Below, in pieces: positions 1 through 64,000 of a stretch of DNA of 64,000 bases. The notes beneath the pieces were generated by a model. It did no database searches. It was not told where the DNA came from and was given only the letters and a program-made list of their open reading frames with translations. Made by a program: the position numbers and the translations under genes. The DNA is from Schmidtea polychroa (taxonomy: Eukaryota). Location of the stretch: contig CM097885.1 of the NCBI GenBank assembly GCA_044892525.1, positions 16,866,001 to 16,930,000 of the forward strand. Reading direction: 5' to 3'. How positions within the stretch are numbered: the first letter of the stretch is position 1; each line of letters starts with the position of its first letter.

Positions 1-976
1 TTAATTTATTCATTTTTATTTTCCTCATTGCTAATTTAATTCCACTTTCAATCGAGATAACTCAATTCTCTCATTCCCAGAAAGTGCCCCTGACGAGGAT
101 TTCTGTAATTTAATTTAGATTTGCGAGATAACTTTTCATTAGTAATCTAATTTAGATTTGATAGATAATTTAGTTTTTGCTCATGAGAGGTTTGCGAGCA
201 TCAACCAGACATAACTGAAGGAAATTTCCTTTCAAGTTTGCAGAATTGATGCATACACACACAGTAAGATTTAGTTGTTATTTATTATTCATTTGTTTGA
301 ATTTCAGAATTTTAAAAGTTATTATTTATCAAGTAAGAGAAATTACCATAGAAAGCCAACAAATCTCCCAATAAAATCCATTCCAAAACAGAAGACAATA
401 CACGGGATGGCGAAGAGATGTATCCTCCTCGTCACCGTGACCATGCCTATATACGGTTGGCTATAAATGGAAATTTGCAGAAATTTAAATCAAGTTTTTT
501 TTCTTTTAGAGGATTATTTAACACTTTACTATGGTGGTCAGAACTTATTAATTTATTGTATTGTCATTTCTGAAATAAATTTAAACGAAGATCTCGTGAT
601 ATTTGAAATATATTGTTACATTAATATATCTGAATGGATAATTTTATCAAAAATCAATTGTTTGGGTTTGTAAATTTTAAATAAATTACTTTTGTAAATG
701 CTTTTTTTAGTGAAACAATAAAAAGTCCATTTAACTGAAATCGATAAAATTATTTTTTTTGATTTTTCACCTCATTTTTACCTCTTTTGTGAACCCCAAC
801 AATTGTAACTTTTGAGTTTTGAAATTTATAACTTTGAATTTTTACGAATTTCTAAATTTAGATATTATATAGTAGAATTTTTCATCTCTTAATTGGTTAG
901 TAATATTGAGGTTATAACTTTTAACAAGGTAAATTGTATATTATAGATAAATAATAACTTTTAAAATCTTTAATAA

Positions 977-1114
<138 letters not shown>

Positions 1115-1300
1115 GAGTAAGACAACGTAAGTGTGGCAATATGCAAAAAGTGATCAATTCCTAAACTAAAGTAGATCCTATTTCATTCTCACAAGTGAAA
1201 AAAATTTCGAAAAAATTTTATTATCAGAACAATGCGTAATAAGAATATACAAGAATAAAAGTCTGGAAACTATTTTCTAGAATACACCTGGAAGATAGAT

Positions 1301-2341
1301 TCATTTATTGGTCTGAGAAATACGATTCTGTAAAGCTTTGACAGTATTTTCATCAACAGATTGATAATCTACTACACAAAGTTTATCGTAGCCCTCACAG
1401 ATTTGCAAAGTAAACAGTCCACAATTACATTTTACGATATATGTCTGAAAGTCGATGAAAGATTTTTTTAAATTGTCTATAGATTTGGATTTCTTCATTT
1501 CCTGGAAATGTTGAGCAGTGAATCCGATTTCTTTGGTAATGAATTCATCAGCCAAGAAACAATCAACAGTTGCCGTTCCATCGCCTAAAAGTATTTGCAA
1601 ATCCCATCGAAAAAGCTTATTGGCGTCTTCAACAATTTTCAATTTACTGACAAAGGTGAAAATTAACCCCTTGATTTTAAACTGTTTATCAAGAATGTTC
1701 TCCGCGTCAGGCTGGGATAATTCATTGAACACATCAACCAAATAAACAAACGGTTCACTTTTATCAAATGGTTTTTCAGTAGAACTACATGAATTTTCCT
1801 TTTTAATATCTGGTTGAATTAATGAAATATCTTCTGTTTTGATCGATTTTTCAATATCAATCTCATTTGTCAACTCATCCAAAGGGATATTCAAAAATAA
1901 TTCTTCTCCTTCCTCATCGAAATTTTCGACGACCTGTGGAATATCATTGGAAAATGAATTTATTTCGTTTGAGTTTTTAATCCAATCACTTAAATGTAAG
2001 TCGGAAATGTTTTCGTAAGATGATTTATAATTATAATTTCCTAATTCTGTAGAAGAATGATTATTTGGTTTCGGAACTTGGAGACTTTCATTATTTGAGG
2101 AAATTGGAAGAAAATTTTCAATTTTCGGTTTAATTTTTAAATTTTCTTTTGGTAAATTAGACGGCTTAAAGTCTAGAGAATTGTTTACAATTGTTTCATT
2201 ACTTTGTTTATTTTTTAATCGTGTAGCTTTGACTTTACTTTCGCATTTAATAGGTATTGGATGATTTTTTCTTTTATTCGTGTTAAATTCCAATTTCTCT
2301 CGCAGAAATGATAACTGACTAACTGAGGATAAATCCTCCAC
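1301..2341 (-). CDS. RMI1: RMI1 exon 3 (acidic linker plus C-terminal OB fold)
   Basis: Acceptor TTTTCAG|GTG GAG GAT at 2343/2341. Joins exon 2 to give LGGE|VEDL. The C-terminal W-x-L-x-I-L-L-G-D-G-T...IGFT segment fits the RMI1 C-terminal OB domain. Confidence 0.88.
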   Translation of the reverse strand: MEDLSSVSQLSFLREKLEFNTNKRKNHPIPIKCESKVKATRLKNKQSNETIVNNSLDFKPSNLPKENLKIKPKIENFLPISSNNESLQVPKPNNHSSTELGNYNYKSSYENISDLHLSDWIKNSNEINSFSNDIPQVVENFDEEGEELFLNIPLDELTNEIDIEKSIKTEDISLIQPDIKKENSCSSTEKPFDKSEPFVYLVDVFNELSQPDAENILDKQFKIKGLIFTFVSKLKIVEDANKLFRWDLQILLGDGTATVDCFLADEFITKEIGFTAQHFQEMKKSKSIDNLKKSFIDFQTYIVKCNCGLFTLQICEGYDKLCVVDYQSVDENTVKALQNRISQTNK

Positions 2342-5300
2342 CTGAAAAATCATAAAAATTTCAGATTTGGTGAAAAATACGATTCACTGTCAAAAAATTT
2401 TTAATCTAATATTTTTTAAAAGCCACAAGTTTATAATTTTTCTAGGATTTTTATACAATGGTCATCAAATATTAAGGTCACATTAATTATGGTCTGATCA
2501 ATAAGAATTGAAATATTCAGAGGGTAAACGTAATGAAAGTTCAATTTCTTTGCAGGATACATGAAAACTATATTTACATCTATTAAACAATCGATAAATA
2601 TGTCCAATCAAATTGAACTTTTTGAATTTCTTAAAAATTATCTCAGGCATAATTTAATTTCTACATAAATGTATTTTTTATTAGATGGTATGCGTGTGGT
2701 ACATTTGATCACTTTTTATAACCAATTCTATAACATAATACCTAAATAACTTTATGTGTATTTTACTAGATTTATTTATATAATTTTCTTTCGTTTACCC
2801 CTTAATAGCTCAGACCTGGTGTAAAGTAAAATCGACTCTAATGCTTTACATTATCAGGTTTATACTGTTAACTATGTATTACAGCATGAATTTGTTTAGA
2901 AGCAGGGATGAGATAAAATATCAAGTAAAATTTAATTTTTAAATTAGAAATCATTATTATTTGATTTTAAAAAAAGTTTAAAAATTACTGCAAAAATAGA
3001 TTTGACAAAATTTATGTACCGATTACTTTATTAACTTTTTGTAAAATATTTTTATTTGTGAAAATTTATCGGTAGTTATGAGAAAATTCACTGAAACTAA
3101 TCCAGTTGAAATATTTATTATATTGAAACTGATTAGTCTTTTCAATTCAAATAATAATTAAAATATACTGCATTTACAAAATCGAATATGAATCTATAAT
3201 ATTATTTTAATAACGCCTAAAACATATTCAAATTTATAAAGTTTTATTGATAATAAAATAGAAGATCAAAATATTAAGACGAAATGAGATGTGTAGCGAT
3301 TGGGTTAAACAATAAGAATTGATATTTGAAAATTGACTAACACTGAGAAAGAAATCACGAAAAACGAATAGAATGGTGCAAAAATCAATAAGGTTCCAAA
3401 ATCGCTAATCAGTTAATTAGAAGAAAACCCGGTTGTGTAAACAAACTGAAAACTAAACAAATAACATTTTTCTATACCGATATTATGAGAATATTATTAA
3501 CCTTTTCGCTGCTCTAAACGTATATACTCGCTCTTGATTATGGTAAACATATTGGGCATTAAAATCTGCAGGATGGAACATGATTCTTAACCATCGAGCA
3601 GTTGCGCCGCCGTCAAATATACGGCAAATTTATTCATTTCCTAATGACATTTCTGTACATGTGCAACTTAAGTGAAGAGAATATAGACGCGCATGATTTT
3701 GACAGTTTGTCGGAATAAAGTATTTCGGATGAAATAAGTGAAGAAAACAATCTTTGTGAGAATTTTTATTTTGGAAAAGAATGAAAACCAAATGTATAAA
3801 TATTGAAAATAAAAAAATTAATGTAGTAAAAGAATCCATTGGCCTACAGCAGTGGTTTTCGATGTGTGTCCAGGGAGCTTGAGGACTCCTTAAAATTTTA
3901 CAATTTCTAAAATTTGTGATGTAACAACTCAAAATAATTTCTAGAATTTATATACAGGAAACCCGCGTTTACTCCGGAAAGACAATCAAATACGTACTAA
4001 GGGGTACGTTCTAAGTTTATTTTGTCTCATTCAAATTCATGACTAATTACGAATGTAATTGTGCATATGACTAATGATTATTTCTCACACTTTGACAACT
4101 CTTTTTTTAATTGTCAGTCACGATACAACGAATCCTCACTCACGGGTTCGCGATGAACGTCGGTTATCTATATCAATATTTAGGCATAGCAAAATTTGTT
4201 TCCAGTATTTAATAGAAAATAGCACTGTTTCTATGACAATCAACTAATTAAATGTAGTGTGAATATCTGTTATTTTAAACTCATTTTTAATATTGAGGCT
4301 CTAGAATATAAAATATTGCTCCGGTGCTAAAAAATTGAAAACCTTTGGTCTACAGTAATGTATCAAAGATATAGGTAATGAATTAGACGTATTTTTGAAA
4401 ATTATTTTTCTGAATATAATAGAGAAAATTCTAACAATTACGAATATGAACGAACATTGCTCAACTAAAAACTGATCGTAAATATTATAAAGAACGGAAC
4501 TGTAAAGAAACAACAAGAAGTGGATTTTTGGCTAATTTGGGTCTTCTGTACATGATTGGTATAAAGAAGCCTCATCATACAAATGTGAAGGAAATTTACC
4601 ACTAATGGAACTGGAAAAGAAATTTATAGAGCAATAATAAGTTATAAGCGTTTTTATTTATGCCACGCTGTCTAAGGTTTGACGATAAAACCCACAAGAG
4701 TAGGAAGGCGAAAAGTAGATAAATTGATAGCCATTCGTATATTTCTTGATACATTTGTACACAATAGCAAGACGTGCTTCAAATTAGGTGAATATACAAT
4801 CATTACATATAAAACATTACAATTCAATATAAAATGAATGAATGTATCCGACATTTCCAATTGAAAGAATATCAATTAATAATTTAGATAAAAATTAAAT
4901 TTAGAATATCGAATGATAAATTGGTTCAATATATCAATGCCATTAAAATATTTCAAGACACTCATAATTTTCAATAATTCATCTAAAAAGTAGTTTATGT
5001 TACATTTGTGTTTATTCCGTTCTTTACTTATTGTATTTGATAGTTATTTTAAATTACTTTTGAGTTTCTCGATTTTAAGTGAGTGTTCTTTTATTTTACA
5101 CTGTTTAACCGGTGTTATCACATGTGTTTGATTTTAAATGAACTTAAGGTTATAATGGAATGTTACATTTAACGCTTTTTGGTCAAAATTCACGTTTGTT
5201 TTATGGCAAAACAGTTTATACCCAACATTACATAAAATTGTTCCATCAAACAATAACCTCAGATTAATAAAGGAGTAGAGATACCGCATAATTGCCACCG

Positions 5301-7127
5301 CATTATTGCCAAAGCTTTTCTTGACAAATATATCAATATAATTAATTATATTAATGTTTTGATCTAAAATATTTGCTGAATTCCTTGTTTTACATGAAAT
5401 GAAATTCCTAGTGGAGATTTGTTTGAATAATATTAGAAAAACAAGAACAAAATAAATAATTAGTATAACTGAAACGTTTTGCATAACTTCGAAATTAAAT
5501 AATGTTTATTTACATTACCGAATGTAATGTAACGTTAATTGATTGTAAATAATATTTTTAATTTTTTAAATTGTAATATTTATTCGGGTCATGCCCCTTG
5601 CAACCCAACAAAAGAATCTATATAGTAATTCTCTATAGTAATAATTTACTATAAAGAAATTACAAATCAAAAACCAAAATCGAATGAAAAATATATAAAG
5701 AAACTAAGAAATTCAAAGATAAGAAAAAGAAACAAAAAAATACTAGAAGACAGAACCATTTAGAAGAAAACAATAACCAAATATAAAAGGAATAAACCAT
5801 CCAAAATCAGAAATATCCAATCTTAAATTATTCAAGTCCATGAATTATTTTGATAACACATAACTTATAAGAAAACGATAACTCAGCAAAAGAATTAAAA
5901 TGTCTCAGATCAGAAATATTAAATCATAAATTATTCAAGTTCGTGAACATATTTTGATCGAACTATCACTGAATAGTGCCCTCGACGAATCAAGGTCATT
6001 TTTTGTATAATTAAAAGTTCGGTTAGTTTATTATTTTATTATTATTTAGGTTGTACCGCACACTATATACAAACACCTCAGCTGTCCCAAAACAATTTTT
6101 AAAGGTGACTGCTGCGTCCAACAAATTTCTCCGTCGACACATACATAACATTAAAACATTATAACACCGAGTACCAAAAATTTGGAAACAATATGCCTAA
6201 TCATATTGATTGACAAATATTTTTCGATACAAATGCAAATCAGAGAATGCATGACAATAATTTGCTATGAACCTAAGCATTCTTAAGTCGTTAATAATTG
6301 ATTAATGAACTATTATTAAATTATCAAAAAAATGTTTGACTATGAAAGAAAATAATTCTAAAACTTTCCTTTGTCTGATTTGCACGAAACTAAGAAATTA
6401 ATTATAAAATATTGGCAGCTTTGCATTATATGAACTTTTTAATGGGTTACGATTAACTAAAAATGATATAGAAAATCGAGTTTTGGAATTTAAACTATAT
6501 TTTATGTTTTATATTGCATATTAAACTATGTTTTGGAATTTAGGAGTTATTATGTACTCTATAAAATTTTTACAAAAAAGTTATTTCAATATTTTAATGT
6601 TTTATAATAATATATTTCATTTGAATGAATTTTTTAAATTAATGATTTTTGAAAACACAACTGAATTCACTCGATTGTCACTACTTCAGAAATCATAAAT
6701 AATTGAAAATATTCTTTCATTTGTTGCAAAAATTAATACCCAGTAAGCACATAGCAAATTCACCAATTTCAAATTATTATAGGAATATGCTCATCTCTAA
6801 AATATTTGTTTATTTCTATCCAACGAAAGCTAAGTTCTATTTTATTTTTTTTCACTCATATATCTTTTCCGTGGAAGAATCTATGTTTACTAGTCTTATT
6901 TCATCAAAAAGTTCACTGTCATCAATAACAATTTCGTGATTTTCTACGACATAATGAATTGCCTTCAAAATCTCTTCTCAATCTAATTTACATTTTCTGT
7001 ATTTCGTTATTCTCTTTGAAAATCCATAAAATCAATACTATAATAATTGATTTTCACAATATTATTGTAAACTGTAAAAGAACATAAAATGGGCAAAAAT
7101 ACTTGAGGAATAAAAAAATTTTGATAA

Positions 7128-8158
7128 TGTTAGGTTTTCAGTTAATTTAAGTCGGTTACCTCTGACTCTTCGTGTCTATTAAATCAAAACAATAAACGAC
7201 CCAACGTATATTGAAATCAAAATATATTTTCTCTCAATAATACACAATCAATAATAAATAGTCCAACAGTTCGAGTTTGACCGATTCTCCGCTCGGTGTT
7301 GATGCTTTGATAAAGATAATATTCACCTTTTATATCTTTAGATTCTCTTTACCCACATTTTCCTCTTTTTCTGTTTGATTTGATTCTTTTTCACCTTTCC
7401 ATATTCCTATTCTATATCTTCTCTTTCCCTAATCTTTTTAATTCGTTTTTACCTTTCGTCTACTCTCATTTTTTCTTACCCTAACTATGGCAAAATCCCG
7501 ATTTGCTCTGATTCTCCAATTCCTTATATACTCTTCGAAATCGGGATGACAAATGGTTATTGCCGAGCCAATCTTTCACTTGACATTTGCTTCCACGTAT
7601 CTGCTTCGACTGTCACCCATAATGGTCCAACGAACAAAGATAATTAATGGCCCGCCCGGCCTTTCTACACGCTATCTTCTCCTTGCTCTTTTCCAATTAA
7701 TCATTGTGTCAAGCAAATGGGCCAAAATCTTGCTTCTGTTTACTTTTCTTCTTGTTTACCCAGCTCGGATTTCCTTCATATCTCGGGTTCTCCATTGGCT
7801 CGGGTTTTCTATTAGCCAATTAATTAATTAATTAATGTTTTCTGTTTTTACACATTGGAATGCTTTTCGACCCTTCATAACCATTTTCTGATAAATCCCT
7901 AATCATCATCTTGTTGACCATTAGCTAATCTATACCTGCTCCGTTTTCCCAATTCGATTTCGATGATTTTACAATTTATTGATTTTTCTCGGATTTCCGG
8001 ATTCTTGCCTTTCGTAATTGCTTTTGGCATTTTCTAATACTGCTTCCATCACCCTTTCCTTCACTATCAATTCTGTGCATGATCACGCTTTTATTTGTCT
8101 TTTTCTTCACTTACTTTTATTTAAATTTTCAACCTAAATTTCATTTTTTCGTCCTCGT
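7128..8158 (-). mobile_element. LTR relic (~1 kb) of a family related to the giant retroelement
   Basis: Near-copy of 27454-28494. It begins TGTTAGGTTTT...TTAAGTCGGTTACCTCTGACTC, which resembles the reverse complement of the LTR 3' end at 35830-35875. Confidence 0.8.
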
Positions 8159-9039
8159 TTTGCTGCCTATTTTCAATCCTTTTTTTAGTTTTTTTTTATA
8201 GTAAATATAGTATAATATAAGAAATTATAGTAATAGTAAAATATAGTAATTTATGATTTCGATTAGATTTATTTCTATTTTATTATATTTTGCACCAAAT
8301 CTTGCCATTTGTTGAACGTATTTCACTTATTTAACAAAATTCATTATATTAACATCACTTTAATCACTTTAAGCTAGGAAATCATTTTAAATTTCGTTTA
8401 ATTTATCAATTTTTAAGAAATTGTGCTAAATAACTATTTTTTCATTTGAGACATTCATTTGATTTTAGATCACCAATAAAAACAATATTTTGTTCATGTG
8501 TAAAGAAATCAATCAACTATAAATTAAGAAAATAAAGAGGAAAAATTATCGTTATCAAAACTGGTAATTATTTCATAGATTTTATTATTTTTCATCTAAT
8601 TCGTTTCTCTCAATAATCCAACCAATCACCATCTCAATATTCATTTGTCCGAATTTCAGAATAAAAATTTGCTTCTGGCTCATTCATTGTTTTTTAAGCC
8701 AAGACAATTAATTCGGTTCGTCTCAATTTTATTTTTTCACTACTTTCAATTTACCAAAGAGCTCACGAAATAAAAATTCCGCTGGCCACGATGAAATTCA
8801 AGGAACATAATGATGATATTGCGGGTTTGGTAATTTCCCTTAATTTTATTTTATTTTTGTATTTATGTTTATTTAAATAGTGCCTTAATGGAAGATTCAA
8901 AATTATAATGATGATATTAACGGTCTTAGTTAGTATTTAATTTTTTTTTTCTTGGGCCATAATGGGTAATTTTCATCAAGCACTCTGACAAACTATCGGA
9001 TATCAATGAATGGAAAATCGAAAGATAATTCAAACTTCA

Positions 9040-9500
9040 AGGAACATAAATTTTCCCCAGATCTTTTTCATTGTATTATACGTCGCTTTCTTGTAATGAC
9101 CTGGAGTTAACAAATACTCGTAATTTACCTTCCCACTTCTGCTTGGGAGAATTATCTACCATTTCCATTATTTCCATTATTTTCCATTTATTCTTCGACA
9201 GAAATAACAAATTTCTGCGAGCTTCCTCAATGTCTTCGCTCGAGTAAATTCCACTTTGCGACAATTTTTCTAACGACGTAAAATTCACCAGATATTGTAA
9301 TTATGTCAATTCTAAATTTTCCGGTGTCTTCACTTCTCGATGATCTGGCAATGCAATCCAAGATTCTGGTGTTAGTCTGTATAGTGGTGCCAACAATCTA
9401 TTGCACTGTAATGCTTTCGGTTTCACGTCCTCATCCAGTAAGATTCGGGTCACAGGCTCCATAAATCGCAACTTTCCATTAAATTTACTGGTAACTCATT
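9040..9500 (-). pseudogene. Degenerate fragment of the giant-retroelement glycoprotein
   Basis: NFTSLEKLSQSGIYSSEDIEEARRNLLF and RFMEPVTRILLDE...LQCNRLLAPLYRL match the protein encoded at about 57700-58140. Confidence 0.88.
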
Positions 9501-10645
9501 TTTTCAACTATTACTAATTTAGGTTGTCACGGCACCCAAGTTTAAATATCTGGATGTTGTGAAATGGTTACTTTACTGATATGCTAACAGGTATTTTTTC
9601 ATTTTTCAGGGTCCCTTTACCACCGCGTCGAAAAGGCCTAAAGCGCACTTTCGCCTGCGTGGATACGTCCAGCAGGCTCGAGAGACGCCCACTTGCAATG
9701 TGCGCAAGGAATGGGACTGCGGTATCCAAAGTCTTATTTTGCTGGACTCTGATGACGAATACTAAAAAAAAATTTTTTAATGAATAAAATATTCAGCATA
9801 CATTTGTTTTTATTGGGGTAATCGGTCTACCTCCCTCAATTTGTGCTAGGCGTATTAGAAAGGGTGGGATATTTGTAATCCTCTTCGTGATTAGCCTTTG
9901 TTCCTACTGGGAATTGTAGCTACTATGAAGCTATTACTTACTTACTAATATTTATTGGTTATAATTTTATTCTCTCGCCCCAGTAGGTTACCCAAGGTTA
10001 TTCGGTTATGCTAATTTATTCATCAATTACTAGTCAATCGATTACTAGTCAGTCATTTATTTATTACTTTATTTATCAATTGGCAGTCATTTATTTATAA
10101 CATTTATTTTCTTTTTTATTTTATTTGCTCATTTTACTTTATTTATTTGCTGAATTACTCCATTATTTATTCATTTATTTGTCTTTTTAGTTCATCTATT
10201 TTTTTGTTCACTTAATTACTTACACAAACTTTTTCTTTTTATCAATTTATCTATTTGTTAATTTATTTATTTTCTATTTTCCGAGGACGAAAAAAAACAG
10301 GGGTCCGTTCACATAATTTATTTAATCCAATTGATTAAGGTCACCCTCATCCTCCGATACTTCTTCTACCTTCATCCGAAACATCACAAAATCCGCTTCA
10401 TGTTGAAATAGTAAGATCTCCATACGATCCAACCGCTTTCTCAGATGGAAGTTTTCCTCCAAATCCGTTATCCTCCCATGCATACTTCGAAACTTCCGCT
10501 TCAATTCTTGTGTGTTAGTTTTGTAAATTAATCAGATTTCATTTTTGTTTATATTAATTTGTTTTGTTTTGTGATTACCTGTTTTTGTAAATTTTAAATA
10601 TTTGTAAATAAAGATAAAAAAATCTTGAAATCTATAAACACCACA

Positions 10646-11142
10646 CAATGTATTATTCAAATCTAAATATTCAGTTTGAGAAACATTGATGTAAAATTCC
10701 ACATAATTTATACTATCTGTAATAGAATTCGTTGGAAATTTTCGAATATTGGATAACCGCTTGAGGCGATGGTCGATCAAATAAACACAATTTCAGATTT
10801 ACCGCAAATCATTTTTCAAATATAGTTCCATGTCTTCTTATCCTTTTGTTTATATGTGATGACCGATTTTTTTCTTTTTTTTGAAACGTCCGTAACACCC
10901 GGTAAAACTTTTATTAATATTTGTTAATCACATCTTTAGCAGTTCTCATACCGAAAATTCCTATACATTTAAGAATCGGGAGTGCAAATTTACCAATTAT
11001 CCGCAACCAACCGGATCAATATTGTTTACCAATAAAATATGGTAATTCACCATCAGTTTGGCTACCACTATACATTGAAATGATATCGAAATTAGCCATC
11101 TACTTTACAAAAATATAGCGTCAAATGAGTTTTTGAATCTTT
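10646..11142 (-). pseudogene. Degenerate Polinton fragment (penton C-end, core protein, MCP N-end)
   Basis: Collinear nucleotide similarity to about 47160-47765 (e.g. TCAGATTTACCGCAAATCAT, GGCTACCACTATACAT, TCAAATGAGTTTTTGAATCTTT), with deletions. Confidence 0.88.
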
Positions 11143-13149
11143 ATATATAAACACTATATTCCGTGTCCAACATAAAATTCTGAGTCGACCTAGATATTTT
11201 CAGGGGATGTGTGTGGATGGGACACCACTTACTTTTGTGTTTTTCGAGTTTTGGGGTGTTCTTTCATTTTACAATATTTAATCGGTGTTTTTCCATGTGT
11301 TTGAATTAAAACTAACTTTGTTTGAATGTTATATTTGACGCATTTCGGTTAAAATTGCGATCAGGTAAGTGTAGTTTATATCGGAAATATGTATATCAAA
11401 TAATATTTAAATTTTAAAAAAGTATTTATAAGCGATAAAATTTATCGCAATTTATCGCTATAAAACCAGTGAAATTTCTTTGTCTAAAATAAAAATTAGA
11501 TGGAAATTGTATTTCCAAATACAGAAACAATTCTCCAAACTCTTAATAATTAAGAACTTTTTCAAAATTTAAACTTATTAAAAATTATTACATATCAATT
11601 GTCTCGAGATTTGCCGAATAATTTAACTATCATGTCAAGTAATGTTTATTATGATTCATTAAAAGATCAATCTTCGTGAGAAAAATGTAGAAAAAAGCTT
11701 TTTTAAATGTTTTTCACTATAAGATTATTAATTATTTCTATTAAATTATACAGGACTATGAATAAAGTCATGAATTAATAAAATAAAAATATAAAAATAT
11801 TCAGTTAATCATTTAGAAATCTTTTGTATCCAAAATTGAAAATTATTCTGAAAAATATATAAAATATTGAATTTTTGCACGACTTTCTCACCAAGGCCCC
11901 CAAAATTGTAAACCGGTCATTGTTTACATTCAATGTTAATTTTACGCTCCATTACATTATTATTATTATTTATTGTTAAAATAAAAAGAGAATTGAAACA
12001 GATGCGATATTGACGAGGATGCTCTGAAAAGTGAACTCGAGAAAGAAGATCATTTTGCAAGATTATTTGAAAATCTTTGAACATGAGAAATATCAATTTT
12101 TCCATAGTTAACTTGAGCGAGTTATAATTAAAAAAATAATAAAATGATGAATTTATTATTTTCACATATTTTATTATTTTTATAAACTTAATTTTTTATC
12201 AAATAATAGAGAAATATTTAAATTTATTCCTGTAAAGAATTTCAATGTAAATGTAGCTCATTAATTTGCAAATAAATATAAATAAAGTAATTTTAATCAA
12301 ATGAAATAATGAGCTAAGGGCAAAACTAATGAAAAGGAAAGCTTAAAAGTTATTTGTATATAAAAAAATAAATATAAGTAAAGCGAATGTTTTCAACATT
12401 CGTGATAAATAGAAAAAAAGCATTGATCTATAAACTGAAAGAATGAAGATAAACGAAATCGTAAATAACAGATCAAACGTGAAGATGTTAAAATATTTCG
12501 TACTTAAGTCATGATAGGTACGTAGCTAGGGGTGGCATAGGTGCATTTGCCCCCCCCCCCAATTATTTATAGATTATCAAATATAAATTGTGGATGAAAT
12601 ATTTTAATATTTTAATTCTTTATTTTGGTTTTGTTATGAAAATTGTATGAGAATAAAAAAAATATATATTTTCAGTTAAGTTTTTTCAAATCAAAGAACA
12701 ACTATGCTTGCGTAGATATTCCGTAGTTTGCCGGTCTTTTCGGCACAACAAAGTACATAGACGAGTGCCAGTTTAAACGGCTCGGCTATGCGCGCAAACC
12801 ACCCACACTTATCCGTATTTGACACATTTGCTTGTGTTAGTTTCGAATTAATAGTTTTGAAGTGCGATAGTGGACGATGTAATAAAACACGTTCAATAAT
12901 CATTTGAATATATTCCACTACAGTAAGTACTATTATTCTTTTATTTTGTTCATTTTTTTCCCGTGTAATTTTATTGATAGGAATGAGCAATAAAAGAAAA
13001 GCAAATCAAAGTCAATCAACTCTGTTAAGTTTTCTTTCAAAAAGAACGGCCGTTTCGAATCTACTGATAATAAAGTAGATCATATTTATGAAAATTTAAC
13101 GAATAATCAGATAGAAGGAAATGCTACTTTTTAACTTCTTTTTCATCAC

Positions 13150-13260
13150 TTAGTTACCTGAAGTCATATTTAAGAAATACCATAGATGAAAAAAGGTTGA
13201 ACGGTTTGGCTTTGTTATATATTCATCAAGACATAAAAATAAATCCGGATGAAATACTTT
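13150..13260 (+). pseudogene. hAT transposase C-terminal remnant
   Basis: Translates as YLRNTIDEKRLNGLALLYIHQDIKINPDEI, typical of the end of the hAT dimerization domain. Confidence 0.6.
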
Positions 13261-13528
13261 GATTTGTTTGCGCACACAGACGCGGACAATTGTCGAATTA
13301 TTATGTCAGTTTTTCGATTTTCTGGAATTTGGTAGAGGTTTTGATTTGTTTAAAGTGATCAGGGTTGTTTTTAAAAGATTTAGTTTGTTCGAGAATTTGG
13401 AAAATAAATTTTTTGGGAATTTAGTTTTTAATGGATGGTAAATGTGTGACGTGCAATGATACGGCGTAAAATAATAGAATAAAAACGTCAGGATGAAATA
13501 TAAAATAATGATAATCTATGTCAATTAC

Positions 13529-13843
13529 CTCTCCACCAAGCATCTCTATATTCTGCTGCCTTAATAATGCAATCCTTCTTCTAATGATAAATGGACCTTT
13601 TAAACGGCACTTACAACCAATAACAACGCTACTAATATCAATTAGATTCCATCCTTCAAATTCAAACGCTTCGAAATTATTAATTCCATCTGTTAAATTA
13701 AGAAGCAATGATCTATTTGATGAAGTCGATTGAGTATGAAATGCGTCTGTCTCGTCGGTGACGAGTGCATTTTCGTTTATAGTTCCTGTAGTCTCTCTTA
13801 TCTGACTATAGAAAGATTTTGATACCACTTTGAAACTCATCAC
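13529..13843 (-). CDS. RMI1: RMI1 exon 2 (N-terminal OB fold)
   Basis: Acceptor ACAG|GTG at 13845/13843 and donor GAG|GTAATT at 13529/13528, both phase 0. RSLLLNLTDG...FEAFEF...GCKCRLKG...NIEMLGGE are RMI1/TDRD3-type OB1 motifs. Confidence 0.9.
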
Positions 13844-14726
13844 CTGTCGTGATAAGAAATTTTTAAAACAAAATGAAATAGAAAAAATATTTTAAACGAT
13901 AATAATAAATATTCTACATCAGCCAGTCTCAAACCCTAGGGGTACGCGTTTGATGGCTTAGGGCAATAATTTGCTACGGCTTCCATAATTTTATATTCAT
14001 AAATCTCATTAGTCGAAAAAATCATAAAATTATTATATAAAAAGAAAATTAATTATTTAATGTGATTAACATTAATAATTTATTATTCTGTTTTACTACA
14101 TAACTAAAATTCATCTTATAAACCGAGTTAAAAAATGTTATTTTTAAAACATTATATTTGACATACTGCTTACTGTTTGCTTTTAAATTATTTTACATTA
14201 AAAAATTTTGATTGCAAAATAAGGTATAGATTGCAGATAATTATTATTATTTTTTTTAATTATTATTATTGTTTCGACCAGTCAGAGGGGGATTGCCTCT
14301 GACTGGCAGTTCGTTTAACGTTTTTTCTATCGCGTCTGTGTGCGCGGTCTGGTCAGACCGATTCTTGTTGGTGTGCGCACACAGACGCGAGAAGTAGGTT
14401 TTTTATTGTTAATTGGTAGTTTTTGATAATGTAATTTAGAGATTATTAATTTTTGAGTTTTGTGAATTGTTGTGACCTTGTTTAAGCCTTGAGAATTGTT
14501 TAAACCTGTGAATTTTTTGAATCGATGGAATTCTGGAAGTGTTCTTTGTGGAATTTTTTGGCTTATCGGTTATTCGAAATGAATTTAGAAATGAATCCAG
14601 AGTGTGATTATTTAGTAAAAACTGCAGATGATTCTTATACTGAAAATGGTGACACTATGGAATCGCAAATATTATATTATTATTATTATTTTTAATTGAT
14701 GCAAACTTAATCCCTAATTTAGAAAA

Positions 14727-16372
14727 ATGAATCGTGAAAGAAAATTATCTGAAAAAAATCGAAAATATGTTAACTGGGAAAATGATTTTTTACATATTAT
14801 GATCAATGAGAATTTATCCGGGTCACCTCATAAAATCGACTTCTAGTACATCGATTTTTAAAACATCGAGTGTGAAAAGATCTACTTTTAGCCTTAAAAC
14901 ATCTATTGTCGAAAACATCTACTGTCAAAAACATCAACTGTCAATAACATCTAGTAATAAAAGGCAAGAACATCAATCGCCTAAAACATCGAGTTTAAAA
15001 AACCTTTTTTAATTAAATGCTCTCATCATTTTTTTTTAATTTTAATAGTTTTTTTTAATTTGTTTAATTTTGAAACCATCTCTTTTCGTTATATTTTCAT
15101 CAATTTAATTAATTCAACAAATTTTAATATCAGATGAAAGTTTAATTAAACTCAACATTTAATTTGTAGAACTTCGAAGCAATAATTAAAAAAATTAGTA
15201 ATCATTAATTTGCCAACATTTTAACTCCTGTGATTTTTAAAACAGAACTTGCTATTTTCATTCCCACCCCTCAGATTTTTTTTTAATATCTGGTTTTCTA
15301 TTTATTAACTTGCATGCAATATCTTGCAAAAACTACATTTTGTTGGCTAATAGTTACATGCCTAATTTAAATAATTAAAACAGACACAAATTGATAAAAA
15401 TTTTCTTCATATTTAATTTAATTTTAATTTGTAAATGTTTTAAAACTCGATGTTTTAGAAGTTTTAAAAGTAGATTTTATTGACAATCGATGTATTTGTT
15501 GTTGATGTTTTGGGCTCGATGTTTTAGACAGATGTTTTCGCCAATAGATGAATTAGATGTTGATTATTTTGTTGTTGATTATCTAGAAGTCTATGTTTTG
15601 AGGGCGCGCCGAATTTATCATATTTCATTTGTAAAAAAATAATGAAAAATATAAAAGGCTCTAACATTAGAAGACACTATGAAGACAACACGAGGAGTTT
15701 CGTGAATTTACAACTGAAATACGATTGCATAAAATCAATAATTTTTAAAAAAACATTTACTGACGGAGAATATATAAAGGAAGAAGCATTGTCTCTTATA
15801 AAAGATGTTATTCCAGAAAAACAAAAACTAGTTCAAAATATTAGTTTATCACGCCACATTTCACAAATATTATTGAATTGTCAAAAGAAAAATTATCTAA
15901 GTCCGAAGCTCTTTCATTATGCCTCGATTAGAGTACCGATATGATAGATAATGTACAGCTCTAGCACTTGCAGATAAACTTCTCCAAATTTCATTCCAAA
16001 GGTCATTCGTTTAAAAAGTGATTGGAATGAATTTTCGAAATTTTTATCTGCACGTCTTAAAAATTGATAGCTGTGCATTATCTATCATATCGGTACTCTA
16101 ATCGAGGCATAATGAAAGAGCTTCGGACTTAGATAATTTTTCTTTTAACAATTCAATAATATTTGTGAAATGTGGCGTGATAAACTAATATTTTGAACTA
16201 GTTTTTGTTTTTCTGGAATAACATCTTTTATAAGAGACAATGCTTCTTCCTTTATATATTCCCCGCCAGTAAATGGTTTCAATTTTTTTACAATTAATTG
16301 CGAATCCGAGAAACTAGCTTTTACGATATTCGATAGTTTTGAAAAAATAATAATAAAGTATAATAAAGGCAC
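14727..16372. pseudogene. Decayed SPIN/GTF2IRD2-like hAT transposase fragments, interrupted by a MITE and partly inverted-duplicated
   Basis: KGSNIRRHYE, KPFTGGEYIKE and ISLSRH peptides occur on both strands. Confidence 0.65.
14819..15610. mobile_element. Non-autonomous foldback/MULE-type MITE (~790 bp)
   Basis: Flanked by direct repeat GAATTTATC (14810-14818, 15611-15619). The ends are built from AAAACATC(G/T)A sub-repeats on the left and their reverse complements on the right. Confidence 0.72.
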
Positions 16373-17030
16373 TGATTGACTTCACCATTGAAGATTCGTT
16401 AAAAATGGGCGAATATAAAATTGTTTTAGATTTAGTTAATGTTTTTAGTCCAATTAAATTAACAGTTGATGCAATTTGTCGACGCGATGCTAATTTAATA
16501 ACGCTGATATTGCATTAGAATTTATGTTGAAAAAGCTGGAAAAAAAGTCGCGAATTTTTTTCAGCTTTAGTTATTCGAATTAAAAAGAACTCAATTAATC
16601 AGCTTAGCTCAATATATGCACAACAATCATAATAAATCAATGAAAATAGCTGAAGCTTTCGCAACATCCACAAATTCTAAAAACAAAAAAAACGTATGTT
16701 GGAGCTTCTTCAGAGATTGAATGCAACCGATTTAGCAGCCGGAGTTATTAAGGAAGCCGCTGCCTTTAATGATATTAAGAAAATATCAAGCGATGAGGAT
16801 ATACTTTGTAAGGAAAAGTCTATGAGTGAGCAATTGAGTGATACCCTGAAAAAAGGTTTTATATCAGCTAGAAAACCCCGAGCAATACATTATCAAAACT
16901 ACAAAAAGAAATGTCGTTATTCGAAAGTGGTGGCACAAGAGGGGACGATTAAGCCCACAAGTAGAGTCGGAACGGGTGTTTTCAGCTGCTGGTTTGATCT
17001 GCTCAAAAATTTGGAGTCGGCTAAATCATG
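16370..17030 (+). pseudogene. Decayed hAT transposase C-terminal fragment
   Basis: SPIKLTVDAICRRDANLITADIALEFML, plus a frameshifted PTS(V)ESERVFSAAG-like motif near 16955-16995. Confidence 0.55.
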
Positions 17031-18353
17031 AAAATACGATCTTAATAGGCATAATGTTCAATCGTTACAACAAATAAAGAATTGATCACTTAATTTTTGA
17101 AATTATGAATATATTTTGAGCACAATATCTTCCTTTTCAAAATGAAATATTATTTATTATGTAAGAGTATTTGTTTATAGTTGTAATGTACAACTTTGTT
17201 CTTTTTTATGTTTAAACAAGGGGACGGGACGTTGGTCCATTTCGTTGGGCGTAAGCCTCGTTATGAAATTAATTAAAGAAACTATATAACGATAATTTAC
17301 CATAGTGAATTATCGCTATATAAATATTGACAAAAAAATAAAGTCGATAGAAAGAAAATTCCTGAACAGACAATAAATTTGATCAAATTCATGAACAGAT
17401 ACTTTACGTGATAAAATTTCTAAACAAATCATTGACGTGATCAAATTCATAAACAGATAATTTATTGGATCTACTCCATTCGTTTATACTTGGTTGCCAA
17501 TTGTACACTATATTCAACTACAACCGGACATAAACAAACGTTCTCGTTCTATCTCTATTCAAAACATTTCCCGATAAAACCGAGCTCGAGCTCGAGTGTA
17601 CAATCATTATCAAAGATACTGAAGAATATTAAACGATATTGGTCAATTTATTTCAAAAGTTCCATATTATATTTGGAGGCTAATTCATACTATTACTAGT
17701 GAATAGTAAACGTTACTATAGTAGAGAAATTGCACGCTCCATTTACTTTGGCAGACCCGAATTGTAGTAACCAGGACTGTGTTACGAGATATCCTCTAGT
17801 AAACAAGGAACCTATACAAATCCAAAGAGTACAAGACAAATATTTTGTTCACAGATCCCTGGTTGAAACAGCATTAAGTATTCTCCCCGAAACTTACAAG
17901 GTCTTTATAATTTGCTTTATTTAATAAAGTTTGTAACAGTTATCTAGTTTGTTATTACTACGTTACCTTTGCATCATTATTATTTATCGTTTTTTGTAGG
18001 TTTTACACACACGCACCCCGATTGTCCCGATACAGTTTTTTAACGGAGACTCTATCGGGCTCTACAAGCTTCTAGTAACATTGCAACTCATTATATCACC
18101 ATATATCCGTCACTTACCCTCGAGACTCACAATAATAGTATTTTATAAAACAAAATAAATGAATTATTAAGAAATATTAATTTTGTTAATAAAAAACTAA
18201 TGCCACTCATATTATGTACCTGTTTTTCATTGATTTAAAAAGAAAAGACAAAATCCCGGGATTTTTGCAAACCCTAGTAACAATTTAACCACAAAACCAA
18301 CATTTATCACCTAATTCTCAGAGTTATGAAAAAGTGAGAATAATGCTCTAAAG

Positions 18354-20290
18354 CAGTGTCTGTCACTGTGTGCCACAAGAAAATTTCAGAATACGAAAAA
18401 ATACCATATCTTTTACAGACAATTCTTTTAATAATAAGTTTTTATAATCGTCATTTCAAATTCTAATAAATTTATAATAAAAAAATTTCTTCGATGATTT
18501 GTTTATTTGGACTAAGAAATTTTTTATATTATTTATAAATATTATTAAGGTTTAGTTATTAAATCTTAATTGATAAATTATACAACGTCTAGCAATACTT
18601 TGCCAGCTTAATTGCAATTAAGTGATTTTTATGTTTAAATCGTACAATCTCTAAATTATAATTTTATAAAAATTTGTAAAATAGAAATGGAAAAGTATCT
18701 AATAAATTCAAAAGCACCAGCACAATCAAACTCGACTCGTAACACTCAAAACAAAGCTCGAGATACATTGAAGCGAAAATACGATGCAGAATACATAAAA
18801 TATGGCTTTATTTCATCTGATGATAGTTCTTTGCCGTTTTGCATGATATGCTTAAAATCATTATCAAACGAGTCAGTGGTTCCTAGCAAACTCCAGTGTC
18901 AGTTACTTACTAACCATCAGCAATACAAAGACAACCCAAAGGAATATTTTGAAAAAATGAGATTGCAATAACAAAATATATTAAAAAAATGAAGAAAATT
19001 GCTACTATTCCTGAACAGTCACAAATGACAAGCTATAAAATTGCCCAAAAGAAAAAAAAACGCATTCTGGCGCTGAAGGAATCATAATGTCTGCTATAAT
19101 TAATTATGAATATTGGCTGTGAAGCAATTGAGAAAATCAAAAATATTCCACTTTCAAGTAATACAATTCAACGAAAAATTGAAGGCATGTCCAAGGACAT
19201 TGAATTTCAAGTTAAAACCCAGTTCACAAATGCAGCTGATGAATTAGAGAAAATTTGGCCATTTCAAGTTGATGAAAACGCTGATATAAGTAACAAAGCT
19301 CAGTTGATATCATTTTTGCGTATTGTTAGACGTGGCAAGATAATCACGCAATTTTTTTCTGTTGTGAATTAAAAGTGAGAACTACGGGTGAATATATTTT
19401 TGTCAATGCAAAAGTAGAATCAAATGGAATGCTGTGGTATAATTGTGTAAGCGTATGCACAGAATGTGCTCCATCAATGCAAGGCCTAAATATAGGATTT
19501 ATCGTTCATGTTTTGCGCAAAATTCTTTGTTTGATAAGCTTTCAAGGTGAAAGCGAAAACATTTTCACAATTACGGAAAAATTGAAGTCTTTTGAGGAAA
19601 AATTGCAATTATTGAAGATAACTGTTCGAAATACGAAACTAGATAGTTTTCCTGGCGTTAATGCATCCCTTTAAAAATCAAAAATCTTGCCGGAAATAAA
19701 GGAAACAATTCAAAATCTATCAGACTCATTGAAAAAATATTTTCCTATACTTGATACAAAAGAAAATGAATGGCTAATTAGTCCTTTCGCCGATTTAAAT
19801 GGATCTACTTTGGCTTACGCTCAGCAATAGCAATTTATTGATTTGAAAAATGACTTAGTTTTGAAACTATTGTTTAGGAGAGCTGGAATTGTCTGTATAT
19901 TGGATTTCGCTTTATGATCAGTATCTTGTATTATGAAACAATTACTTCCATTTGTTTCATCATATCAATGTGAATTAGGATTTTTTGTGCTAACAGAAAT
20001 AAAACCAATAAAGCGTGGACGGTTACGAAAACTTTATGAAGAAATGCAACTTTTCCTCACAAATATAGAAATAATTTCTGTTGAAAAACAGACCCTTCCT
20101 TCTCATTAGATTTATATTTTTTTTGAATAAATTTATGATTCATCTATGAAGCTATAAATATTATTAAAATTATTAATAAAATAGTTTAAATCAGGAAATA
20201 TTTTGGGTTTGACCTTTTAGTGTAAAAAACTTTAAAAAATTGATTTTTTTATTATACTGTGCCGCGTGAAGAAAAGTTTGACAGACACTG
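18354..20290 (+). mobile_element. hAT Buster/Charlie (ZBED8/SCAND3-like) DNA transposon, decayed
   Basis: TIRs CAGTGTCTGTCA / TGACAGACACTG with imperfect 8-bp TSD CTCTAAAG/ATCCAAAG. Broken ORFs 18687-19674 contain KRKYDAEYIKYGF, CMICLKSLSNESVVPSKL, IPLSSNTIQRKI and QVDENADIS. Confidence 0.88.
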
Positions 20291-21169
20291 ATCCAAAGTA
20301 ACCGAAAGTTGATAAAGCATGGCATGTCTGTATCTCAGGATTTCCTAAACGATGTTACCCGGAACAATCGTATTTCAATGAAAGTAAATAGGTATTCCTT
20401 GATAATCTGGAATAGCCAGTTATAATTATTCTGTTGACAGTTGCCAAAATTGTAAAATCGATTAATATTATTCACAAATAAGACTGGATTGTTTGAATCA
20501 TTAAAATTCAGTCGAATTTGAATCGAAACTATTTGTAAATTATTCACTTAATATTTGGCCGATTTTTACCTTGGTGTGCTTTATTTCATTTACTTAATAA
20601 CAGATGAAATTTCAGGATCAACACGGAAATAATTATACTGTATTATTGAACAAAACAAAGAATTTTCATGGCCAACGTTATGTTGTAAAGAAGGAAAGCA
20701 TCCTTAAATATATATTTGTAGATTATTCTAAATAAAATGAGAAAAACGAATAGAGGATTAATTATAAAATAGATAAATGAATATATCATAAAAAAATTAG
20801 GAATAAATCATTTGTCAAAAATATTGAAAGGAATAAATTGACAAAGAGCAATTTACAATTTCAGCTGAAAATGATCGTTGATTACTATTTGTTCTCGGGA
20901 AGATATGATAGTGGCAAACATGTATTTCAGAAGAAACAGAATCAATATAGGAGAGTCATAGTTTGATTATGCAGTTTTTCAAACGATCAGCTATTGTAAT
21001 GAAGATTTGTTGGCTTTTCAAATGCAAGAAATTTAACAACATTACAACGACCCGTGTTGCTTGCGACTCATTTACAAGTGTGGCGAAAATTTCAATTCGA
21101 TTTAGGGTTTTTAAATAAAACTGTAGTTAAATGTTAATTTATGATTAAAAATATTTACATGAATATTAC

Positions 21170-21424
21170 CTGACAACACATTACTCCATTGTATTTCATA
21201 AAATGGTCGGATATTGTGAATAAATTCGACGTCTCAAGGTCTCTCAAATCAGTAAATAACCATTGCTGTTCAATTAAATAACACCACTTATCATTTGACA
21301 TGGAAGGAAGATCATCCTTATGCTCTTGAAATAACCATTCAAGACAAGCTTCAACCCAGCCATGAGGGAAATGATAAGATTTAGATTTCAAATGTTTGAT
21401 AGAAATAGGAATAATATTTTCCAT
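21170..21424 (-). CDS. RMI1: RMI1 exon 1 (DUF1767-like helical N-terminus)
   Basis: ATG at 21424, motifs WVEACLEW and EQQWLFTDLRD, donor CAG|GTAATA at 21170/21169. The three exons splice in phase 0 to about 536 aa. Confidence 0.88.
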
Positions 21425-21851
21425 AATAAAAATGGCTAAAATTTTAAATTTGTAAAACTTACAATAAAGAACATATATTAAAACTAAATTTAAAATTTAT
21501 TTCTAATTTTTTGTGTCTTAATGGTAATGACAAAAACTTACAAATTTAGTTTTTTAAATATATTTTCGAAATTCAAAACTCTATAAAAAATCACATCATC
21601 ATATAATTGATATTAAATAAAAACCTGCTTAGTGTTATGTTTCATGCAATTTCGTAACTGTGATTGCAAAAATATTCAATGTCCCACAGCCAATTGCTGG
21701 TTATTGTACGCGACAAAATTCATAGTTAGATATCTGTTTGTTTAAATAATTTGGAATTGGCGGTTTTGCGAATTAATTAAAACTTGTTATTTAGAAATTC
21801 TTTGATTAAATATATATTGTTAGTTTCAAGATTTTTGCTGCAAATTTAAAG

Positions 21852-23159
21852 ATGGATCTAAAGATGGATTTAACTGGCGACCACGCCGAAAATCAAAATA
21901 TCAACGCCATTTCAAAATCGACAAAATCGCTAATGGAATGCCTACCGAAATCATGCCAAGACATGCTCACATTGAACATCAGACGATATGATGGACGAGG
22001 TTTAAAAGAAGCCGAAGAATGGATCAGAGATATAGAAGAATGGTTGCTGACAAATGGACAGCGATTGACAAGCACTTTCGATGTGTTATTAGTGGCAGAA
22101 GCAAAGACATTGTGGGGAAACGTCAGAGAAACAGAAACAACAGATGTAAAAGCCAAAGCGTGGTTCTTAAATACGTTCACAATTACAAAATCAATAACTG
22201 ACAAAATCAGAGAATTGGCAGCTATGGAACAGGAAGATGATGAAAGGTTTGCAGCTTTTGAAATACGGCTAAGGAAAGCTTTAGCTGAAGTTATAAATTC
22301 AGGACGATCAGAAGAAGATATTGTTCAAGATCTCATCGCAAATAAAGCACGCGATGCGAGACTGAGAGAGATACTATTGACGAAACCAGAAACAAAAATT
22401 GAAGAAACGAGATCATTGGCGAAAATTTTTGAAAGTAACAAAAATGGAAACCATAAAACAGAATTTATTAAAGCAATCGGTCAAAGAACATACGCTAGCG
22501 TGACTGAGGGAGGGAAGATGAGAATTCAAAAGAATACCCAAGATCCCATGCATACATCATCACAAAGAAGACTACCAGAGGACCAATTTAGTCACCACAG
22601 ATCAAGAAGAGACGAACATCCTATACGCGGACCAATACAATACGAAGGAAATAACCATGGTCGTCGAGAACAATCTCCAAGACAACAATTCTTGAGAAAT
22701 GCGAGAATCCCGAATAGCTCAGAAAGGAAGCTGCCAACAATATCCATGAAGAATATTGCAAGGAGGCTGTACAATGAAAGTAGGGGACTACCACAAGCAT
22801 CGGTCCCAAAATTAACGGTAGGTGATTGTTTTTGCTGTGGCGAAAGGGGACATAGAAGGTATGAGTGTCCACTGGGAAATAAATGTCTGATATGTGGCAA
22901 GGAAGGACACGGGTTCCGAGATTGTTTTTCGTTACGGAAAGATGTTCCACAACGATATCAAAGAATAGCGTGCATAGAAGAAGAAGATTCAAAATCTGAA
23001 ACAAGAGATTACACCGAGAACAGCCAGGATTTCAGAATGGATCACAGCAATATGGAAGATAGATACAATGTCCCTGAGAAATATACTATATTGAGAGAAG
23101 ACGGAAAAAACATCAGCGACTCCATGGGTTTCATTTCGTCGGTGGAGTCAAGACAATAA
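21852..23159 (+). CDS. gag: Gag with two CCHC zinc knuckles
   Basis: CFCCGERGHRRYEC and CLICGKEGHGFRDC; capsid-like YDG...AEEWI segment. Confidence 0.92.
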   Translation: MDLKMDLTGDHAENQNINAISKSTKSLMECLPKSCQDMLTLNIRRYDGRGLKEAEEWIRDIEEWLLTNGQRLTSTFDVLLVAEAKTLWGNVRETETTDVKAKAWFLNTFTITKSITDKIRELAAMEQEDDERFAAFEIRLRKALAEVINSGRSEEDIVQDLIANKARDARLREILLTKPETKIEETRSLAKIFESNKNGNHKTEFIKAIGQRTYASVTEGGKMRIQKNTQDPMHTSSQRRLPEDQFSHHRSRRDEHPIRGPIQYEGNNHGRREQSPRQQFLRNARIPNSSERKLPTISMKNIARRLYNESRGLPQASVPKLTVGDCFCCGERGHRRYECPLGNKCLICGKEGHGFRDCFSLRKDVPQRYQRIACIEEEDSKSETRDYTENSQDFRMDHSNMEDRYNVPEKYTILREDGKNISDSMGFISSVESRQ

Positions 23160-26100
23160 ATTGTGAAATAGGAAATGAACAACGAAGAGACGAGGCAGAA
23201 GAAGAGATGTACCAGACGAAAGATGGAAGAAATTGGAGTAAAATAATGTTGAATAATGCCGAAACAGAGATGTTATGGGATTCTGGAGCATCAGTAACAG
23301 TTATGAGCAAGAATTTGTGGGAGAAAATAGGCAAACCAGAACTTAAACGTTGTATGATATTATTGTGCGGAGTTTTTTCAACTGGAGGTGAAGAAGCAAT
23401 GGGATACATGACTATACCGGCCACGTGGAATCAGAAGACCAAAATGATCACAGTAGTAGTGGTAAAAGAGATCAAACCCGAATTCATAGGGGGCATTGAT
23501 ACAATGAAAGAGTTTGGAGTAAAGTTAATGAAAATCAATAATATAGAAACGTCATTGATAAACAAAATTTACACTGATGAAGAAAGAATAAATAAAGCAC
23601 TAGTGGCGATGGCAGGTGAGAATAATAAAGATATTGAAGGAATGATCAGGGAATTCGGCGGAATTTTTATGGCATCGAAATTCGATCTGGGATTTACAAA
23701 CTTAGTTCGACATGAGATGCGGATAACAGGAGGCCCAATAATGCAACATCCTCGACATCAACCAATGCACATGGAGAAAAAGATTGAAGAACTGATTAAA
23801 GAGTTAATGAAAGCAAATGTTATTCGGTGTTGCAAGAGTCCTTGGAATGCCCCGTTAGTGATAGTAGGGAAGAAAGATGGATCTATCAGGATGTGTGTAG
23901 ATTATCGTGGATTAAATTCCATAACAGAAAAAGAGTCATTTCCGATGCCTAACACCAAATTCTTACTAGACTGTCTCGCGAATGCAAAAATATTTTCGTC
24001 AATCGATTTAGGTCAGGCGTATTATCAAGTGGAGTTAGCTCCAGAAATTCAAGAGATGACTGCATTCAGTACAAGAGAAGGACAATTTTGCTTCAATAGA
24101 CTACCATTTGGCTTAGCAACAGCTCCTGCGACATTCCAGAGACTGATGCACACAGTGCTAGAAGGAATGATATTCAAGGGAGTAGTAGTTTATCTAGATG
24201 ATATCTTGGTATATGGTAAAAGTCAAAAAGACCACGATGAGCTATTAAGGGAAATATTCAGAAGAATTCAAGTGGCAGGACTGAAGATAAATCCAGAAAA
24301 ATGCAAATTCAATAAAACAGAATTGTGTTTCCTTGGTCACACAATTAACGAGAAGGGTATCCAGACAAACAGGAAGAAAGTGGAAGAGATCGAGAAAGCA
24401 GAAGTACCAAAATGTTCAAAACAATTGAGATCGTTTCTCGGATTAACGAACTACTATAGAAGATTCATCAAAGACTATGCCAAAATCGCCGAACCATTAT
24501 ACGCTGCAACATCTGGATGCGATAAAGATATAAATTGGACTAAAGAATGCAATGAGAGCTTCCAAACTCTGAAGAGACGGTTGTGCGAAGCACCTATCCT
24601 TGATTTTCCAAGAGAAGATAGGACTTTTATCTTAGACACAGACGCTAGTTTTGGAGCCATTGGTGCAGTTTTGAGTCAAATTACAGAAGATGGAGAAGAA
24701 TCTGTCATAGCTTATGGCTCGAGACATATGTCATCACATGAAAAGGGATACTGTGTAACCAGGAAAGAACTGCTCGCCGTACATGAATACGTCATGCATT
24801 TTAGAGAATATCTGTACGGAAAAAAATTCATAATTCGCACCGACCACAAGGCATTGGTTTTCATGAACACTACAAAAACGCCAATCAGTCCGCAGTTCCA
24901 AACATGGTTAGCTAACCTGTCGGAATATGATTTTGAACTAAAATATCGGAAAGGAGAAGAACACTCGAATGCAGATGGACTATCAAGATTAAAAAGTATG
25001 ATTTGCACCCAGTGTCAAACAAGACATGAAGAAGCTAAGCAAGGAAAATCAAAGATTAGATATATATATACTATCCAAAGAACAGAAGCTATGGAAAAAG
25101 TATGGGAACAACAACAAAAGGACATTCGGTTTCAAGAGCTGCGAGAGATATTGGAAAATGGATGTACACGGGAGAAAAAGAATTGTTTTCCTTTTAACGT
25201 AAAAAATACACGAATTGATGGAGGATTAATAACAGTAGAAAAGAACAAAAATATCTTAATGTTAGTCCCAGAAACATTTGCAGGCCTGTTAACAACAACA
25301 CTACATGAAGAACTATGTCACATTGGAGTTAAGAAATTATTTCATTATATGGAAAAGATATTTTATTGGCCGAAAATGCAAGAAACAATCCAACTCTGTT
25401 TACGATGTTGCGAGATCTGCGCTAAGAGAAAGATCGATCAGACAAGAACCAAGGAAACATTTATTCCTAGATATAGCTCTGAATTCCTAGAACAGATTGT
25501 TTTAGATGTGGCTTACATGGAAATAAACGCCATGAAAAAATATATGGTAGTAATGGTGGACCGTTTTAGCAAACTGATTTCTTTAACTGCAATCACAAAG
25601 CAAGACGAAGGGACCATTTTCAAAACAATACTTAATAGTTGGATCTATCGATTTGGAAAACCGAAGAGCATTTTAACAGATAGAGGCCGAAATTTCGAAG
25701 GGAATTTCCTAAGACAGAAGCTACAGAAACTTGGAATCAAACAGGAATTCAGCTCACCTTATCAGCACCAATCAAATGGTTTAGCCGAAAGAGCCATACG
25801 AACGATAAGAGATCTTATTACAGCAACATTGGCAGGCGGATGTGAAGAGAGAAACTGGCACGAACTTCTACCCAGAATAGAGTTCACTATAAATAGCAGT
25901 CCGCAAAGTGCTACAGGTTTATCACCATTTGAGATAATCTATGGACGGAGTGTTAACCTACACTCTAACCTGAAACAAGCCGAGATATCAAGAAGCGAAA
26001 GAATCGAAGACGCGAGATTTAATTCGAGTAAAGCCGCAGACACTATGAGAGCCATGGATAAGACAAAGAGGGGCACTCGTGTTTTCGAGGTGGGGGAGGA

Positions 26101-26266
26101 GGTACTCGTACGTAAAGAGCCGCAGAACAGGCACAAGGATGGTATGCAATACGATGGCCCATATAAAATCGCCAGATTTCTATCACCTCATCGAGTCGAA
26201 CTACATTCACAAGAAGGAACGAAAGAAAGAAGAATCGAGTGGCTGAAGAAGTGGAAAAATTCTTAA
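23102..26266 (+). CDS. pol: Pol: protease-RT-RNase H-integrase, in the -1 frame relative to gag
   Basis: WDSGAS (PR), YLDD (RT), DTDAS...TDHKAL (RH), H-H-C-C, D..D..E and GPY (IN). The frame is open from about 23102. Confidence 0.95.
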   Translation, partial: RKKHQRLHGFHFVGGVKTINCEIGNEQRRDEAEEEMYQTKDGRNWSKIMLNNAETEMLWDSGASVTVMSKNLWEKIGKPELKRCMILLCGVFSTGGEEAMGYMTIPATWNQKTKMITVVVVKEIKPEFIGGIDTMKEFGVKLMKINNIETSLINKIYTDEERINKALVAMAGENNKDIEGMIREFGGIFMASKFDLGFTNLVRHEMRITGGPIMQHPRHQPMHMEKKIEELIKELMKANVIRCCKSPWNAPLVIVGKKDGSIRMCVDYRGLNSITEKESFPMPNTKFLLDCLANAKIFSSIDLGQAYYQVELAPEIQEMTAFSTREGQFCFNRLPFGLATAPATFQRLMHTVLEGMIFKGVVVYLDDILVYGKSQKDHDELLREIFRRIQVAGLKINPEKCKFNKTELCFLGHTINEKGIQTNRKKVEEIEKAEVPKCSKQLRSFLGLTNYYRRFIKDYAKIAEPLYAATSGCDKDINWTKECNESFQTLKRRLCEAPILDFPREDRTFILDTDASFGAIGAVLSQITEDGEESVIAYGSRHMSSHEKGYCVTRKELLAVHEYVMHFREYLYGKKFIIRTDHKALVFMNTTKTPISPQFQTWLANLSEYDFELKYRKGEEHSNADGLSRLKSMICTQCQTRHEEAKQGKSKIRYIYTIQRTEAMEKVWEQQQKDIRFQELREILENGCTREKKNCFPFNVKNTRIDGGLITVEKNKNILMLVPETFAGLLTTTLHEELCHIGVKKLFHYMEKIFYWPKMQETIQLCLRCCEICAKRKIDQTRTKETFIPRYSSEFLEQIVLDVAYMEINAMKKYMVVMVDRFSKLISLTAITKQDEGTIFKTILNSWIYRFGKPKSILTDRGRNFEGNFLRQKLQKLGIKQEFSSPYQHQSNGLAERAIRTIRDLITATLAGGCEERNWHELLPRIEFTINSSPQSATGLSPFEIIYGRSVNLHSNLKQAEISRSERIEDARFNSSKAADTMRAMDKTKRGTRVFEVGEEVLVRKEPQNRHKDGMQYDGPYKIARFLSPHRVELHSQEGTKERRIEWLKKWKNS
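23105..23149 (+). promoter_or_regulatory. Putative -1 ribosomal frameshift signal
   Basis: A_AAA_AAC slippery heptamer (23105-23111) in the gag frame, a 6-nt spacer, then stem GACTCCA(23118-24)/TGGAGTC(23143-49). Confidence 0.8.
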
Positions 26267-27453
26267 GAAGGGGAGAGTTAGATATCTGTTTGTTTAAATA
26301 ATTTGGAATTGGCGGTTTTGCGAATTAATTAAAACTTGTTATTTAGAAATTCTTTGATTAAATATATATTGTTAGTTTCAAGATTTTTGCTGCAAATTTA
26401 AAGATGGATCTAAAGATGGATTTAACTTTCATAATATAAAATTTTGAATATTTTCACAAATTTTCTTCGTTTGGGTTCAAAGTGACTTTCTAATGTTCCC
26501 CAAGAAACAAGTGAAAAATATGAGTTCCTCAATAATAAATATTAAACAAAATCGAGCACATGAGCAACATGACTAAAATTTTACAAATTTTAAATCCAAA
26601 TATTCTTATTGCATAAATGGATTGATTGTACACTATTATGTTACATTATTTGGTTTTACTTTTAAAAATATGGGAGTTGTCGATGAAATTAAATATTATT
26701 GATCTGAATTCAAAACATGCCTTGTTTATTTTTCGATTAGTAACTCCAGACAATAGAAATCACCACTTTATTCTAATTTTTGACTAGTTGAAAAGGATTA
26801 TTTTGTCGAAAATTTAAAGCAAAGGATTATTCTAGCATTTTTTTGTTTACAATTTAATATATTATAATGCAATTATTGAGCAATGTAGATAAAATAAAGC
26901 GGAAAATCAGGAAAAGAAAAAATAATTTAGCAAGCATTTTATATATAAAGTATTTTATGAAAAAACTATAATGTATTTTTATATATTTTTTAAAAATATA
27001 TAATATTTTTGTTTGAAATCAAATCTTAATTTATGCGCCTGTGGCCTAAATAGTGCCATCTCGGCCAATAAACGCAAAAAAATTAGTTTAAATTTGTTAA
27101 AATTTTTTTGTAGAAAAACAAATAATGAGATGCAGCCTCTACTGAATCAATCACACAATAGTATATAAAATATTTGTTTATTGATCTATGTTTGATTTGC
27201 TGTCCAAGTTTAGGACCCGAGTTATATAGATCCAAAGGATTCATTTGGAAGAACTCGGTGAATTAGAGTTTATCCACCAATCACAAAATTCTCCTGAAGT
27301 ATAGGATTTTCTTATATTTAAGTGAGATATTTTTTAATTTAAATTTTAATTTTTTATAAGAACTTTTGATATCTATATACTTTAAATTAAACTTGCAATA
27401 AATATTTTGAAATTTCATTTTTAGTACATCATTTTTGAATTTACACATCATTC

Positions 27454-28530
27454 TGTTGGGTTTTAATTAATTTAAGTCGGTAACCTCTGACTCCTCGTGT
27501 CCTTTTAATCAAACAATGAACTACCCAACGTAAATTTGATTCACAAAAATATATTCTTTTATCAACAATAAACACTCAATAACTAAAGTTAAGTTTGACC
27601 GATTCTTCGCTCGGCGTTGATGCTTTGACAAAATATAATATTCACCTTTTATTTCCTTAGGTTCTCTTGACCAACGTTTTACTTTTCTCTTTGATTTGAT
27701 CCTTTTTCACCTTTTCGTATTCCTATTCTATATCTTCTCTTTCCCTAATCTTTTTAATTCGTTTTTACCTTTCGTCTACTCTCATTTCTTCTTACCCTAA
27801 CTATGGCAAAATCCCGATTTGCTCTGATTCTCCAATTCCTTATATACTCTTCGAAATCGGGATGACAAATGGTTATTGCCGAGCCAATCTCTTACTTGAC
27901 ATTCGACTCCACATATCTGCTTCGGCTGTCACCCATAATGGTCCTACGAATCCAGATAATTAATGGCCCGTCCGGCCTTTCTGCACGCACTATCTTCTCC
28001 TTGCTCTTTTCCCATTAATCATTGTGTCACGCTAATGGGCCCAAATCTTCCTTCTGTTTGCTTTTCTTCTTGTTTACCCAGCTCGGATTTTCTTCATCTC
28101 TCGGGTTCTTCATTGGCTCGGGTTTTCTATTAGTCAATTAATTAATTAATTAACGTTTTATGTTTTAACACATTTGAATGCTTTTCGACCCTTCCTAACC
28201 ATTTTCTGATAAATCCCTAATCATCATCTTGTTGACCATTAGCTAATCTATAACTGTCCCGTTTTCCCAATTCGATTTCGATGATTTTAAAATTTATTGA
28301 TTTTTCTCGGATTTCCGGATTCTTGCTTTTCGCAACTGCTTTTGCCATTTCCTAATACTGCTTCCATCGTACTTTCCTTTACTATCAATTCTGTGCATGA
28401 TCACGCTTTTATTTGTCTATTTTCTTTACTTACTTTTTTTTAAATTATTAACCTAAATTTCATTTAAATTTATTTTAATTTACAGACCTCAATATATCTC
28501 CCCCCTTAAAAAATTTTTCGTCCTCGAAAT
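27454..28530 (-). mobile_element. 3' LTR plus polypurine tract of a related large LTR element
   Basis: About 1040-bp repeat shared with 7128-8158. Terminus TGTTGGG at 27454. On the minus strand the PPT AAGGGGGGAGA abuts the other LTR end (about 28494-28508). Confidence 0.8.
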
Positions 28531-30549
28531 ACATGTTTAGACTTTTTTCTCAATATTCGAAATTTTAATTGTTAACATCGAATAATAATAAATTAATTAA
28601 TTGGTAATAAATACGGAAAAGAATGAGCTTTTTTTTAAAATAATTATTAATTCCAAAATTAAAAATGTTCCGTTGTTTTTTTTTTGCTGTGAAGACTGCT
28701 TTTGAATTATAAAAAATAATTACACGTTAAACATGATTTTAAAAAGATTTTGTGTTTGGTTTGAAGGGTAGTTAATAAATAAAGTGATATTTTACTTGTA
28801 ATATTTGTATTTAATTGCGTAGAATAAATTTGTTAAAATTGAAATGGGATTAAAAATTTGTTAATTCCAACAAAATTTAATTAAAAATTATCATTACTCT
28901 TTATAATTATAATTTTATTTATTTTTTTTATTTTGAACAGATAATGATCCCTCTTAGAGGAACATTTGATAATCATTAATCATTATCTATCCCTATCTTC
29001 GTCGAAGAATTGGATAAACAAAATCCAGCAAATGAATCATTTTTTTGAAATTCTGGATTGTTTTATCTCTTAATACTATGCCGAGGAATTTATTTTCCTA
29101 TATTCACATTTCTTCCAATTATTTCTACATTTATTCAGATTAAACTGGAAGTTAGTAATCTTATTATTATTTTTTATTACTTCTTACTATTATTATTACA
29201 ATTATTATTATTTATTATTATTATTTATTATTATTATTATTATTAATTATTATTATTATTATTAATATAGACTATGTTGAGATCTTAGAATAAAATAACT
29301 TTTTCAGAACCTTAAAATGAACTTCAGTAGGTTGATAGCTGATTGAACGTCTTTTCATGGAGACTTTATGAAAAATGCCAACGATTTCGATGAGATGCAT
29401 TTGATGCCTGTAAGTAAAAATCTATGAACCTTGGAAATTGAAAGAAGGCTTTGACACTATCAACGAATGTCAGACAGAATACCTTTGACTGTGATTAAAT
29501 GATTTAGAAAGAATTGAATTACATTTGTCTTTTTTAAATAAAATTCTCATATTCAAAGGTACTTTAGAATTATCGAAAACAAAATTTACAAGTCTGACTA
29601 ACTATTGTGAAATCGTTATTTAAAAAAATAACTTCTAAAAAATGATTAATAGAAAATATTTTTTCAATCAAATCAGTTTTTGCCAAAATTGTCAATTCGT
29701 CAAACAATTCTATTGCCGCCAGTAGGCCTACAACTATGAAGTTTTTTTTATCGAATAAATAATAAATTTCCAGACAAACAAAAGCCACTAATAGTCGCTT
29801 TATTCTTTAACTTTATCTTTTCTCAATTGAAAAAAGTTTGTTTTATTGTTTATTACTGAGTCAACAACCCGGAGTAACTTAAAATAATTTAGTTCACACG
29901 TAACGTGAACGATTAAAACGCTTACAACGGACACAGGCCATAAATTTTGCCCAATGGCGCTTCATTATAAAATGAAAGTAAGATGACAAATGTTAATATT
30001 GGTGACCGAAAATTTTGCTATCTTTTACTCTTGTAACTTTTTTTTGTTTAGTTAGATATGTTTAGAGATGCGTATTTTATCATTTACCCTTAATGAAACT
30101 TATTTTTTTTATAATCGACATCAAAATAAACAAAATGAAAAGACCTAAATTAATTTAATTTCATAAATAAAACATTAAATTTTCCCAATTACTATAACTG
30201 AAAAAGATGTATTAATAATGAAGATTTTGTTATAAACTGGAATAAAATAAAATTCGAGCTATTGGATTATCAAATTACATCCTAAAACAATATTAACTTT
30301 AAAATAATAGCTGTTTATTTATTTATTTTATTTATTAATTCTATTTATTATAACTCTATTTATTAATTATTAATTCTAATTATTTTTTATTTATTTTTTT
30401 TTATAAATTATAATTTTATTTTCATATAATTACACCGTTCGATTAAGTAGCGATGCCCAGGCCCGGCTCTAGCGATGCAACTTTCTGTTAAGCGCTTTTT
30501 ATAGGAAATTATGTCAGAAATAAAACTCAAATTTCACAGTAAAGTATTA

Positions 30550-31467
30550 CTCCCTCCGTCCGGAAATATGATATACATTTGAGCGATTTTTGTTGTCCTG
30601 AAATATGGTATACATTTGCGAAAAAATAAAATAAATCAAAAAATGTAAATGACAAGTTTTTTATATTAGCTTTTTTTGAAACATTTTAATAAATATTAAT
30701 GTAAATATTAAATAAAATTTAAAAAAATAAATATTAATATTAATAAGTTCACTCGAAATTTGATTTGGCTTTATTGTATGCTTCTTTAGAACATACATAT
30801 TTTTCTAGCAGTCGAGCTTCGCGACGAAGTTTTCCTTTACTTAAATGAGGTATTTTATAGCCATTTCCTCCATCTGCTAACATAATTGACTCCATACATG
30901 CTTGCAATGTTGTAAAAACGTTATCGAGAGTATTCGCTTTTAATTGATTAATTGATTAATTAATTCTAGGTTTTCTTCTGCATCTTTTTTTCTTTTTTGA
31001 AGAAACATCGGCACATATCTTACCTTTTCTGTATTGAGTTTGTGCTGCATGCCAAATTCTGCTAACGGTTAGCCGGGAAACTTGAAACGCAGTAGCAACT
31101 TCGTTGATTGCACCGTGTTTTAACTTATTCTCCTTCATCTGCTGTAATAATTTTTCAAAAATACCTTGACGTTGTTCTTTAGTTAACTGTTTATATTTTG
31201 AATCTCTTCTTTCTAAATTTCACAAATTTCCTTCCACATTTTCCATATTCGTCTTGCAGCGGTACTAATTTTATCTACCTCAAGAAACACTGATGTTTGA
31301 GCGGTAATTTTTTAACTAAGAATGATATTACTTAAGTCAAATATTTTAGGTTATATTGTCATGAATATTTACTATGACAATGTCATGACAGTTGCCTATT
31401 TATTTTTATATTCACGATAATCTACGATTTTTGTTGAAATGTATACCATATTATCGGACAGAGGGAG
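30550..31467 (-). mobile_element. Internally deleted mariner-like element (CTCCCTCCGTCC TIRs, DD39D/Stowaway-type)
   Basis: TA|CTCCCTCCGTCCGGAAATATG...CATATTATCGGACAGAGGGAG|TA. Retains the HTH (GAINEVATAFQVSRLTVSRIW) and the C-terminus (TLDNVFTTLQACM...GGNGYKIPHL); the DDD core is deleted. Confidence 0.88.
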
Positions 31468-31569
31468 TATAATTTTATTATTAAAAAGATTTACTGTGTA
31501 ATTAAACATTAATTCATAAAAAAAATAAACAGGAATCTTATATATATAAATTAGAAAACCAAAATGTTT

Positions 31570-33560
31570 CATTTAAAATTTTATTTTTCTTGCTTTTATG
31601 GAAGCAAATTCATCCAATACATCATTAATTTTTATTTTGTCGCAGATATAGCTTTCAATAGCAATCAAAGACAGGCCAACTAGTTTTTCTTGAGAAATGG
31701 TTGAGCGGAAATAATTCTTAATTAGTTTAAGTCTGGAAAATGATTTTTCGCCAGCTGCTACTGAGACTGGTAGTGTTTATAATATTCTCAAAGACACAAC
31801 TATATTTGGAAATATATCAAATAAATCATTTGAATAAATATACTGCAATATATCTAATGGATCAAAACTATTAAGTTGAGTTATGGTGTCTTTAAATATA
31901 CAGAGTTTTTCTTCCTTTGCATCATTATTATTTATCGTTTTTTGTAGGTTTTACACACGCACCCCGATTGTCCCGATACAATTTTTTAACGGAGACTCTA
32001 TCGTGCAAATTGAGGAGCTATGTAAATATCATGTCCCAAAATTGTAGCTTTTTTAAGTATATTATTAAAATTTTCATCTAAACGAAATTCTTTAAAAAAA
32101 TTTGTTAAATTATTTAAGCTATTTGTTGATCCATATAGGTTGGTACTTGAAGATTGAAACATCTTACTCACAACATTAATCCTGCTTAAAATGTCGTACC
32201 AAATTATCAGCGAACAAACAAATTCGTAGTCAAGTTTCAGTGCCAAAGATTTAGGATCAGATTTTGTGTTGTAGTCATTTCTGTCATTATCATGGATGGC
32301 AATATTGTTTTTTAATGGGCTAAGAGCATCAATTCTTGATTCCCATCGTGTATCCGATAAAGGTTTAAGCGTTATTTTGCTATATTGTTTTAAAACATCC
32401 CAACGTTTTGTGGAAGCACTAAAAATTATAAAGTTCTTGTATAATGCCAAAAAAAATTATAGTTTCCGTATTAACTTTAGCAGCATCACATACTAATAGA
32501 TTCAATGTGTGAGCTGCGCATGGTACAAAAAATGCTCGAAGGTTCTTATCCAAAATGCGTTTTTGAACACCGCTGTGTTTACCATGCATGTTAGAGCCAT
32601 TATCATAGCCTTGTCCACGTAAGTTTTTTAAATTTATATTTAATTCTTCTAACTTAGCAACTATGCTTTTAAACAAACCTTCGTCAGTAGAATCAGCTAT
32701 TTCTACGAAACCCAAAAAATGTTCTTCCACAGTAATTTGATTGCTTTTGTTTTTATGGACAAATCTGATAATAATAGTCATTTGTTCAGTGTGACTGACA
32801 TCAGGAGTGCAATCTAATATTATGGAAAAATACTTGGCATTTGTCACCATCTCGACAATAGCGTCGACTATTTTCTTTGAAATTAAGGATATTATTTCGT
32901 TTTGAATATTTTTTCCTAAATAATGCACTGTGTCCTTTTGAGTATTATGAATTTTTGCGAGATGGTTTTCCATAACCATATCAAATTTAGAGAATAGTTC
33001 AACTAATTTTAAGAAATTACCATTGTTGTTTTGGAAAATAATATCTGAAGAGCCTCGAAGAGCTAAATTTTGTTTAGCGAGATATTTTATTATTTCTACA
33101 ATTCGTTCTAACACACCGCACCAATATCGTTTTTCTCTTTCATATACTTTTTCATGTTCACTATCTATTGTGCTAAACTTTTCTAATCGTTTTTTTTACA
33201 TCAACCCACTTTATAAATGATGTTAAATGGGATTTAGTTACTTCATGACTACTCAGAGATTTTGATAAATTTTGCCAATTTGAATAACCATCTGTGGTCA
33301 AAGAACTTGTTCCACCTGAAAATAATTTGCAATATGAACAAAAAACACAATTTATAGTACATGAATATATAAGCCATGATCGTAAAACAGTATCTTTATT
33401 TGCTATCTTACAATAGTAATAGTTATTACTAAAACTCGACCACAATCGTCTTAAGGACATAATTTTTGTTCTATCGGTATCATCGAACCTTGCTTAATAA
33501 TAATTTTCCGAAATTTGTCATTTATAACTTTGAGCCAAGTAGCTGGATCACTTGATATAA
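31570..33560 (-). pseudogene. ZMYM1/DUF4371-type hAT transposase, frameshifted
   Basis: LALRG...NGNFLKLV, FSIILDCTPDVSHTEQ, GQGYDNGSNM, PCAAHTLNL, LSDTRWESR, PVSVAAGEKSFSRLKLIK. Confidence 0.9.
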
Positions 33561-33989
33561 ATGAAATCAAAACTTCATTTTCCCTCACTGTTCCTGAAGT
33601 TGTTTGGGGTGATAAATGTAAATTAGATTCACAGTCTGTGGTCGAAGTGGTAGCGATATTGTTATGTCCTTCGTGTTGATGTGGTAAAGTTTAGGAAGGT
33701 GAATCAATAAGTTGTTGGACTGTGAATGAATTTATACTTTTTTAATTCACAAAAATTGGTCTTCAATAAAAATTGAAAATATTAACAATGTCCAAACATG
33801 ACTGGAACACATGAAAAACTGAAAACAAGTACTTACAATTAAAGAAAAAAACCAAAAGCTTTTTTTGGAAATCTGAATTTGAAAATCGCCTATTTTTCAT
33901 CTCTCATTAAAAAAAAAATTAAATTTGAAAAAATAAATATTTAAATTTGAAATAATTTCATTTAAATTTTGGATTTTAGCGCTCTTTGT

Positions 33990-34172
33990 TCGTGTAGCGC
34001 CCTGATGCTTTGCATCTTCTGCTTCATCGGAAAAGCCTGGCCTAAGTGGGCTCCGGTTATGAACTGATCTAATAACAATTCTTTAACCTGCTTGGCCATA
34101 TCTACTTGATCGAGTTTGACTTCAAAGGCTTTACCTGCTAAAGTGGTCAGATGATAAGCAAACTCACTCAAG
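33990..34172 (-). pseudogene. Gag fragment of a relative of the giant retroelement
   Basis: LSEFAYHLTTLAGKAFEVKLDQVDMAKQVKELLLDQF matches VSEFAYHLTTLAEKAFEVKPEQAEMAKQVKELLQDQF in the 36436 ORF. Confidence 0.85.
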
Positions 34173-34939
34173 TTAAATGGGTAAATCAATTTTAAATTTT
34201 AAATTTAAGTAATTTAATAATTAAATCAAGTAAAATAAAGTTAATTTTAAAGTTAAATGCTAAATATTAAAATTAAACACAAGCTTTTAAATAAGTAATA
34301 TTTTTAATTAAAGTATGCGTAATTATTTTTAAATAAGTAAATTAAAGTAAGAATTTTAAATTTATTTTCAAAAAGTCTGAATAATAGTCAGCTTTTGAGA
34401 AATAAAAATTTTAAATAAACATTTTTATGGAATAATTTTCGAAGACAAATTTAAATACAAATTTTGTAAATAATAATAATACTAATAATAGTAATATTAA
34501 TAATAATTCAACAATTAGATACCAACAACAACCAAGTATTTACAACTAGATACTAAGTAGCTTGTACTAACAACAACCAAGTATCAACAACCACATACCT
34601 ACACATAAAATAATAACAATTAAAGACCTACTATATTTGTCCCATATGCGAGACATCCAAAAATATAAAATATAAATGTTTTTAAAGGATACATAGGAAA
34701 CACTTAAACCAGGGCTGGGGAACCTTTTCATTTCAAAAGGCCACATTCAATTATCTAATTTAACATAAGGCCGCAGTAAATAAAACGTTAACCCCCCCCC
34801 CCCCCCCTATAAACTATTTATTTTAATTCACATTATAAATTAGCCAAAACGCAATTTAAAATAATCTTTTATGAAAAAAATATATATTTACAAATCTAAT
34901 TTATTATATTGTATATTGTTAAAAAAATGTTATACATAC

Positions 34940-35875
34940 TGTTGGGGTTCAATAAAAGAGATACAAAATTGAGGTGAAAATCAATGAAAACACCAAATTC
35001 ATAATAATAAATACAAAGAGATTAATTAAAATAATCAAAAAAAAATAAAAATTGAATAATTTCGGGGGAAACTGGTATGGGCGGATGCCAAATTATGAGA
35101 CGAGTTCAAATATAATAAAATAAAATCAATGGGGGGTCCCTAGAAAGAATAAATTATAAAAAACAAAAATTATTTAAAAATTAATTAACTAATGGGAAGC
35201 CCGAGCTAATGGGAAACCCGAGCTAATGGAGAACCCGAGCTAATGGGAAACCCGAGATAATGAAAAACCCGAGATAATGGGAAACCCGAGCTAATGGAGA
35301 ACCCGAGCTAATGGGAAACCCGAGATAATGAAAAACCCGAGATAATGGGAAGCCCGAGATAATAGAAAGCCCTAGCGTCATGGGAGAGCCTAAATGGTCG
35401 ATCAAAGGGGAAATTAGATCGGCCGACGAAAATTAAATTAGGATAATGAGAGAAAGAGATAGGAGGAAGCCCGGGAAATTGGATACGAAGGGCTTGACGA
35501 ATTAAAATCAATTGACGGGTCAAGTATAAAAGGAACCAGCAAAGAAACATAATTGCCAGTTGGTCGAAGAAAAGTTAGTAGGATTAAACGGGTGAGTAAA
35601 AGAATTTAGCAGTTGTGGTAACTAGATATTTAGAAATCGAACGTACCAGAAAGGGACATCTCCCTTTGGAAGATTATCCCTACGTGAGATTTATTGTAGT
35701 ATTGAAAAGTGCAGATCAAAGAGTTATTAAAGATTGTAATTGTTCAATAAAGAGTGTAATCAAAAGGTGTACTTGTATTGGTCTTGAATAAAATTATTGT
35801 GTTGGGTTATCTTGATTTTGAAAAAGAACACAAAGGAGTCAGACCGTGATACCGACTTACATTAAAAACCCAACA
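34940..35875 (+). repeat. 5' LTR (936 bp) with internal ~17-bp tandem array
   Basis: TGTTGGG...CCCAACA termini. (TAATGGGAAACCCGAG[C/A])n at about 35189-35390. TATAAAA at 35525 and AATAAA at 35746/35787. Confidence 0.88.
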
Positions 35876-35879
35876 TATT

Positions 35880-35897
35880 TGGTGAGCCCGACGTGAT
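35880..35897 (+). promoter_or_regulatory. Primer binding site, tRNA-Trp type
   Basis: TGGTGAGCCCGACGTGAT lies 4 nt after the LTR and is one mismatch from the classical tRNA-Trp PBS TGGTGACCCCGACGTGAT. Confidence 0.85.
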
Positions 35898-36435
35898 CTG
35901 AAGTCGGTGAAAATTTGTTGAAATTGTGAAAGTATTTGACTATAATATCGAACAATACAGGCGTGATTTGAAGTCGGTGAAAATTTGTTGAAATTGTGAA
36001 AGTATTTGACTATAATATCGAACAATACAGAAGTGATCTGAAAAGTGATCCAAAAATTGATCCAAAGTTGGTGAAAATTCGTTTAAAGTGTGAAAATATT
36101 TGATTGAAATATCGATTAATACTGACGTGATAAAAAGTTGATGAAAATTTGTTGAGATTGGGAAAGTATTGTAAATTGATAAAAGGTAAAAATACATATA
36201 TTAAAGTGAAAAATTTGATTTAAGAGTGGTGAATATTTTTGGAAAATTATTAAAGTGGTGATTTTATTTTTGAAGATTAGTGAAAATAATAATTGTGGAT
36301 ATTGATTATTGAAAAGTCAAAATTAAAACGAAAGGTAAACTTTGTAATTGTAATACTTTAAATTTTAGACGAGTAAAACCTGTGTTAACCAGATCATTTT
36401 ATAAATTGAGAAGCCAAAAACTAGTAGAGAATATA

Positions 36436-39129
36436 ATGAGTACCCAAAGACAAGTTAATAATACAAATAATAATGATGAAACACCCGTGTCCACAGTTTC
36501 TGTGGGGAATGGCAAGGAAGGCAGTGATTATGCGAGTTGTCAAAAACTACCTGTAGATCAGTATGGGGGAGATCCGTTGGAATTTGTCGACTTCATGGCA
36601 GATTATTATATGTATGCGACTGCCTATGGATGGAGCCAATCGATAATTGTTCAAAGATTACCGCTATACCTAAAAGGAGCAGCCAGAGAAGCATGGCAAC
36701 AAATTGATAAAAGATTAATAGCAAATGACTGGACAAAGTTGAAAGACACACTTGCAGCTAAATTAATCGGAGGGGATATAAAATGGATGATGCGGCAGAA
36801 ATTCTATAACCGTGTACAAAAGTCAGAGGAATCCGTAAGTGAATTTGCTTATCATTTAACAACCCTTGCAGAGAAAGCATTCGAAGTGAAACCAGAACAG
36901 GCTGAGATGGCAAAGCAAGTAAAAGAGTTGCTACAGGATCAATTTTTGTCCGGAGTAAAGAAAGAAATTAAAAAGGCTTTGTGTTATGTTGATTTTAATG
37001 ACTTTGATGAATTGATTAAAAAGGCAATGAAAATTGAGCTGAATTTAAAAAGTACGCAGTCGAAATCAGAGTCGTTTGCAGTCATATCTGGCGAAAGGGA
37101 AAGATCAATAACTCCATCTAAAAACAATCGGTTTCAACAAACAAGTAGTCCATCACCAAAATTTAGATCAAAATTTCAGTCGAACAAATCAACAGATATT
37201 CAAATTGATGGAAAAGAAGGCCCTATTCAATGTAGTCATTGTCCAAGGATTGGACACTATGTTGACCAATGTTGGTTTAAAAATAGAGTACAGAGAAGCC
37301 CAATTCCAATTCAGTGTGATAATTGCCAAAGAATGGGTCATGACAGCAATCAGTGCTGGTCCAAAAATAATGTACAACGTAGTCCAAGGCAAATGTGGCC
37401 AGATTGGTTAAAAGGAAATGGTGGGAAGAGTTTCACCAAAATGAATATCAATGATCAGCGGAACAATGAGAATTTGCAGTGCTATAATTGCGGAAGGAAA
37501 GGGCACATGTCACGAAATTGTTTTGCCAGATCAAGATCAACGTCAACATCACCATCACCGCAGAGAGATAAAGTAAATTTACAAGGACAAATTCAGTGCC
37601 ACTCATGCAGAGGTTATGGACACATGGTCAGATCATGTCCAAGGAATACGGATAAATTTCAAAGGCCGATATTAAAGAAGTCGATTAGGTTTCAAAGTGA
37701 CAAACCGCAGACAGATAATGTGGCTTTTGTTCAGCCAGATAATTTTAATGAAAGAATTGAAATCGAAGTGAGAGAAATGGGTCGACGTTTAGATCTATTG
37801 ATGTCAAAGTTTGAATCAGACGAGGACTATAATAATCATATGATGTATGAGGCACCGGAAGAATTGAAAAAGAAAGTTATAAAAGATGACTTAGAAAATG
37901 AAAAGGCAACAATGATTATGACAAGAATTGAAAAATTAATTGGAAATAATGAAATAGAGTCGGCCAAAATAATTAAATCGTTGAAGGAATTAAGTCAAAC
38001 ATCCTTGAGCATAAGAAAGATAAAAAGTGTAATTAGCTTGTGTGTTAACTATTATAACATGAATCCAAAGTATAAAGACGAAATTAAGGAATTAATGAAA
38101 ATGTTTGGAAAGATGTTAAGGGAAAATAAAGGGTTAGATTTCATTTTTGTAGAAGTAGTAGATGAGATTGATAAAAGTATAATCTGTTGTCGTTGTGAGG
38201 CAAATGATAGCGTGAATGATTTAAAAATTAAATTAAAAGAGAAACGGGAAGGAGGCATGATAGAATTGAGATTTAATGATAGACCGTTAGAAAACGATGA
38301 ATTCTTGGTAGATTGTGGATTTATACCCGGAAGTAGAAATGAATTAAAAATGGTAAGTGTTGTGAGTGACGATGAAATGAGCATGAGTAGTAGTGAGGAA
38401 ATAATAAAAAGTTCAAATGATATACTAGAGAAATTGAATGACGCGCTATATATTGGAGATGAAGACGAAATCAATGAGAAATTACAAATGATTGACAAAT
38501 CAGAATTTGAAGAAAACGATAAAATAGAAATTGCAAATGCAATACGACCCTATTTATATGTAAAAACTAGATATGCTAAAATGTTAAGAGATTTATTACA
38601 AAGATTGGGCAAGGAGCTCAGGAAGGCAAGAGTTGAATTAAAGCCATTTTTGATAGCATTAGAATATGAGGGATATGGAAAAACGGAATATATAGACGAG
38701 CATTGGTGTACAAAGGTTCGAAAATTACGGAAGAGAGCAGCTGAAACGATGGGGAAAGATGGAATTATTATAGTAATGTACAAAGGTGAAGAACTTGATG
38801 ATGATGAATATTTATATGATTGCGGATGTATTCCACAAGAGCTGGGTGAAAATGGATGTTTGATCCGAGATGGACGAGCGGGATATTTAGTGAACCATAT
38901 TGTTGTAGTAAAGGGAATAAGTTTAGAAATCAAGATTAAGTCCAGCGAGTCTGACACAGAAGCACAAGGTGAAGAAGTAAATGGAAATCAAGAAATTGAG
39001 GAAATCGTTAGTGGTGATGATCAGAAGGAGCTGGATAAAAAAGATCAGTCTACAGAAACAGTACAAGGAGAGCCACTTGCACCAGAAAGCGAAACAAATG
39101 GTGAAAGCAAAAAGAAGAAAGTTAGAACT
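36436..39129 (+). CDS. gag: Polyprotein part 1: Gag (4 CCHC knuckles) plus two helical/ubiquitin-like modules; cut by the Polinton
   Basis: Capsid motifs (YGGDPLEF, LPLYLKGAAREAW, QKSEESVSEF). Knuckles CSHC/CDNC/CYNC/CHSC-x4-H-x4-C. The last 7 aa of the called ORF (SREKCAP) come from the TIR. Confidence 0.9.
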
Positions 39130-39977
39130 AGTAGAGAGAAGTGTGCTCCATGACTCATCGTTTTTTGTCATTTTTTTGCACTACCCCCCCCCCGATGACT
39201 CAGCGCAAAACAAAGACATATGACTCATCGATGACTCATCCATAGCAACAGCGGTAACTGGGTCAAGGTTATATGACTCATCCATAGCAACCGTGGTAAC
39301 CACGGTAACTAGGTCAAGGTCATTCTATTTTTAGTAACTAGGTCAAGGTCATTCTATTTTTAGTAACAATGTCACGTGACGTCATCGATGACTCATCAAG
39401 GTCATTCTATTTTTAGTAACTAGGTCAAGGTCATTCTATTTTTAGTAACTAGGTCAAGGTCATTCTATTTTTAGTAACAAGGTCATATGACTCATCATTT
39501 TTGGAACAAAGCCAACTGACTCATTATTAAAGTATGTATGACTCATCATTTTTTAAACAAAGACATATTTAATATTTAAATAAATACATTTAAACAAATA
39601 TTTAAATAAATACATTTAAACAAATATTTAAATAAATACATTTAAACAAAAATTTAAATAAATACATTTAAACAAATATTTAAATAAATACATTTAAACA
39701 AATATTTAAACAAAGACATTTAATCAAATATTTAAGTACATTTAAACAAAGACATATAGACAAAGACTCATCGATGACTCATAGTTTAGATAGGGGGTTT
39801 CTTTTTTTTTTGCATACCCCCCCCCCTTGTATGACTCATCGATGACTTTTTTGAACAAAGACCAATCATTTATTTTTAAAAGAAAGACTCATCACACGAC
39901 TCTAATTTTTAGAAGACTTCTTTTTTGGTAAACCAAAATTTATTGTATGTCGCTACAGAATAATAATAATAATAACA

Positions 39978-40058
<81 letters not shown>

Positions 40059-40414
40059 TTAATAATAATAATAATAAAAACATACCCATTTCTTCATAAA
40101 AAAGTTTGTTTTCATAAAATTTATTTCATAAATCATATAATTTGTTTTCATAAAAACTGGTTTCATAAAAAAAAAAAAATAAAAATTAATCATAAAAAAA
40201 TTTCATTATAAAAAAATTTAAATCATAAAAAAATAATAATTACCTCATTTGAAAAAGATGTACAAAGTATCGATAACATCTAACCAATCAGAATTGGATA
40301 TTATCGATGCTTTGTTCTCTGAATATGACTCATCGATGAGTCATTGTTACTAACTGAGTAATTTCTACTCACATAAAGACATGCAATACAAGTGCATGAA
40401 ATGTCTTTATGTAA

Positions 40415-40415
<1 letters not shown>
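39130..40415 (+). repeat. Left TIR (continues into an AAT tract)
   Basis: Reverse complement of 54715-55945, apart from a few substitutions, homopolymer and microsatellite length changes, and one 26-bp repeat unit. Confidence 0.95.
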
Positions 40416-40506
<91 letters not shown>

Positions 40507-40509
40507 TAA

Positions 40510-40606
<97 letters not shown>

Positions 40607-40780
40607 CTTAGAAAAATAGTAATCAACAAAATATATTTAAATTACAAATTTACAATTTTACATTGTCATTTTTACAAATGTCTGTTGCATTGATTGTTTC
40701 TTACAATCTTGGCTTCATTGACAACTATTAATAATAAAAAATAATAATTATAATAATAATTATTATTATTACCGAAATGA

Positions 40781-43700
40781 TCAGTAATCTTCTCCGTCAA
40801 AATTGTCGTCATCATCATATATAAAAGTGTCCCCTATCCGATAATGCCCATATGCCAAACTCTTGTTTTTCGATTTCCAATACCGCTTGTCATCTCTATT
40901 TGTCAGCGCCTTCTTAATGTTTTTTATGCTGTACAATTGATGATTTTTGGATGCAATGCGGAATTGTGGCACAGAGTAAACCTTATTGTTAAAATAACAA
41001 TCACGATAGGAATTGTGATCTAAGCCAGTATCTTTCAACGTGACAGATTTTGCTTTAAGAGTTTCTTTATCACCTAATAAGCTGTAACACTTGGGACGAA
41101 GAAACACCCACTCCTTATATCTCAATCCTTTATTCTCGTCTTTGAATTTTCCAATGACGGAATCTAGTGCTCTACTATATAAAGGATGTTGTGGGTTATA
41201 ATTAGATGTGTCAAGCAAGGAGTCACGAATCATGGCAGGTAAGAGAATGTCAAGACTACAATTTTTAATTTCCAAAAAGAAAGAGTCTGTATCACTAGCT
41301 ACTATATTAATTTCACAGTTAAACTCATCGCGATATTTTTGCAATTCATTATACTGCAACTGATACATTCTCAGTTTAGAAAGATCAAGTACAGTTTGCC
41401 CGATGTAGCTGGGCCTATCTAAACATACAGACTCTTTCATAAGCAAAACCGAAATCAAATCATCGTCTATCCTAGTAGATTTCTTAAATGCCGGTTTTGA
41501 GGCATATGTGATAAGTTTTTGTGCGGAATTGCACAGTCGTAAGTTAATACGTTTTTTCAAGTTCTCAACAGTTTTTCCATACAAACTGTTATTGAGCAAC
41601 TTGTAATAGTCTTTATCGAGCGGTGTTATGGATGCGGCTCGTAGTTGTGTGTTGGTATCTATGTATTTCTTGAAGACAGTGCTTTGTGTATACCTAATAG
41701 CCCTATGTACCTTGGTAACAACAACACCTAACTGAAGAAAGATTTGGAGAAGTCGCCAATGTAAAACATAGTGTGTTTTCGGATCGTGTGTAAGTAGCAA
41801 CTTCTCCACTTTAGAAAAAGGTGGGCACATCTTACCAGGAGCTACCGGAAAATCATCTAGTTTGTCATGGATAGATTTCGGTATTTTTAAATCTACTTCT
41901 ATAGTATAGCCATAATCAAGTTGATTTAAATCTTCCGTTGTGCACTCAATTAATAATCTCTCTAAAGCAATGTCATCAGTCACCCATTCAAAACCACCGT
42001 CGGGAAGCTTTTGTGATAAAGCCCATCCATACAGGTTGTTGATGTCAATATACAACAACTCTGTATTTTCATCACTACTAACAAAATGTTTATTCACAAA
42101 CGTTATCCCACCTCTAATCCCACCTTCAAAGAAATTATACATTTCCATGTCGGTGAGAAGCTCAATCGGTTTATCAAGACTTAACAAAGCAGAACTCCAA
42201 GAAAGACTGGGGATACCTAGGAAATTCAAAGGCTCAAGCCTATTATGAGCAATACTCTTAGCTCGGAATTGCTGAAAAAAGTCAGCCAACAGAAATACAT
42301 CTAATTTCAAATAGACCATCATATAATCCAAAAGGGAATTACATGATGTCTCTTGCCAGATTAGTTTTGCTTTATTGTATTCATCATCGGATACATCACT
42401 CCATTTAGGGGGCAATTCTAATGTAGAAATTAATACATCAAGGGAAGTTGCTACATCATAAGGGAAAATCCCTTTACTCTTAATAATAGACCCTCTAAAC
42501 TCAGATTCTGTCAAAGGTAATGTGTTAAGGGTTGAGACAGCATTTTTCAAAGACGAATTTACAAACTGACAAGAATCTATAAATTTCACAGTCAGGGAAT
42601 CAATATGCACAAAAAGAGATAAAAAATTTTCACTTGTCACCGGTATACAAGAAATATGCCAGGACTTATATTTAGCCAAGCCAAATTTGAGGATATGATG
42701 GAGATCATATCCTCTCAAATTATGAAAGACTACAGGTAGTGTGTGGTATATTTTCCTGGAAAGATTACAAGTGTTGCAAGCAGCACCAAGGAATTGACCG
42801 GTAAAGTGATCATGATCCCTGACTGGTTTAACTAATAATTTTTTACACAAATGACAGTTTGTGCTGTTATTAAAATTAATTTGGTCATTTTCTGTGAATA
42901 TCATTTTCTTATTTTTATTTTTATAATAATAGGGAGTTACAATCTTTTTAGCGATATCATTAATTTCTTTTAAAAATTCGTCTATACAAGAAAGGCCTAT
43001 GAATGATTTATAAAATTTTGCGCCTGTATTATTATTTATACATAAAAGTCCAGCCGAAATGGGTAAATGTTTCTGATAATATTTAGAATCTTTAGGAAGG
43101 ATTGCCTCAAAATCGGCATAAATAACAAAAGGAGGAGTAATCATTTTACTATAGTCTGTGAATTCTAATAATGGATCTTTTGGTAGTGTGTACATTGTGG
43201 TTCCTAATTGGTTTCGTTCACAAAGACCTTGATGTTTAATAAAACTATCTTCAAATCTGAATCCATTCAGACATCTAGGACACCACTTACAGTAAATACG
43301 AACAGAACTTATTGATGAATTTCGGCAATTAAGAAAGATGTTTAAATCAGATATAGCGACGTAATGGTAGGTTTTCCGATTCTGTAATAATAACAAATTT
43401 AGACAAGTACCTCCTACTATTTTACTGCGATAAATTATATCTATAAAAGGATGTTTCATGATGGGACCCGAAATTAACCCAGTTTCGTCATAACTTAAAA
43501 CATTAATTGAATAACCTGGGTTTTGTCGTTCAAATTTTGAGATATTTGATAATTTCATTGGCATATCTGCCGGGTTATATATCAGATCTGAAAGGTTATA
43601 AGAACTAGGCAGATGACGCAATTCATCAGGAGTACTATCATATTTTATAAGAGCCAAAACCGAGTAAAGGAAACAAAATTCGTCATCATTATTTACATTT

Positions 43701-44656
43701 ATTATACATTTTTTCCTGATTAATGTTTTCGGGGTTTCAATATATTTACGACCACTCAACCTACTAATCTTTGAATATTTTGTCACAATAAAACTAATGT
43801 ATTCTATTTTGTTAATGGTCCAATTACTTCCCTTTTCATTTATTTTACTAATTTTTTCATTTAAAAGAGAGATACCATCATCAATAAATGTGTCGCTCCA
43901 TACACGAGCAGAGTTTGAGATTATGAAAGACTGAAATTCATCATTTTTCTCAAACTCTACTTTAATACAAAATTGAATTTTTACTGATTTCATTTTATTT
44001 ACAATTTCTAACAATTTTTCTATGAGAACGTCAGGAACAGAAAGAATTTTACAATTCAAGGAAGATATATCCAACTTAACTATTACATGGGAACTATTCA
44101 GGTCGGAAACTACGTCGACTATACCACTACCTACTTGGGGTACAACATCACTATTTTCAAATTCACTATTTTCAAATTCACTATTTTCAAATTCACTATT
44201 TTCAAATTCACTATTTATAACTTCACTATTTATAACTTCACTATTTACAACTTCACTATTTACAACTTCATTACTTACAACATCATCGTCGTCTTCACTA
44301 ATGACTATTATTTCTTTCATCTTTTTTGTGGGAATTTCTGTGGGAATTTCTAAATGTCTTTTATTACCTATTATTCCTATTAATCTATTGACTGTTTCCA
44401 TTAATTGTCGATTTTGTATCAACATGGCATTAATCATACTTTTGTTGGTGGTCCTATTATTGATTTTTGTTGATGTTTCCATTAATTGTCGATTTTGTAA
44501 GTTTTCGGTGTTCCTATTATTAGTTGATGATATATATTTTTGATACGCAATTTTGAAAACTGATTTTTTAGAAGGCATATATTGGGTTAAATGATTACGA
44601 TGTTTATCATAAAATTTGGTATATGTCGATGTTTCAAGAGATGGCATGTAGGACAT
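40781..44656 (-). CDS. polB: Protein-primed family B DNA polymerase with endonuclease VII-like insertion
   Basis: Exonuclease motifs YADFE, FHNLRGYD, YLKLDV. Polymerase motifs YIDINNLYG, KLLNNSLYGK, SDTDS. Insertion CHLC...VRDHDHFTG...CNTCN. 15-bp tandem repeat (NSEVV/NSEFE) at about 44150-44280. Confidence 0.95.
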   Translation of the reverse strand: MSYMPSLETSTYTKFYDKHRNHLTQYMPSKKSVFKIAYQKYISSTNNRNTENLQNRQLMETSTKINNRTTNKSMINAMLIQNRQLMETVNRLIGIIGNKRHLEIPTEIPTKKMKEIIVISEDDDDVVSNEVVNSEVVNSEVINSEVINSEFENSEFENSEFENSEFENSDVVPQVGSGIVDVVSDLNSSHVIVKLDISSLNCKILSVPDVLIEKLLEIVNKMKSVKIQFCIKVEFEKNDEFQSFIISNSARVWSDTFIDDGISLLNEKISKINEKGSNWTINKIEYISFIVTKYSKISRLSGRKYIETPKTLIRKKCIINVNNDDEFCFLYSVLALIKYDSTPDELRHLPSSYNLSDLIYNPADMPMKLSNISKFERQNPGYSINVLSYDETGLISGPIMKHPFIDIIYRSKIVGGTCLNLLLLQNRKTYHYVAISDLNIFLNCRNSSISSVRIYCKWCPRCLNGFRFEDSFIKHQGLCERNQLGTTMYTLPKDPLLEFTDYSKMITPPFVIYADFEAILPKDSKYYQKHLPISAGLLCINNNTGAKFYKSFIGLSCIDEFLKEINDIAKKIVTPYYYKNKNKKMIFTENDQINFNNSTNCHLCKKLLVKPVRDHDHFTGQFLGAACNTCNLSRKIYHTLPVVFHNLRGYDLHHILKFGLAKYKSWHISCIPVTSENFLSLFVHIDSLTVKFIDSCQFVNSSLKNAVSTLNTLPLTESEFRGSIIKSKGIFPYDVATSLDVLISTLELPPKWSDVSDDEYNKAKLIWQETSCNSLLDYMMVYLKLDVFLLADFFQQFRAKSIAHNRLEPLNFLGIPSLSWSSALLSLDKPIELLTDMEMYNFFEGGIRGGITFVNKHFVSSDENTELLYIDINNLYGWALSQKLPDGGFEWVTDDIALERLLIECTTEDLNQLDYGYTIEVDLKIPKSIHDKLDDFPVAPGKMCPPFSKVEKLLLTHDPKTHYVLHWRLLQIFLQLGVVVTKVHRAIRYTQSTVFKKYIDTNTQLRAASITPLDKDYYKLLNNSLYGKTVENLKKRINLRLCNSAQKLITYASKPAFKKSTRIDDDLISVLLMKESVCLDRPSYIGQTVLDLSKLRMYQLQYNELQKYRDEFNCEINIVASDTDSFFLEIKNCSLDILLPAMIRDSLLDTSNYNPQHPLYSRALDSVIGKFKDENKGLRYKEWVFLRPKCYSLLGDKETLKAKSVTLKDTGLDHNSYRDCYFNNKVYSVPQFRIASKNHQLYSIKNIKKALTNRDDKRYWKSKNKSLAYGHYRIGDTFIYDDDDNFDGEDY

Positions 44657-45612
44657 AACAAGTATGTTACACTTTTATATTCATGACCATAATATTTTTC
44701 CATAATATCGTCACAGTCATGATGTGTAACACTGTTACAAAAGGTTGGATATTTATAACCTATAAAATAAGTAAAATAGTATTATTATCAAAATTATTAT
44801 TATTATTATTATCAAAATTATTATTATTTATTATTACTATATAATCTGAGTTTATACGACAAAATATTCTGTCCCTCCCTTGCTCATAAGTGTATTATAT
44901 TTAAATTTATTTTAATTAAATAAAAACATATTCATTTTCTTTATAAAAATTAATTTCATTATTTGTTTCATAACAAAATTGACTTCATACATTTTCTTTA
45001 TAACAAAATTGACTTCATATTAATTTAAAAAATCATAATAATTTAAAGTAAATTAATTTAAAAATCATAATAATTTAAAGCATATTAATTTTAAAATTTT
45101 AAAAAACCTACATTTAGGTTTCTTGCACGCGAGATTGTGTACAGCATTATTTACTAAAAAATCATAATAATAATAATAATTTAAAAATTAAATTTACCAT
45201 AATTTCCGGAAACATTATTTTCAATTCCATTACTTGCTGAAAAATTATAAGTTCCCGAAACATTATTTTCATTAATGTAGACTAAAATATAAATAAAAAT
45301 AAAAACATATTAAAAAAAAAAATTACCCATACGATTTCTTCGAATAATTTCCTTGATTTCATTTGAAATATTTTGCATTTTGAATAAATGAAAAAGAATT
45401 ACAAAAACATAGATTATATATGTAACGTTTATCCAATCAAAATGCAGATAGGATAGAAAAAATTAACGCACACATATTCATGTCTTTGTTTAAAAAAGAA
45501 TGAGTCATCGATGACTCACATAGTAACAAATAATGTCTTTGTTACTCACATAAAGACATGCAATACAAGTGCATGAAATTTGTTGATATGAATAATAAAA
45601 TTAATTAATAAT

Positions 45613-45672
<60 letters not shown>

Positions 45673-45694
45673 CTTGTGACATTTAATACATTTA

Positions 45695-46079
45695 TTAAAC
45701 AAAATTATACATTGATAACAACCATGCAAGGCAATGTTGGCCACAAGTAATTGAAAATGGATTTTGATACCGAGTTCGATTATATACAATAGGTTTACCA
45801 ATAGTTTGCAATTTACTAATTAATAAATTTGGGTAATAATATCCAAAGGGATCGAATGCATATACTCGGTTTGGTTTCACATATACAGCAATCCAATGTT
45901 CACCTCCTAAACTAGATGTATGAGTATTGACGATTATGGCTTGATTATTTCTCAAATATGGAATTTTATCCAGTGGATAAACTCCAAGAAATTCGTTTCC
46001 CAATAATTGAGTACCAATTCGAGACACCTGAATAGAACTAATCAATAAGTTAAATTATAAAATAAAAATCTTACTCCAT
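45695..46079 (-). CDS. Adenain-like cysteine protease (probably with a 37-bp intron 46038-46074)
   Basis: NT...GEHW, FDPFG and YQ....TCGQHC catalytic motifs. ATG GA|GTAAGA...TTAG|T TCT gives MDSIQVSRIG. Confidence 0.88.
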
Positions 46080-46109
46080 AAAAAACTTTAATCTTTTAAA
46101 TTTCTTCAT

Positions 46110-47336
46110 TTATACTAGTACAGTTCGATTTGCAGTAATTTGGATTTCATTTTCAAAAACCCCATAGATTATTACATGGACTGGTTCAGTAGTTGCTTTA
46201 CCGAACTTAATATCCAATCTCAAATTGCCACTTTGAGGTAATTGACTTTGATTTAAATCAAAATCTGGAGCCAGAACAAATGTGAAAAATGGATAGAATG
46301 TTTTGAATTCTTCCAGACTTATACCACAATTAAGATTTTTATCCAAATATCCTAAATTTCTGACAAGACTTTGCATATATGAAGTACAATAATTATCATT
46401 ATCAAAATCTTGAGTATAAGTTTCTCGATAATCAGTATTTTTCGATAATGAAAGAGAAGTTACACTAAAGTGTTTGAATTTTGATGAAGATGTATCATAA
46501 GATCCGTTATATTGAGCTTCACTTTGAAAAGTTACAAGGATAAAATTAGGCATTCTTCGATCTCCAAATATTTGGTCCTTGTAAAAAGATGATGCTCCTT
46601 TAGCAATTGCAAATGATACAATTTCTTTTGTTTTTATCGGATAAATTGCATGTTTGGTATTTAATCCAATTTGATGTCCCGCTAATACAGACGATTCACA
46701 TCGAACTCTTCGAACCATTAATTTGGCATCGAGTAATATTAATTTAGGTGCTGCACCTGCAACTCCAGTTGATAATGACAATGCAGAATCAGATCTTTTC
46801 AATCTCATATGTACATTAACACCTGGTAGTAAATATTTGGGTTGATCCATAAAATCCAATTGTAGAGATGAACACATGTTGAAAGTTTTTGAGCCTTTAA
46901 TCCACTTTTTTCGATCATCAGATACACCATATCCCATTGGAGTTAGACAAGTATCTTTAGTATCATTATTATAATTTAAAATAGTTTCGATAATTGCCTT
47001 GTGAGCATATGTATTGTTTCCACCCTCAATTTTAATGTTATTAAATCCAAGAATAACATCTTTAAAGAGAGTATGAAACAAGAAATTATTAGGTTCAGTT
47101 GTATCATCTGCAGCTAATGCTTTATTGTCTTTATCTACAACTTTTATTTGAACATACAACAAAGTATCGTTCAAATCTAAATATTCTGTTTGAGAACCAT
47201 TAATGTAAAATTCCACATCATTTCTACTATCGGTAATAGAATTCATTGGAAATACATCTTCAAATGCTCCATATTCGATAACCGCCTGAGGCGATGGTCG
47301 ATCAAATAGACATAATTCAGATTTACCGCAAATCAT
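46110..47336 (-). CDS. Major capsid protein (double jelly-roll)
   Basis: 408 aa with Polinton MCP-type motifs KSELCLF, YLDLNDTLLYV, HTLFKDV, QPKYLLPGV and GNLRLDIKF; position within the element fits. Confidence 0.88.
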   Translation of the reverse strand: MICGKSELCLFDRPSPQAVIEYGAFEDVFPMNSITDSRNDVEFYINGSQTEYLDLNDTLLYVQIKVVDKDNKALAADDTTEPNNFLFHTLFKDVILGFNNIKIEGGNNTYAHKAIIETILNYNNDTKDTCLTPMGYGVSDDRKKWIKGSKTFNMCSSLQLDFMDQPKYLLPGVNVHMRLKRSDSALSLSTGVAGAAPKLILLDAKLMVRRVRCESSVLAGHQIGLNTKHAIYPIKTKEIVSFAIAKGASSFYKDQIFGDRRMPNFILVTFQSEAQYNGSYDTSSSKFKHFSVTSLSLSKNTDYRETYTQDFDNDNYCTSYMQSLVRNLGYLDKNLNCGISLEEFKTFYPFFTFVLAPDFDLNQSQLPQSGNLRLDIKFGKATTEPVHVIIYGVFENEIQITANRTVLV

Positions 47337-47722
47337 TCTTCAAATATGGTTCCGTGTCCTTTCATTCGTTTGTTTATATGCCTTCTCCCTCTCTTGCGTT
47401 TAGTTCCCATACTTGTTTTAATTTCACTTTCAAATTTACGTTTTACTGGTACCAGTGCTGGTTCAGTTTTAAACATACCAGGTATTACTTTACTTATTTC
47501 AGCAATTGCATTTGATTTCAACGATGGTAATATTTTCTTGTCATTCATAATTACATCTTTTGCAGTTTTCATACCGAAATTACCAATACGTTTAAGAATT
47601 GGTAACGCAAATCTACCAATTGTTCTCAACCACCCACTTCCGTACTGTTTACCAACAAAATATGGTAATTCGCCACCACTTTGGCTACCACTATACATAC
47701 TAATAATATCAGAATTAGCCAT
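47333..47722 (-). CDS. Small basic core-like protein
   Basis: QSGG and QYGSG motifs, amphipathic WLRTIGRFALPILKRIG and an Arg/Lys-rich tail; lies between penton and MCP. Confidence 0.7.
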   Translation of the reverse strand: MANSDIISMYSGSQSGGELPYFVGKQYGSGWLRTIGRFALPILKRIGNFGMKTAKDVIMNDKKILPSLKSNAIAEISKVIPGMFKTEPALVPVKRKFESEIKTSMGTKRKRGRRHINKRMKGHGTIFEE

Positions 47723-48734
47723 CTACTTTACGAAAATGTAGTGTCAAATGAGTTTTTGAATCTTTTGCAAATTCGATTAATTGACCAGAATCATCTCTTA
47801 TATTTATTTCTATATTGTTTATACAGGATGTTGAAACAGGCAAATACATGGGATTTTCTACATTGATTTGTACAACATCATCTTGTTCATGTTTCTCAAC
47901 CCAAATAGATTTCAATAGAGGAACCAAAGAATCACCAACAATTATGGGTTCAATAATATTAGTATAGAGAAACATTTGATGATGAAGTTTAATTATTTTC
48001 GGTTTATTCATACCTACATTTAATTTTCCATCTTGAATATATGTTCCTTTTGATAATCCTAATGTTTTTATTAGATTTTTATCAAAAGTAATTTCAGTAA
48101 TATCAGTATTCAAACTGAATTTGAACAAAGTATTGTCTACTAATTCCAATGATTTAAATATTGATCCACAATTCTGAATTAAATATGATTGTAATTCCTC
48201 CAATTTAGAAATGTATAAATTCTCATTAAACGTATATGTATTTTCAGTTTCACCCTCAAACTCAACTTTCATTGAAATTGTCTCATATCGCGCTGCTACT
48301 TTGGTAAATCTCGGCCGTAGTACTTGGAATATATTAGTATGATTTCTATTACTCTGACTTGTTAATTCCAATCGTTTTGCCATTGCTAAACTATCAAATT
48401 TTATAGTAAAGGGATGATATTTACATTCAACTATTAAATATTGACGATCAATATACATTTTGACAATTGAATCGGAAGGACCAATATCAATTCGATCTTC
48501 TACATTATCAATGACAAAAGAGATATTTCTTTGCGTCTCTTTCTTTTTATATTCAATTTTAGCTTTACTATAAATTGGAAAGAGATTGTACACAAATGTA
48601 AAGTCAAGGAGAGCAACTTCCCAATTACCATTTAAATAAATCGGATTTTGGAGATTGACCATAAATTTACTGGCAGTGTTTTCTGGATGTATATTCGGAC
48701 AACTATTCCTTGGCAAAATAATGTAAAAATTCAT
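47715..48734 (-). CDS. Minor capsid protein (penton)
   Basis: MNFYIILPRNS...PENTASKF...L.GNWEVAL N-terminus. YTNIIEPIIVGDSLVPLLK...YLPV...IEINIRDDSG...LHFR C-terminus. Confidence 0.85.
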   Translation of the reverse strand: MNFYIILPRNSCPNIHPENTASKFMVNLQNPIYLNGNWEVALLDFTFVYNLFPIYSKAKIEYKKKETQRNISFVIDNVEDRIDIGPSDSIVKMYIDRQYLIVECKYHPFTIKFDSLAMAKRLELTSQSNRNHTNIFQVLRPRFTKVAARYETISMKVEFEGETENTYTFNENLYISKLEELQSYLIQNCGSIFKSLELVDNTLFKFSLNTDITEITFDKNLIKTLGLSKGTYIQDGKLNVGMNKPKIIKLHHQMFLYTNIIEPIIVGDSLVPLLKSIWVEKHEQDDVVQINVENPMYLPVSTSCINNIEINIRDDSGQLIEFAKDSKTHLTLHFRKVDG

Positions 48735-49371
48735 TTTACGAGGTCTCGAGACGATATCCATGATGGGTTTTTATATCCATGCCATTTGACATAGTATTGT
48801 TTATCCTTACCCACCATTTTAGTTTTCAATATTTTTTGAATTCTAAATACTTTTGGGGGAGGAATGACTTGTAATTCTTGCTCATAAAATTTCCCTTGTA
48901 CAATGTTATTTTCAGAATCTCTGATGACATACATCACAGGGTTCTGGCTAGTATTTATTTTCGAAATTACAAAGACTTCATCACTCCAATTTGTATCGAA
49001 ATTTTTAATAAATGGTGATGCACTAATTTTACTAATTCTAACATGGTCACCAACTTTATATTTCGGTTTTGTACTTTTTTTCAGATTTTTTAGAATAGAA
49101 TGTTTTTGATGTGATATCAACCGGTCTCAATCCATTAAGTCCTCGATGTGATGAATTATTATAACTGGTTATAATTTTTGGTAAAACCAATACCCATTTT
49201 TTATTACCTTGATACACGAACAATTTCTTTAATCTATCTCTCAAGGTTCTGTTAAATCTTTCAACATGAGCAGCTTTGTATTGAGAATGTACCGAGTAGT
49301 GATTTATTTTCAGTTTATCGAGGATTTGCTTAACTTTACTGTTGTAGAATTCTTTACCTAAAATAATAATA

Positions 49372-49458
<87 letters not shown>

Positions 49459-49846
49459 CTAAATCCGTTTGTAAATTATTAGGATGTCCATTTTTAAATA
49501 AAATATTAATAGCTTTGGACATTTCATCTGCAGATTTTGACTTGACTGGTATTGCTCGTGCAAACCTGCTGTATACATTAATACACGTTAAAATATATTT
49601 ATACCCCTTGTTAATTTTTGAATAGGGTATCATCTCCATCAAATCCATTTGCCACAAATCATTTATTCCATATGTTTTATACGCTCTTGTTGGAAATCTT
49701 TTCTGCATTGGTTTGTTCAAACTGTACGCTAGTTGATTTGATAACCACTTCTGGGTTTCTTTTTTCGAATTCGGAACTCTTTTCTTTAATTTTGCCACTC
49801 CACCGAAACCGGCTTCGTCTTCTGGGTTCGTCCAAATCTTCTCCAT
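48731..49846 (-). CDS. Retroviral-like (rve) integrase with C-terminal chromo-like domain; one intron (49358-49458) and one frameshift (~49105)
   Basis: WQMDL, spliced QTDLG|KEFYN, KAAHVERFNRTL, KYKVGDHVRISK, YYVKWHGY...SWI. Confidence 0.9.
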
Positions 49847-49901
49847 TACAACAGGAAGATTTAAAATTCAAATTAAGATTTGGTAATGATTGACCCATTG
49901 T

Positions 49902-50393
49902 TTATGATGATGATTTTAATAAACCTGCCCCTCCCAATAAAGATAATGCTATTGGTATCAAGGCTGCAATGAAGCCTCCTTGTTGTTTATATATGATTTT
50001 ACGCATACGTTTTTTATTTTTAGTATTTACTAATGATAATAATGGTTTCTTGTGTCTGTTCAAAATCTTTTTATTTGATGTACTTATACGGAATTTACCT
50101 TTAACAACTTTAATTAAAATAGCAAGTAAATCATCAATAACATAATTTGGAAAAGACTGTAAAATATTCATTCTTCTCATACTGGGAGCCTTAAGTAATG
50201 CAATGAAAAACGGAAAACTACGATGAGAATTACTCGGCGGAATATGATTACTCGGTGGAATACGATTACTCGGCGGAATATTATCAATAAGCAATTTTTT
50301 CGATGGTGTGAAACTAGTTTTTGGTGGAATCTTAACCACTTTTGCAGGTTTCCTTCTTGTAGGTTTTGTCTTTACACGAGTTTTTAGTAACAT
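49902..50393 (-). CDS. Basic Polinton structural protein with hydrophobic C-terminal peptide
   Basis: Lys/Arg-rich, ending QQGG-FIAALIPIALSLLGG; typical small conserved Polinton ORF next to the ATPase. Confidence 0.7.
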   Translation of the reverse strand: MLLKTRVKTKPTRRKPAKVVKIPPKTSFTPSKKLLIDNIPPSNRIPPSNHIPPSNSHRSFPFFIALLKAPSMRRMNILQSFPNYVIDDLLAILIKVVKGKFRISTSNKKILNRHKKPLLSLVNTKNKKRMRKIIYKQQGGFIAALIPIALSLLGGAGLLKSSS

Positions 50394-50414
50394 GATTGAT
50401 AATTTATTTTGGTT

Positions 50415-51038
50415 TTATCTTTGTTTATATACTATAGCTCCTTCCTTGTTAAATATATCTGTTCTTACTCGTAATTCATCAGGACACTGTTGTGTAAAAT
50501 CTAGAAAAATATATCCATGTGGGGATTTTGTTGCATCGACAAATGCATTCATTAAGAAATTTCGATTATTTGGATATGCTTGCCTTGCAAGAAAGTCAAT
50601 CACTGTAGCATCTCTCGGATTTTTGAAAACAACTAAATATTGAACATTCAAATTACGAGTTCGGTGAGATCCACCTTGATGAAAAAGATTTTGAGTGATA
50701 AAAATTACAGTGACACCTTTATGTCTACTAATTTTTGTAAACAAATTATTAAAATCCTTTTCTTTATTTGCTTCTTGATATAAATCATCAATAATAATCA
50801 CATCACCCTGTCGTAATCTAGATGACCAGTTTTTATCGAACCCTTTTATGATTGTCATTTTGATTTTACAAAACTGATCTTGCGTCATTCCGCTTTCATC
50901 ATCAGCTCCCCTATGCCAATAAATTTTATTAAATTTTGACTTGAATAATTTTGATTGTAATAATTTACAAACAAACAATGTTTTCCCGCTACCACTCGGG
51001 CCAACGATTTGGTATACTGCATCATTTCTTAATTGCAT
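50415..51038 (-). CDS. FtsK/HerA (A32-like) packaging ATPase
   Basis: Walker A GPSGSGKT, Walker B IIIDD, SRH..VTVIFITQNLF, FKNPRD, PHGYIFLDF. Confidence 0.93.
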   Translation of the reverse strand: MQLRNDAVYQIVGPSGSGKTLFVCKLLQSKLFKSKFNKIYWHRGADDESGMTQDQFCKIKMTIIKGFDKNWSSRLRQGDVIIIDDLYQEANKEKDFNNLFTKISRHKGVTVIFITQNLFHQGGSHRTRNLNVQYLVVFKNPRDATVIDFLARQAYPNNRNFLMNAFVDATKSPHGYIFLDFTQQCPDELRVRTDIFNKEGAIVYKQR

Positions 51039-51146
51039 TTTTTATTTTTAATTTTAAAATATCTAGTTATTGTTTATATTAGATGATTTTAATGAACTCT
51101 TGCTAAAGTTGTATATAAAGAGTAAAATTTCATAAATGACTTAATT

Positions 51147-51584
51147 ATGCTTGCAAATATAAATTATCGAGGAAATTTTGATGTTTCAAAAATGAGGTTC
51201 CCACCAGGAAAACCACAGCAAATTGTCGATAGAAGCGGGAAATATCCGATAATATTTTTCAAGACTGGCAAATGCAGAATTATGGGATGTAAGGAACCAT
51301 TGGATATTAATAAATTACAATATCGAATCAATAATATTAAAATTCAATCAATTACCGTTACTATGGATATGGGACATACTATCAATTTATACAAAATATC
51401 GAGAAAATGTGATTGTATGTTTGAACCGGAATTGTTTCCGGCATTAAGACTATTAAAATATAACCCTATATGTGTCAATGTGTTTTCAAGTGGAAAGGTT
51501 GTCATGCTTGGGTTGAGAAATTTAGACTATAGGGAATTTGTTAACAATGTTCGGAATGAGTTAAATTCATTGGTCGATTTCTAA
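51147..51584 (+). CDS. TATA-binding-protein (TBP)-like protein
   Basis: Two TBP half-repeats: IIFFKTGKCRIMG and FEPELFPALRL...VNVFSSGKVVMLG. TATA-like GTATATAAAG about 35 bp upstream. Confidence 0.85.
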   Translation: MLANINYRGNFDVSKMRFPPGKPQQIVDRSGKYPIIFFKTGKCRIMGCKEPLDINKLQYRINNIKIQSITVTMDMGHTINLYKISRKCDCMFEPELFPALRLLKYNPICVNVFSSGKVVMLGLRNLDYREFVNNVRNELNSLVDF

Positions 51585-51659
51585 TTGGTTAATTTCTAAT
51601 TGGTTAATAATAATAATATTAACTGTTTAGATGTCATTAATGCTAGCGCGGCAAAATCA

Positions 51660-51982
51660 ATGTCTGAGATCGATAATTACGGTAAATTTTTAATTTATAT
51701 ATATTTTTTATATATTTTATAGATGAATATTCCAAAGTGATGTTAAATTGCCTCAAGTATTTCTATCCTCAATTGAATGAAATTCTGAAGGACAGGGATC
51801 CAGAGATTATACCAGATTTGGTATACAATGCAACAAGAATCTGGATGTTCGATATATTAAATCAATTCCAATGGGATATCAAGATCGACAGAATGCAGAA
51901 AGAAATGGAATATCCATGTATCATTGGATGCAGTTGGTCGTTATCAGCGATATGTAGAATGGAATTTAGTAAAAACACTTAG
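51660..51982 (+). CDS. Hypothetical two-exon protein (intron 51682-51722)
   Basis: ATG...TAC G|GTAAAT...TATAG|AT GAA joins in frame with ORF 51737 (MSEIDNYDEYSKVMLNC...). Confidence 0.6.
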
Positions 51983-52072
51983 AAGATATTACTATTCTAG
52001 GATTGTTGATTTAAATTAATAAATATTTTTTATGTATTTTGTTTTTTTTTTTTTTATATATTGATGACCAAA

Positions 52073-52125
<53 letters not shown>

Positions 52126-52352
52126 TAATAATAATAATAATAATCATACATGTGCAACATTAATGCAATTTAAACAAAGACACATTAATGCAAACCATGT
52201 GCAACATTGATGCAATTTAAACAAAGACATGTGCAATACAAATGCAAAGCATGTGCAACATTGATGTAATTTAAACTTTAATCTGATTGGTTGTTCCATT
52301 TATTTTGAAGGTATAAAAACCCTGTACCATTTCATTTTAATCATAATTCACG

Positions 52353-52760
52353 ATGGTCAAGAAAAGCACTGAAAAACCGAAAGATGAACTTGTTCAGCCT
52401 GTTCAAATGTTCCACAACTACAAAATGTATTTTTTAAAAGAAGAAATCAATATGAAATTGGTTGCACCGGTCAAGTTAATTCCAACTCAATTTCAATTCT
52501 TATCCGGCACGCTTTCAATGGTAGATGTTAAAACCATAGATGATGTTTTCAAACGGTTGAATTCAAATCTATCATGTAATCAAAATGCATGGTTCAACAA
52601 CCGATATGCAAAATTTTATGATGCCTTTGATGAAATCAGTTTCAAAGAAAACGAAAATTGGTATATAACAATTGCAATCCAAGGATATAAAGTCGATAAT
52701 AATGATGTGTATTCTCCAATTTGGAAAATTATGTCTGCTAGGCTTTCACAACTATTTTAA
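52353..52760 (+). CDS. Hypothetical 135-aa protein (possibly beta-barrel/SSB-like)
   Basis: Clean ORF with CCAAT (CTGATTGG) and TATAAAA upstream and AATAAA downstream; the fold guess is weak. Confidence 0.6.
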   Translation: MVKKSTEKPKDELVQPVQMFHNYKMYFLKEEINMKLVAPVKLIPTQFQFLSGTLSMVDVKTIDDVFKRLNSNLSCNQNAWFNNRYAKFYDAFDEISFKENENWYITIAIQGYKVDNNDVYSPIWKIMSARLSQLF

Positions 52761-52912
52761 TGTATTTAATAAATGTATATAATGTATTTTAATAAATGTA
52801 TTTAATGTATTTAATCTTATTTATTTTATTAATATTAATGCAACAGTAATGCAAATTTAACAAAGACATTCTATAAACAAACTTACATTATAGTTTAAAA
52901 GTGTTAATAAAA

Positions 52913-53329
52913 ATGACTACAGAAAAAGGTTAATTTTGATTAATAACTTACCGAATTATTTATTATTTAGAAATTGTAATCAACTTTTTGTTGGAAAAAT
53001 TGGCAGAAATAGCTGGTGTAAATGTTGAGGATATATTATCTGTTGCAAATGCATTAAATATAGGCTGGATAGTTGAAAGTCAAGATTCAGGATTTGATGA
53101 AAGTGAAGTGAGTCAAGAAACTGATGTAGAAATTGATGGAGAAAACACCCAAGAAATTAGTGAAAACACCCAAGAAATTAGTGAAAACACCCAAGAAATT
53201 GATGGAGAAAACACCCAAGAAATTGATGGAGAAAACAATCAAGAACAACCTAACGATTGTATAGATCATGTAGTTGATAATATTATGAAATGTGGAGATG
53301 ACTATTGTGAATGTGTTAATAAATGTTAA
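52913..53329 (+). CDS. Hypothetical acidic two-exon protein with 21/24-bp repeats (intron 52929-52970)
   Basis: ATG ACT ACA GAA AAA G|GTTAAT...TTTAG|AA ATT is in frame with ORF 52988. Contains ENTQEI repeats and a Cys-rich end. Confidence 0.6.
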
Positions 53330-53371
53330 ATTTTAAATTTTGTTTTTTATACATAAGAAAAATAACAAAAA

Positions 53372-53558
53372 TTAATATTTATTTAAATATTTAAATAACA
53401 TATACAATAAAACAACTCCTGTTGTGAGTTTAATATAGTTTTTCATTTTTCTTTTGATTTCATCAGTTTCTTTAGCATTGCGGGCGAGTTGATTGAGTAT
53501 ATCCCATCCGCCATTATCTTCTATCCATGGACTAAACTTGGATTTGATTATCTAAAAA

Positions 53559-53613
<55 letters not shown>

Positions 53614-53914
53614 TTACTTCTAAAGACCACTGATAATAATGTTCTGAGTCATGTTGGCTTTTCGCAATGATTATCTTCATGTAGGTGAACCCTACAATAA
53701 TTCTTGTCCATTTCATGTCTTCATCGCAGAGACATTGAAATATATTGTTAAAATAATTCTTCTTTGATTCAAGACAATCCATATCAAGCATTCTCTGGTA
53801 GTCGATATGGTTGCCTTCAATAATTTGTTCGGTCCGATTGACCAGGAAATTGAGGCTGTCGACTATATTCGCTGTGACTAGTCCATTTAGAACGTTTTCA
53901 ATAAATTTAGACAT
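53372..53914 (-). CDS. Bcl-2 family protein, two exons (53618-53914, 53372-53551), 158 aa
   Basis: BH1-like KWTRIIVGF. The intron GAA|GTAAAT...TTTAG|ATA restores BH2 PWIEDNGGWD and the tail anchor LTTGVVLLYMLFKYL. Confidence 0.85.
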
Positions 53915-54023
53915 TTTTTACAATAATTTTTAATATACTGTCTTATTTATACTACTGTGTGTGTAATATGATTCTGATTGGTTGATAGACTATAAATGTA
54001 AAACATAATAGATTTGATACAAC

Positions 54024-54524
54024 ATGAAAACTATATTTCTATTGCTAATTATTATAAGGAGTGTGTGCTCACACAATACGACAATAACGGTGGAGTCTTT
54101 TAATAAATCAATATGTATTTGTCCAAATACCGCCAAGTTGATGGATATTTTATATATTCTTGACAAACCAAAATGGGCAAAGCATCCAGGAAAAAGAATA
54201 TCCCAAAGATTGGAGAATTTAGAAAACAGCTATGACCTATCTTTTGAATATATACAAAATATAAAATTTAAATTGATTGATCATATTGAGGTTTTCAATA
54301 ACTCAATTGTTGAAAATAAAAAGAATATGAAAATTATTGATAAGAAACATGAACATTTGTTAAGAAAGATTGATTTAATAATATTCGAAATTCGAACAAT
54401 AAAAGAATCGATAGAAAATTTGAAAACCAATTCAACGTTACCAATTTCAAACAAGATGGCAGCAAATATGAGTACATCAATATTTAAATGGCCATTGTTA
54501 ATTTTAAATTATTTCATTGTTTAA
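54024..54524 (+). CDS. Hypothetical secreted/surface coiled-coil glycoprotein
   Basis: Signal-like MKTIFLLLIIIRSVCS, several N-x-S/T sites, heptad-rich middle and hydrophobic C-terminus. Confidence 0.6.
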   Translation: MKTIFLLLIIIRSVCSHNTTITVESFNKSICICPNTAKLMDILYILDKPKWAKHPGKRISQRLENLENSYDLSFEYIQNIKFKLIDHIEVFNNSIVENKKNMKIIDKKHEHLLRKIDLIIFEIRTIKESIENLKTNSTLPISNKMAANMSTSIFKWPLLILNYFIV

Positions 54525-54625
54525 TAAATGTATTGATTTAAATTATCTTTTGTCTGATATATTATTATTATTATTGGCATAAATATTATTAATTTAATTA
54601 TTATTATTACTAGTATTGTCATAAA

Positions 54626-54714
<89 letters not shown>

Positions 54715-54715
<1 letters not shown>

Positions 54716-55067
54716 TTACATAAAGACATTTCATGCACTTGTATTGCATGTCTTTATGTGAGTAGAAATTACTCAGTTAGTAACAATGACTCATCGATGA
54801 GTCATATTCAGAGAACAAAGCATCGATAATATCCAATTCTGATTGGTTAGATGTTATCGATACTTTGTACATCTTTTCAAATGAGGTAATTATTATTTTT
54901 TTATGATTTAAATTTTTTTTTTATAATGAAATTTTTTTATGATTAATTTTTATTTTTTTTTTATGAAACCAGTTTTTATGAAAACAAATTATATGATTTA
55001 TGAAATAAATTTTATGAAAACAAACTTTTTTATGACGAAATGGGTATGTTTTTATTATTATTATTAA

Positions 55068-55124
<57 letters not shown>

Positions 55125-55945
55125 TGTTATTATTATTATTATTCTGTAGCGACATACAATAAATTTTGGTTTACCAAAAAAGAAGTCTTCTAAAAATTAG
55201 AGTCGTGTGATGAGTCTTTCTTTTAAAAATAAATGATTGGTCTTTGTTCAAAAAAGTCATCGATGAGTCATACAAGGGGGGGGGGTATGCAAAAAAAAGA
55301 AACCCCCTATCTAAACTATGAGTCATCGATGAGTCTTTGTCTATATGTCTTTGTTTAAATGTACTTAAATATTTGATTAAATGTCTTTGTTTAAATATTT
55401 GTTTAAATGTATTTATTTAAATATTTGTTTAAATGTATTTATTTAAATTTTTGTTTAAATGTATTTATTTAAATATTTGTTTAAATGTATTTATTTAAAT
55501 ATTAAATATGTCTTTGTTTAAAAAATGATGAGTCATACATACTTTAATAATGAGTCAGTTGGCTTTGTTCCAAAAATGATGAGTCATATGACCTTGTTAC
55601 TAAAAATAGAATGACCTTGACCTAGTTACTAAAAATAGAATGACCTTGACCTAGTTACTAAAAATAGAATGACCTTGATGAGTCATCGATGACGTCACGT
55701 GACATTGTTACTAAAAATAGAATGACCTTGACCTAGTTACTAAAAATAGAATGACCTTGACCTAGTTACCGTGGTTACCACGGTTGCTATGGATGAGTCA
55801 TATAACCTTGACCCAGTTACCGCTGTTGCTATGGATGAGTCATCGATGAGTCATATGTCTTTGTTTTGCGCTGAGTCATCGGGGGGGGGGGTTATGCAAA
55901 AAAATGACAAAAAACGATGAGTCATGGAGCACACTTCTCTCTACT
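54715..55945 (-). repeat. Right TIR
   Basis: Inverted copy of 39130-40415. Confidence 0.95.
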
Positions 55946-55951
55946 AGAACT

Positions 55952-56520
55952 TTATATGAAATAAAGAAATATTTAGTGAGGTTAGAACAAGATGTAGACG
56001 AAACTAAGGACGTTTTGAAACTTCTCGTTAAAGCAGTATATTCGATGTTCGAAATAGAGATAGAAGTAGAGGATGAACTAAAAGGAGTAGTTAAAGAAAT
56101 GAAAAATAGACTGCCTGAAGTAGTACAGAAATTTGGCGAAGAGGATACATTTTGCGAGAGATCAGTAATTGAAAATTTAACAAAAATTGAAATTAACAAG
56201 GATGTGATAATAACAGCTTTAACTTATATTGTTTTAGAAATTGGAACGTATGCGTTCGCGAAATCAGATAAATTAGATAACTTGATAGACATCGGTGCCA
56301 GACTAGTAAACGAATATCTAATGAACTGGGTAAAGGAAAATGGTGGTTGGAGAACACTGTGTTTGTCTCTAACAGAAAAGAAAAACGAGAAACAAGAGAG
56401 GAAACCACCTCAAAAACGAGTCAATGAGAGAGTTCGACCAGAACTGAGAAAAACTATGATATTTCCGTGGGCAATGTTTATGATGATTACATTTTGTGCA
56501 ATAATTACGCAGACATCATC
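55952..56520 (+). CDS. Polyprotein part 2: Bcl-2-like domain plus hydrophobic signal/anchor
   Basis: In frame with Gag across the TSD (VRT|LYEIKK). BH2 NWVKENGGWRTL, degenerate BH1 INKDVIITALTY, then hydrophobic MIFPWAMFMMITFCAII. Confidence 0.75.
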
Positions 56521-58320
56521 ATTAGTTGCATATGATTGCTCCCAAACTGAAATGGGAAAAATTTATTCAGTAGTTGATATGTCGGAATACCCAGGTGCGT
56601 ATCCTAGTAAACTGAAAATAGAAAATGATATAAAATATTACGTGTATCAAGAGTCTGATTTACGAAGAACTCAAGTAAGAGAGTGTATTGTCAAACATAC
56701 AACATTTGTATTCTATTGTGACAAATGGAGTCATACGTCACTTATAAAAATGCATGCGATACCTAGACCAGTTGAGGTACTCCCAGAAAACTGTCTAACA
56801 GCATTTCAAACCGGAGAATTAAAAATAAGTCCGGAAATTCGTTTAAAGGAAAATTGAATCATAGGATACGAGAAACAATAATTGTAAAAGGAGTTATGAA
56901 AGCAAATGGCGATTGTGAAGGTGAACCATACAAAATGAATGGTAAAATTGTTCAGCACACAGTTGTGATGGAAGAATATCTCACAGAGTTAAGAGAGTTC
57001 GAAGGAGCTTTCGACGATGATACGGGAAAGCTACAAACACATCCATTCTGTAATATGAAACAAACAAATTGTCAAACGGGGGAATCGATTCTTGTCTATA
57101 ATGTCGAAACCAATAAGTGTAATTTAGCACACTTAAAAACTATGAATTTTAAAGAGCTAGTGGGAGAACAGTTTAGAGATAAACCTGATAGTTTTAATAC
57201 GAAATATAGACCAAATGATACTATTAAGTCAACTCCAATATGGACAAAACAAATGGGAACAGTTTTAATGTCTACATTACCAGAAGATGGCATGCGATTT
57301 GTAAAAAAGGAAATCACCTACAAATGTGGTCGAATGGTGTATGTAACAAATTATAAAGGCGTTTATGTGTCTAGAAATGTTGTGGAAGAGGCAAAAATTA
57401 AAATTCACAGAGATGATATTAAACTTACTCATTATTTTAATAATAAAATTGATTATTTGTTTCATTTTAGTCAAAACATCATGGAAAATGTATATAGAGA
57501 AATGATTCTAAACGATTGCAAGCTGAACAAAGAGATTCTTCGAAATCGAATGGCGATGGCAATTACGAATCCAAATTTAGTAGCACCTATGCTAATATCA
57601 GAAAGTGGCGTGTTTGCGAGAATTTTTGGAGAAGCGTTATACAGTTACAAATGCAAAGAAGTCTCAGTGAAAATTACTAAATATGAAAAATGCACAAACG
57701 AACTACCAGTAAGCCTCGGTGGAAAGATACGATTTATGGAACCGATAACTAGAATTTTGCTTGATGAACAAACTAAACCAAAGATTTTACAATGTAATAG
57801 ATTATTAGCACCCTTATACCGATTAGCAACAGATTCATGGATAGCTTTACCAGACTATCGTGGAGTCAAGACTCCAGACAAATTAGAATCAACAAATCTA
57901 GAATACCTGATAAATTTCACATCATTAAACAAAATGGCACAAATGGGTTTGTACCCAAGCGAGGATATTGAAGAAGCTCAAAGAAATTTGTTGTTTTCAT
58001 CCAAGAAAGAACGAGTAATTTCAGAAATGATTGACACGATATTATCGAATGGGGAAGGAAAAGTAAATTACGAGTATTTGCTAACACCTGATCATTTCAA
58101 ACGAGCTACATACAAAACGATGGAAAAGATTTGGGGTAAGTTCATGTTTTTGGGACAAGCATGTGCAGGCTTAATCGGAATTTACGTAATCGTGATAACA
58201 GCAAAGGTGATAGTGTCACAGATATTATCAGTACATCGAATATATGCAATATCTGGATGGTCATGGAAATTGATTATTGGCTGTATTCCATTGTTGGCCA
58301 GATTCTTTATTACAGATCAT
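56521..58320 (+). pseudogene. Polyprotein part 3: chuvirus/gB-like class III fusion glycoprotein (one frameshift ~56850)
   Basis: LVAYDC, VRECIV...FYCDKWSH, GDCEG, DCKLNKEIL...GEALYSYKC...CTNELPV...FMEPITRIL...C, followed by TM segments. Confidence 0.75.
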
Positions 58321-58679
58321 CAATTTAAAGAAATGGCAAGAGTAAGAGTGCAGTTGAGAAATGGCAGAAGAAGTGAGGAATCTACATGTCAGTCGGAAGA
58401 CAAAAACGACGATCATAACAATGACAGTAGCAACGGCGAATCAGAACATAAATGCTTTCGAAAAAGTGTAATAAAAAGTAAAATGGAGCCAGAATCCAGA
58501 TTTTTACTTGAACCAATGCCAAAACTAAGTGGAATTGATACTCTTACTAGATGGTACACTCCAACATTTAAACCAACAGCACCAATATATCCAAATGAAC
58601 AATTAAAAGAAATGAAACCTGTAGATAATATCACAATCGAATTAGAAAAGATTGAACCAACGAGTGCTGAGATTGAAAG

Positions 58680-61600
58680 AAAAAATATGCTTGGTCTACC
58701 ATGCAGCTATGCACTAATGACAACAGTAGTAGGAGGAAAACAACCTCGAATAAACATACAGTTTAACAAGAGAAAAGTGGAAGCTTTATTAGACTCAGGC
58801 TCAAGTCATACTATAGTAGCGGAAAGCTTCTTGACGTATCAGGAGAAAGCCAAAATAAAACCAACGAATCACATTATTAAATCAATGTCACATAATGCAC
58901 TAAATATTGTTCGAAAATTAGAAGTTAAACTGATAATTGGAGATCAAGAAATAATTCATTGGGTATCAGTGATGAGAAAAAGTCCTGTAAAATGTCTTAT
59001 TGGCATGGATGTCATGGAGCAACTACATGGAATTTCTCTTGATCTGAGAACTGGAAAACTAATAAAAGGACAAATGGGTGAAGTAGTGCCTGAAGTAGGA
59101 GAGGTATTTCTAAACCAAACATTGGAAGTACCACCAAAAAGCGAAGTAATATACTATGCAGATGTTATGAGGGTATCAGATGAGGAGTACATATTTGAAC
59201 CAAATCCAAAGCTGGTTGAAAAATACGATTTGCCTATGTGTGACGAAGTAGTGAAAGTCCAAAATAAGTCAGTACCAGTTAGAATAACAAATTATAGTGC
59301 AAGATCCGTTGAAATAAAGCCCAAAACCAAATTGGGAAAATTGACAAAAATCAAATCAGAGGAAGCTCAGAAGTTACCGAGAAATATAAAAATTTATAAA
59401 GAACCTCAGATCACAAACAAAGATTTAACGGATTTACAAAAACAAGAATTTGGTTCATTATTAAAGAAATATAGAAACGTATTTGCAAAACATGATTATG
59501 ATTTGGGACTCACTCAGGTGATTGAGCATGAAATACCATTACTCAGCGAAACCCCAATAAAATTACGGCCGTATAGAATGCCATACACACATCAGGAAGA
59601 AAGTGATCGGCAAATCAAAGCAATGAAAGAATTCAATATAATAAGAGATAGTTCCTCACCATTTTCATCATCAATAGTAGTAGTGAAAAAGAAGGACGGT
59701 GATTTAAGATTTTGTGTCGACTATCGAAAATTGAACCAAGTTACGAGAAAAGATACATATCCTATTCCTGTTCCACAGGAAATGTTCGATCAGATGGGAG
59801 AGGTGCAATATTTTACGGTAATAGATCTTAACAAAGGATATAATTAATTTTAAAGAAGATAGAAGGAAAACTGCATTTTCAGATGGGAAGGGTCTATATG
59901 AGTTTAACGTGTTACCATTCGGATTAACAGGAGCACCTGCTACATTTCAGAGAGGTATGAATTTTGTTTTGCGCGATATACCACATGCATTAGTGTATAT
60001 TGACGATATAATAATATTTTCGAATAGTTTTCAGGAACATTTGCAGGATGTGGAAACAGTATTCAAGCGATTGTTAGAAGCAAACTTAAAAATAAAACCC
60101 TCCAAATGTGAATGGGGGAAATCTGAAGTCGTTTATGTGGGTCATATCATTTCGCGTCGAGGTTTGCAAATCTAGAAAATTGAGAAATATCCTATTCCCA
60201 AGGATGTAGATCAGGTTCGACAATTTCTGGGATTAGCTAGTTATTACAGAAAATTTATTAAAAACTTCTCACATGTCGCACAACCTTTGAATATGTTGTT
60301 AAAAAAGCAAGCAAAATTTAAATAGACAACAGCGCAGCAAGAAGCGTTTGATAAACTCAAAGAAAGTTTAATTAAACAACCAATATTGAGATGCCCAAAC
60401 TTTAAAAACCCATTTATTTTAATGACAGATGCCAGTAACTTCGCGTTAGGCGCGGTATTAGGACAGCAAGTAGAAAGGGAAAAAGATCATGTAATTGCTT
60501 ATGCCAGCAGATCATTGAAACCTCATGAAAAGAATTATTCAACAATCGAAAAAGAAACGTTAGCATTGGTATATGGGATAACTACTTTTCGACAATATCT
60601 AGTGGGCAGAAAATTTGTCGTCTTTACAGATCACAATCCGTTACAATGGCTAATGAAGCACAGAGATTCAGCTAGTAAATTAATTAGATGGTCAATCGCG
60701 TTACAAGAATATGATTTCGAGATAAAGTATCGTACAGGGAAGTCAAATGCAAATGCAGACGCTATGTCAAGAATACCAGTGGAAAATAATGTTGATCAGG
60801 ATGAGAAAAATTGCGAAAATACAATATTTATGGCAATAAAAACCGCAAATAATATAGAAAAATTACAAGATGATCAAGAAAATGACGAGGAATTAAATCA
60901 GTTACGCCAACATGCTGTCACAATCAAAAAGGAGAGTGACTGGAAACATGTTATCGAGGAAAACCATAAATACATTATCCATGATGGTTTGTTAAAATGT
61001 GTGCAAAATGAAAATTTACTAATTATTGTTCCGACAAAACATCGAAAAGCATTACTGTTGTTGTATCACGATGGAGCATTGGGAGGTCATTTATAATCGC
61101 GAAAAACATTATCAAGATTGAGACAGAAATATTATTGGAAAACAATGGAACAAGATGTCAGACAATGGTGTCATACTTGTCAGATATGCCTAACTAGACG
61201 AAATACGGGACGAAAAATAAAAGTTCCACTTAAGCCTATGCCTGTACCAACGGCACCAATGGAAATGACAGCAATGGATATCGTCGGTCCATTGCCGGAG
61301 ACAACTAATGGCAATAAATACATTATTGTTTTTTGCGATTACCTTATAAATGGCCAGAAGCTTATGCAATCCCAAATCAAAAATCAGAAACAGTTGCGAA
61401 AATATTTGTAGAGAATATTATTTTTCGATATGGAGCACCAAAGAAATTACTAACAGATCAAGGAACAAATTTCCAGAGTGAATTATTTAAGTCAATTACA
61501 GAATTATTTGGTATATTGAAACTTAGTACTTCACCATATCATCCACAAACAGATGGTCTAGTGGAAAGATTTAACGGGACGTTAATTAATATGATATCAT

Positions 61601-62130
61601 CCTATGTGAATAGAAAACAAAAGGACTGGGATTTATTCATCAAACCATGTTTATTTGCGTATCGAAATGCAATAAATGCAAGTACTGGTGAAACGCCTTT
61701 CTATCTCATGTATCTAAGACGAAACAATATGCCAATCGATCTAGAATTTCAGTCACCTATTTCCCAATATATGGATGCATCAGATTATAAAGTAGTTATG
61801 CAGGAAAGACTACAGTCAGTATGGGTCAAAGCAGGACTTAAAATAAAGCATCATCAAGAAGCATATAAAGAATGCTATGATAAACGCGCACGGGCGCATG
61901 ATATTGAAATTGGAGATCTAGTGTATATAAACAAACCAGAACCAACAAAGGGATTGTCAACGAAATTACAACGACCGTTTAAAGGACCATATCTGGTATG
62001 CGATACAACATAGACTAATTTAAAATTGCGTCCACAAAACAATAAAAAGGCTGGAACAATCATCGTTCATGTAAATAGATGTAAAAAGATACTAGCAGAA
62101 TATGAATCACGTTACCCATTAAGATCAAAA
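58680..62130 (+). pseudogene. pol: Polyprotein part 4: protease, RT, RNase H, integrase (several stops and frameshifts)
   Basis: LLDSGS, RFCVDYRKLN, LPFGL, YIDD, TDAS...TDHNPL, H-H-C-C, MDIVGP, TDQG, ERFN and GPY. Lesions near 59845, 60175, 60322, 61095, 61345 and 62011. Confidence 0.93.
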
Positions 62131-63633
62131 CTTAATAAAGATGAAGGAAACACATTCCTTAAACAAAAGTTTACAAAAAACCCTGCCCCATTGAGTTACA
62201 TCAATAAAGTTTTATTGATTACAACAGTAATGATTATCAATATAATGTCAGTAAATGCAGTGAGAGTATTCCCGTTATATGCAACTAATACAGTTGTATT
62301 ATTAGACAAAGTTCATATTTATTCAACATGTACTAAAATAGTTTGGGTTTATTATGCTGGAGAAGCAGAAGAAATAGAGATAAATAATCTAATAAACTAT
62401 TTTGAACCCCCAATAAAATTGAACAGCACCAAAAATATTTATGTGGCTAGACAATTAACAATGAATTATGAATACCCTTGGTTAATTACGCAATTGGATT
62501 CGAAAAGTAATAATACAAAACTACAAAATCTTATACGCATTAATATTTGGACAAAGAGATTACAAAATCGGGTATCAATTGAACCATTGGTAAATGGAAT
62601 TGACGTATATTGGGAACCCCGTGAATCCCAACAAATAAAAATAGTTTTTCAAAATTATGCGATCGATACACTGAACAGCAGAAAACCCTTTGTAAATTAT
62701 GTCAATTTAAAACAACATCACACGTATAATATTCACATTCATTATTATGAAAAATCTCTATATGAAAATGGAACCGAAACTAACAGTCAATGGGTCAAAA
62801 TCCATTCTAGTCAACACATGATACGATTAGTTAATGAAACAAACCGAGTAATCTTTCACATCTACAATCAAACGGTGAATGTTTCCCGGAAAACGGACCC
62901 CAATCAAAAAGCTATTTTACATTATTACGGAAAAATTCAATTAATATTAAATGAAAAAAATAAATCTCAAATATTGACTTTTCGTCAACGTTCACCAATA
63001 TCGACGTCAAAATTAGTGTTCATCAAAATTAAATATTATAGACGATCTCTATATTCAAATCTGTGGCAATTGACTTTAGTCGAAAAGACATTCGTGCAAA
63101 TTCCAATTGCCAATTTGCAGCATGAATATCGAAATGTTCCAGATCAATCAAATCAAATTCCAAGCTCTGTCAAAGGAGCCGTCATTTCTAACATTAATGC
63201 ATCAATTAACAATAACGAAACCATATCATCATTAAATACTGATAATGACATTGTGTGTGTAACATTATTATCAACTAGTCTAACTATAATAATCTTTCTC
63301 ATTATTCTCATCATCATTGTGTCAATTGAATCTCGAACAATATCCAAATCTCATACGAACCAATCCGAGATTGCGAGACTTTGGATTGTCTATGAAAAAC
63401 TTTTGTGTAGTAAGATACAAATACTTTGCATGCACACAGTGCTCGAAGTGGAACAAAATATGTGCCGGGATAGGCATGCTGTGGCACCCGGGATTCCAGG
63501 CTTTTATGCAGAAATTTTCAGTTGGGTGTGTTGCAAAACTTTGGGGGGGTGTCCAACAAATTTTATATATAGACACATTATATATAGAGGGGGTCGCAGT
63601 ATAAATAACTCAACAAACAACTTGCTGGTTTAA
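62130..63633 (+). CDS. Polyprotein part 5: type I membrane protein with FN3-like ectodomain
   Basis: Same frame as the integrase C-terminus. Signal-like VLLITTVMIINIMSVNA, GIDVYWEP...NLKQHHTYNIHI, many N-glycosylation sites, TM IVCVTLLSTSLTIIIFLIILIIIVSI. Confidence 0.65.
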
Positions 63634-63715
63634 CTAAAATAAATAAGAGAATATACCTACCTATCCATTACTGCTGCTTGGGAAATTCTTAATTGAATAG
63701 AGAATAGAGGATAAA

Positions 63716-63841
<126 letters not shown>

Positions 63842-64000
63842 CACCTATTTCTCCTATTTCACCACATGACGTTTTTGGACCTTTTGTTTCTCCACCATCG
63901 ACGACTGAACAATACTTCCTGAATGGCAATTCATTTGCATGCAACAAGCATATCAGCCATTGTAGAGGTCGCCCTAGGCTTTTTTCGAGTCTTCTGATTA

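Follow-up and report, generated by a model that had tools for sequence, protein, structure and literature searches.

The element and its nested Polinton

The window (the whole 64,000-nucleotide stretch of Schmidtea polychroa DNA analysed here, GCA_044892525.1 CM097885.1:16866001-16930000) contains the 5' portion of a retroelement that extends from position 34940 to about 9650 bases beyond the window end. The 5' LTR (34940..35875, plus strand, 936 nt) is of the TG...CA type, with the ends TGTTGGG...CCCAACA, and is followed, 4 nt downstream, by a candidate primer-binding site, a TGG-led 19-mer (35880..35898, plus strand). The 3' LTR (locus L011) is located about 8780-9650 bases beyond the window end in direct orientation, is abutted on its upstream side by the purine run AAAGGGGGAGA, and differs from the 5' LTR by 1 substitution in 868 aligned bases and one 68-nt tandem-repeat indel. 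Both flanks of the element carry ATAC, a 4-bp target duplication. The interval 36436..63633 to which the earlier note assigned the element is too short given the positions of the LTRs. A search for a tRNA gene matching the candidate primer-binding site yields 8 genomic sites; the 4 of these scanned with ARAGORN contain no detectable tRNA, 2 of the 4 show no Rfam match, and one of the 8, when read out, resembles a decayed copy of the primer-binding site itself.

Hallmarks of Gypsy elements are present, namely the LTR pair with TG..CA termini and target duplication, a capsid-like Gag with CCHC motifs, and the Pol order protease (PR), reverse transcriptase (RT), RNase H (RH), integrase (IN), which is found both in the window copy and in an intact copy (profiles RVP, RVT_1, RT_RNaseH, Integrase_H2C2 and rve). 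The family is about 17 kb in length (the intact copy measures about 17.3 kb LTR to LTR), and its other copies are found in the same 781 Mb genome, which comprises four large contigs. Very probably, the locus represents one insertion, now decayed, of a Ty3/Gypsy endogenous retrovirus of Burro-like type, the intact relatives of which encode a polyprotein and an exonuclease ORF.

A nested Polinton/Maverick of 16,816 bases (16.8 kb; 39130..55945, minus strand) interrupts the element between the two copies of the AGAACT target-site duplication (39124..39129 and 55946..55951). Its TIRs of about 1.4 kb (39128-40570 and, inverted, 55947-54560) are 94.5% identical over 1447 columns. The Polinton ORFs match Peptidase_C5 (1.4e-7), rve (5e-7) and a Pox_A32-type ATPase (1.2e-6); a weak match to Chromo (E 3.1e-4) is below the cut-off of that profile. 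The insert resembles Polintons in its long TIRs, 6-bp duplication, rve integrase, adenovirus-type protease and A32-type ATPase, but differs in that its putative polymerase and capsid candidates have no sequence matches. The 1297-codon ORF, which we take to be the polymerase, has none in Pfam (E<=1), PHROGs or PDB sequences, and the 409- and 351-codon ORFs, presumably the capsid candidates, have none in Pfam (E<=1) or PHROGs; these roles are assumed from size, position and motifs. A TBP-like ORF is also encoded inside the insert.

Modules of the polyprotein and decay of the window copy

The first part of ORF1 (36436..39129, plus strand), which encodes Gag, a linker, two ubiquitin-like domains (Ubl1 and Ubl2) and an acidic linker, is open from the ATG at 36436 with zero premature stops. 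This first ORF consists of 946 codons stop to stop and 905 from the ATG rather than the 923 residues given in the earlier note, whereas the 317-residue ORF described there on the other side of the Polinton is found as such, starting at a Met in the Polinton TIR and running as far as the stop codon at 56857. The Gag part of the homologous intact copy matches Retrotrans_gag (4.4e-7, above its cut-off). Four Gag CCHC zinc knuckles (37231..37638, plus strand; codons 307-442) are identified by zf-CCHC with 4.9e-8 in the window and 1.3e-8 in the intact copy, with four C-x2-C-x9-C patterns. Comparison of the window copy with its intact sister copy (one pair, to which all dN/dS values given here refer) yields an overall dN/dS of 0.13, and every module is under purifying selection.

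The region between Gag and the glycoprotein appears to include three modules with putative host-related functions. Ubl1 (38134..38355, plus strand; dN/dS 0.21) is similar to PF00240 with an E-value of 0.004 (range 0.004-0.016); the match spans positions 1-63 of 72 in the profile and, at 17.3 bits, is below the 25.4-bit cut-off. Ubl2 (38641..38916, plus strand; dN/dS 0.11) has no Pfam match at E<=1 and is a lead from the ESM Atlas, where ubiquitin/Rad60-SLD are the closest clusters that carry a name (score 0.89) and the clan is common to 9 of the 10 best. Downstream of the Polinton, a Bcl-2-like region (55952..56371, plus strand; dN/dS 0.19) matches PF00452 with E 0.0037 in the window and 3e-4 in the intact copy (profile positions 1-100 of 100), both below the 31.4-bit cut-off, and falls near Bcl-2/BID clusters of the ESM Atlas at 0.84. 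Single-sequence modelling of the Ubl/Bcl-2 region did not give a usable fold (pLDDT 41). The ubiquitin-like and Bcl-2-like assignments, which come from sub-cut-off Pfam matches and ESM Atlas leads, are weak.

The next module (56453..58215, plus strand) consists of a signal-like stretch (56453-56509), an ectodomain and an anchor (58141-58215). Its match to PF24664 (E-values of 6e-13 and 1.6e-65 for the two window frames, 1.6e-87 in the intact copy) marks it as a fusion glycoprotein, predicted to be of mononegavirus type; in the intact copy it lies within the single frame, upstream of RVP, and its dN/dS is 0.06. Neither its sequence nor its profile matched a solved structure. The Pol domains follow on the plus strand: an aspartic protease (58738..59028; RVP 9.5e-7; DSG motif 58783-58818), a broken reverse transcriptase (59518..60151; RVT_1 2.3e-22), RNase H (60326..60712; RT_RNaseH 2.4e-40) and a broken integrase with zinc, core and C-terminal parts (61028..62088; Integrase_H2C2 6.4e-11, rve 1.5e-6). 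Past the integrase lies a C-terminal membrane module (62191..63408, plus strand).

The window copy is dead. It contains 4 premature stops, near 59845 (RT), 60323 (just upstream of RNase H), and 61094 and 62011 (IN); 4 frame changes, near 56849 (glycoprotein), 59852 (RT), 61346 (IN) and 63396 (C-terminal module); a 15-nt loss in RT near 60167-60175; and three nested transposons. As the earlier note surmised, the later breaks look like decay, being located within the conserved glycoprotein, RT and IN. The second nested transposon (63432..64000, minus strand, about 2.5 kb) has minus-strand ORFs and extends beyond the window end; homology to the intact copy breaks off at 63434 and is picked up again about 1950 bases beyond the window end. 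The native end of the ORF is at about 63408, so that the end at 63633 given earlier includes 225 bases (63409-63633) of read-through into this transposon.

One frame across genomic copies

Among the 110 same-genome copies that were scored, 24 have a frame that stays open for 3413-3565 codons; in 18 it measures exactly 3437 codons, or 3396 aa from the first ATG. The intact copy, its pieces read unjoined, is open from L012:2342 to L013:5152. The order of modules is Gag with four CCHC knuckles, Ubl, Ubl, Bcl-2-like region, fusion glycoprotein, PR, RT, RH, IN and the C-terminal membrane module, read as a second type-I membrane protein with putative FN3-like beta-sandwiches. These copies bear out the single ancestral polyprotein of about 3,400 residues proposed in the earlier note. 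Conserved stops or separate ORFs between modules, which that note had named as a disproof, do not occur in the full-frame copies. Its other disproof, an origin of the sequences on either side of the AGAACT duplication from different elements, does not apply either, as both sides belong to one ORF. Removal of the Polinton and one AGAACT, which joins 39129 to 55952, keeps the frames 36313-39153 and 55850-56857 in register by coordinate arithmetic, as the earlier note had observed; an uninterrupted genomic copy reads through the same point (...KNKKVRTLYEIKKYL...; KKVRT followed directly by LYEIKKYL) with one AGAACT codon pair.

That the two sides of the Polinton derive from different elements and join in frame by coincidence has a negligible probability: apart from the junction in the uninterrupted copy, the whole frame is retained in the 24 copies, and one LTR pair and one 4-bp duplication enclose both sides. 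This reading is refuted by these observations, and nothing was found in its favour. Another explanation, that assembly errors account for the lesions of the window copy and that it is intact save for the insertions, draws on the near identity of the LTRs and on two single-base frame changes, those near 56849 and 63396, that fall in runs of A. It is nevertheless quite improbable: the four premature stops are substitutions; the remaining length differences, of 8 and 13+2 bases, are not homopolymer slips; the deletions are private (20 full-length matches with 96-97% identity span 2622-2625 bases, compared with 2601 here); and the three nested transposons disable the window copy regardless. A more substantial, although still unlikely, alternative is that the single frame reflects layout and not an expression unit, with the glycoprotein and C-terminal module made mainly from spliced subgenomic RNAs and the full chain produced rarely or never. 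Retroviral env and the env of Drosophila gypsy are expressed from spliced RNA, and the polyprotein is known here from sequence, not as a protein. However, the 18 copies are open over 3437 codons with no inter-module stop, and a separate ORF starting with Met is lacking for the glycoprotein, whose signal directly follows the Bcl-2-like part in frame. The open frame and the lack of a Met-led glycoprotein ORF argue for translation straight through.

The C-terminal membrane module and known relatives

The C-terminal module consists of a signal-like stretch (62191-62259), an all-beta ectodomain, an anchor (63250-63321) and a short tail. Hydrophobic stretches in the intact copy occupy codons 1112-1130, 1675-1703, 3037-3055 and 3392-3410, and eleven N-x-S/T sites occur within codons 3109-3373. 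The ectodomain has a dN/dS of 0.27, the highest among the folded modules. There is no Pfam match for this module; a search of 1.84 billion representatives identifies 4 relatives, none with a family name, one of which stands alone as a 410-aa protein that has an N-terminal signal and an anchor of its own. The structural model is poor (pLDDT 46, with only residues 250-340 reaching 66-83). Foldseek searches started with this model identify tandem-FN3 receptors with E-values of 4e-4 to 5e-3 and TM scores of 0.13-0.36, the best matches being IL-22R/IL-10R2, IFNGR and tissue factor (E about 4e-4 to 9e-4). VIA yields Z-scores of 6.3-8.1 over 66-93 residues, including CD45 and CD148 at 6.6-7.0, at an rmsd of 2.3-5.3 A (two rows are at 5.0-5.3, and one row of 154 residues is at 8.4), but any beta-sandwich commonly reaches Z-scores of 6-8. 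The FN3 label attached to this module by the earlier note is thus weakly supported by the model and the Foldseek and VIA matches. The proposal of two membrane proteins released through internal signals fares better in part: both modules have an N-terminal signal-like stretch and a C-terminal anchor, and release by signal peptidase is inferred. The cleavage and topology are likewise predicted, from hydrophobicity and the free-standing relative.

Downstream of the polyprotein, ORF2 encodes a predicted DEDD exonuclease (RNase_T 6.5e-4; phrog_192, "DNA polymerase exonuclease subunit", 7e-8). Tentatively, the polyprotein could extend past the integrase into a second type-I membrane glycoprotein, FN3-like and with its own internal signal, resulting in a four-pass, flavivirus-like arrangement with the exonuclease gene alongside; this would then be a retroelement with two surface proteins in one chain and a Pol that is membrane-tied between them. 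In the mechanism proposed for the polyprotein, genomic RNA would be translated into one chain crossing the ER membrane four times. The Gag-Ubl-Ubl-Bcl2 segment would remain cytosolic; the first internal signal would direct the glycoprotein ectodomain to the lumen, and its anchor would bring the polypeptide back to the cytosolic side, where PR-RT-RH-IN would lie; the second signal would send the C-terminal ectodomain to the lumen, and beyond the last anchor a tail of 27 aa would remain. Cleavage behind each signal would fall to signal peptidase, and cleavage of the cytosolic joints to the element's protease. The Ubl and Bcl-2-like parts would target host ubiquitin and cell-death pathways.

The C-terminal module might instead be a captured host FN3-type surface receptor with a role in host modulation or superinfection exclusion, not a virion protein. 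This is a possible but doubtful explanation, compatible with the tandem-FN3 receptors among the best structural matches, the existence of a free-standing relative and the top dN/dS; the quality of the model, the commonness of such Z-scores among beta-sandwiches, the scarcity of relatives and the fact that no host gene was identified all speak against it.

The Schmidtea mediterranea elements Burro1/GYPSM1 and Burro-2 to -4 have reportedly also been treated by Jurka in 2007 and Grohme in 2018. The one-frame gag-env-pol architecture with Ubl and BCL2 is not new: Burro1/GYPSM1 was described with it in 2019, and six S. mediterranea GAG-ENV-POL "errantiviruses" were published in 2026. The suspicion in the earlier note that Burro might cover this architecture was justified: as far as the accessible part of the description goes, Burro1 ORF1 contains Gag, Ubi2/SUMO-like and BCL2 motifs and, between gag and pol and ahead of PR, an env in the same frame (Arkhipova & Yushenova 2019, PMC6431247). 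Burro1 is over 30 kb and has an ORF1 of 4873 aa, three knuckles, and motifs of the MATH, BIR, ankyrin and dUTPase types (PMC6431247). The window family resembles the Burro elements, as described in that part, in being a planarian Gypsy-type LTR element with a very long ORF1, several CCHC motifs, PR-RT-RH-IN, accessory ORFs and thousands of copies. It shares the in-frame fusion glycoprotein between gag and pol, within the frame of the 24 copies, and may share the Burro-like motifs upstream of it, for which the matches (PF00240 as above; PF00452 at 3e-4 to 3.7e-3) are all below curated cut-offs. It differs from Burro1 in frame length (3437 codons versus 4873 aa), size (about 17 kb versus over 30 kb) and knuckles (four versus three); MATH, BIR, ankyrin and dUTPase are detected neither in the whole frame at E<=0.05 nor in the PR-RT spacer at E<=1. 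The large size and these four motifs are traits of Burro1, the description used for comparison, and not necessarily of Burro-2 to -4. The accessible part of PMC6431247 makes no mention of a membrane module after IN or of an exonuclease ORF, and no account of either was found in the corresponding portions of the Burro and errantivirus descriptions taken together.

Atlas virus and other hookworm belpaoviruses, to judge from the available part of their description, encode a single Gag-Pol-Env polyprotein of 2,828 residues (bioRxiv 10.1101/2021.11.23.469668). The likeness lies in an endogenous retrovirus with membrane glycoproteins within a single polyprotein, after the integrase; in contrast, Atlas virus is a Bel/Pao element whose env, a class II GN-GC pair of phlebovirus type, is confined to the C-terminus, and it has neither env between gag and pol nor Ubl or Bcl-2 parts.

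Smed_errantivirus_1 to _6, as far as can be judged from the main text and table, are Ty3/Gypsy elements of S. mediterranea with the same GAG-ENV-POL order and an "HSV/gB-type" ENV, present in 45, 215, 3, 8, 1 and 1 copies, respectively (eLife 2026, PMC13524379). The terms polyprotein, ubiquitin, Bcl-2 and fibronectin are absent from the main text, which therefore does not describe a single frame or the additional modules, and the table gives no tRNA primer. None of the six ENV cores, in the form accessible in that source, is identical to that of the window family; compared by eye, the core of Smed_errantivirus_1 differs at 53 of 251 positions and is about 79% identical.

One open frame from Gag to the membrane module

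The plus strand of the window carries an open frame at 36313–39153 (946 codons from stop to stop in the standard code, first ATG at 36436) and a chain of frames at 55850–63633; the 16.8 kb that separate the two carry genes mostly on the minus strand. The earlier note had proposed that, once the intervening Polinton is removed, the two sides fuse in frame, as part of a hidden polyprotein some 3,400 aa long. Joining 39129 to 55952 preserves both frames by coordinate arithmetic; a stronger, natural test is provided by an insert-free copy elsewhere in the genome, which reads KNKKVRTLYEIKKYL across the junction point. Thus, the two sides belong to one ORF, the fusion is in frame, and a single AGAACT represents the pre-insertion state.

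A search of the assembly (781 Mb, four large contigs) with a 373-aa piece of the glycoprotein yielded 2445 first-look candidates, 110 of which were scored. Twenty-two scored copies, the one in the window included, are 98–100% identical; the longest open frame among them has 2557 codons, and no complete frame of the window's own subfamily was found in these 22. The other 88 are 93–95% identical, and 24 of those have open frames of 3413–3565 codons (exactly 3437 codons in 18 of the 24). One uninterrupted copy from the same genome (loci L012–L013), taken as three overlapping stretches each analysed separately, has a frame of 3437 codons in which the methionine at codon 42 starts a product of 3396 aa, so that the predicted length is borne out by this copy and by the long-frame copies alike. 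Contigs from four runs, the kind of which was guessed, span the ORF with no internal joint and are uninformative for expression or splicing. The observation in the earlier note is therefore real and its interpretation is right: raw genomic copies confirm that a metazoan Gypsy-type provirus can hold the capsid, putative host-modulating domains, an envelope fusogen and replication enzymes as one predicted translation unit, and the frame is still open in 24 of the 110 scored copies of the same genome. The result is relevant to the question of how enveloped viruses arise from retroelements and to the control of transposons in an animal used as a regeneration model.

In ORF1 of the uninterrupted copy, the Gag domain matches Retrotrans_gag above the cut-off (4.4e-7) and is accompanied by four CCHC zinc knuckles at codons 307–442. 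The first ubiquitin-like domain (Ubl1) matches the ubiquitin family with E-values of 0.004–0.016, below the cut-off; the second (Ubl2) has no Pfam match, and its nearest ESM Atlas clusters, ubiquitin/Rad60-SLD (0.89), are a lead only. The Bcl-2-like domain covers the entire PF00452 profile with an E-value of 3e-4, also below the cut-off, and its Atlas neighbors are Bcl-2/BID clusters (0.84). The remaining assignments are the fusion glycoprotein (PF24664, “Monjiviricetes_fusion”, 1.6e-87), the protease (RVP, 3.1e-6), the reverse transcriptase (RVT_1, 4.7e-33), RNase H (RT_RNaseH, 1.1e-39) and the integrase (Integrase_H2C2, 9.6e-20; rve, 2e-11), followed by about 400 final residues that match no family. 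No match to dUTPase, MATH, BIR or ankyrin was detected in this ORF. A single-sequence fold of the Ubl-Ubl-Bcl2 region is unusable (pLDDT 41), and homologue searches with this region (308–980 aa; 981–2800 aa) found none, so that no alignment could be built. Sequence searches of the PDB returned nothing meaningful for this region, for the glycoprotein or for a profile of 7 glycoprotein sequences.

Four hydrophobic stretches are present, namely at codons 1112–1130, directly ahead of the glycoprotein; at 1675–1703, past its ectodomain; at 3037–3055, about 40 residues past the last recognisable integrase motif; and at 3392–3410, 27 residues ahead of the stop. Eleven N-x-S/T sites lie between the last two, in codons 3109–3373, compared to two in the glycoprotein ectodomain. 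Only 4 relatives of this C-terminal module were identified among 1.84 billion representatives, and a cluster look-up attached no name to any of the four. One of them, a protein of 410 aa, stands alone: it has a signal-like stretch at its N terminus and an anchor at its C terminus, and is 24% identical across the whole ectodomain. Another begins within the integrase tail. An AlphaFold model built from six sequences is all-beta but poor (pLDDT 46). The top Foldseek ranks for this model are tandem FN3 receptors (IL-22R/IL-10R2, IFNGR, tissue factor and tenascin) with E-values of 4e-4 to 1e-3 and TM scores of 0.13–0.36, and VIA-align matches module residues 248–341 to FN3/Ig-like sandwiches with Z of 6.3–8.1, a range that the tool calls common. 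Given the poor model and this Z range, the FN3 label proposed for the module is reasonable as “FN3-like” but unproven.

The Polinton insertion and the extent of the provirus

Identical AGAACT target-site duplications (39124–39129 and 55946–55951) bracket the insert, which starts with AGTAGAGAGAAG, ends with CTTCTCTCTACT and has inverted terminal repeats of about 1.4 kb with 94.5% identity. Its genes include an adenovirus-type protease (Peptidase_C5, 1.4e-7), an integrase (rve, 5e-7, plus a weak chromodomain match) and an A32-type ATPase (1.2e-6). The insert is identified as a Polinton because it combines terminal inverted repeats, the 6-bp duplication and these three hallmark genes. Three more ORFs, one of 1297 codons and two of capsid size, have no match in Pfam or PHROGs, nor does the 1297-codon ORF match any PDB sequence; polymerase and capsid roles for these ORFs are putative only. 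Two further ORFs would be unusual Polinton cargo: a TBP-like ORF at 51126–51584 on the plus strand (PF00352, 2.9e-16), and an ORF at 53552–53917 on the minus strand with a weak Bcl-2 match (E-value 0.0045, below the cut-off) that echoes the Bcl-2-like part of the host provirus.

The 5' LTR of the provirus (34940–35875, 936 nt, TG...CA) recurs as a 3' LTR about 8780–9650 bases past the window end, in locus L011, which carries the rest of this copy. Both LTRs are flanked by ATAC, which gives the insertion a total length of about 38.7 kb. Three nested transposons make up about 22.8 kb of this: the Polinton, a 2.5 kb element starting near 63432 and, past the window end, a 3.5 kb hAT-like element with an 8-bp duplication. 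The length of the uninterrupted copy is about 17.3 kb. Its ORF2 (L013:5566–7053, 496 codons) encodes a DEDD exonuclease, with matches to RNase_T (6.5e-4) and to phrog_192, “DNA polymerase exonuclease subunit” (7e-8); in the window copy, ORF2 lies at about 2410–3033 and 6383–7225 of L011, split by the hAT-like insert. The end of ORF1 had been placed at 63633, which does not hold: the homologous stop lies near 63408, and a frame change near 63396 carries the window frame on into the nested element. A genome search for the tRNA primer gene of the provirus located 8 sites, and the 4 that were scanned contained no tRNA.

Decay, apparent constraint and possible recombination

Relative to the uninterrupted copy, the window copy has lost 15 nt near 60167–60175 and changes frame through length differences near 56849, 59852, 61346 and 63396. 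Its first 1850 codons are free of stops; the four premature stops lie near 59845, 60323, 61094 and 62011. In the pol region, 20 full-length matches (96–97% identity) span 2622–2625 bases compared to 2601 in the window copy, which indicates that its deletions are private. Outside one 800-base patch, the level of private substitutions is about 0.8%; an apparent private divergence of 3% proved to be an artefact of this patch and a non-homologous end. Hypermutation was rejected given that no single class dominates the spectrum of 169 private changes. The LTR pair differs by 1 substitution in 868 bases, which is at odds with the lesion load and the three nested transposons. Possibly, most of the lesions were already present in a defective progenitor mobilised in trans; alternatively, conversion or assembly polishing might have made the LTRs alike.

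A codon-wise comparison of the window copy with its uninterrupted sister, a single pair with no statistical test, gives a dN/dS of 0.13 across the whole frame. The values by module are 0.08 for Gag, 0.21 for Ubl1, 0.11 for Ubl2, 0.19 for the Bcl2-like domain, 0.06 for the glycoprotein, 0.08 for the integrase and 0.27 for the C-terminal ectodomain; judged from this pair, all ORF1 modules, accessory ones included, look constrained. From the protease to the reverse transcriptase (window 58700–60200 against L013), dS falls to 0.03–0.13 from 0.3–0.6 elsewhere, so that the two subfamilies appear mosaic there, which suggests recombination between them in this stretch.

Relation to Burro elements and other repeats

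The suspicion that Burro might already cover part of this architecture is supported by the published description of Burro1/GYPSM1 from Schmidtea mediterranea (Arkhipova and Yushenova 2019, PMC6431247). As described there, its ORF1 of 4,873 aa comprises Gag with three CCHC knuckles, MATH, a Ubi2/SUMO-like motif, BCL2 and an env that matches mononegavirus fusion glycoproteins and lies “in-frame ... between gag and pol”, the first such case according to the authors; PR, a dUTPase-like part, RT, RH and IN follow, there are accessory ORFs as well, and Burro-2, -3 and -4 also have BCL2-like motifs. From S. mediterranea, an eLife 2026 survey (PMC13524379) lists six “errantiviruses” of GAG-ENV-POL order whose ENV is of gB type; its main text does not use the words polyprotein, ubiquitin, Bcl-2 or fibronectin. 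The ENV core of Smed_errantivirus_1 from that survey, compared by eye, differs from that of the window's provirus family at 53 of 251 positions, which makes the latter a sister family. For glycoproteins located after the integrase in one polyprotein, the hookworm Atlas virus is a precedent (bioRxiv 10.1101/2021.11.23.469668). Most of the architecture is already in print for Burro and for the S. mediterranea errantiviruses, and the window element, in its decayed state, belongs to a kind that has been published. Only four points are added here: a smaller sister family, the conserved post-integrase membrane module, the exonuclease accessory gene, and the Polinton-in-provirus nesting, which is clean, with both duplications intact. 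What remains novel are the C-terminal membrane module and the exonuclease gene; literature searches found neither described for these planarian elements, though Grohme 2018 may cover both.

Attempts to find Burro1 itself in this genome gave other loci. A search via BIR found only a separate high-copy repeat outside the provirus ORF1, with all 150 of the 150 scored sites over the family cut-off (best E-value 8.4e-15) and ORFs of 392–393 codons at most sites. A search via dUTPase found only one two-exon locus with a 190-codon frame, presumably a host gene. P0006, searched against the genome, matched only the window's provirus family, at 28–32% identity.

The window also contains an apparently intact compact Gypsy element (21724–26427) whose LTRs (152 nt) are 100% identical and which has a gag-like frame of 449 codons and a pol of 1062 codons with PR-RT-RH-IN (RVT_1, 5.4e-36; rve, 3.9e-14). 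Direct repeats of 1 kb with 90% identity, 20 kb apart (7128–8146 and 27454–28465), may be the LTRs of a large element enclosing the compact Gypsy. On the minus strand, a host exon-like frame at 1301–2383 matches the C-terminal OB-fold of RMI1 (PF16099, 3.9e-18), and a DUF4371 frame at 32419–33195 (2.2e-21) is probably a transposase-derived fragment.

Follow-up and report, generated by a model that had tools for sequence, protein, structure and literature searches.

A predicted Bcl-2-fold domain between Gag and Env of a Burro-type retroelement in Schmidtea polychroa, and its relation to the Bcl-2-like gene of a nested Polinton

A 64,000-nucleotide stretch of Schmidtea polychroa contig CM097885.1 (assembly GCA_044892525.1, positions 16,866,001 to 16,930,000; hereafter the window) contains a Gypsy-type retroelement that is split by a Polinton. 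An initial annotation proposed that each of these unrelated elements carries its own Bcl-2-like domain and that the pair says something about how the host defends itself. The locus raises the questions of whether the retroelement stretch is a Bcl-2 domain at all, whether the two domains were captured independently, and what the retroelement would gain from one. The features on which the analysis rests are as follows.

34940..35875, forward strand: 5' LTR of the Gypsy (Burro-type) element, from LTR comparison and a 4-base target duplication
36313..39129, forward strand: 5' part of the polyprotein with Gag, CCHC zinc knuckles and a ubiquitin-like domain, from Pfam and translation
39130..55945, no strand assigned: Polinton/Maverick inside the retroelement, from terminal inverted repeats, a 6-base target duplication and Pfam
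53372..53551, reverse strand: Polinton Bcl-2-like gene, exon 2, with BH2 and a hydrophobic C-terminal tail that runs to the stop
53552..53617, reverse strand: predicted phase-0 GT-AG intron with a (TTA)n tract
53618..53914, reverse strand: Polinton Bcl-2-like gene, exon 1, with a BH1-like KWTRII (Pfam Bcl-2, E = 0.0045)
55946..56374, forward strand: predicted Bcl-2-fold domain of the retroelement polyprotein, from Pfam, a 7-row profile, an AlphaFold2 model and structure matches
56195-56206, forward strand: degenerate BH1 position (NKDV) of this domain
56324-56350, forward strand: BH2 of this domain
56375..56455, forward strand: charged linker whose length differs between families (in 12 rows, BH2 and the hydrophobic stretch lie 21-50 residues apart)
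56456..56521, forward strand: hydrophobic stretch, likely an internal Env signal peptide, predicted also to tether the Gag-Bcl-2 part upstream to the membrane
56522..58320 (end approximate), forward strand: Env, a class III (gB/rhabdovirus/Monjiviricetes-type) fusion glycoprotein, from Pfam PF24664
58740..63633, forward strand: protease, RT, RNase H, integrase and a 3' extension with two hydrophobic stretches, from Pfam RVP, RT_RNaseH and rve

The polyprotein of the retroelement reads, in order, Gag, CCHC knuckles, ubiquitin-like domain, Bcl-2 domain, hydrophobic stretch, Env, protease, RT, RNase H, integrase and 3' extension. An uninterrupted copy is ~16.7 kb long and has a 3437-aa frame. This one-polyprotein Gypsy LTR layout (Gag-Ubl-BCL2-Env-PR-RT-RH-IN) is that of the Burro elements, the giant size of >30 kb is not reached, and by layout the window element is a compact relative of Burro elements. 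A class III Env between Gag and Pol, its ectodomain flanked by the likely signal peptide and a transmembrane segment, also gives it the GAG-ENV-POL arrangement of gB-type errantiviruses. Pfam matched zf-CCHC (E = 5e-8) and, below the cut-off, ubiquitin (E = 0.0015) in the 5' part, and PF24664 in Env (E = 6e-13 and 1.6e-65). The Env of another copy scored 0.95-0.96 to viral glycoproteins in Atlas, and a search for Env in viral contigs gave no match. The 3' LTR lies outside the window, ~8.8 kb past its end; because the 5' LTR and the downstream LTR (in L208) differ by just 8 mismatches in 868 aligned bases and a gap, the insertion is young. The window copy is dead, with its frame interrupted at 39129 by the Polinton, its Env frame broken near 56.8 kb, and several stops and frame breaks in Pol.

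Several further features of this element and of the window were recorded. A stretch after the 5' LTR (35880-35897, forward strand) is like a primer-binding site and resembles what we take to be the complement of the 3' end of tRNA-Trp. The 3' extension after the integrase (62014-63633, forward strand), with its two hydrophobic stretches, has no Pfam match, and uninterrupted copies have an additional 496-aa frame behind it. A young 9.3-kb Burro derivative (L213/L214, L188, L179, L174; LTRs 99.7% alike) is without Env and most of Pol and retains Gag, the Bcl-2 domain and the hydrophobic stretch; its 1323-aa frame continues into a piece like the 3' extension, and many similar rows were found. Elsewhere in the window are a small Gypsy-type element of two frames whose 152-base LTRs are identical (21724-26427, forward strand) and a 360-codon frame (1301-2383, reverse strand), the C-terminal part of which resembles an RMI1-type OB fold.

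The Polinton has terminal inverted repeats of ~1.4 kb that start with AG and are 94% identical over 1445 columns, microsatellites included. Pfam matches to rve, Pox_A32 and TBP identify genes for an integrase, a packaging ATPase and a TBP-like protein (the last at 51126-51584, forward strand, E = 3e-16), and no polymerase match was returned by Pfam on the Polinton. The labels pPolB and capsid-like are our assumption from motifs and position; with pPolB so assigned, the element has the full Polinton/Maverick set of inverted repeats, 6-base duplication, integrase, packaging ATPase and pPolB. Upstream of pPolB, another short GT..AG stretch (45154-45197, reverse strand) may be a further Polinton intron, and a fragment of another Polinton (10645-11142) is 84% identical to the capsid-gene region of the nested one.

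The Polinton sits just before the Bcl-2 domain, which in the window copy is severed from Gag, and the initial annotation considered the resulting pairing of two Bcl-2 carriers the notable part of the locus. The pairing proved to be one insertion among many. The two flanks are adjacent in 29/29 other retroelement copies examined. Among 20 other Polinton copies, 16 had a recognisable end; three of these had Burro-like or Gypsy coding DNA at the end or within 365 bases of it, in different places, and four more had LTR-element fragments 445-960 bases away. The occurrence of Burro and other LTR-element DNA beside several Polinton ends, at differing places, indicates that such nesting is common and not aimed at the Bcl-2 domain, and targeted nesting was rejected on these grounds and on the 29 empty sites. 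The best explanation of the nesting is a young Polinton insertion that inactivated this retroelement copy and has no functional meaning.

The motif NWVKENGGWRTLC on which the Bcl-2 proposal was built is present in the window, NWVKENGGW starting at 56324 within the frame 55850-56857, and helices are predicted before it. The Polinton terminal repeat fills the frame upstream of 55946, so the domain proper is taken as 55946, where the target-site duplication lies, to ~56374. The domain of the initial annotation is real, with a true start slightly earlier than given there; the hydrophobic stretch lies behind it, and Env begins at 56522. A stand-alone gene was considered and rejected, as the domain continues the Gag frame that the Polinton interrupts. 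Sequence comparison by itself supports the Bcl-2 identity weakly. The Pfam Bcl-2 profile (PF00452) scored the window domain at 17.9 bits (E = 0.0047), below the curated cut-off of 31.4, and a related Burro family at 28-33 bits. The best sequence match among solved structures had E = 0.0021, a profile built from seven related domains matched Bcl-2 at E = 3e-4, and all 14 rows of a mixed alignment matched Pfam Bcl-2 at E ≤ 0.1. A search among longer proteins passed 0/577 candidates, and a representative protein library yielded two matches, a repeat protein taken as spurious (P0001) and an 82-aa Burro-like piece (P0002).

By predicted structure the stretch is clearly a Bcl-2-fold domain. An AlphaFold2 model made from an alignment of element-borne rows only has eight helices (pLDDT 73.7) in a bundle around a central hydrophobic helix. 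When the model was compared with 48,161 chains using VIA-align, ranks 1-35 were all of the Bcl-2 fold, with a best Z of 13.9 (rmsd 2.9, 129 residues aligned), and the top-scoring other fold reached Z 5.3. Foldseek gave zero matches to this model at E ≤ 0.001; the rows listed were all Bcl-2 or Bcl-xL, the best being Bcl-xL at E = 1.1e-3. The language-model neighbours of the domain were clusters of BID, Bcl-2-like 14 and Bcl-2-like 15, and pro-survival members were not among them.

The hydrophobic stretch follows the Bcl-2 domain but runs on into Env and does not end the protein; the hydrophobic tails of host and Polinton Bcl-2 proteins begin 14-25 residues past BH2 and end 1-7 residues before the stop. 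In all 12 rows compared, 7-8 residues separate the end of the stretch from the AYDC-type motif with which Env begins; basic residues precede the stretch and 0-1 follow it, and the Pfam profile of stand-alone viral glycoproteins begins at position 5 inside it. The fixed spacing to the AYDC motif and the profile start inside the stretch indicate that it behaves as the Env signal peptide, which it likely is. From what is known of signal-peptidase topology, it would then remain attached to the Gag-Bcl-2 piece and act as its tether. Of the double use that had been proposed for this stretch, the spacing supports the signal peptide, and the part as Bcl-2 anchor is one that we infer.

The domain is widespread. 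All 150 candidates scored, out of 1475 at first look, matched at 83-100%, giving at least 150 copies, many of them in frames of ~3437 aa. Further Burro families, found in searches with Pfam families and P0002, have 19-57% identity to the window domain. BH2 (W-x4-GGW) is kept in all 15 Burro rows, across which the W, the GGW and core residues are invariant. The Trp of the BH1 signature NWGR is present in none of them, as against 7/7 Polinton and 9/10 host rows, and the BH1 Gly position is occupied by Asp, Glu or Asn. Mutagenesis of Bcl-xL indicates that such changes in BH1 would impair BH3 binding; the viral BH3 binders F1L and M11L are likewise without the BH1 sequence. Between subfamilies, dN/dS of the domain was 0.11-0.38 with an upper interval below 1 in five of nine pairs, three of the others being too close to inform and one saturated. 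Env values were 0.05-0.18, so that the domain's are 2-4 times those of Env (the L192/L188 pair was excluded from this comparison because L188 is without Env). As judged from these substitution ratios, the domain evolves under purifying selection.

The Polinton gene, said by the initial annotation to lie about 2 kb away, is real (53372-53914, minus strand, 2.03 kb distant), and the two domains are as dissimilar beyond BH2 as had been stated, with 18% identity over 102 columns and 13/93 identical positions outside BH2. GT..AG was found at the intron site in 30/30 copies (L031-L060), spanning 34-89 bases and in 19/30 not a multiple of 3, and diverged Polinton families have another GT..AG sequence at the same codon boundary. 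The (TTA)n-bearing segment is likely an intron, and the alternative of a gene broken by a microsatellite was rejected on the strength of the 30 conserved GT..AG pairs. No joint spanning the predicted intron was seen in contigs of four runs, in a search that skipped the intron repeat. At least 150 copies of the gene were scored, copies of the window's family exceed the Pfam cut-off, and exon 1 has a dN/dS of ~0.1 in two of three pairs, the third being saturated. The model available is of an intronless Polinton family (L083) that differs from the window's gene, from an alignment that contained host rows; it has pLDDT 67.6, ranks 1-32 of its matches are Bcl-2-fold, and the best has Z 10.3, rmsd 3.0 and 109 residues aligned. 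Structure matches thus agree with the proposal that both domains are Bcl-2-like, for the retroelement domain itself and for this Polinton family.

The nearest host relative of the Polinton gene is the single-copy L072, at 32% identity (43% for the intronless family), which is 89% identical to the S. mediterranea 'Bcl2-like protein' C9WPR4, its orthologue. A query with the host gene found Polinton copies at up to 45%, with 138/138 rows in frames <200 aa and none in a long polyprotein frame. These comparisons are best explained if the Polinton took its Bcl-2 from the host 'Bcl2-like' paralogue and the gene evolves separately. Two additional Polinton families with Bcl-2 were recorded, the intronless one (L083-L088, L215/L216; 43% to the host gene) and one with an intron at the same site as the window's (L205, L217/L218); in both, the gene adjoins TBP-like and pPolB genes.

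Whether the elements made one capture or two was examined in trees of 32 rows (15 Burro, 7 Polinton, 10 host; L203, which did not fit the intron pattern, was not included), which are unrooted and without a non-planarian outgroup because the alignment search gave two S. mediterranea proteins only. A recent transfer between Burro and Polinton is refuted by the 18% identity and the separate radiations of the two and was rejected. All 15 Burro rows fall on one side of the tree (99/94 full length, 96/91 core). An ancient transfer from element to element, by which the Burro and Polinton genes would share an element-borne ancestor, is improbable. The best all-row trees set the host Bcl-2-like gene, not Burro, beside the Polinton genes (93/92 full length, 84/89 core); a short deletion and a BH1 W-[ST]-[RK] are common to the Polinton genes and the host gene and absent in Burro, and Polinton-host identities are in the 27-43% class against 14-21% for Polinton-Burro. 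A Burro+Polinton clade was nevertheless not rejected (p-AU 0.26 full length, 0.13 core), no branch separates the Polinton+host group from all other rows once three long rows are omitted, and Polintons do insert into Burro DNA. Burro and Polinton also have residues in common, namely a helix-5 Tyr (13/15 Burro, 7/7 Polinton, 2/2 rows of the L072-type host gene, 0/8 other host rows) and a Pro before the BH2 Trp (4/15, 7/7, 2/2 and 0/8, respectively).

Two captures are accordingly favoured by a wide margin of belief, and whether both drew on the same host lineage is evenly balanced. In the core tree one branch parts Burro, Polinton and the L072-type host gene from the remaining eight host rows (87/84, or 79/95 when the three long rows are omitted). 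This grouping is not rejected by the full-length data (p-AU 0.48), and the helix-5 Tyr and the Pro before the BH2 Trp are in line with it. The Burro domain may come from the same host lineage as the Polinton gene; since long branches meet in these trees, this is a weak lead. Independent capture, as first proposed, holds in so far as the two domains do not stem from one recent transfer; it is less secure in that a Burro+Polinton clade was not rejected and one host paralogue could have served both. A splice donor GT follows directly after GGW in the host genes L068 and L072-L075 and is absent in the Burro and Polinton copies compared. It is also missing after GGW in host L061, and L069/L071 read NGWN; with two host Bcl-2 genes lacking this donor too, intron loss alone is no proof of capture through RNA. 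L061-L067 are seven near-identical copies of a bcl2-2 orthologue within 0.9 Mb of contig C4, with no donor after GGW.

What the domain may do is most readily explained, at a probability of roughly 60%, as follows: captured long ago from a host Bcl-2 gene, it would be kept inside the Gag-Env-Pol polyprotein as a membrane-tethered suppressor of host cell death. The polyprotein would be made at the ER, where the hydrophobic stretch would send Env into the lumen and be cut off Env by signal peptidase. Staying as the tail of the Gag-ubiquitin-like-Bcl-2 piece, it would hold the Bcl-2 domain on the cytosolic face of the ER or of Env-bearing membranes. There, while particles are being produced, the domain would damp signals of death or stress, probably by a route other than the canonical BH3 groove. 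This reading is based on the domain's place between the ubiquitin-like domain and Env, its presence in many families, purifying selection, the missing host BH2 intron and the loss of BH1 NWGR. Given that loss, a block of apoptosis by the retroelement domain is something we infer. The replaced BH1 residues in 15/15 rows count against it, as do an ER signal-anchor that would miss the mitochondria, where such proteins usually act, a dN/dS above that of Env, a Pfam score under the cut-off, and language-model neighbours that include no pro-survival members. When the domain was modelled together with a Bak-type BH3 stretch of the host, with no alignment used, the score was 0.04 against a mark of 0.34, which speaks neither for nor against binding. 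Contigs of run X1 cover the Burro domain, and this coverage is no sign of transcription.

The same loss of BH1, with BH2 and core helices retained, would also fit a Bcl-2 fold kept without a role in apoptosis, either as a non-groove interaction scaffold, in the manner of the poxvirus inhibitors of innate NF-kB signalling A46, A52 and B14, or as a matrix-like spacer connecting Gag with the membrane that bears Env. In every case the domain is joined to Gag on one side and to the Env signal peptide on the other, and the ubiquitin-like, TRAF-like and IAP-type cargo suggests control over signalling. The model, however, is closer to BH3-binding Bcl-2 proteins (Z 12-14) than to A52, A46 and B14 (Z 6.5-7.6), although a shared fold shows no function, and BH3 binding without the BH1 sequence has the viral precedents named above; we regard this as a possible but clearly less probable account than suppression of cell death. 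That the domain is a neutral passenger, kept merely so that the polyprotein stays in frame, is already disfavoured and very improbable: the families do diverge strongly and the domain has a higher dN/dS than Env, but dN/dS in the informative pairs, the invariant W, GGW and core residues, and a model that is still of the Bcl-2 fold all stand against it.

The initial annotation went further and took the nested pair as a reflection of cell death being a main defence against transposons in this host. The genome does contain at least three element-borne death-regulator families, including two Bcl-2 kinds under purifying selection, and by sequence apoptosis-type cargo is common in its elements. This claim nonetheless did not hold up well and is unlikely. 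Of the 30 copies examined, one shows the nesting, which disrupts the element that was entered. Both elements resemble viruses, and viruses ordinarily carry genes that counter cell death. The documented defence is PIWI/piRNA silencing: in the portion of PMC8532177 consulted, LTR elements and Polintons are the main SMEDWI-2 piRNA targets in S. mediterranea, and their de-repression gave no sign of DNA damage. The third regulator family (L161-L172, L222) numbers at least 150 copies. Its BIR-RING (IAP-type) frame of 392-393 aa adjoins a TRAF-like frame, lies downstream of one resembling RNase H/integrase, and fits published Burro1-type cargo.

A more specific scenario for the whole locus can be put forward tentatively. 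Two unrelated virus-like elements would have taken the same planarian Bcl-2 paralogue, which in the Polinton became a near-canonical tail-anchored gene with a new intron. In the retroelement it would have been fused into Gag, lost its BH3-groove signature and been hung on the membrane by the Env signal peptide, yielding a Gag-linked Bcl-2-fold effector with a non-canonical target. If both elements did draw on one host paralogue, that paralogue would be a choke point of planarian cell-death control exploited by mobile elements.

Bcl-2 cargo is already in print for both kinds of element, so the finding itself adds little, and the expectation that anti-apoptotic cargo of planarian retroelements was known is confirmed by the literature. 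The available text of PMC6431247, describing Grohme et al. 2018, gives S. mediterranea Burro elements as Gypsy-like LTR elements with one polyprotein (Gag-CCHC-ubiquitin/SUMO-like-BCL2-like-Env-PR-RT-RH-IN), a BCL2-like motif in Burro-2, -3 and -4 for which interference with host apoptosis was proposed, and an in-frame Env related to mononegavirus fusion glycoproteins; the term 'signal peptide' is absent from that text. The window element is like these in polyprotein layout and in-frame Env. The published Burro exceeds 30 kb and encodes 4,873 aa (PMC6431247), compared with the ~16.7 kb and 3437 aa of an uninterrupted window-type copy, and the window copy differs further in being broken and Polinton-interrupted and in having no Pfam match to BIR, MATH or ankyrin in its polyprotein frame. 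Smed_errantivirus_1 of S. mediterranea (GAG-ENV-POL with an HSV/gB-type Env, listed span 14.8 kb; PMC13524379) has a similar gene order, and its printed Env stretch matches the window Env at 65/78 residues counted by eye; 'Bcl' and 'Burro' do not occur in the main text as available. The part of PMC11410931 consulted holds nothing further on element cargo, and a literature search to which Grohme et al. 2018 and its extended data did not belong found no paper on Burro-domain function or a shared donor gene. Smed-bcl2, which we do not equate here with C9WPR4, is required for cell survival (PMC3566077, in the text available).

Bcl2 and IAP homologues have been reported in adintoviruses (Polintons/Mavericks), according to the accessible text of PMC8502044. 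The window Polinton shares with them Bcl-2-like cargo in an animal Polinton and differs in that its host source gene can be named (the C9WPR4 orthologue) and in the new intron of most families. The retroelement domain has the predicted fold of the viral Bcl-2 mimics A179L, KsBcl-2, CNP058, BHRF1 and GIV66 and of poxvirus M11L, N1, A52 and A46 (Z 6.5-13.1), and is like them in its low identity and degenerate BH motifs. Those mimics are stand-alone genes of large DNA viruses, whereas the retroelement domain is an internal polyprotein domain whose tail is likely the Env signal peptide. A Bcl-2 fold tethered in this way inside a Gag polyprotein would be an untried design, open to planarian RNAi and expression assays.

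Follow-up and report, generated by a model that had tools for sequence, protein, structure and literature searches.

A chuvirus/gB-like glycoprotein within the polyprotein of a decayed Ty3/Gypsy element of Schmidtea polychroa

How does a fusion glycoprotein of viral type come to be encoded between the Gag and the protease of a Gypsy retroelement, and what might it do there? The question is raised by a stretch of 64,000 nucleotides from Schmidtea polychroa (CM097885.1, positions 16,866,001 to 16,930,000; hereafter the window), AT-rich eukaryotic DNA with a GC content of 24-39%, in which a sequence-only reading had inferred the independent capture of a chuvirus-type env by one Gypsy lineage. We find that the locus is very probably a decayed copy of a multicopy, Burro-like Ty3/Gypsy family whose members encode a single polyprotein of ~3,400 residues that would be threaded through the ER. 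In the family, the polyprotein order is Gag, ubiquitin-like unit, Bcl-2-like domain, signal, class III ectodomain, transmembrane (TM) helix, protease (PR), RT, RNase H (RH), integrase (IN), second signal, second ectodomain and second TM helix. The copy in the window is dead and unable to make the glycoprotein.

Layout of the element and state of its glycoprotein

The features of the element within the window are as follows.

34940..35875, + strand: candidate 5' LTR of 936 bp, TG...CA with short inverted ends, assigned from sequence
35880..35897, + strand: primer-binding-site-like stretch that begins TGG, 4 bases past the candidate LTR
36436..39129, + strand: Gag part of the polyprotein, with capsid, CCHC knuckles and ubiquitin-like unit(s) (PF03732, E 2e-7; PF00098, E 4.9e-8)
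39130..55945, no strand assigned: Maverick/Polinton inserted in the polyprotein gene, with inverted ends of ~1.4 kb that are 94% alike, the first 30 bases identical
55952..56389, + strand: Bcl-2-like helical domain ending in a BH2-type GGW motif (four lines of evidence, given below)
56450..56533, + strand: internal signal sequence of the glycoprotein (hydropathy 2.2; the PF24664 match begins here), presumably cleaved
56522..56857, + strand: glycoprotein ectodomain, piece 1, ending at a frame change (PF24664, E 6e-13; 41% identity to the relative P0010 over 108 aa)
56840..58137, + strand: glycoprotein ectodomain, piece 2 (PF24664, E 1.6e-65; 40-44% identity to polyprotein relatives)
58138..58320, + strand: membrane-proximal region and TM helix, then a weaker hydrophobic segment (hydropathy; long helix in the P0010 model)
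58738..59061, + strand: aspartic protease (PF00077, E 9.5e-7; motif at 58786)
59400..62150, + strand: RT, RNase H and integrase with GPY motif, with at least six stops or frame changes (PF00078, PF17917, PF17921, PF00665; stop map)
62191..63351, + strand: second membrane-protein module in the integrase frame, consisting of a signal-like segment (62191-62271), an ectodomain of ~330 aa and a TM helix (63241-63351), from hydropathy

The candidate 5' LTR is not confirmed by a pair because the window holds no second LTR; no 3' LTR was found within the 64 kb, and the 3' end of the element lies beyond the window, which contains ~11 kb of internal region, Maverick excluded. The primer-binding-site-like stretch presumably resembles tRNA-Trp. 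The order PR-RT-RH-IN, the CCHC Gag and the GPY motif in IN are those of Ty3/Gypsy (Metaviridae), and the Pfam scan of the window gave no match to the BEL/Pao Peptidase_A17.

Gag sits ~17 kb upstream of the glycoprotein (Env), across a Maverick with Pfam matches to Pox_A32, Peptidase_C5 (adenain protease) and rve (integrase). The 6-bp target duplication of this insertion (39124-39129 and 55946-55951) lies in the same codon phase on both sides, so that Gag and the downstream part are one gene; the window Gag also aligns with the Gag part of the Env-bearing proteins P0002, P0003, P0009 and P0026. The placement of Env between Gag and protease therefore stands as the order of the element, but the two are not adjacent, and the direct upstream neighbour of Env in the window is the Bcl-2-like domain. 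The Maverick looks complete and carries a TBP-like gene (51126-51584; PF00352, E 2.9e-16) as well as a Bcl-2-like ORF of its own (53555-53917, minus strand; PF00452, E 0.0045, below cut-off). This ORF does not align with the retroelement domain and, as far as such comparisons show, is not its source.

Two units had been omitted from the sequence-only reading: the ubiquitin-like unit in the Gag part (PF00240, E 2.5e-4, below the Pfam cut-off) and the Bcl-2-like domain, which directly precedes the signal sequence. For the latter, four lines point to a Bcl-2 fold, as far as sequence-based comparison allows: a match to PF00452 (E 0.011, below the Pfam cut-off); first matches in the ESM Atlas to the BID/Bcl-2 family (score 0.92, recognition 2345); a best PDB sequence match to 5vmn, 'Bak protein' (E 0.0024); and a score of 42.9 bits against a profile of six relatives, where 200 shuffles reached at most 11.2. 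A GGW motif of Bcl-2 type stands ahead of Env in 7 of 17 elements examined, and in the window the Env signal lies 35 residues behind it. Folding the domain from its sequence alone gave an uninformative model (pLDDT 42).

Much of the earlier description of the glycoprotein holds. The motif LVAYDC, said to follow a signal-like stretch, starts at 56522 (one base off), after the hydrophobic segment at 56450-56533, and the Cys-patterned ectodomain is matched in two pieces by PF24664 (Monjiviricetes_fusion; curated cut-off 27 bits), with 48 bits over profile positions 5-123 and 222 bits over positions 262-636. The frame changes between these pieces, at ~56840-56857; the protease, described as sharing the frame of the ectodomain, does so with the second piece but not with the piece that carries LVAYDC. 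As for the TM helices, there is one strong segment (58138-58242), and the second (58246-58320) is weaker. The window Env retains 13 of 14 near-invariant cysteines, and signal, conserved cysteines and C-terminal anchor, all features of class III glycoproteins, are present in this copy. Its breaks are the frame change that splits the ectodomain, at least six breaks in Pol, and the 16.8-kb Maverick that parts Gag from the rest.

The fold was modelled with AlphaFold2 on P0010, a natural relative of 748 aa that is 40-41% identical to both window pieces (97-row alignment, pLDDT 83). Against the PDB, all 39 matches listed are herpesvirus gB (best E 4.9e-14); there were 117 matches at E <= 0.001, with modest TM-scores, by target, of 0.19-0.45. 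Against BFVD, glycoproteins of chuviruses or chu-like viruses take the first three places (E 1.6e-43, TM 0.54/0.61). Tacheng tick virus 4, a BFVD match, is one that we take to be a chuvirus. The top structural matches are only 9-23% identical to P0010, and they are gB and chuvirus-like G proteins rather than non-fusogenic cellular proteins, cellular proteins being compared in the structure search through the PDB only. The model thus shows a predicted gB-type fold for the relative P0010, at 40% identity, and not for the broken protein of the window. By sequence, neither the Env piece nor an 18-row profile matched a solved fusogen in the PDB; centrin matches in that search, at E 0.05 or worse, were taken as chance. 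With PF24664 matched in both pieces and the fold of the relative, the class III glycoprotein of this Gypsy element is borne out as chuvirus/gB-like.

Elsewhere in the window there are a broken transposase at 31998-33493 (minus strand), which we take to be hAT-like, a 530-bp element with 211-bp inverted arms (15750-16279), and a pair of 1-kb repeats, 90% alike, at 7128-8146 and 27454-28465.

Relatives and the origin of the arrangement

The module had been called a family trait on the strength of a diverged copy at 9040-9500. Such a copy does exist:

9039..9483, - strand: fragment of a second, diverged Env copy, C-terminal half only (tblastn E 1e-53, 67-76% aa identity)

It spans ~148 codons at 70.6% nucleotide identity, is broken as well, and has neither a Gag nor a protease match beside it. 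As a partial Env without a Gag or protease neighbour, it is no proof by itself of the arrangement; that the module is a family trait is established by relatives elsewhere and by contigs from sequencing runs. A short Gag fragment at 34052-34174 (minus strand), 76% identical to the element's Gag, is a second trace of a diverged sister family. The 9-kb fragment lies, together with Maverick fragments (10645-11142, 84% to 47159-47765), between exons of the host gene RMI1 (1301-2383 and 13421-13891, minus strand; PF16099, PF08585).

A homologue search over 1.84 billion representatives gave 1,164 matches, and the top matches among the best 150 of these 1,164 are polyproteins. Of the 19 database proteins scanned, 13 have Env and protease in a common frame (P0001-P0004, P0006-P0009, P0011, P0012, P0017, P0020 and P0022), as do two JGI metagenome loci, L001, a single frame of 3,426 aa, and L003, a single frame of 2,693 aa that runs from Gag to past IN. 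In a third such locus, L002, a stop at 3058-3060 falls between the Bcl-2-like domain and the Env signal, a sign of either decay or read-through, and the single frame is therefore not universal. No relatives were found in viral contigs or GTDB genomes.

Several of these relatives have peculiarities of their own. The NCBI entry of P0007 (2,627 aa) calls it a hypothetical protein and places it in a Flavobacteriaceae metagenome bin, into which animal DNA has most likely strayed. In P0055 (797 aa), Env and Pol meet in another way: an N-terminal glycoprotein of the stand-alone group is followed by an RNase H-like region of Gypsy type. P0001, P0002, P0006, P0009, P0011, P0012 and L001 have two to four protease-like domains. 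The last of these has, within Pol, an additional signal-ectodomain-transmembrane unit flanked by copies of the protease (L001:4748-5335), and, past the polyprotein, a separate ORF of 496 aa (L001:10617-12107) that presumably shows a DEDD-exonuclease-like motif.

Was the glycoprotein acquired recently, and independently, by this one Gypsy lineage, as had been proposed? The best structural matches among viral models, chuvirus-like G proteins, would fit such a capture, and GAG-ENV-POL elements are not monophyletic in Pol in the available text of PMC13524379, making more than one origin of the order possible. The Env sequences argue otherwise. Among the matches listed, the nearest to the window Env are polyprotein-embedded Envs (36-47% identity), whereas stand-alone glycoproteins of ~650 aa are 21-30% identical to it. 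In an unrooted FastTree phylogeny of 122 rows, chosen by likeness to the window and including L001, L003 and the window itself, the embedded Envs group together, with long inner branches: the window falls in a group with an SH-like support of 99 whose 19 rows are 17 embedded Envs and 2 fragments. Outside it lie ~100 glycoproteins of stand-alone type, among which sit two rows labelled embedded by their long N-termini. The database rows were matches covering >230 of 313 residues, with one near-duplicate dropped (149 matches, 119 kept). Elements nearer in RNase H also tend to be nearer in Env, the identities to the window ranking roughly alike (RNase H 54-64% and Env 37-45% for L001, P0007, P0006 and P0004; 47-56% and 26-28% for L003, P0020 and P0017). 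The window Env groups with 16 other embedded Envs and the order had been published earlier, so that the claim of a new capture is not supported; a recent, independent one is already largely refuted, and we hold it to be very improbable. With one layout common to the relatives and their Envs in one group, the Gag-Env-PR arrangement is, to judge from these comparisons, an old inheritance.

Contigs from four sequencing runs of four studies on 55946-63640 (850, 1,934, 255 and 66 contigs) cover all 30 bins in each of the four runs, at identities from 85% to >99%; where the window changes frame, contigs of high depth have a length different from its own. The family is multicopy, and the breaks are specific to the window copy. 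The same data bear on whether an endogenous chuvirus gene merely landed by chance within an ordinary Gypsy element, as might happen in a window so rich in nested, broken elements. With the same order open in many unrelated relatives and even depth across Env and Pol in the four runs, this idea is refuted by the relatives and retains next to no probability.

Contigs in three of the four runs also join 56716 to 61999, skipping 5,282 bases; this is an internally deleted family member that has lost most of Env and Pol and keeps the Bcl-2-like side and the post-integrase module.

The second membrane module and a proposed polyprotein topology

The frame at 62014-63633 continues that of the integrase, from which one stop separates it; over its first 44 residues it is 62% identical to the integrase end of P0006, and the 515 residues past the integrase in the window contain 12 N-glycosylation sequons. 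A signal-ectodomain-TM pattern past IN is present in all six elements that reach so far (the window, P0006, P0007, P0017, L001 and L003; P0004 and P0020 end within Pol and are outside this count). Two hydrophobic segments arose in 0-6 of 300 shuffled tails for the five relatives and in 45 of 300 for the window. No such post-integrase tail is present in the env-less Gypsy in the same window, and as a layout the second module is well supported. That env-less element (21724-26427), which continues for 36 residues past its GPY motif, has two open ORFs and 152-bp LTRs that are 100% identical, and is therefore a young insertion.

The fold of the second module is only hinted at. Its ectodomains barely align among elements and are very variable; the module gave no Pfam match and no PDB sequence match, and no homologue of the ectodomain was found among proteins of 296-944 aa. 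The ESM Atlas returned fn3 clusters (0.92), a weak result at a recognition of 1485. With a leave-one-out profile, 0 of 300 shuffles scored as high for P0006, 1 for P0007 and 0 for the inner L001 unit, which are thereby linked, and 41 did so for the window and 16 for the L001 tail, which are not; the FN3-type motif was drawn from the same sequences as were scored, making these counts optimistic. A fold like fibronectin III is hinted at by such sequence comparisons. The last bin, 63397-63640, is very deep, and 63497-63572 is skipped by contigs of two runs; the bin is probably a separate short repeat, and the reading past the second TM helix is therefore unreliable.

By analogy with viral polyproteins, we propose that the family polyprotein would be threaded through the ER like that of a flavivirus or alphavirus. 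Translation would begin with a cytosolic Gag; the first signal would direct the gB-type ectodomain into the ER, the Env anchor would bring the chain back so that PR, RT, RNase H and IN are made in the cytosol, and the second signal and anchor would repeat the crossing for the second ectodomain. With one signal and one anchor around each ectodomain, Gag and Pol should therefore remain cytosolic, a count of crossings that fails if the weak segment at 58246-58320 is itself membrane-spanning. Signal peptidase would release the ectodomains and the element's protease Gag and Pol, and because all are cleaved from one polyprotein, Gag, Env and Pol would be made in equal numbers. The Env signal may stay behind and anchor the Bcl-2-like domain in the membrane by its C-terminus, as is usual for Bcl-2 proteins. 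Trimeric Env would then fuse enveloped particles with other host cells; the window copy does none of this. Most simply, such a design would serve to carry the element from cell to cell in an enveloped particle, while the Bcl-2-like domain would protect the producer cell from death.

The same element might instead use Env without any extracellular infectious particle, the glycoprotein fusing internal membranes or neighbouring cells, or simply being carried along in frame between two essential parts. Stops in an in-frame Env would kill Pol, and since Env cannot gain them without that loss, open frames alone are no proof that Env is under selection; the production of Gag, Env and Pol in equal amounts is unlike what known infectious retroviruses do; and the text of PMC13524379 at hand leaves cell entry by elements of gB type open. 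On the other hand, the cysteines and the fold are kept across relatives that are only 26-45% identical, and an in-frame deletion could drop Env, yet the long relatives examined keep full-length ectodomains. On balance we think an Env that serves no particle rather unlikely.

The second module may be the attachment partner of Env. In the fullest form of this idea, which we put forward tentatively and consider more doubtful than probable, these would be two-glycoprotein retroelements. Alongside the conserved gB-type fusogen they would carry a rapidly changing type I membrane protein, similar to fibronectin III in certain members and unrelated to it in other members, whose role would be to provide attachment or to trigger the fusogen, like gD and gH/gL with herpes gB, or to serve as a decoy receptor; the Env signal would double as tail anchor of a Bcl-2-like death inhibitor. 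If the second protein binds a receptor, that would account for the targeting of a gB-type fusogen on its own, and would give a handle on whether the elements move between cells.

Comparison with known systems

The closest described plan is that of the giant Burro/GYPSM1 Gypsy elements of planarians, in which, in the accessible text, env lies in frame between gag and pol and is linked both with 'gypsy Env' and with the fusion proteins of mononegaviruses (Arkhipova and Yushenova, 2019; PMC6431247). The likeness extends to a single ORF and to a Gag with CCHC knuckles, a Ubi/SUMO-like and a BCL2-like domain, and env in frame before PR, then PR-RT-RH-IN, according to the same text. Env lies between the BCL2-like domain and PR in the window order too, in an open frame in P0001 and L001, the window copy being broken. 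The differences are those of size and content: the window family has ~3,400 codons, as against 4,873-5,140 given for Burro (PMC6431247); Burro exceeds 30 kb with LTRs as there described, the window element being far smaller as far as the window shows; and no Pfam match to MATH, BIR, ankyrin or dUTPase was found in the window element, unlike Burro. Because it is shorter and lacks matches to these four domains, we do not class the element as Burro; it works like Burro, the two being compared by description and not by sequence. Burro1 has a different captured domain, RING-BIR, which is reported to block apoptosis (cited in PMC13465017, text seen in part). The text of PMC6431247 on Burro mentions no membrane module after IN, which the window element has. 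Nor was a description of such a module found by full-text searches or in the text of PMC13524379, though one may appear in figures, in Repbase entries, in Grohme 2018 or Lee 2026, or in subscription papers, most of which lie outside these searches.

A recent survey (Chary and Hayashi, 2026; PMC13524379), in the portion available, finds that the elements of Nematoda, Bryozoa and Platyhelminthes have Env of gB type alone, in the order GAG-ENV-POL, and lists nine flatworm elements, six of them from Schmidtea mediterranea; judged by their size of 14.5-18 kb, we infer that these six are Burro. Its HSV/gB-type 'errantiviruses', as described there, share with the window element a Ty3/Gypsy Pol, a gB-type class III Env, conserved cysteines and the order Gag-Env-Pol; they are intact copies only, whereas the window copy is broken. 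The words 'polyprotein', 'Bcl', 'Burro' and 'fibronectin' are absent from the main text of that paper as available.

Among other LTR elements, Anakin, mosquito BEL/Pao elements with a chuvirus glycoprotein, captured the same glycoprotein family in the partial account at hand, but belongs to BEL/Pao where the window element is Gypsy (Dezordi et al., 2020). Two further candidates were set aside on what their available text gives: Troyka (PMC12440569), with CG ends and not relevant, and Atlas virus (PMC9094657), a BEL/Pao element with a class II Env at its end. Chuvirus (Jingchuvirales) G and herpesvirus gB have fold and cysteine pattern in common with the Env of the window family, which would, unlike them, be cut from a retroelement polyprotein, and beside which no homologue of gH/gL or gD was seen. 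In Anakin, Env reportedly lies downstream of pol.

An in-frame gB-type Env between Gag and protease is thus already known, and the element is one more, dead, family of this kind. What the locus adds is a compact version of the Burro plan, without BIR, MATH and ankyrin, which suggests that the ubiquitin-like unit, the Bcl-2-like domain and the gB-type Env are the older core. If the tentative pairing with a second glycoprotein is true, it would also fill a gap named in the text of PMC13524379, namely how elements with gB alone enter cells.
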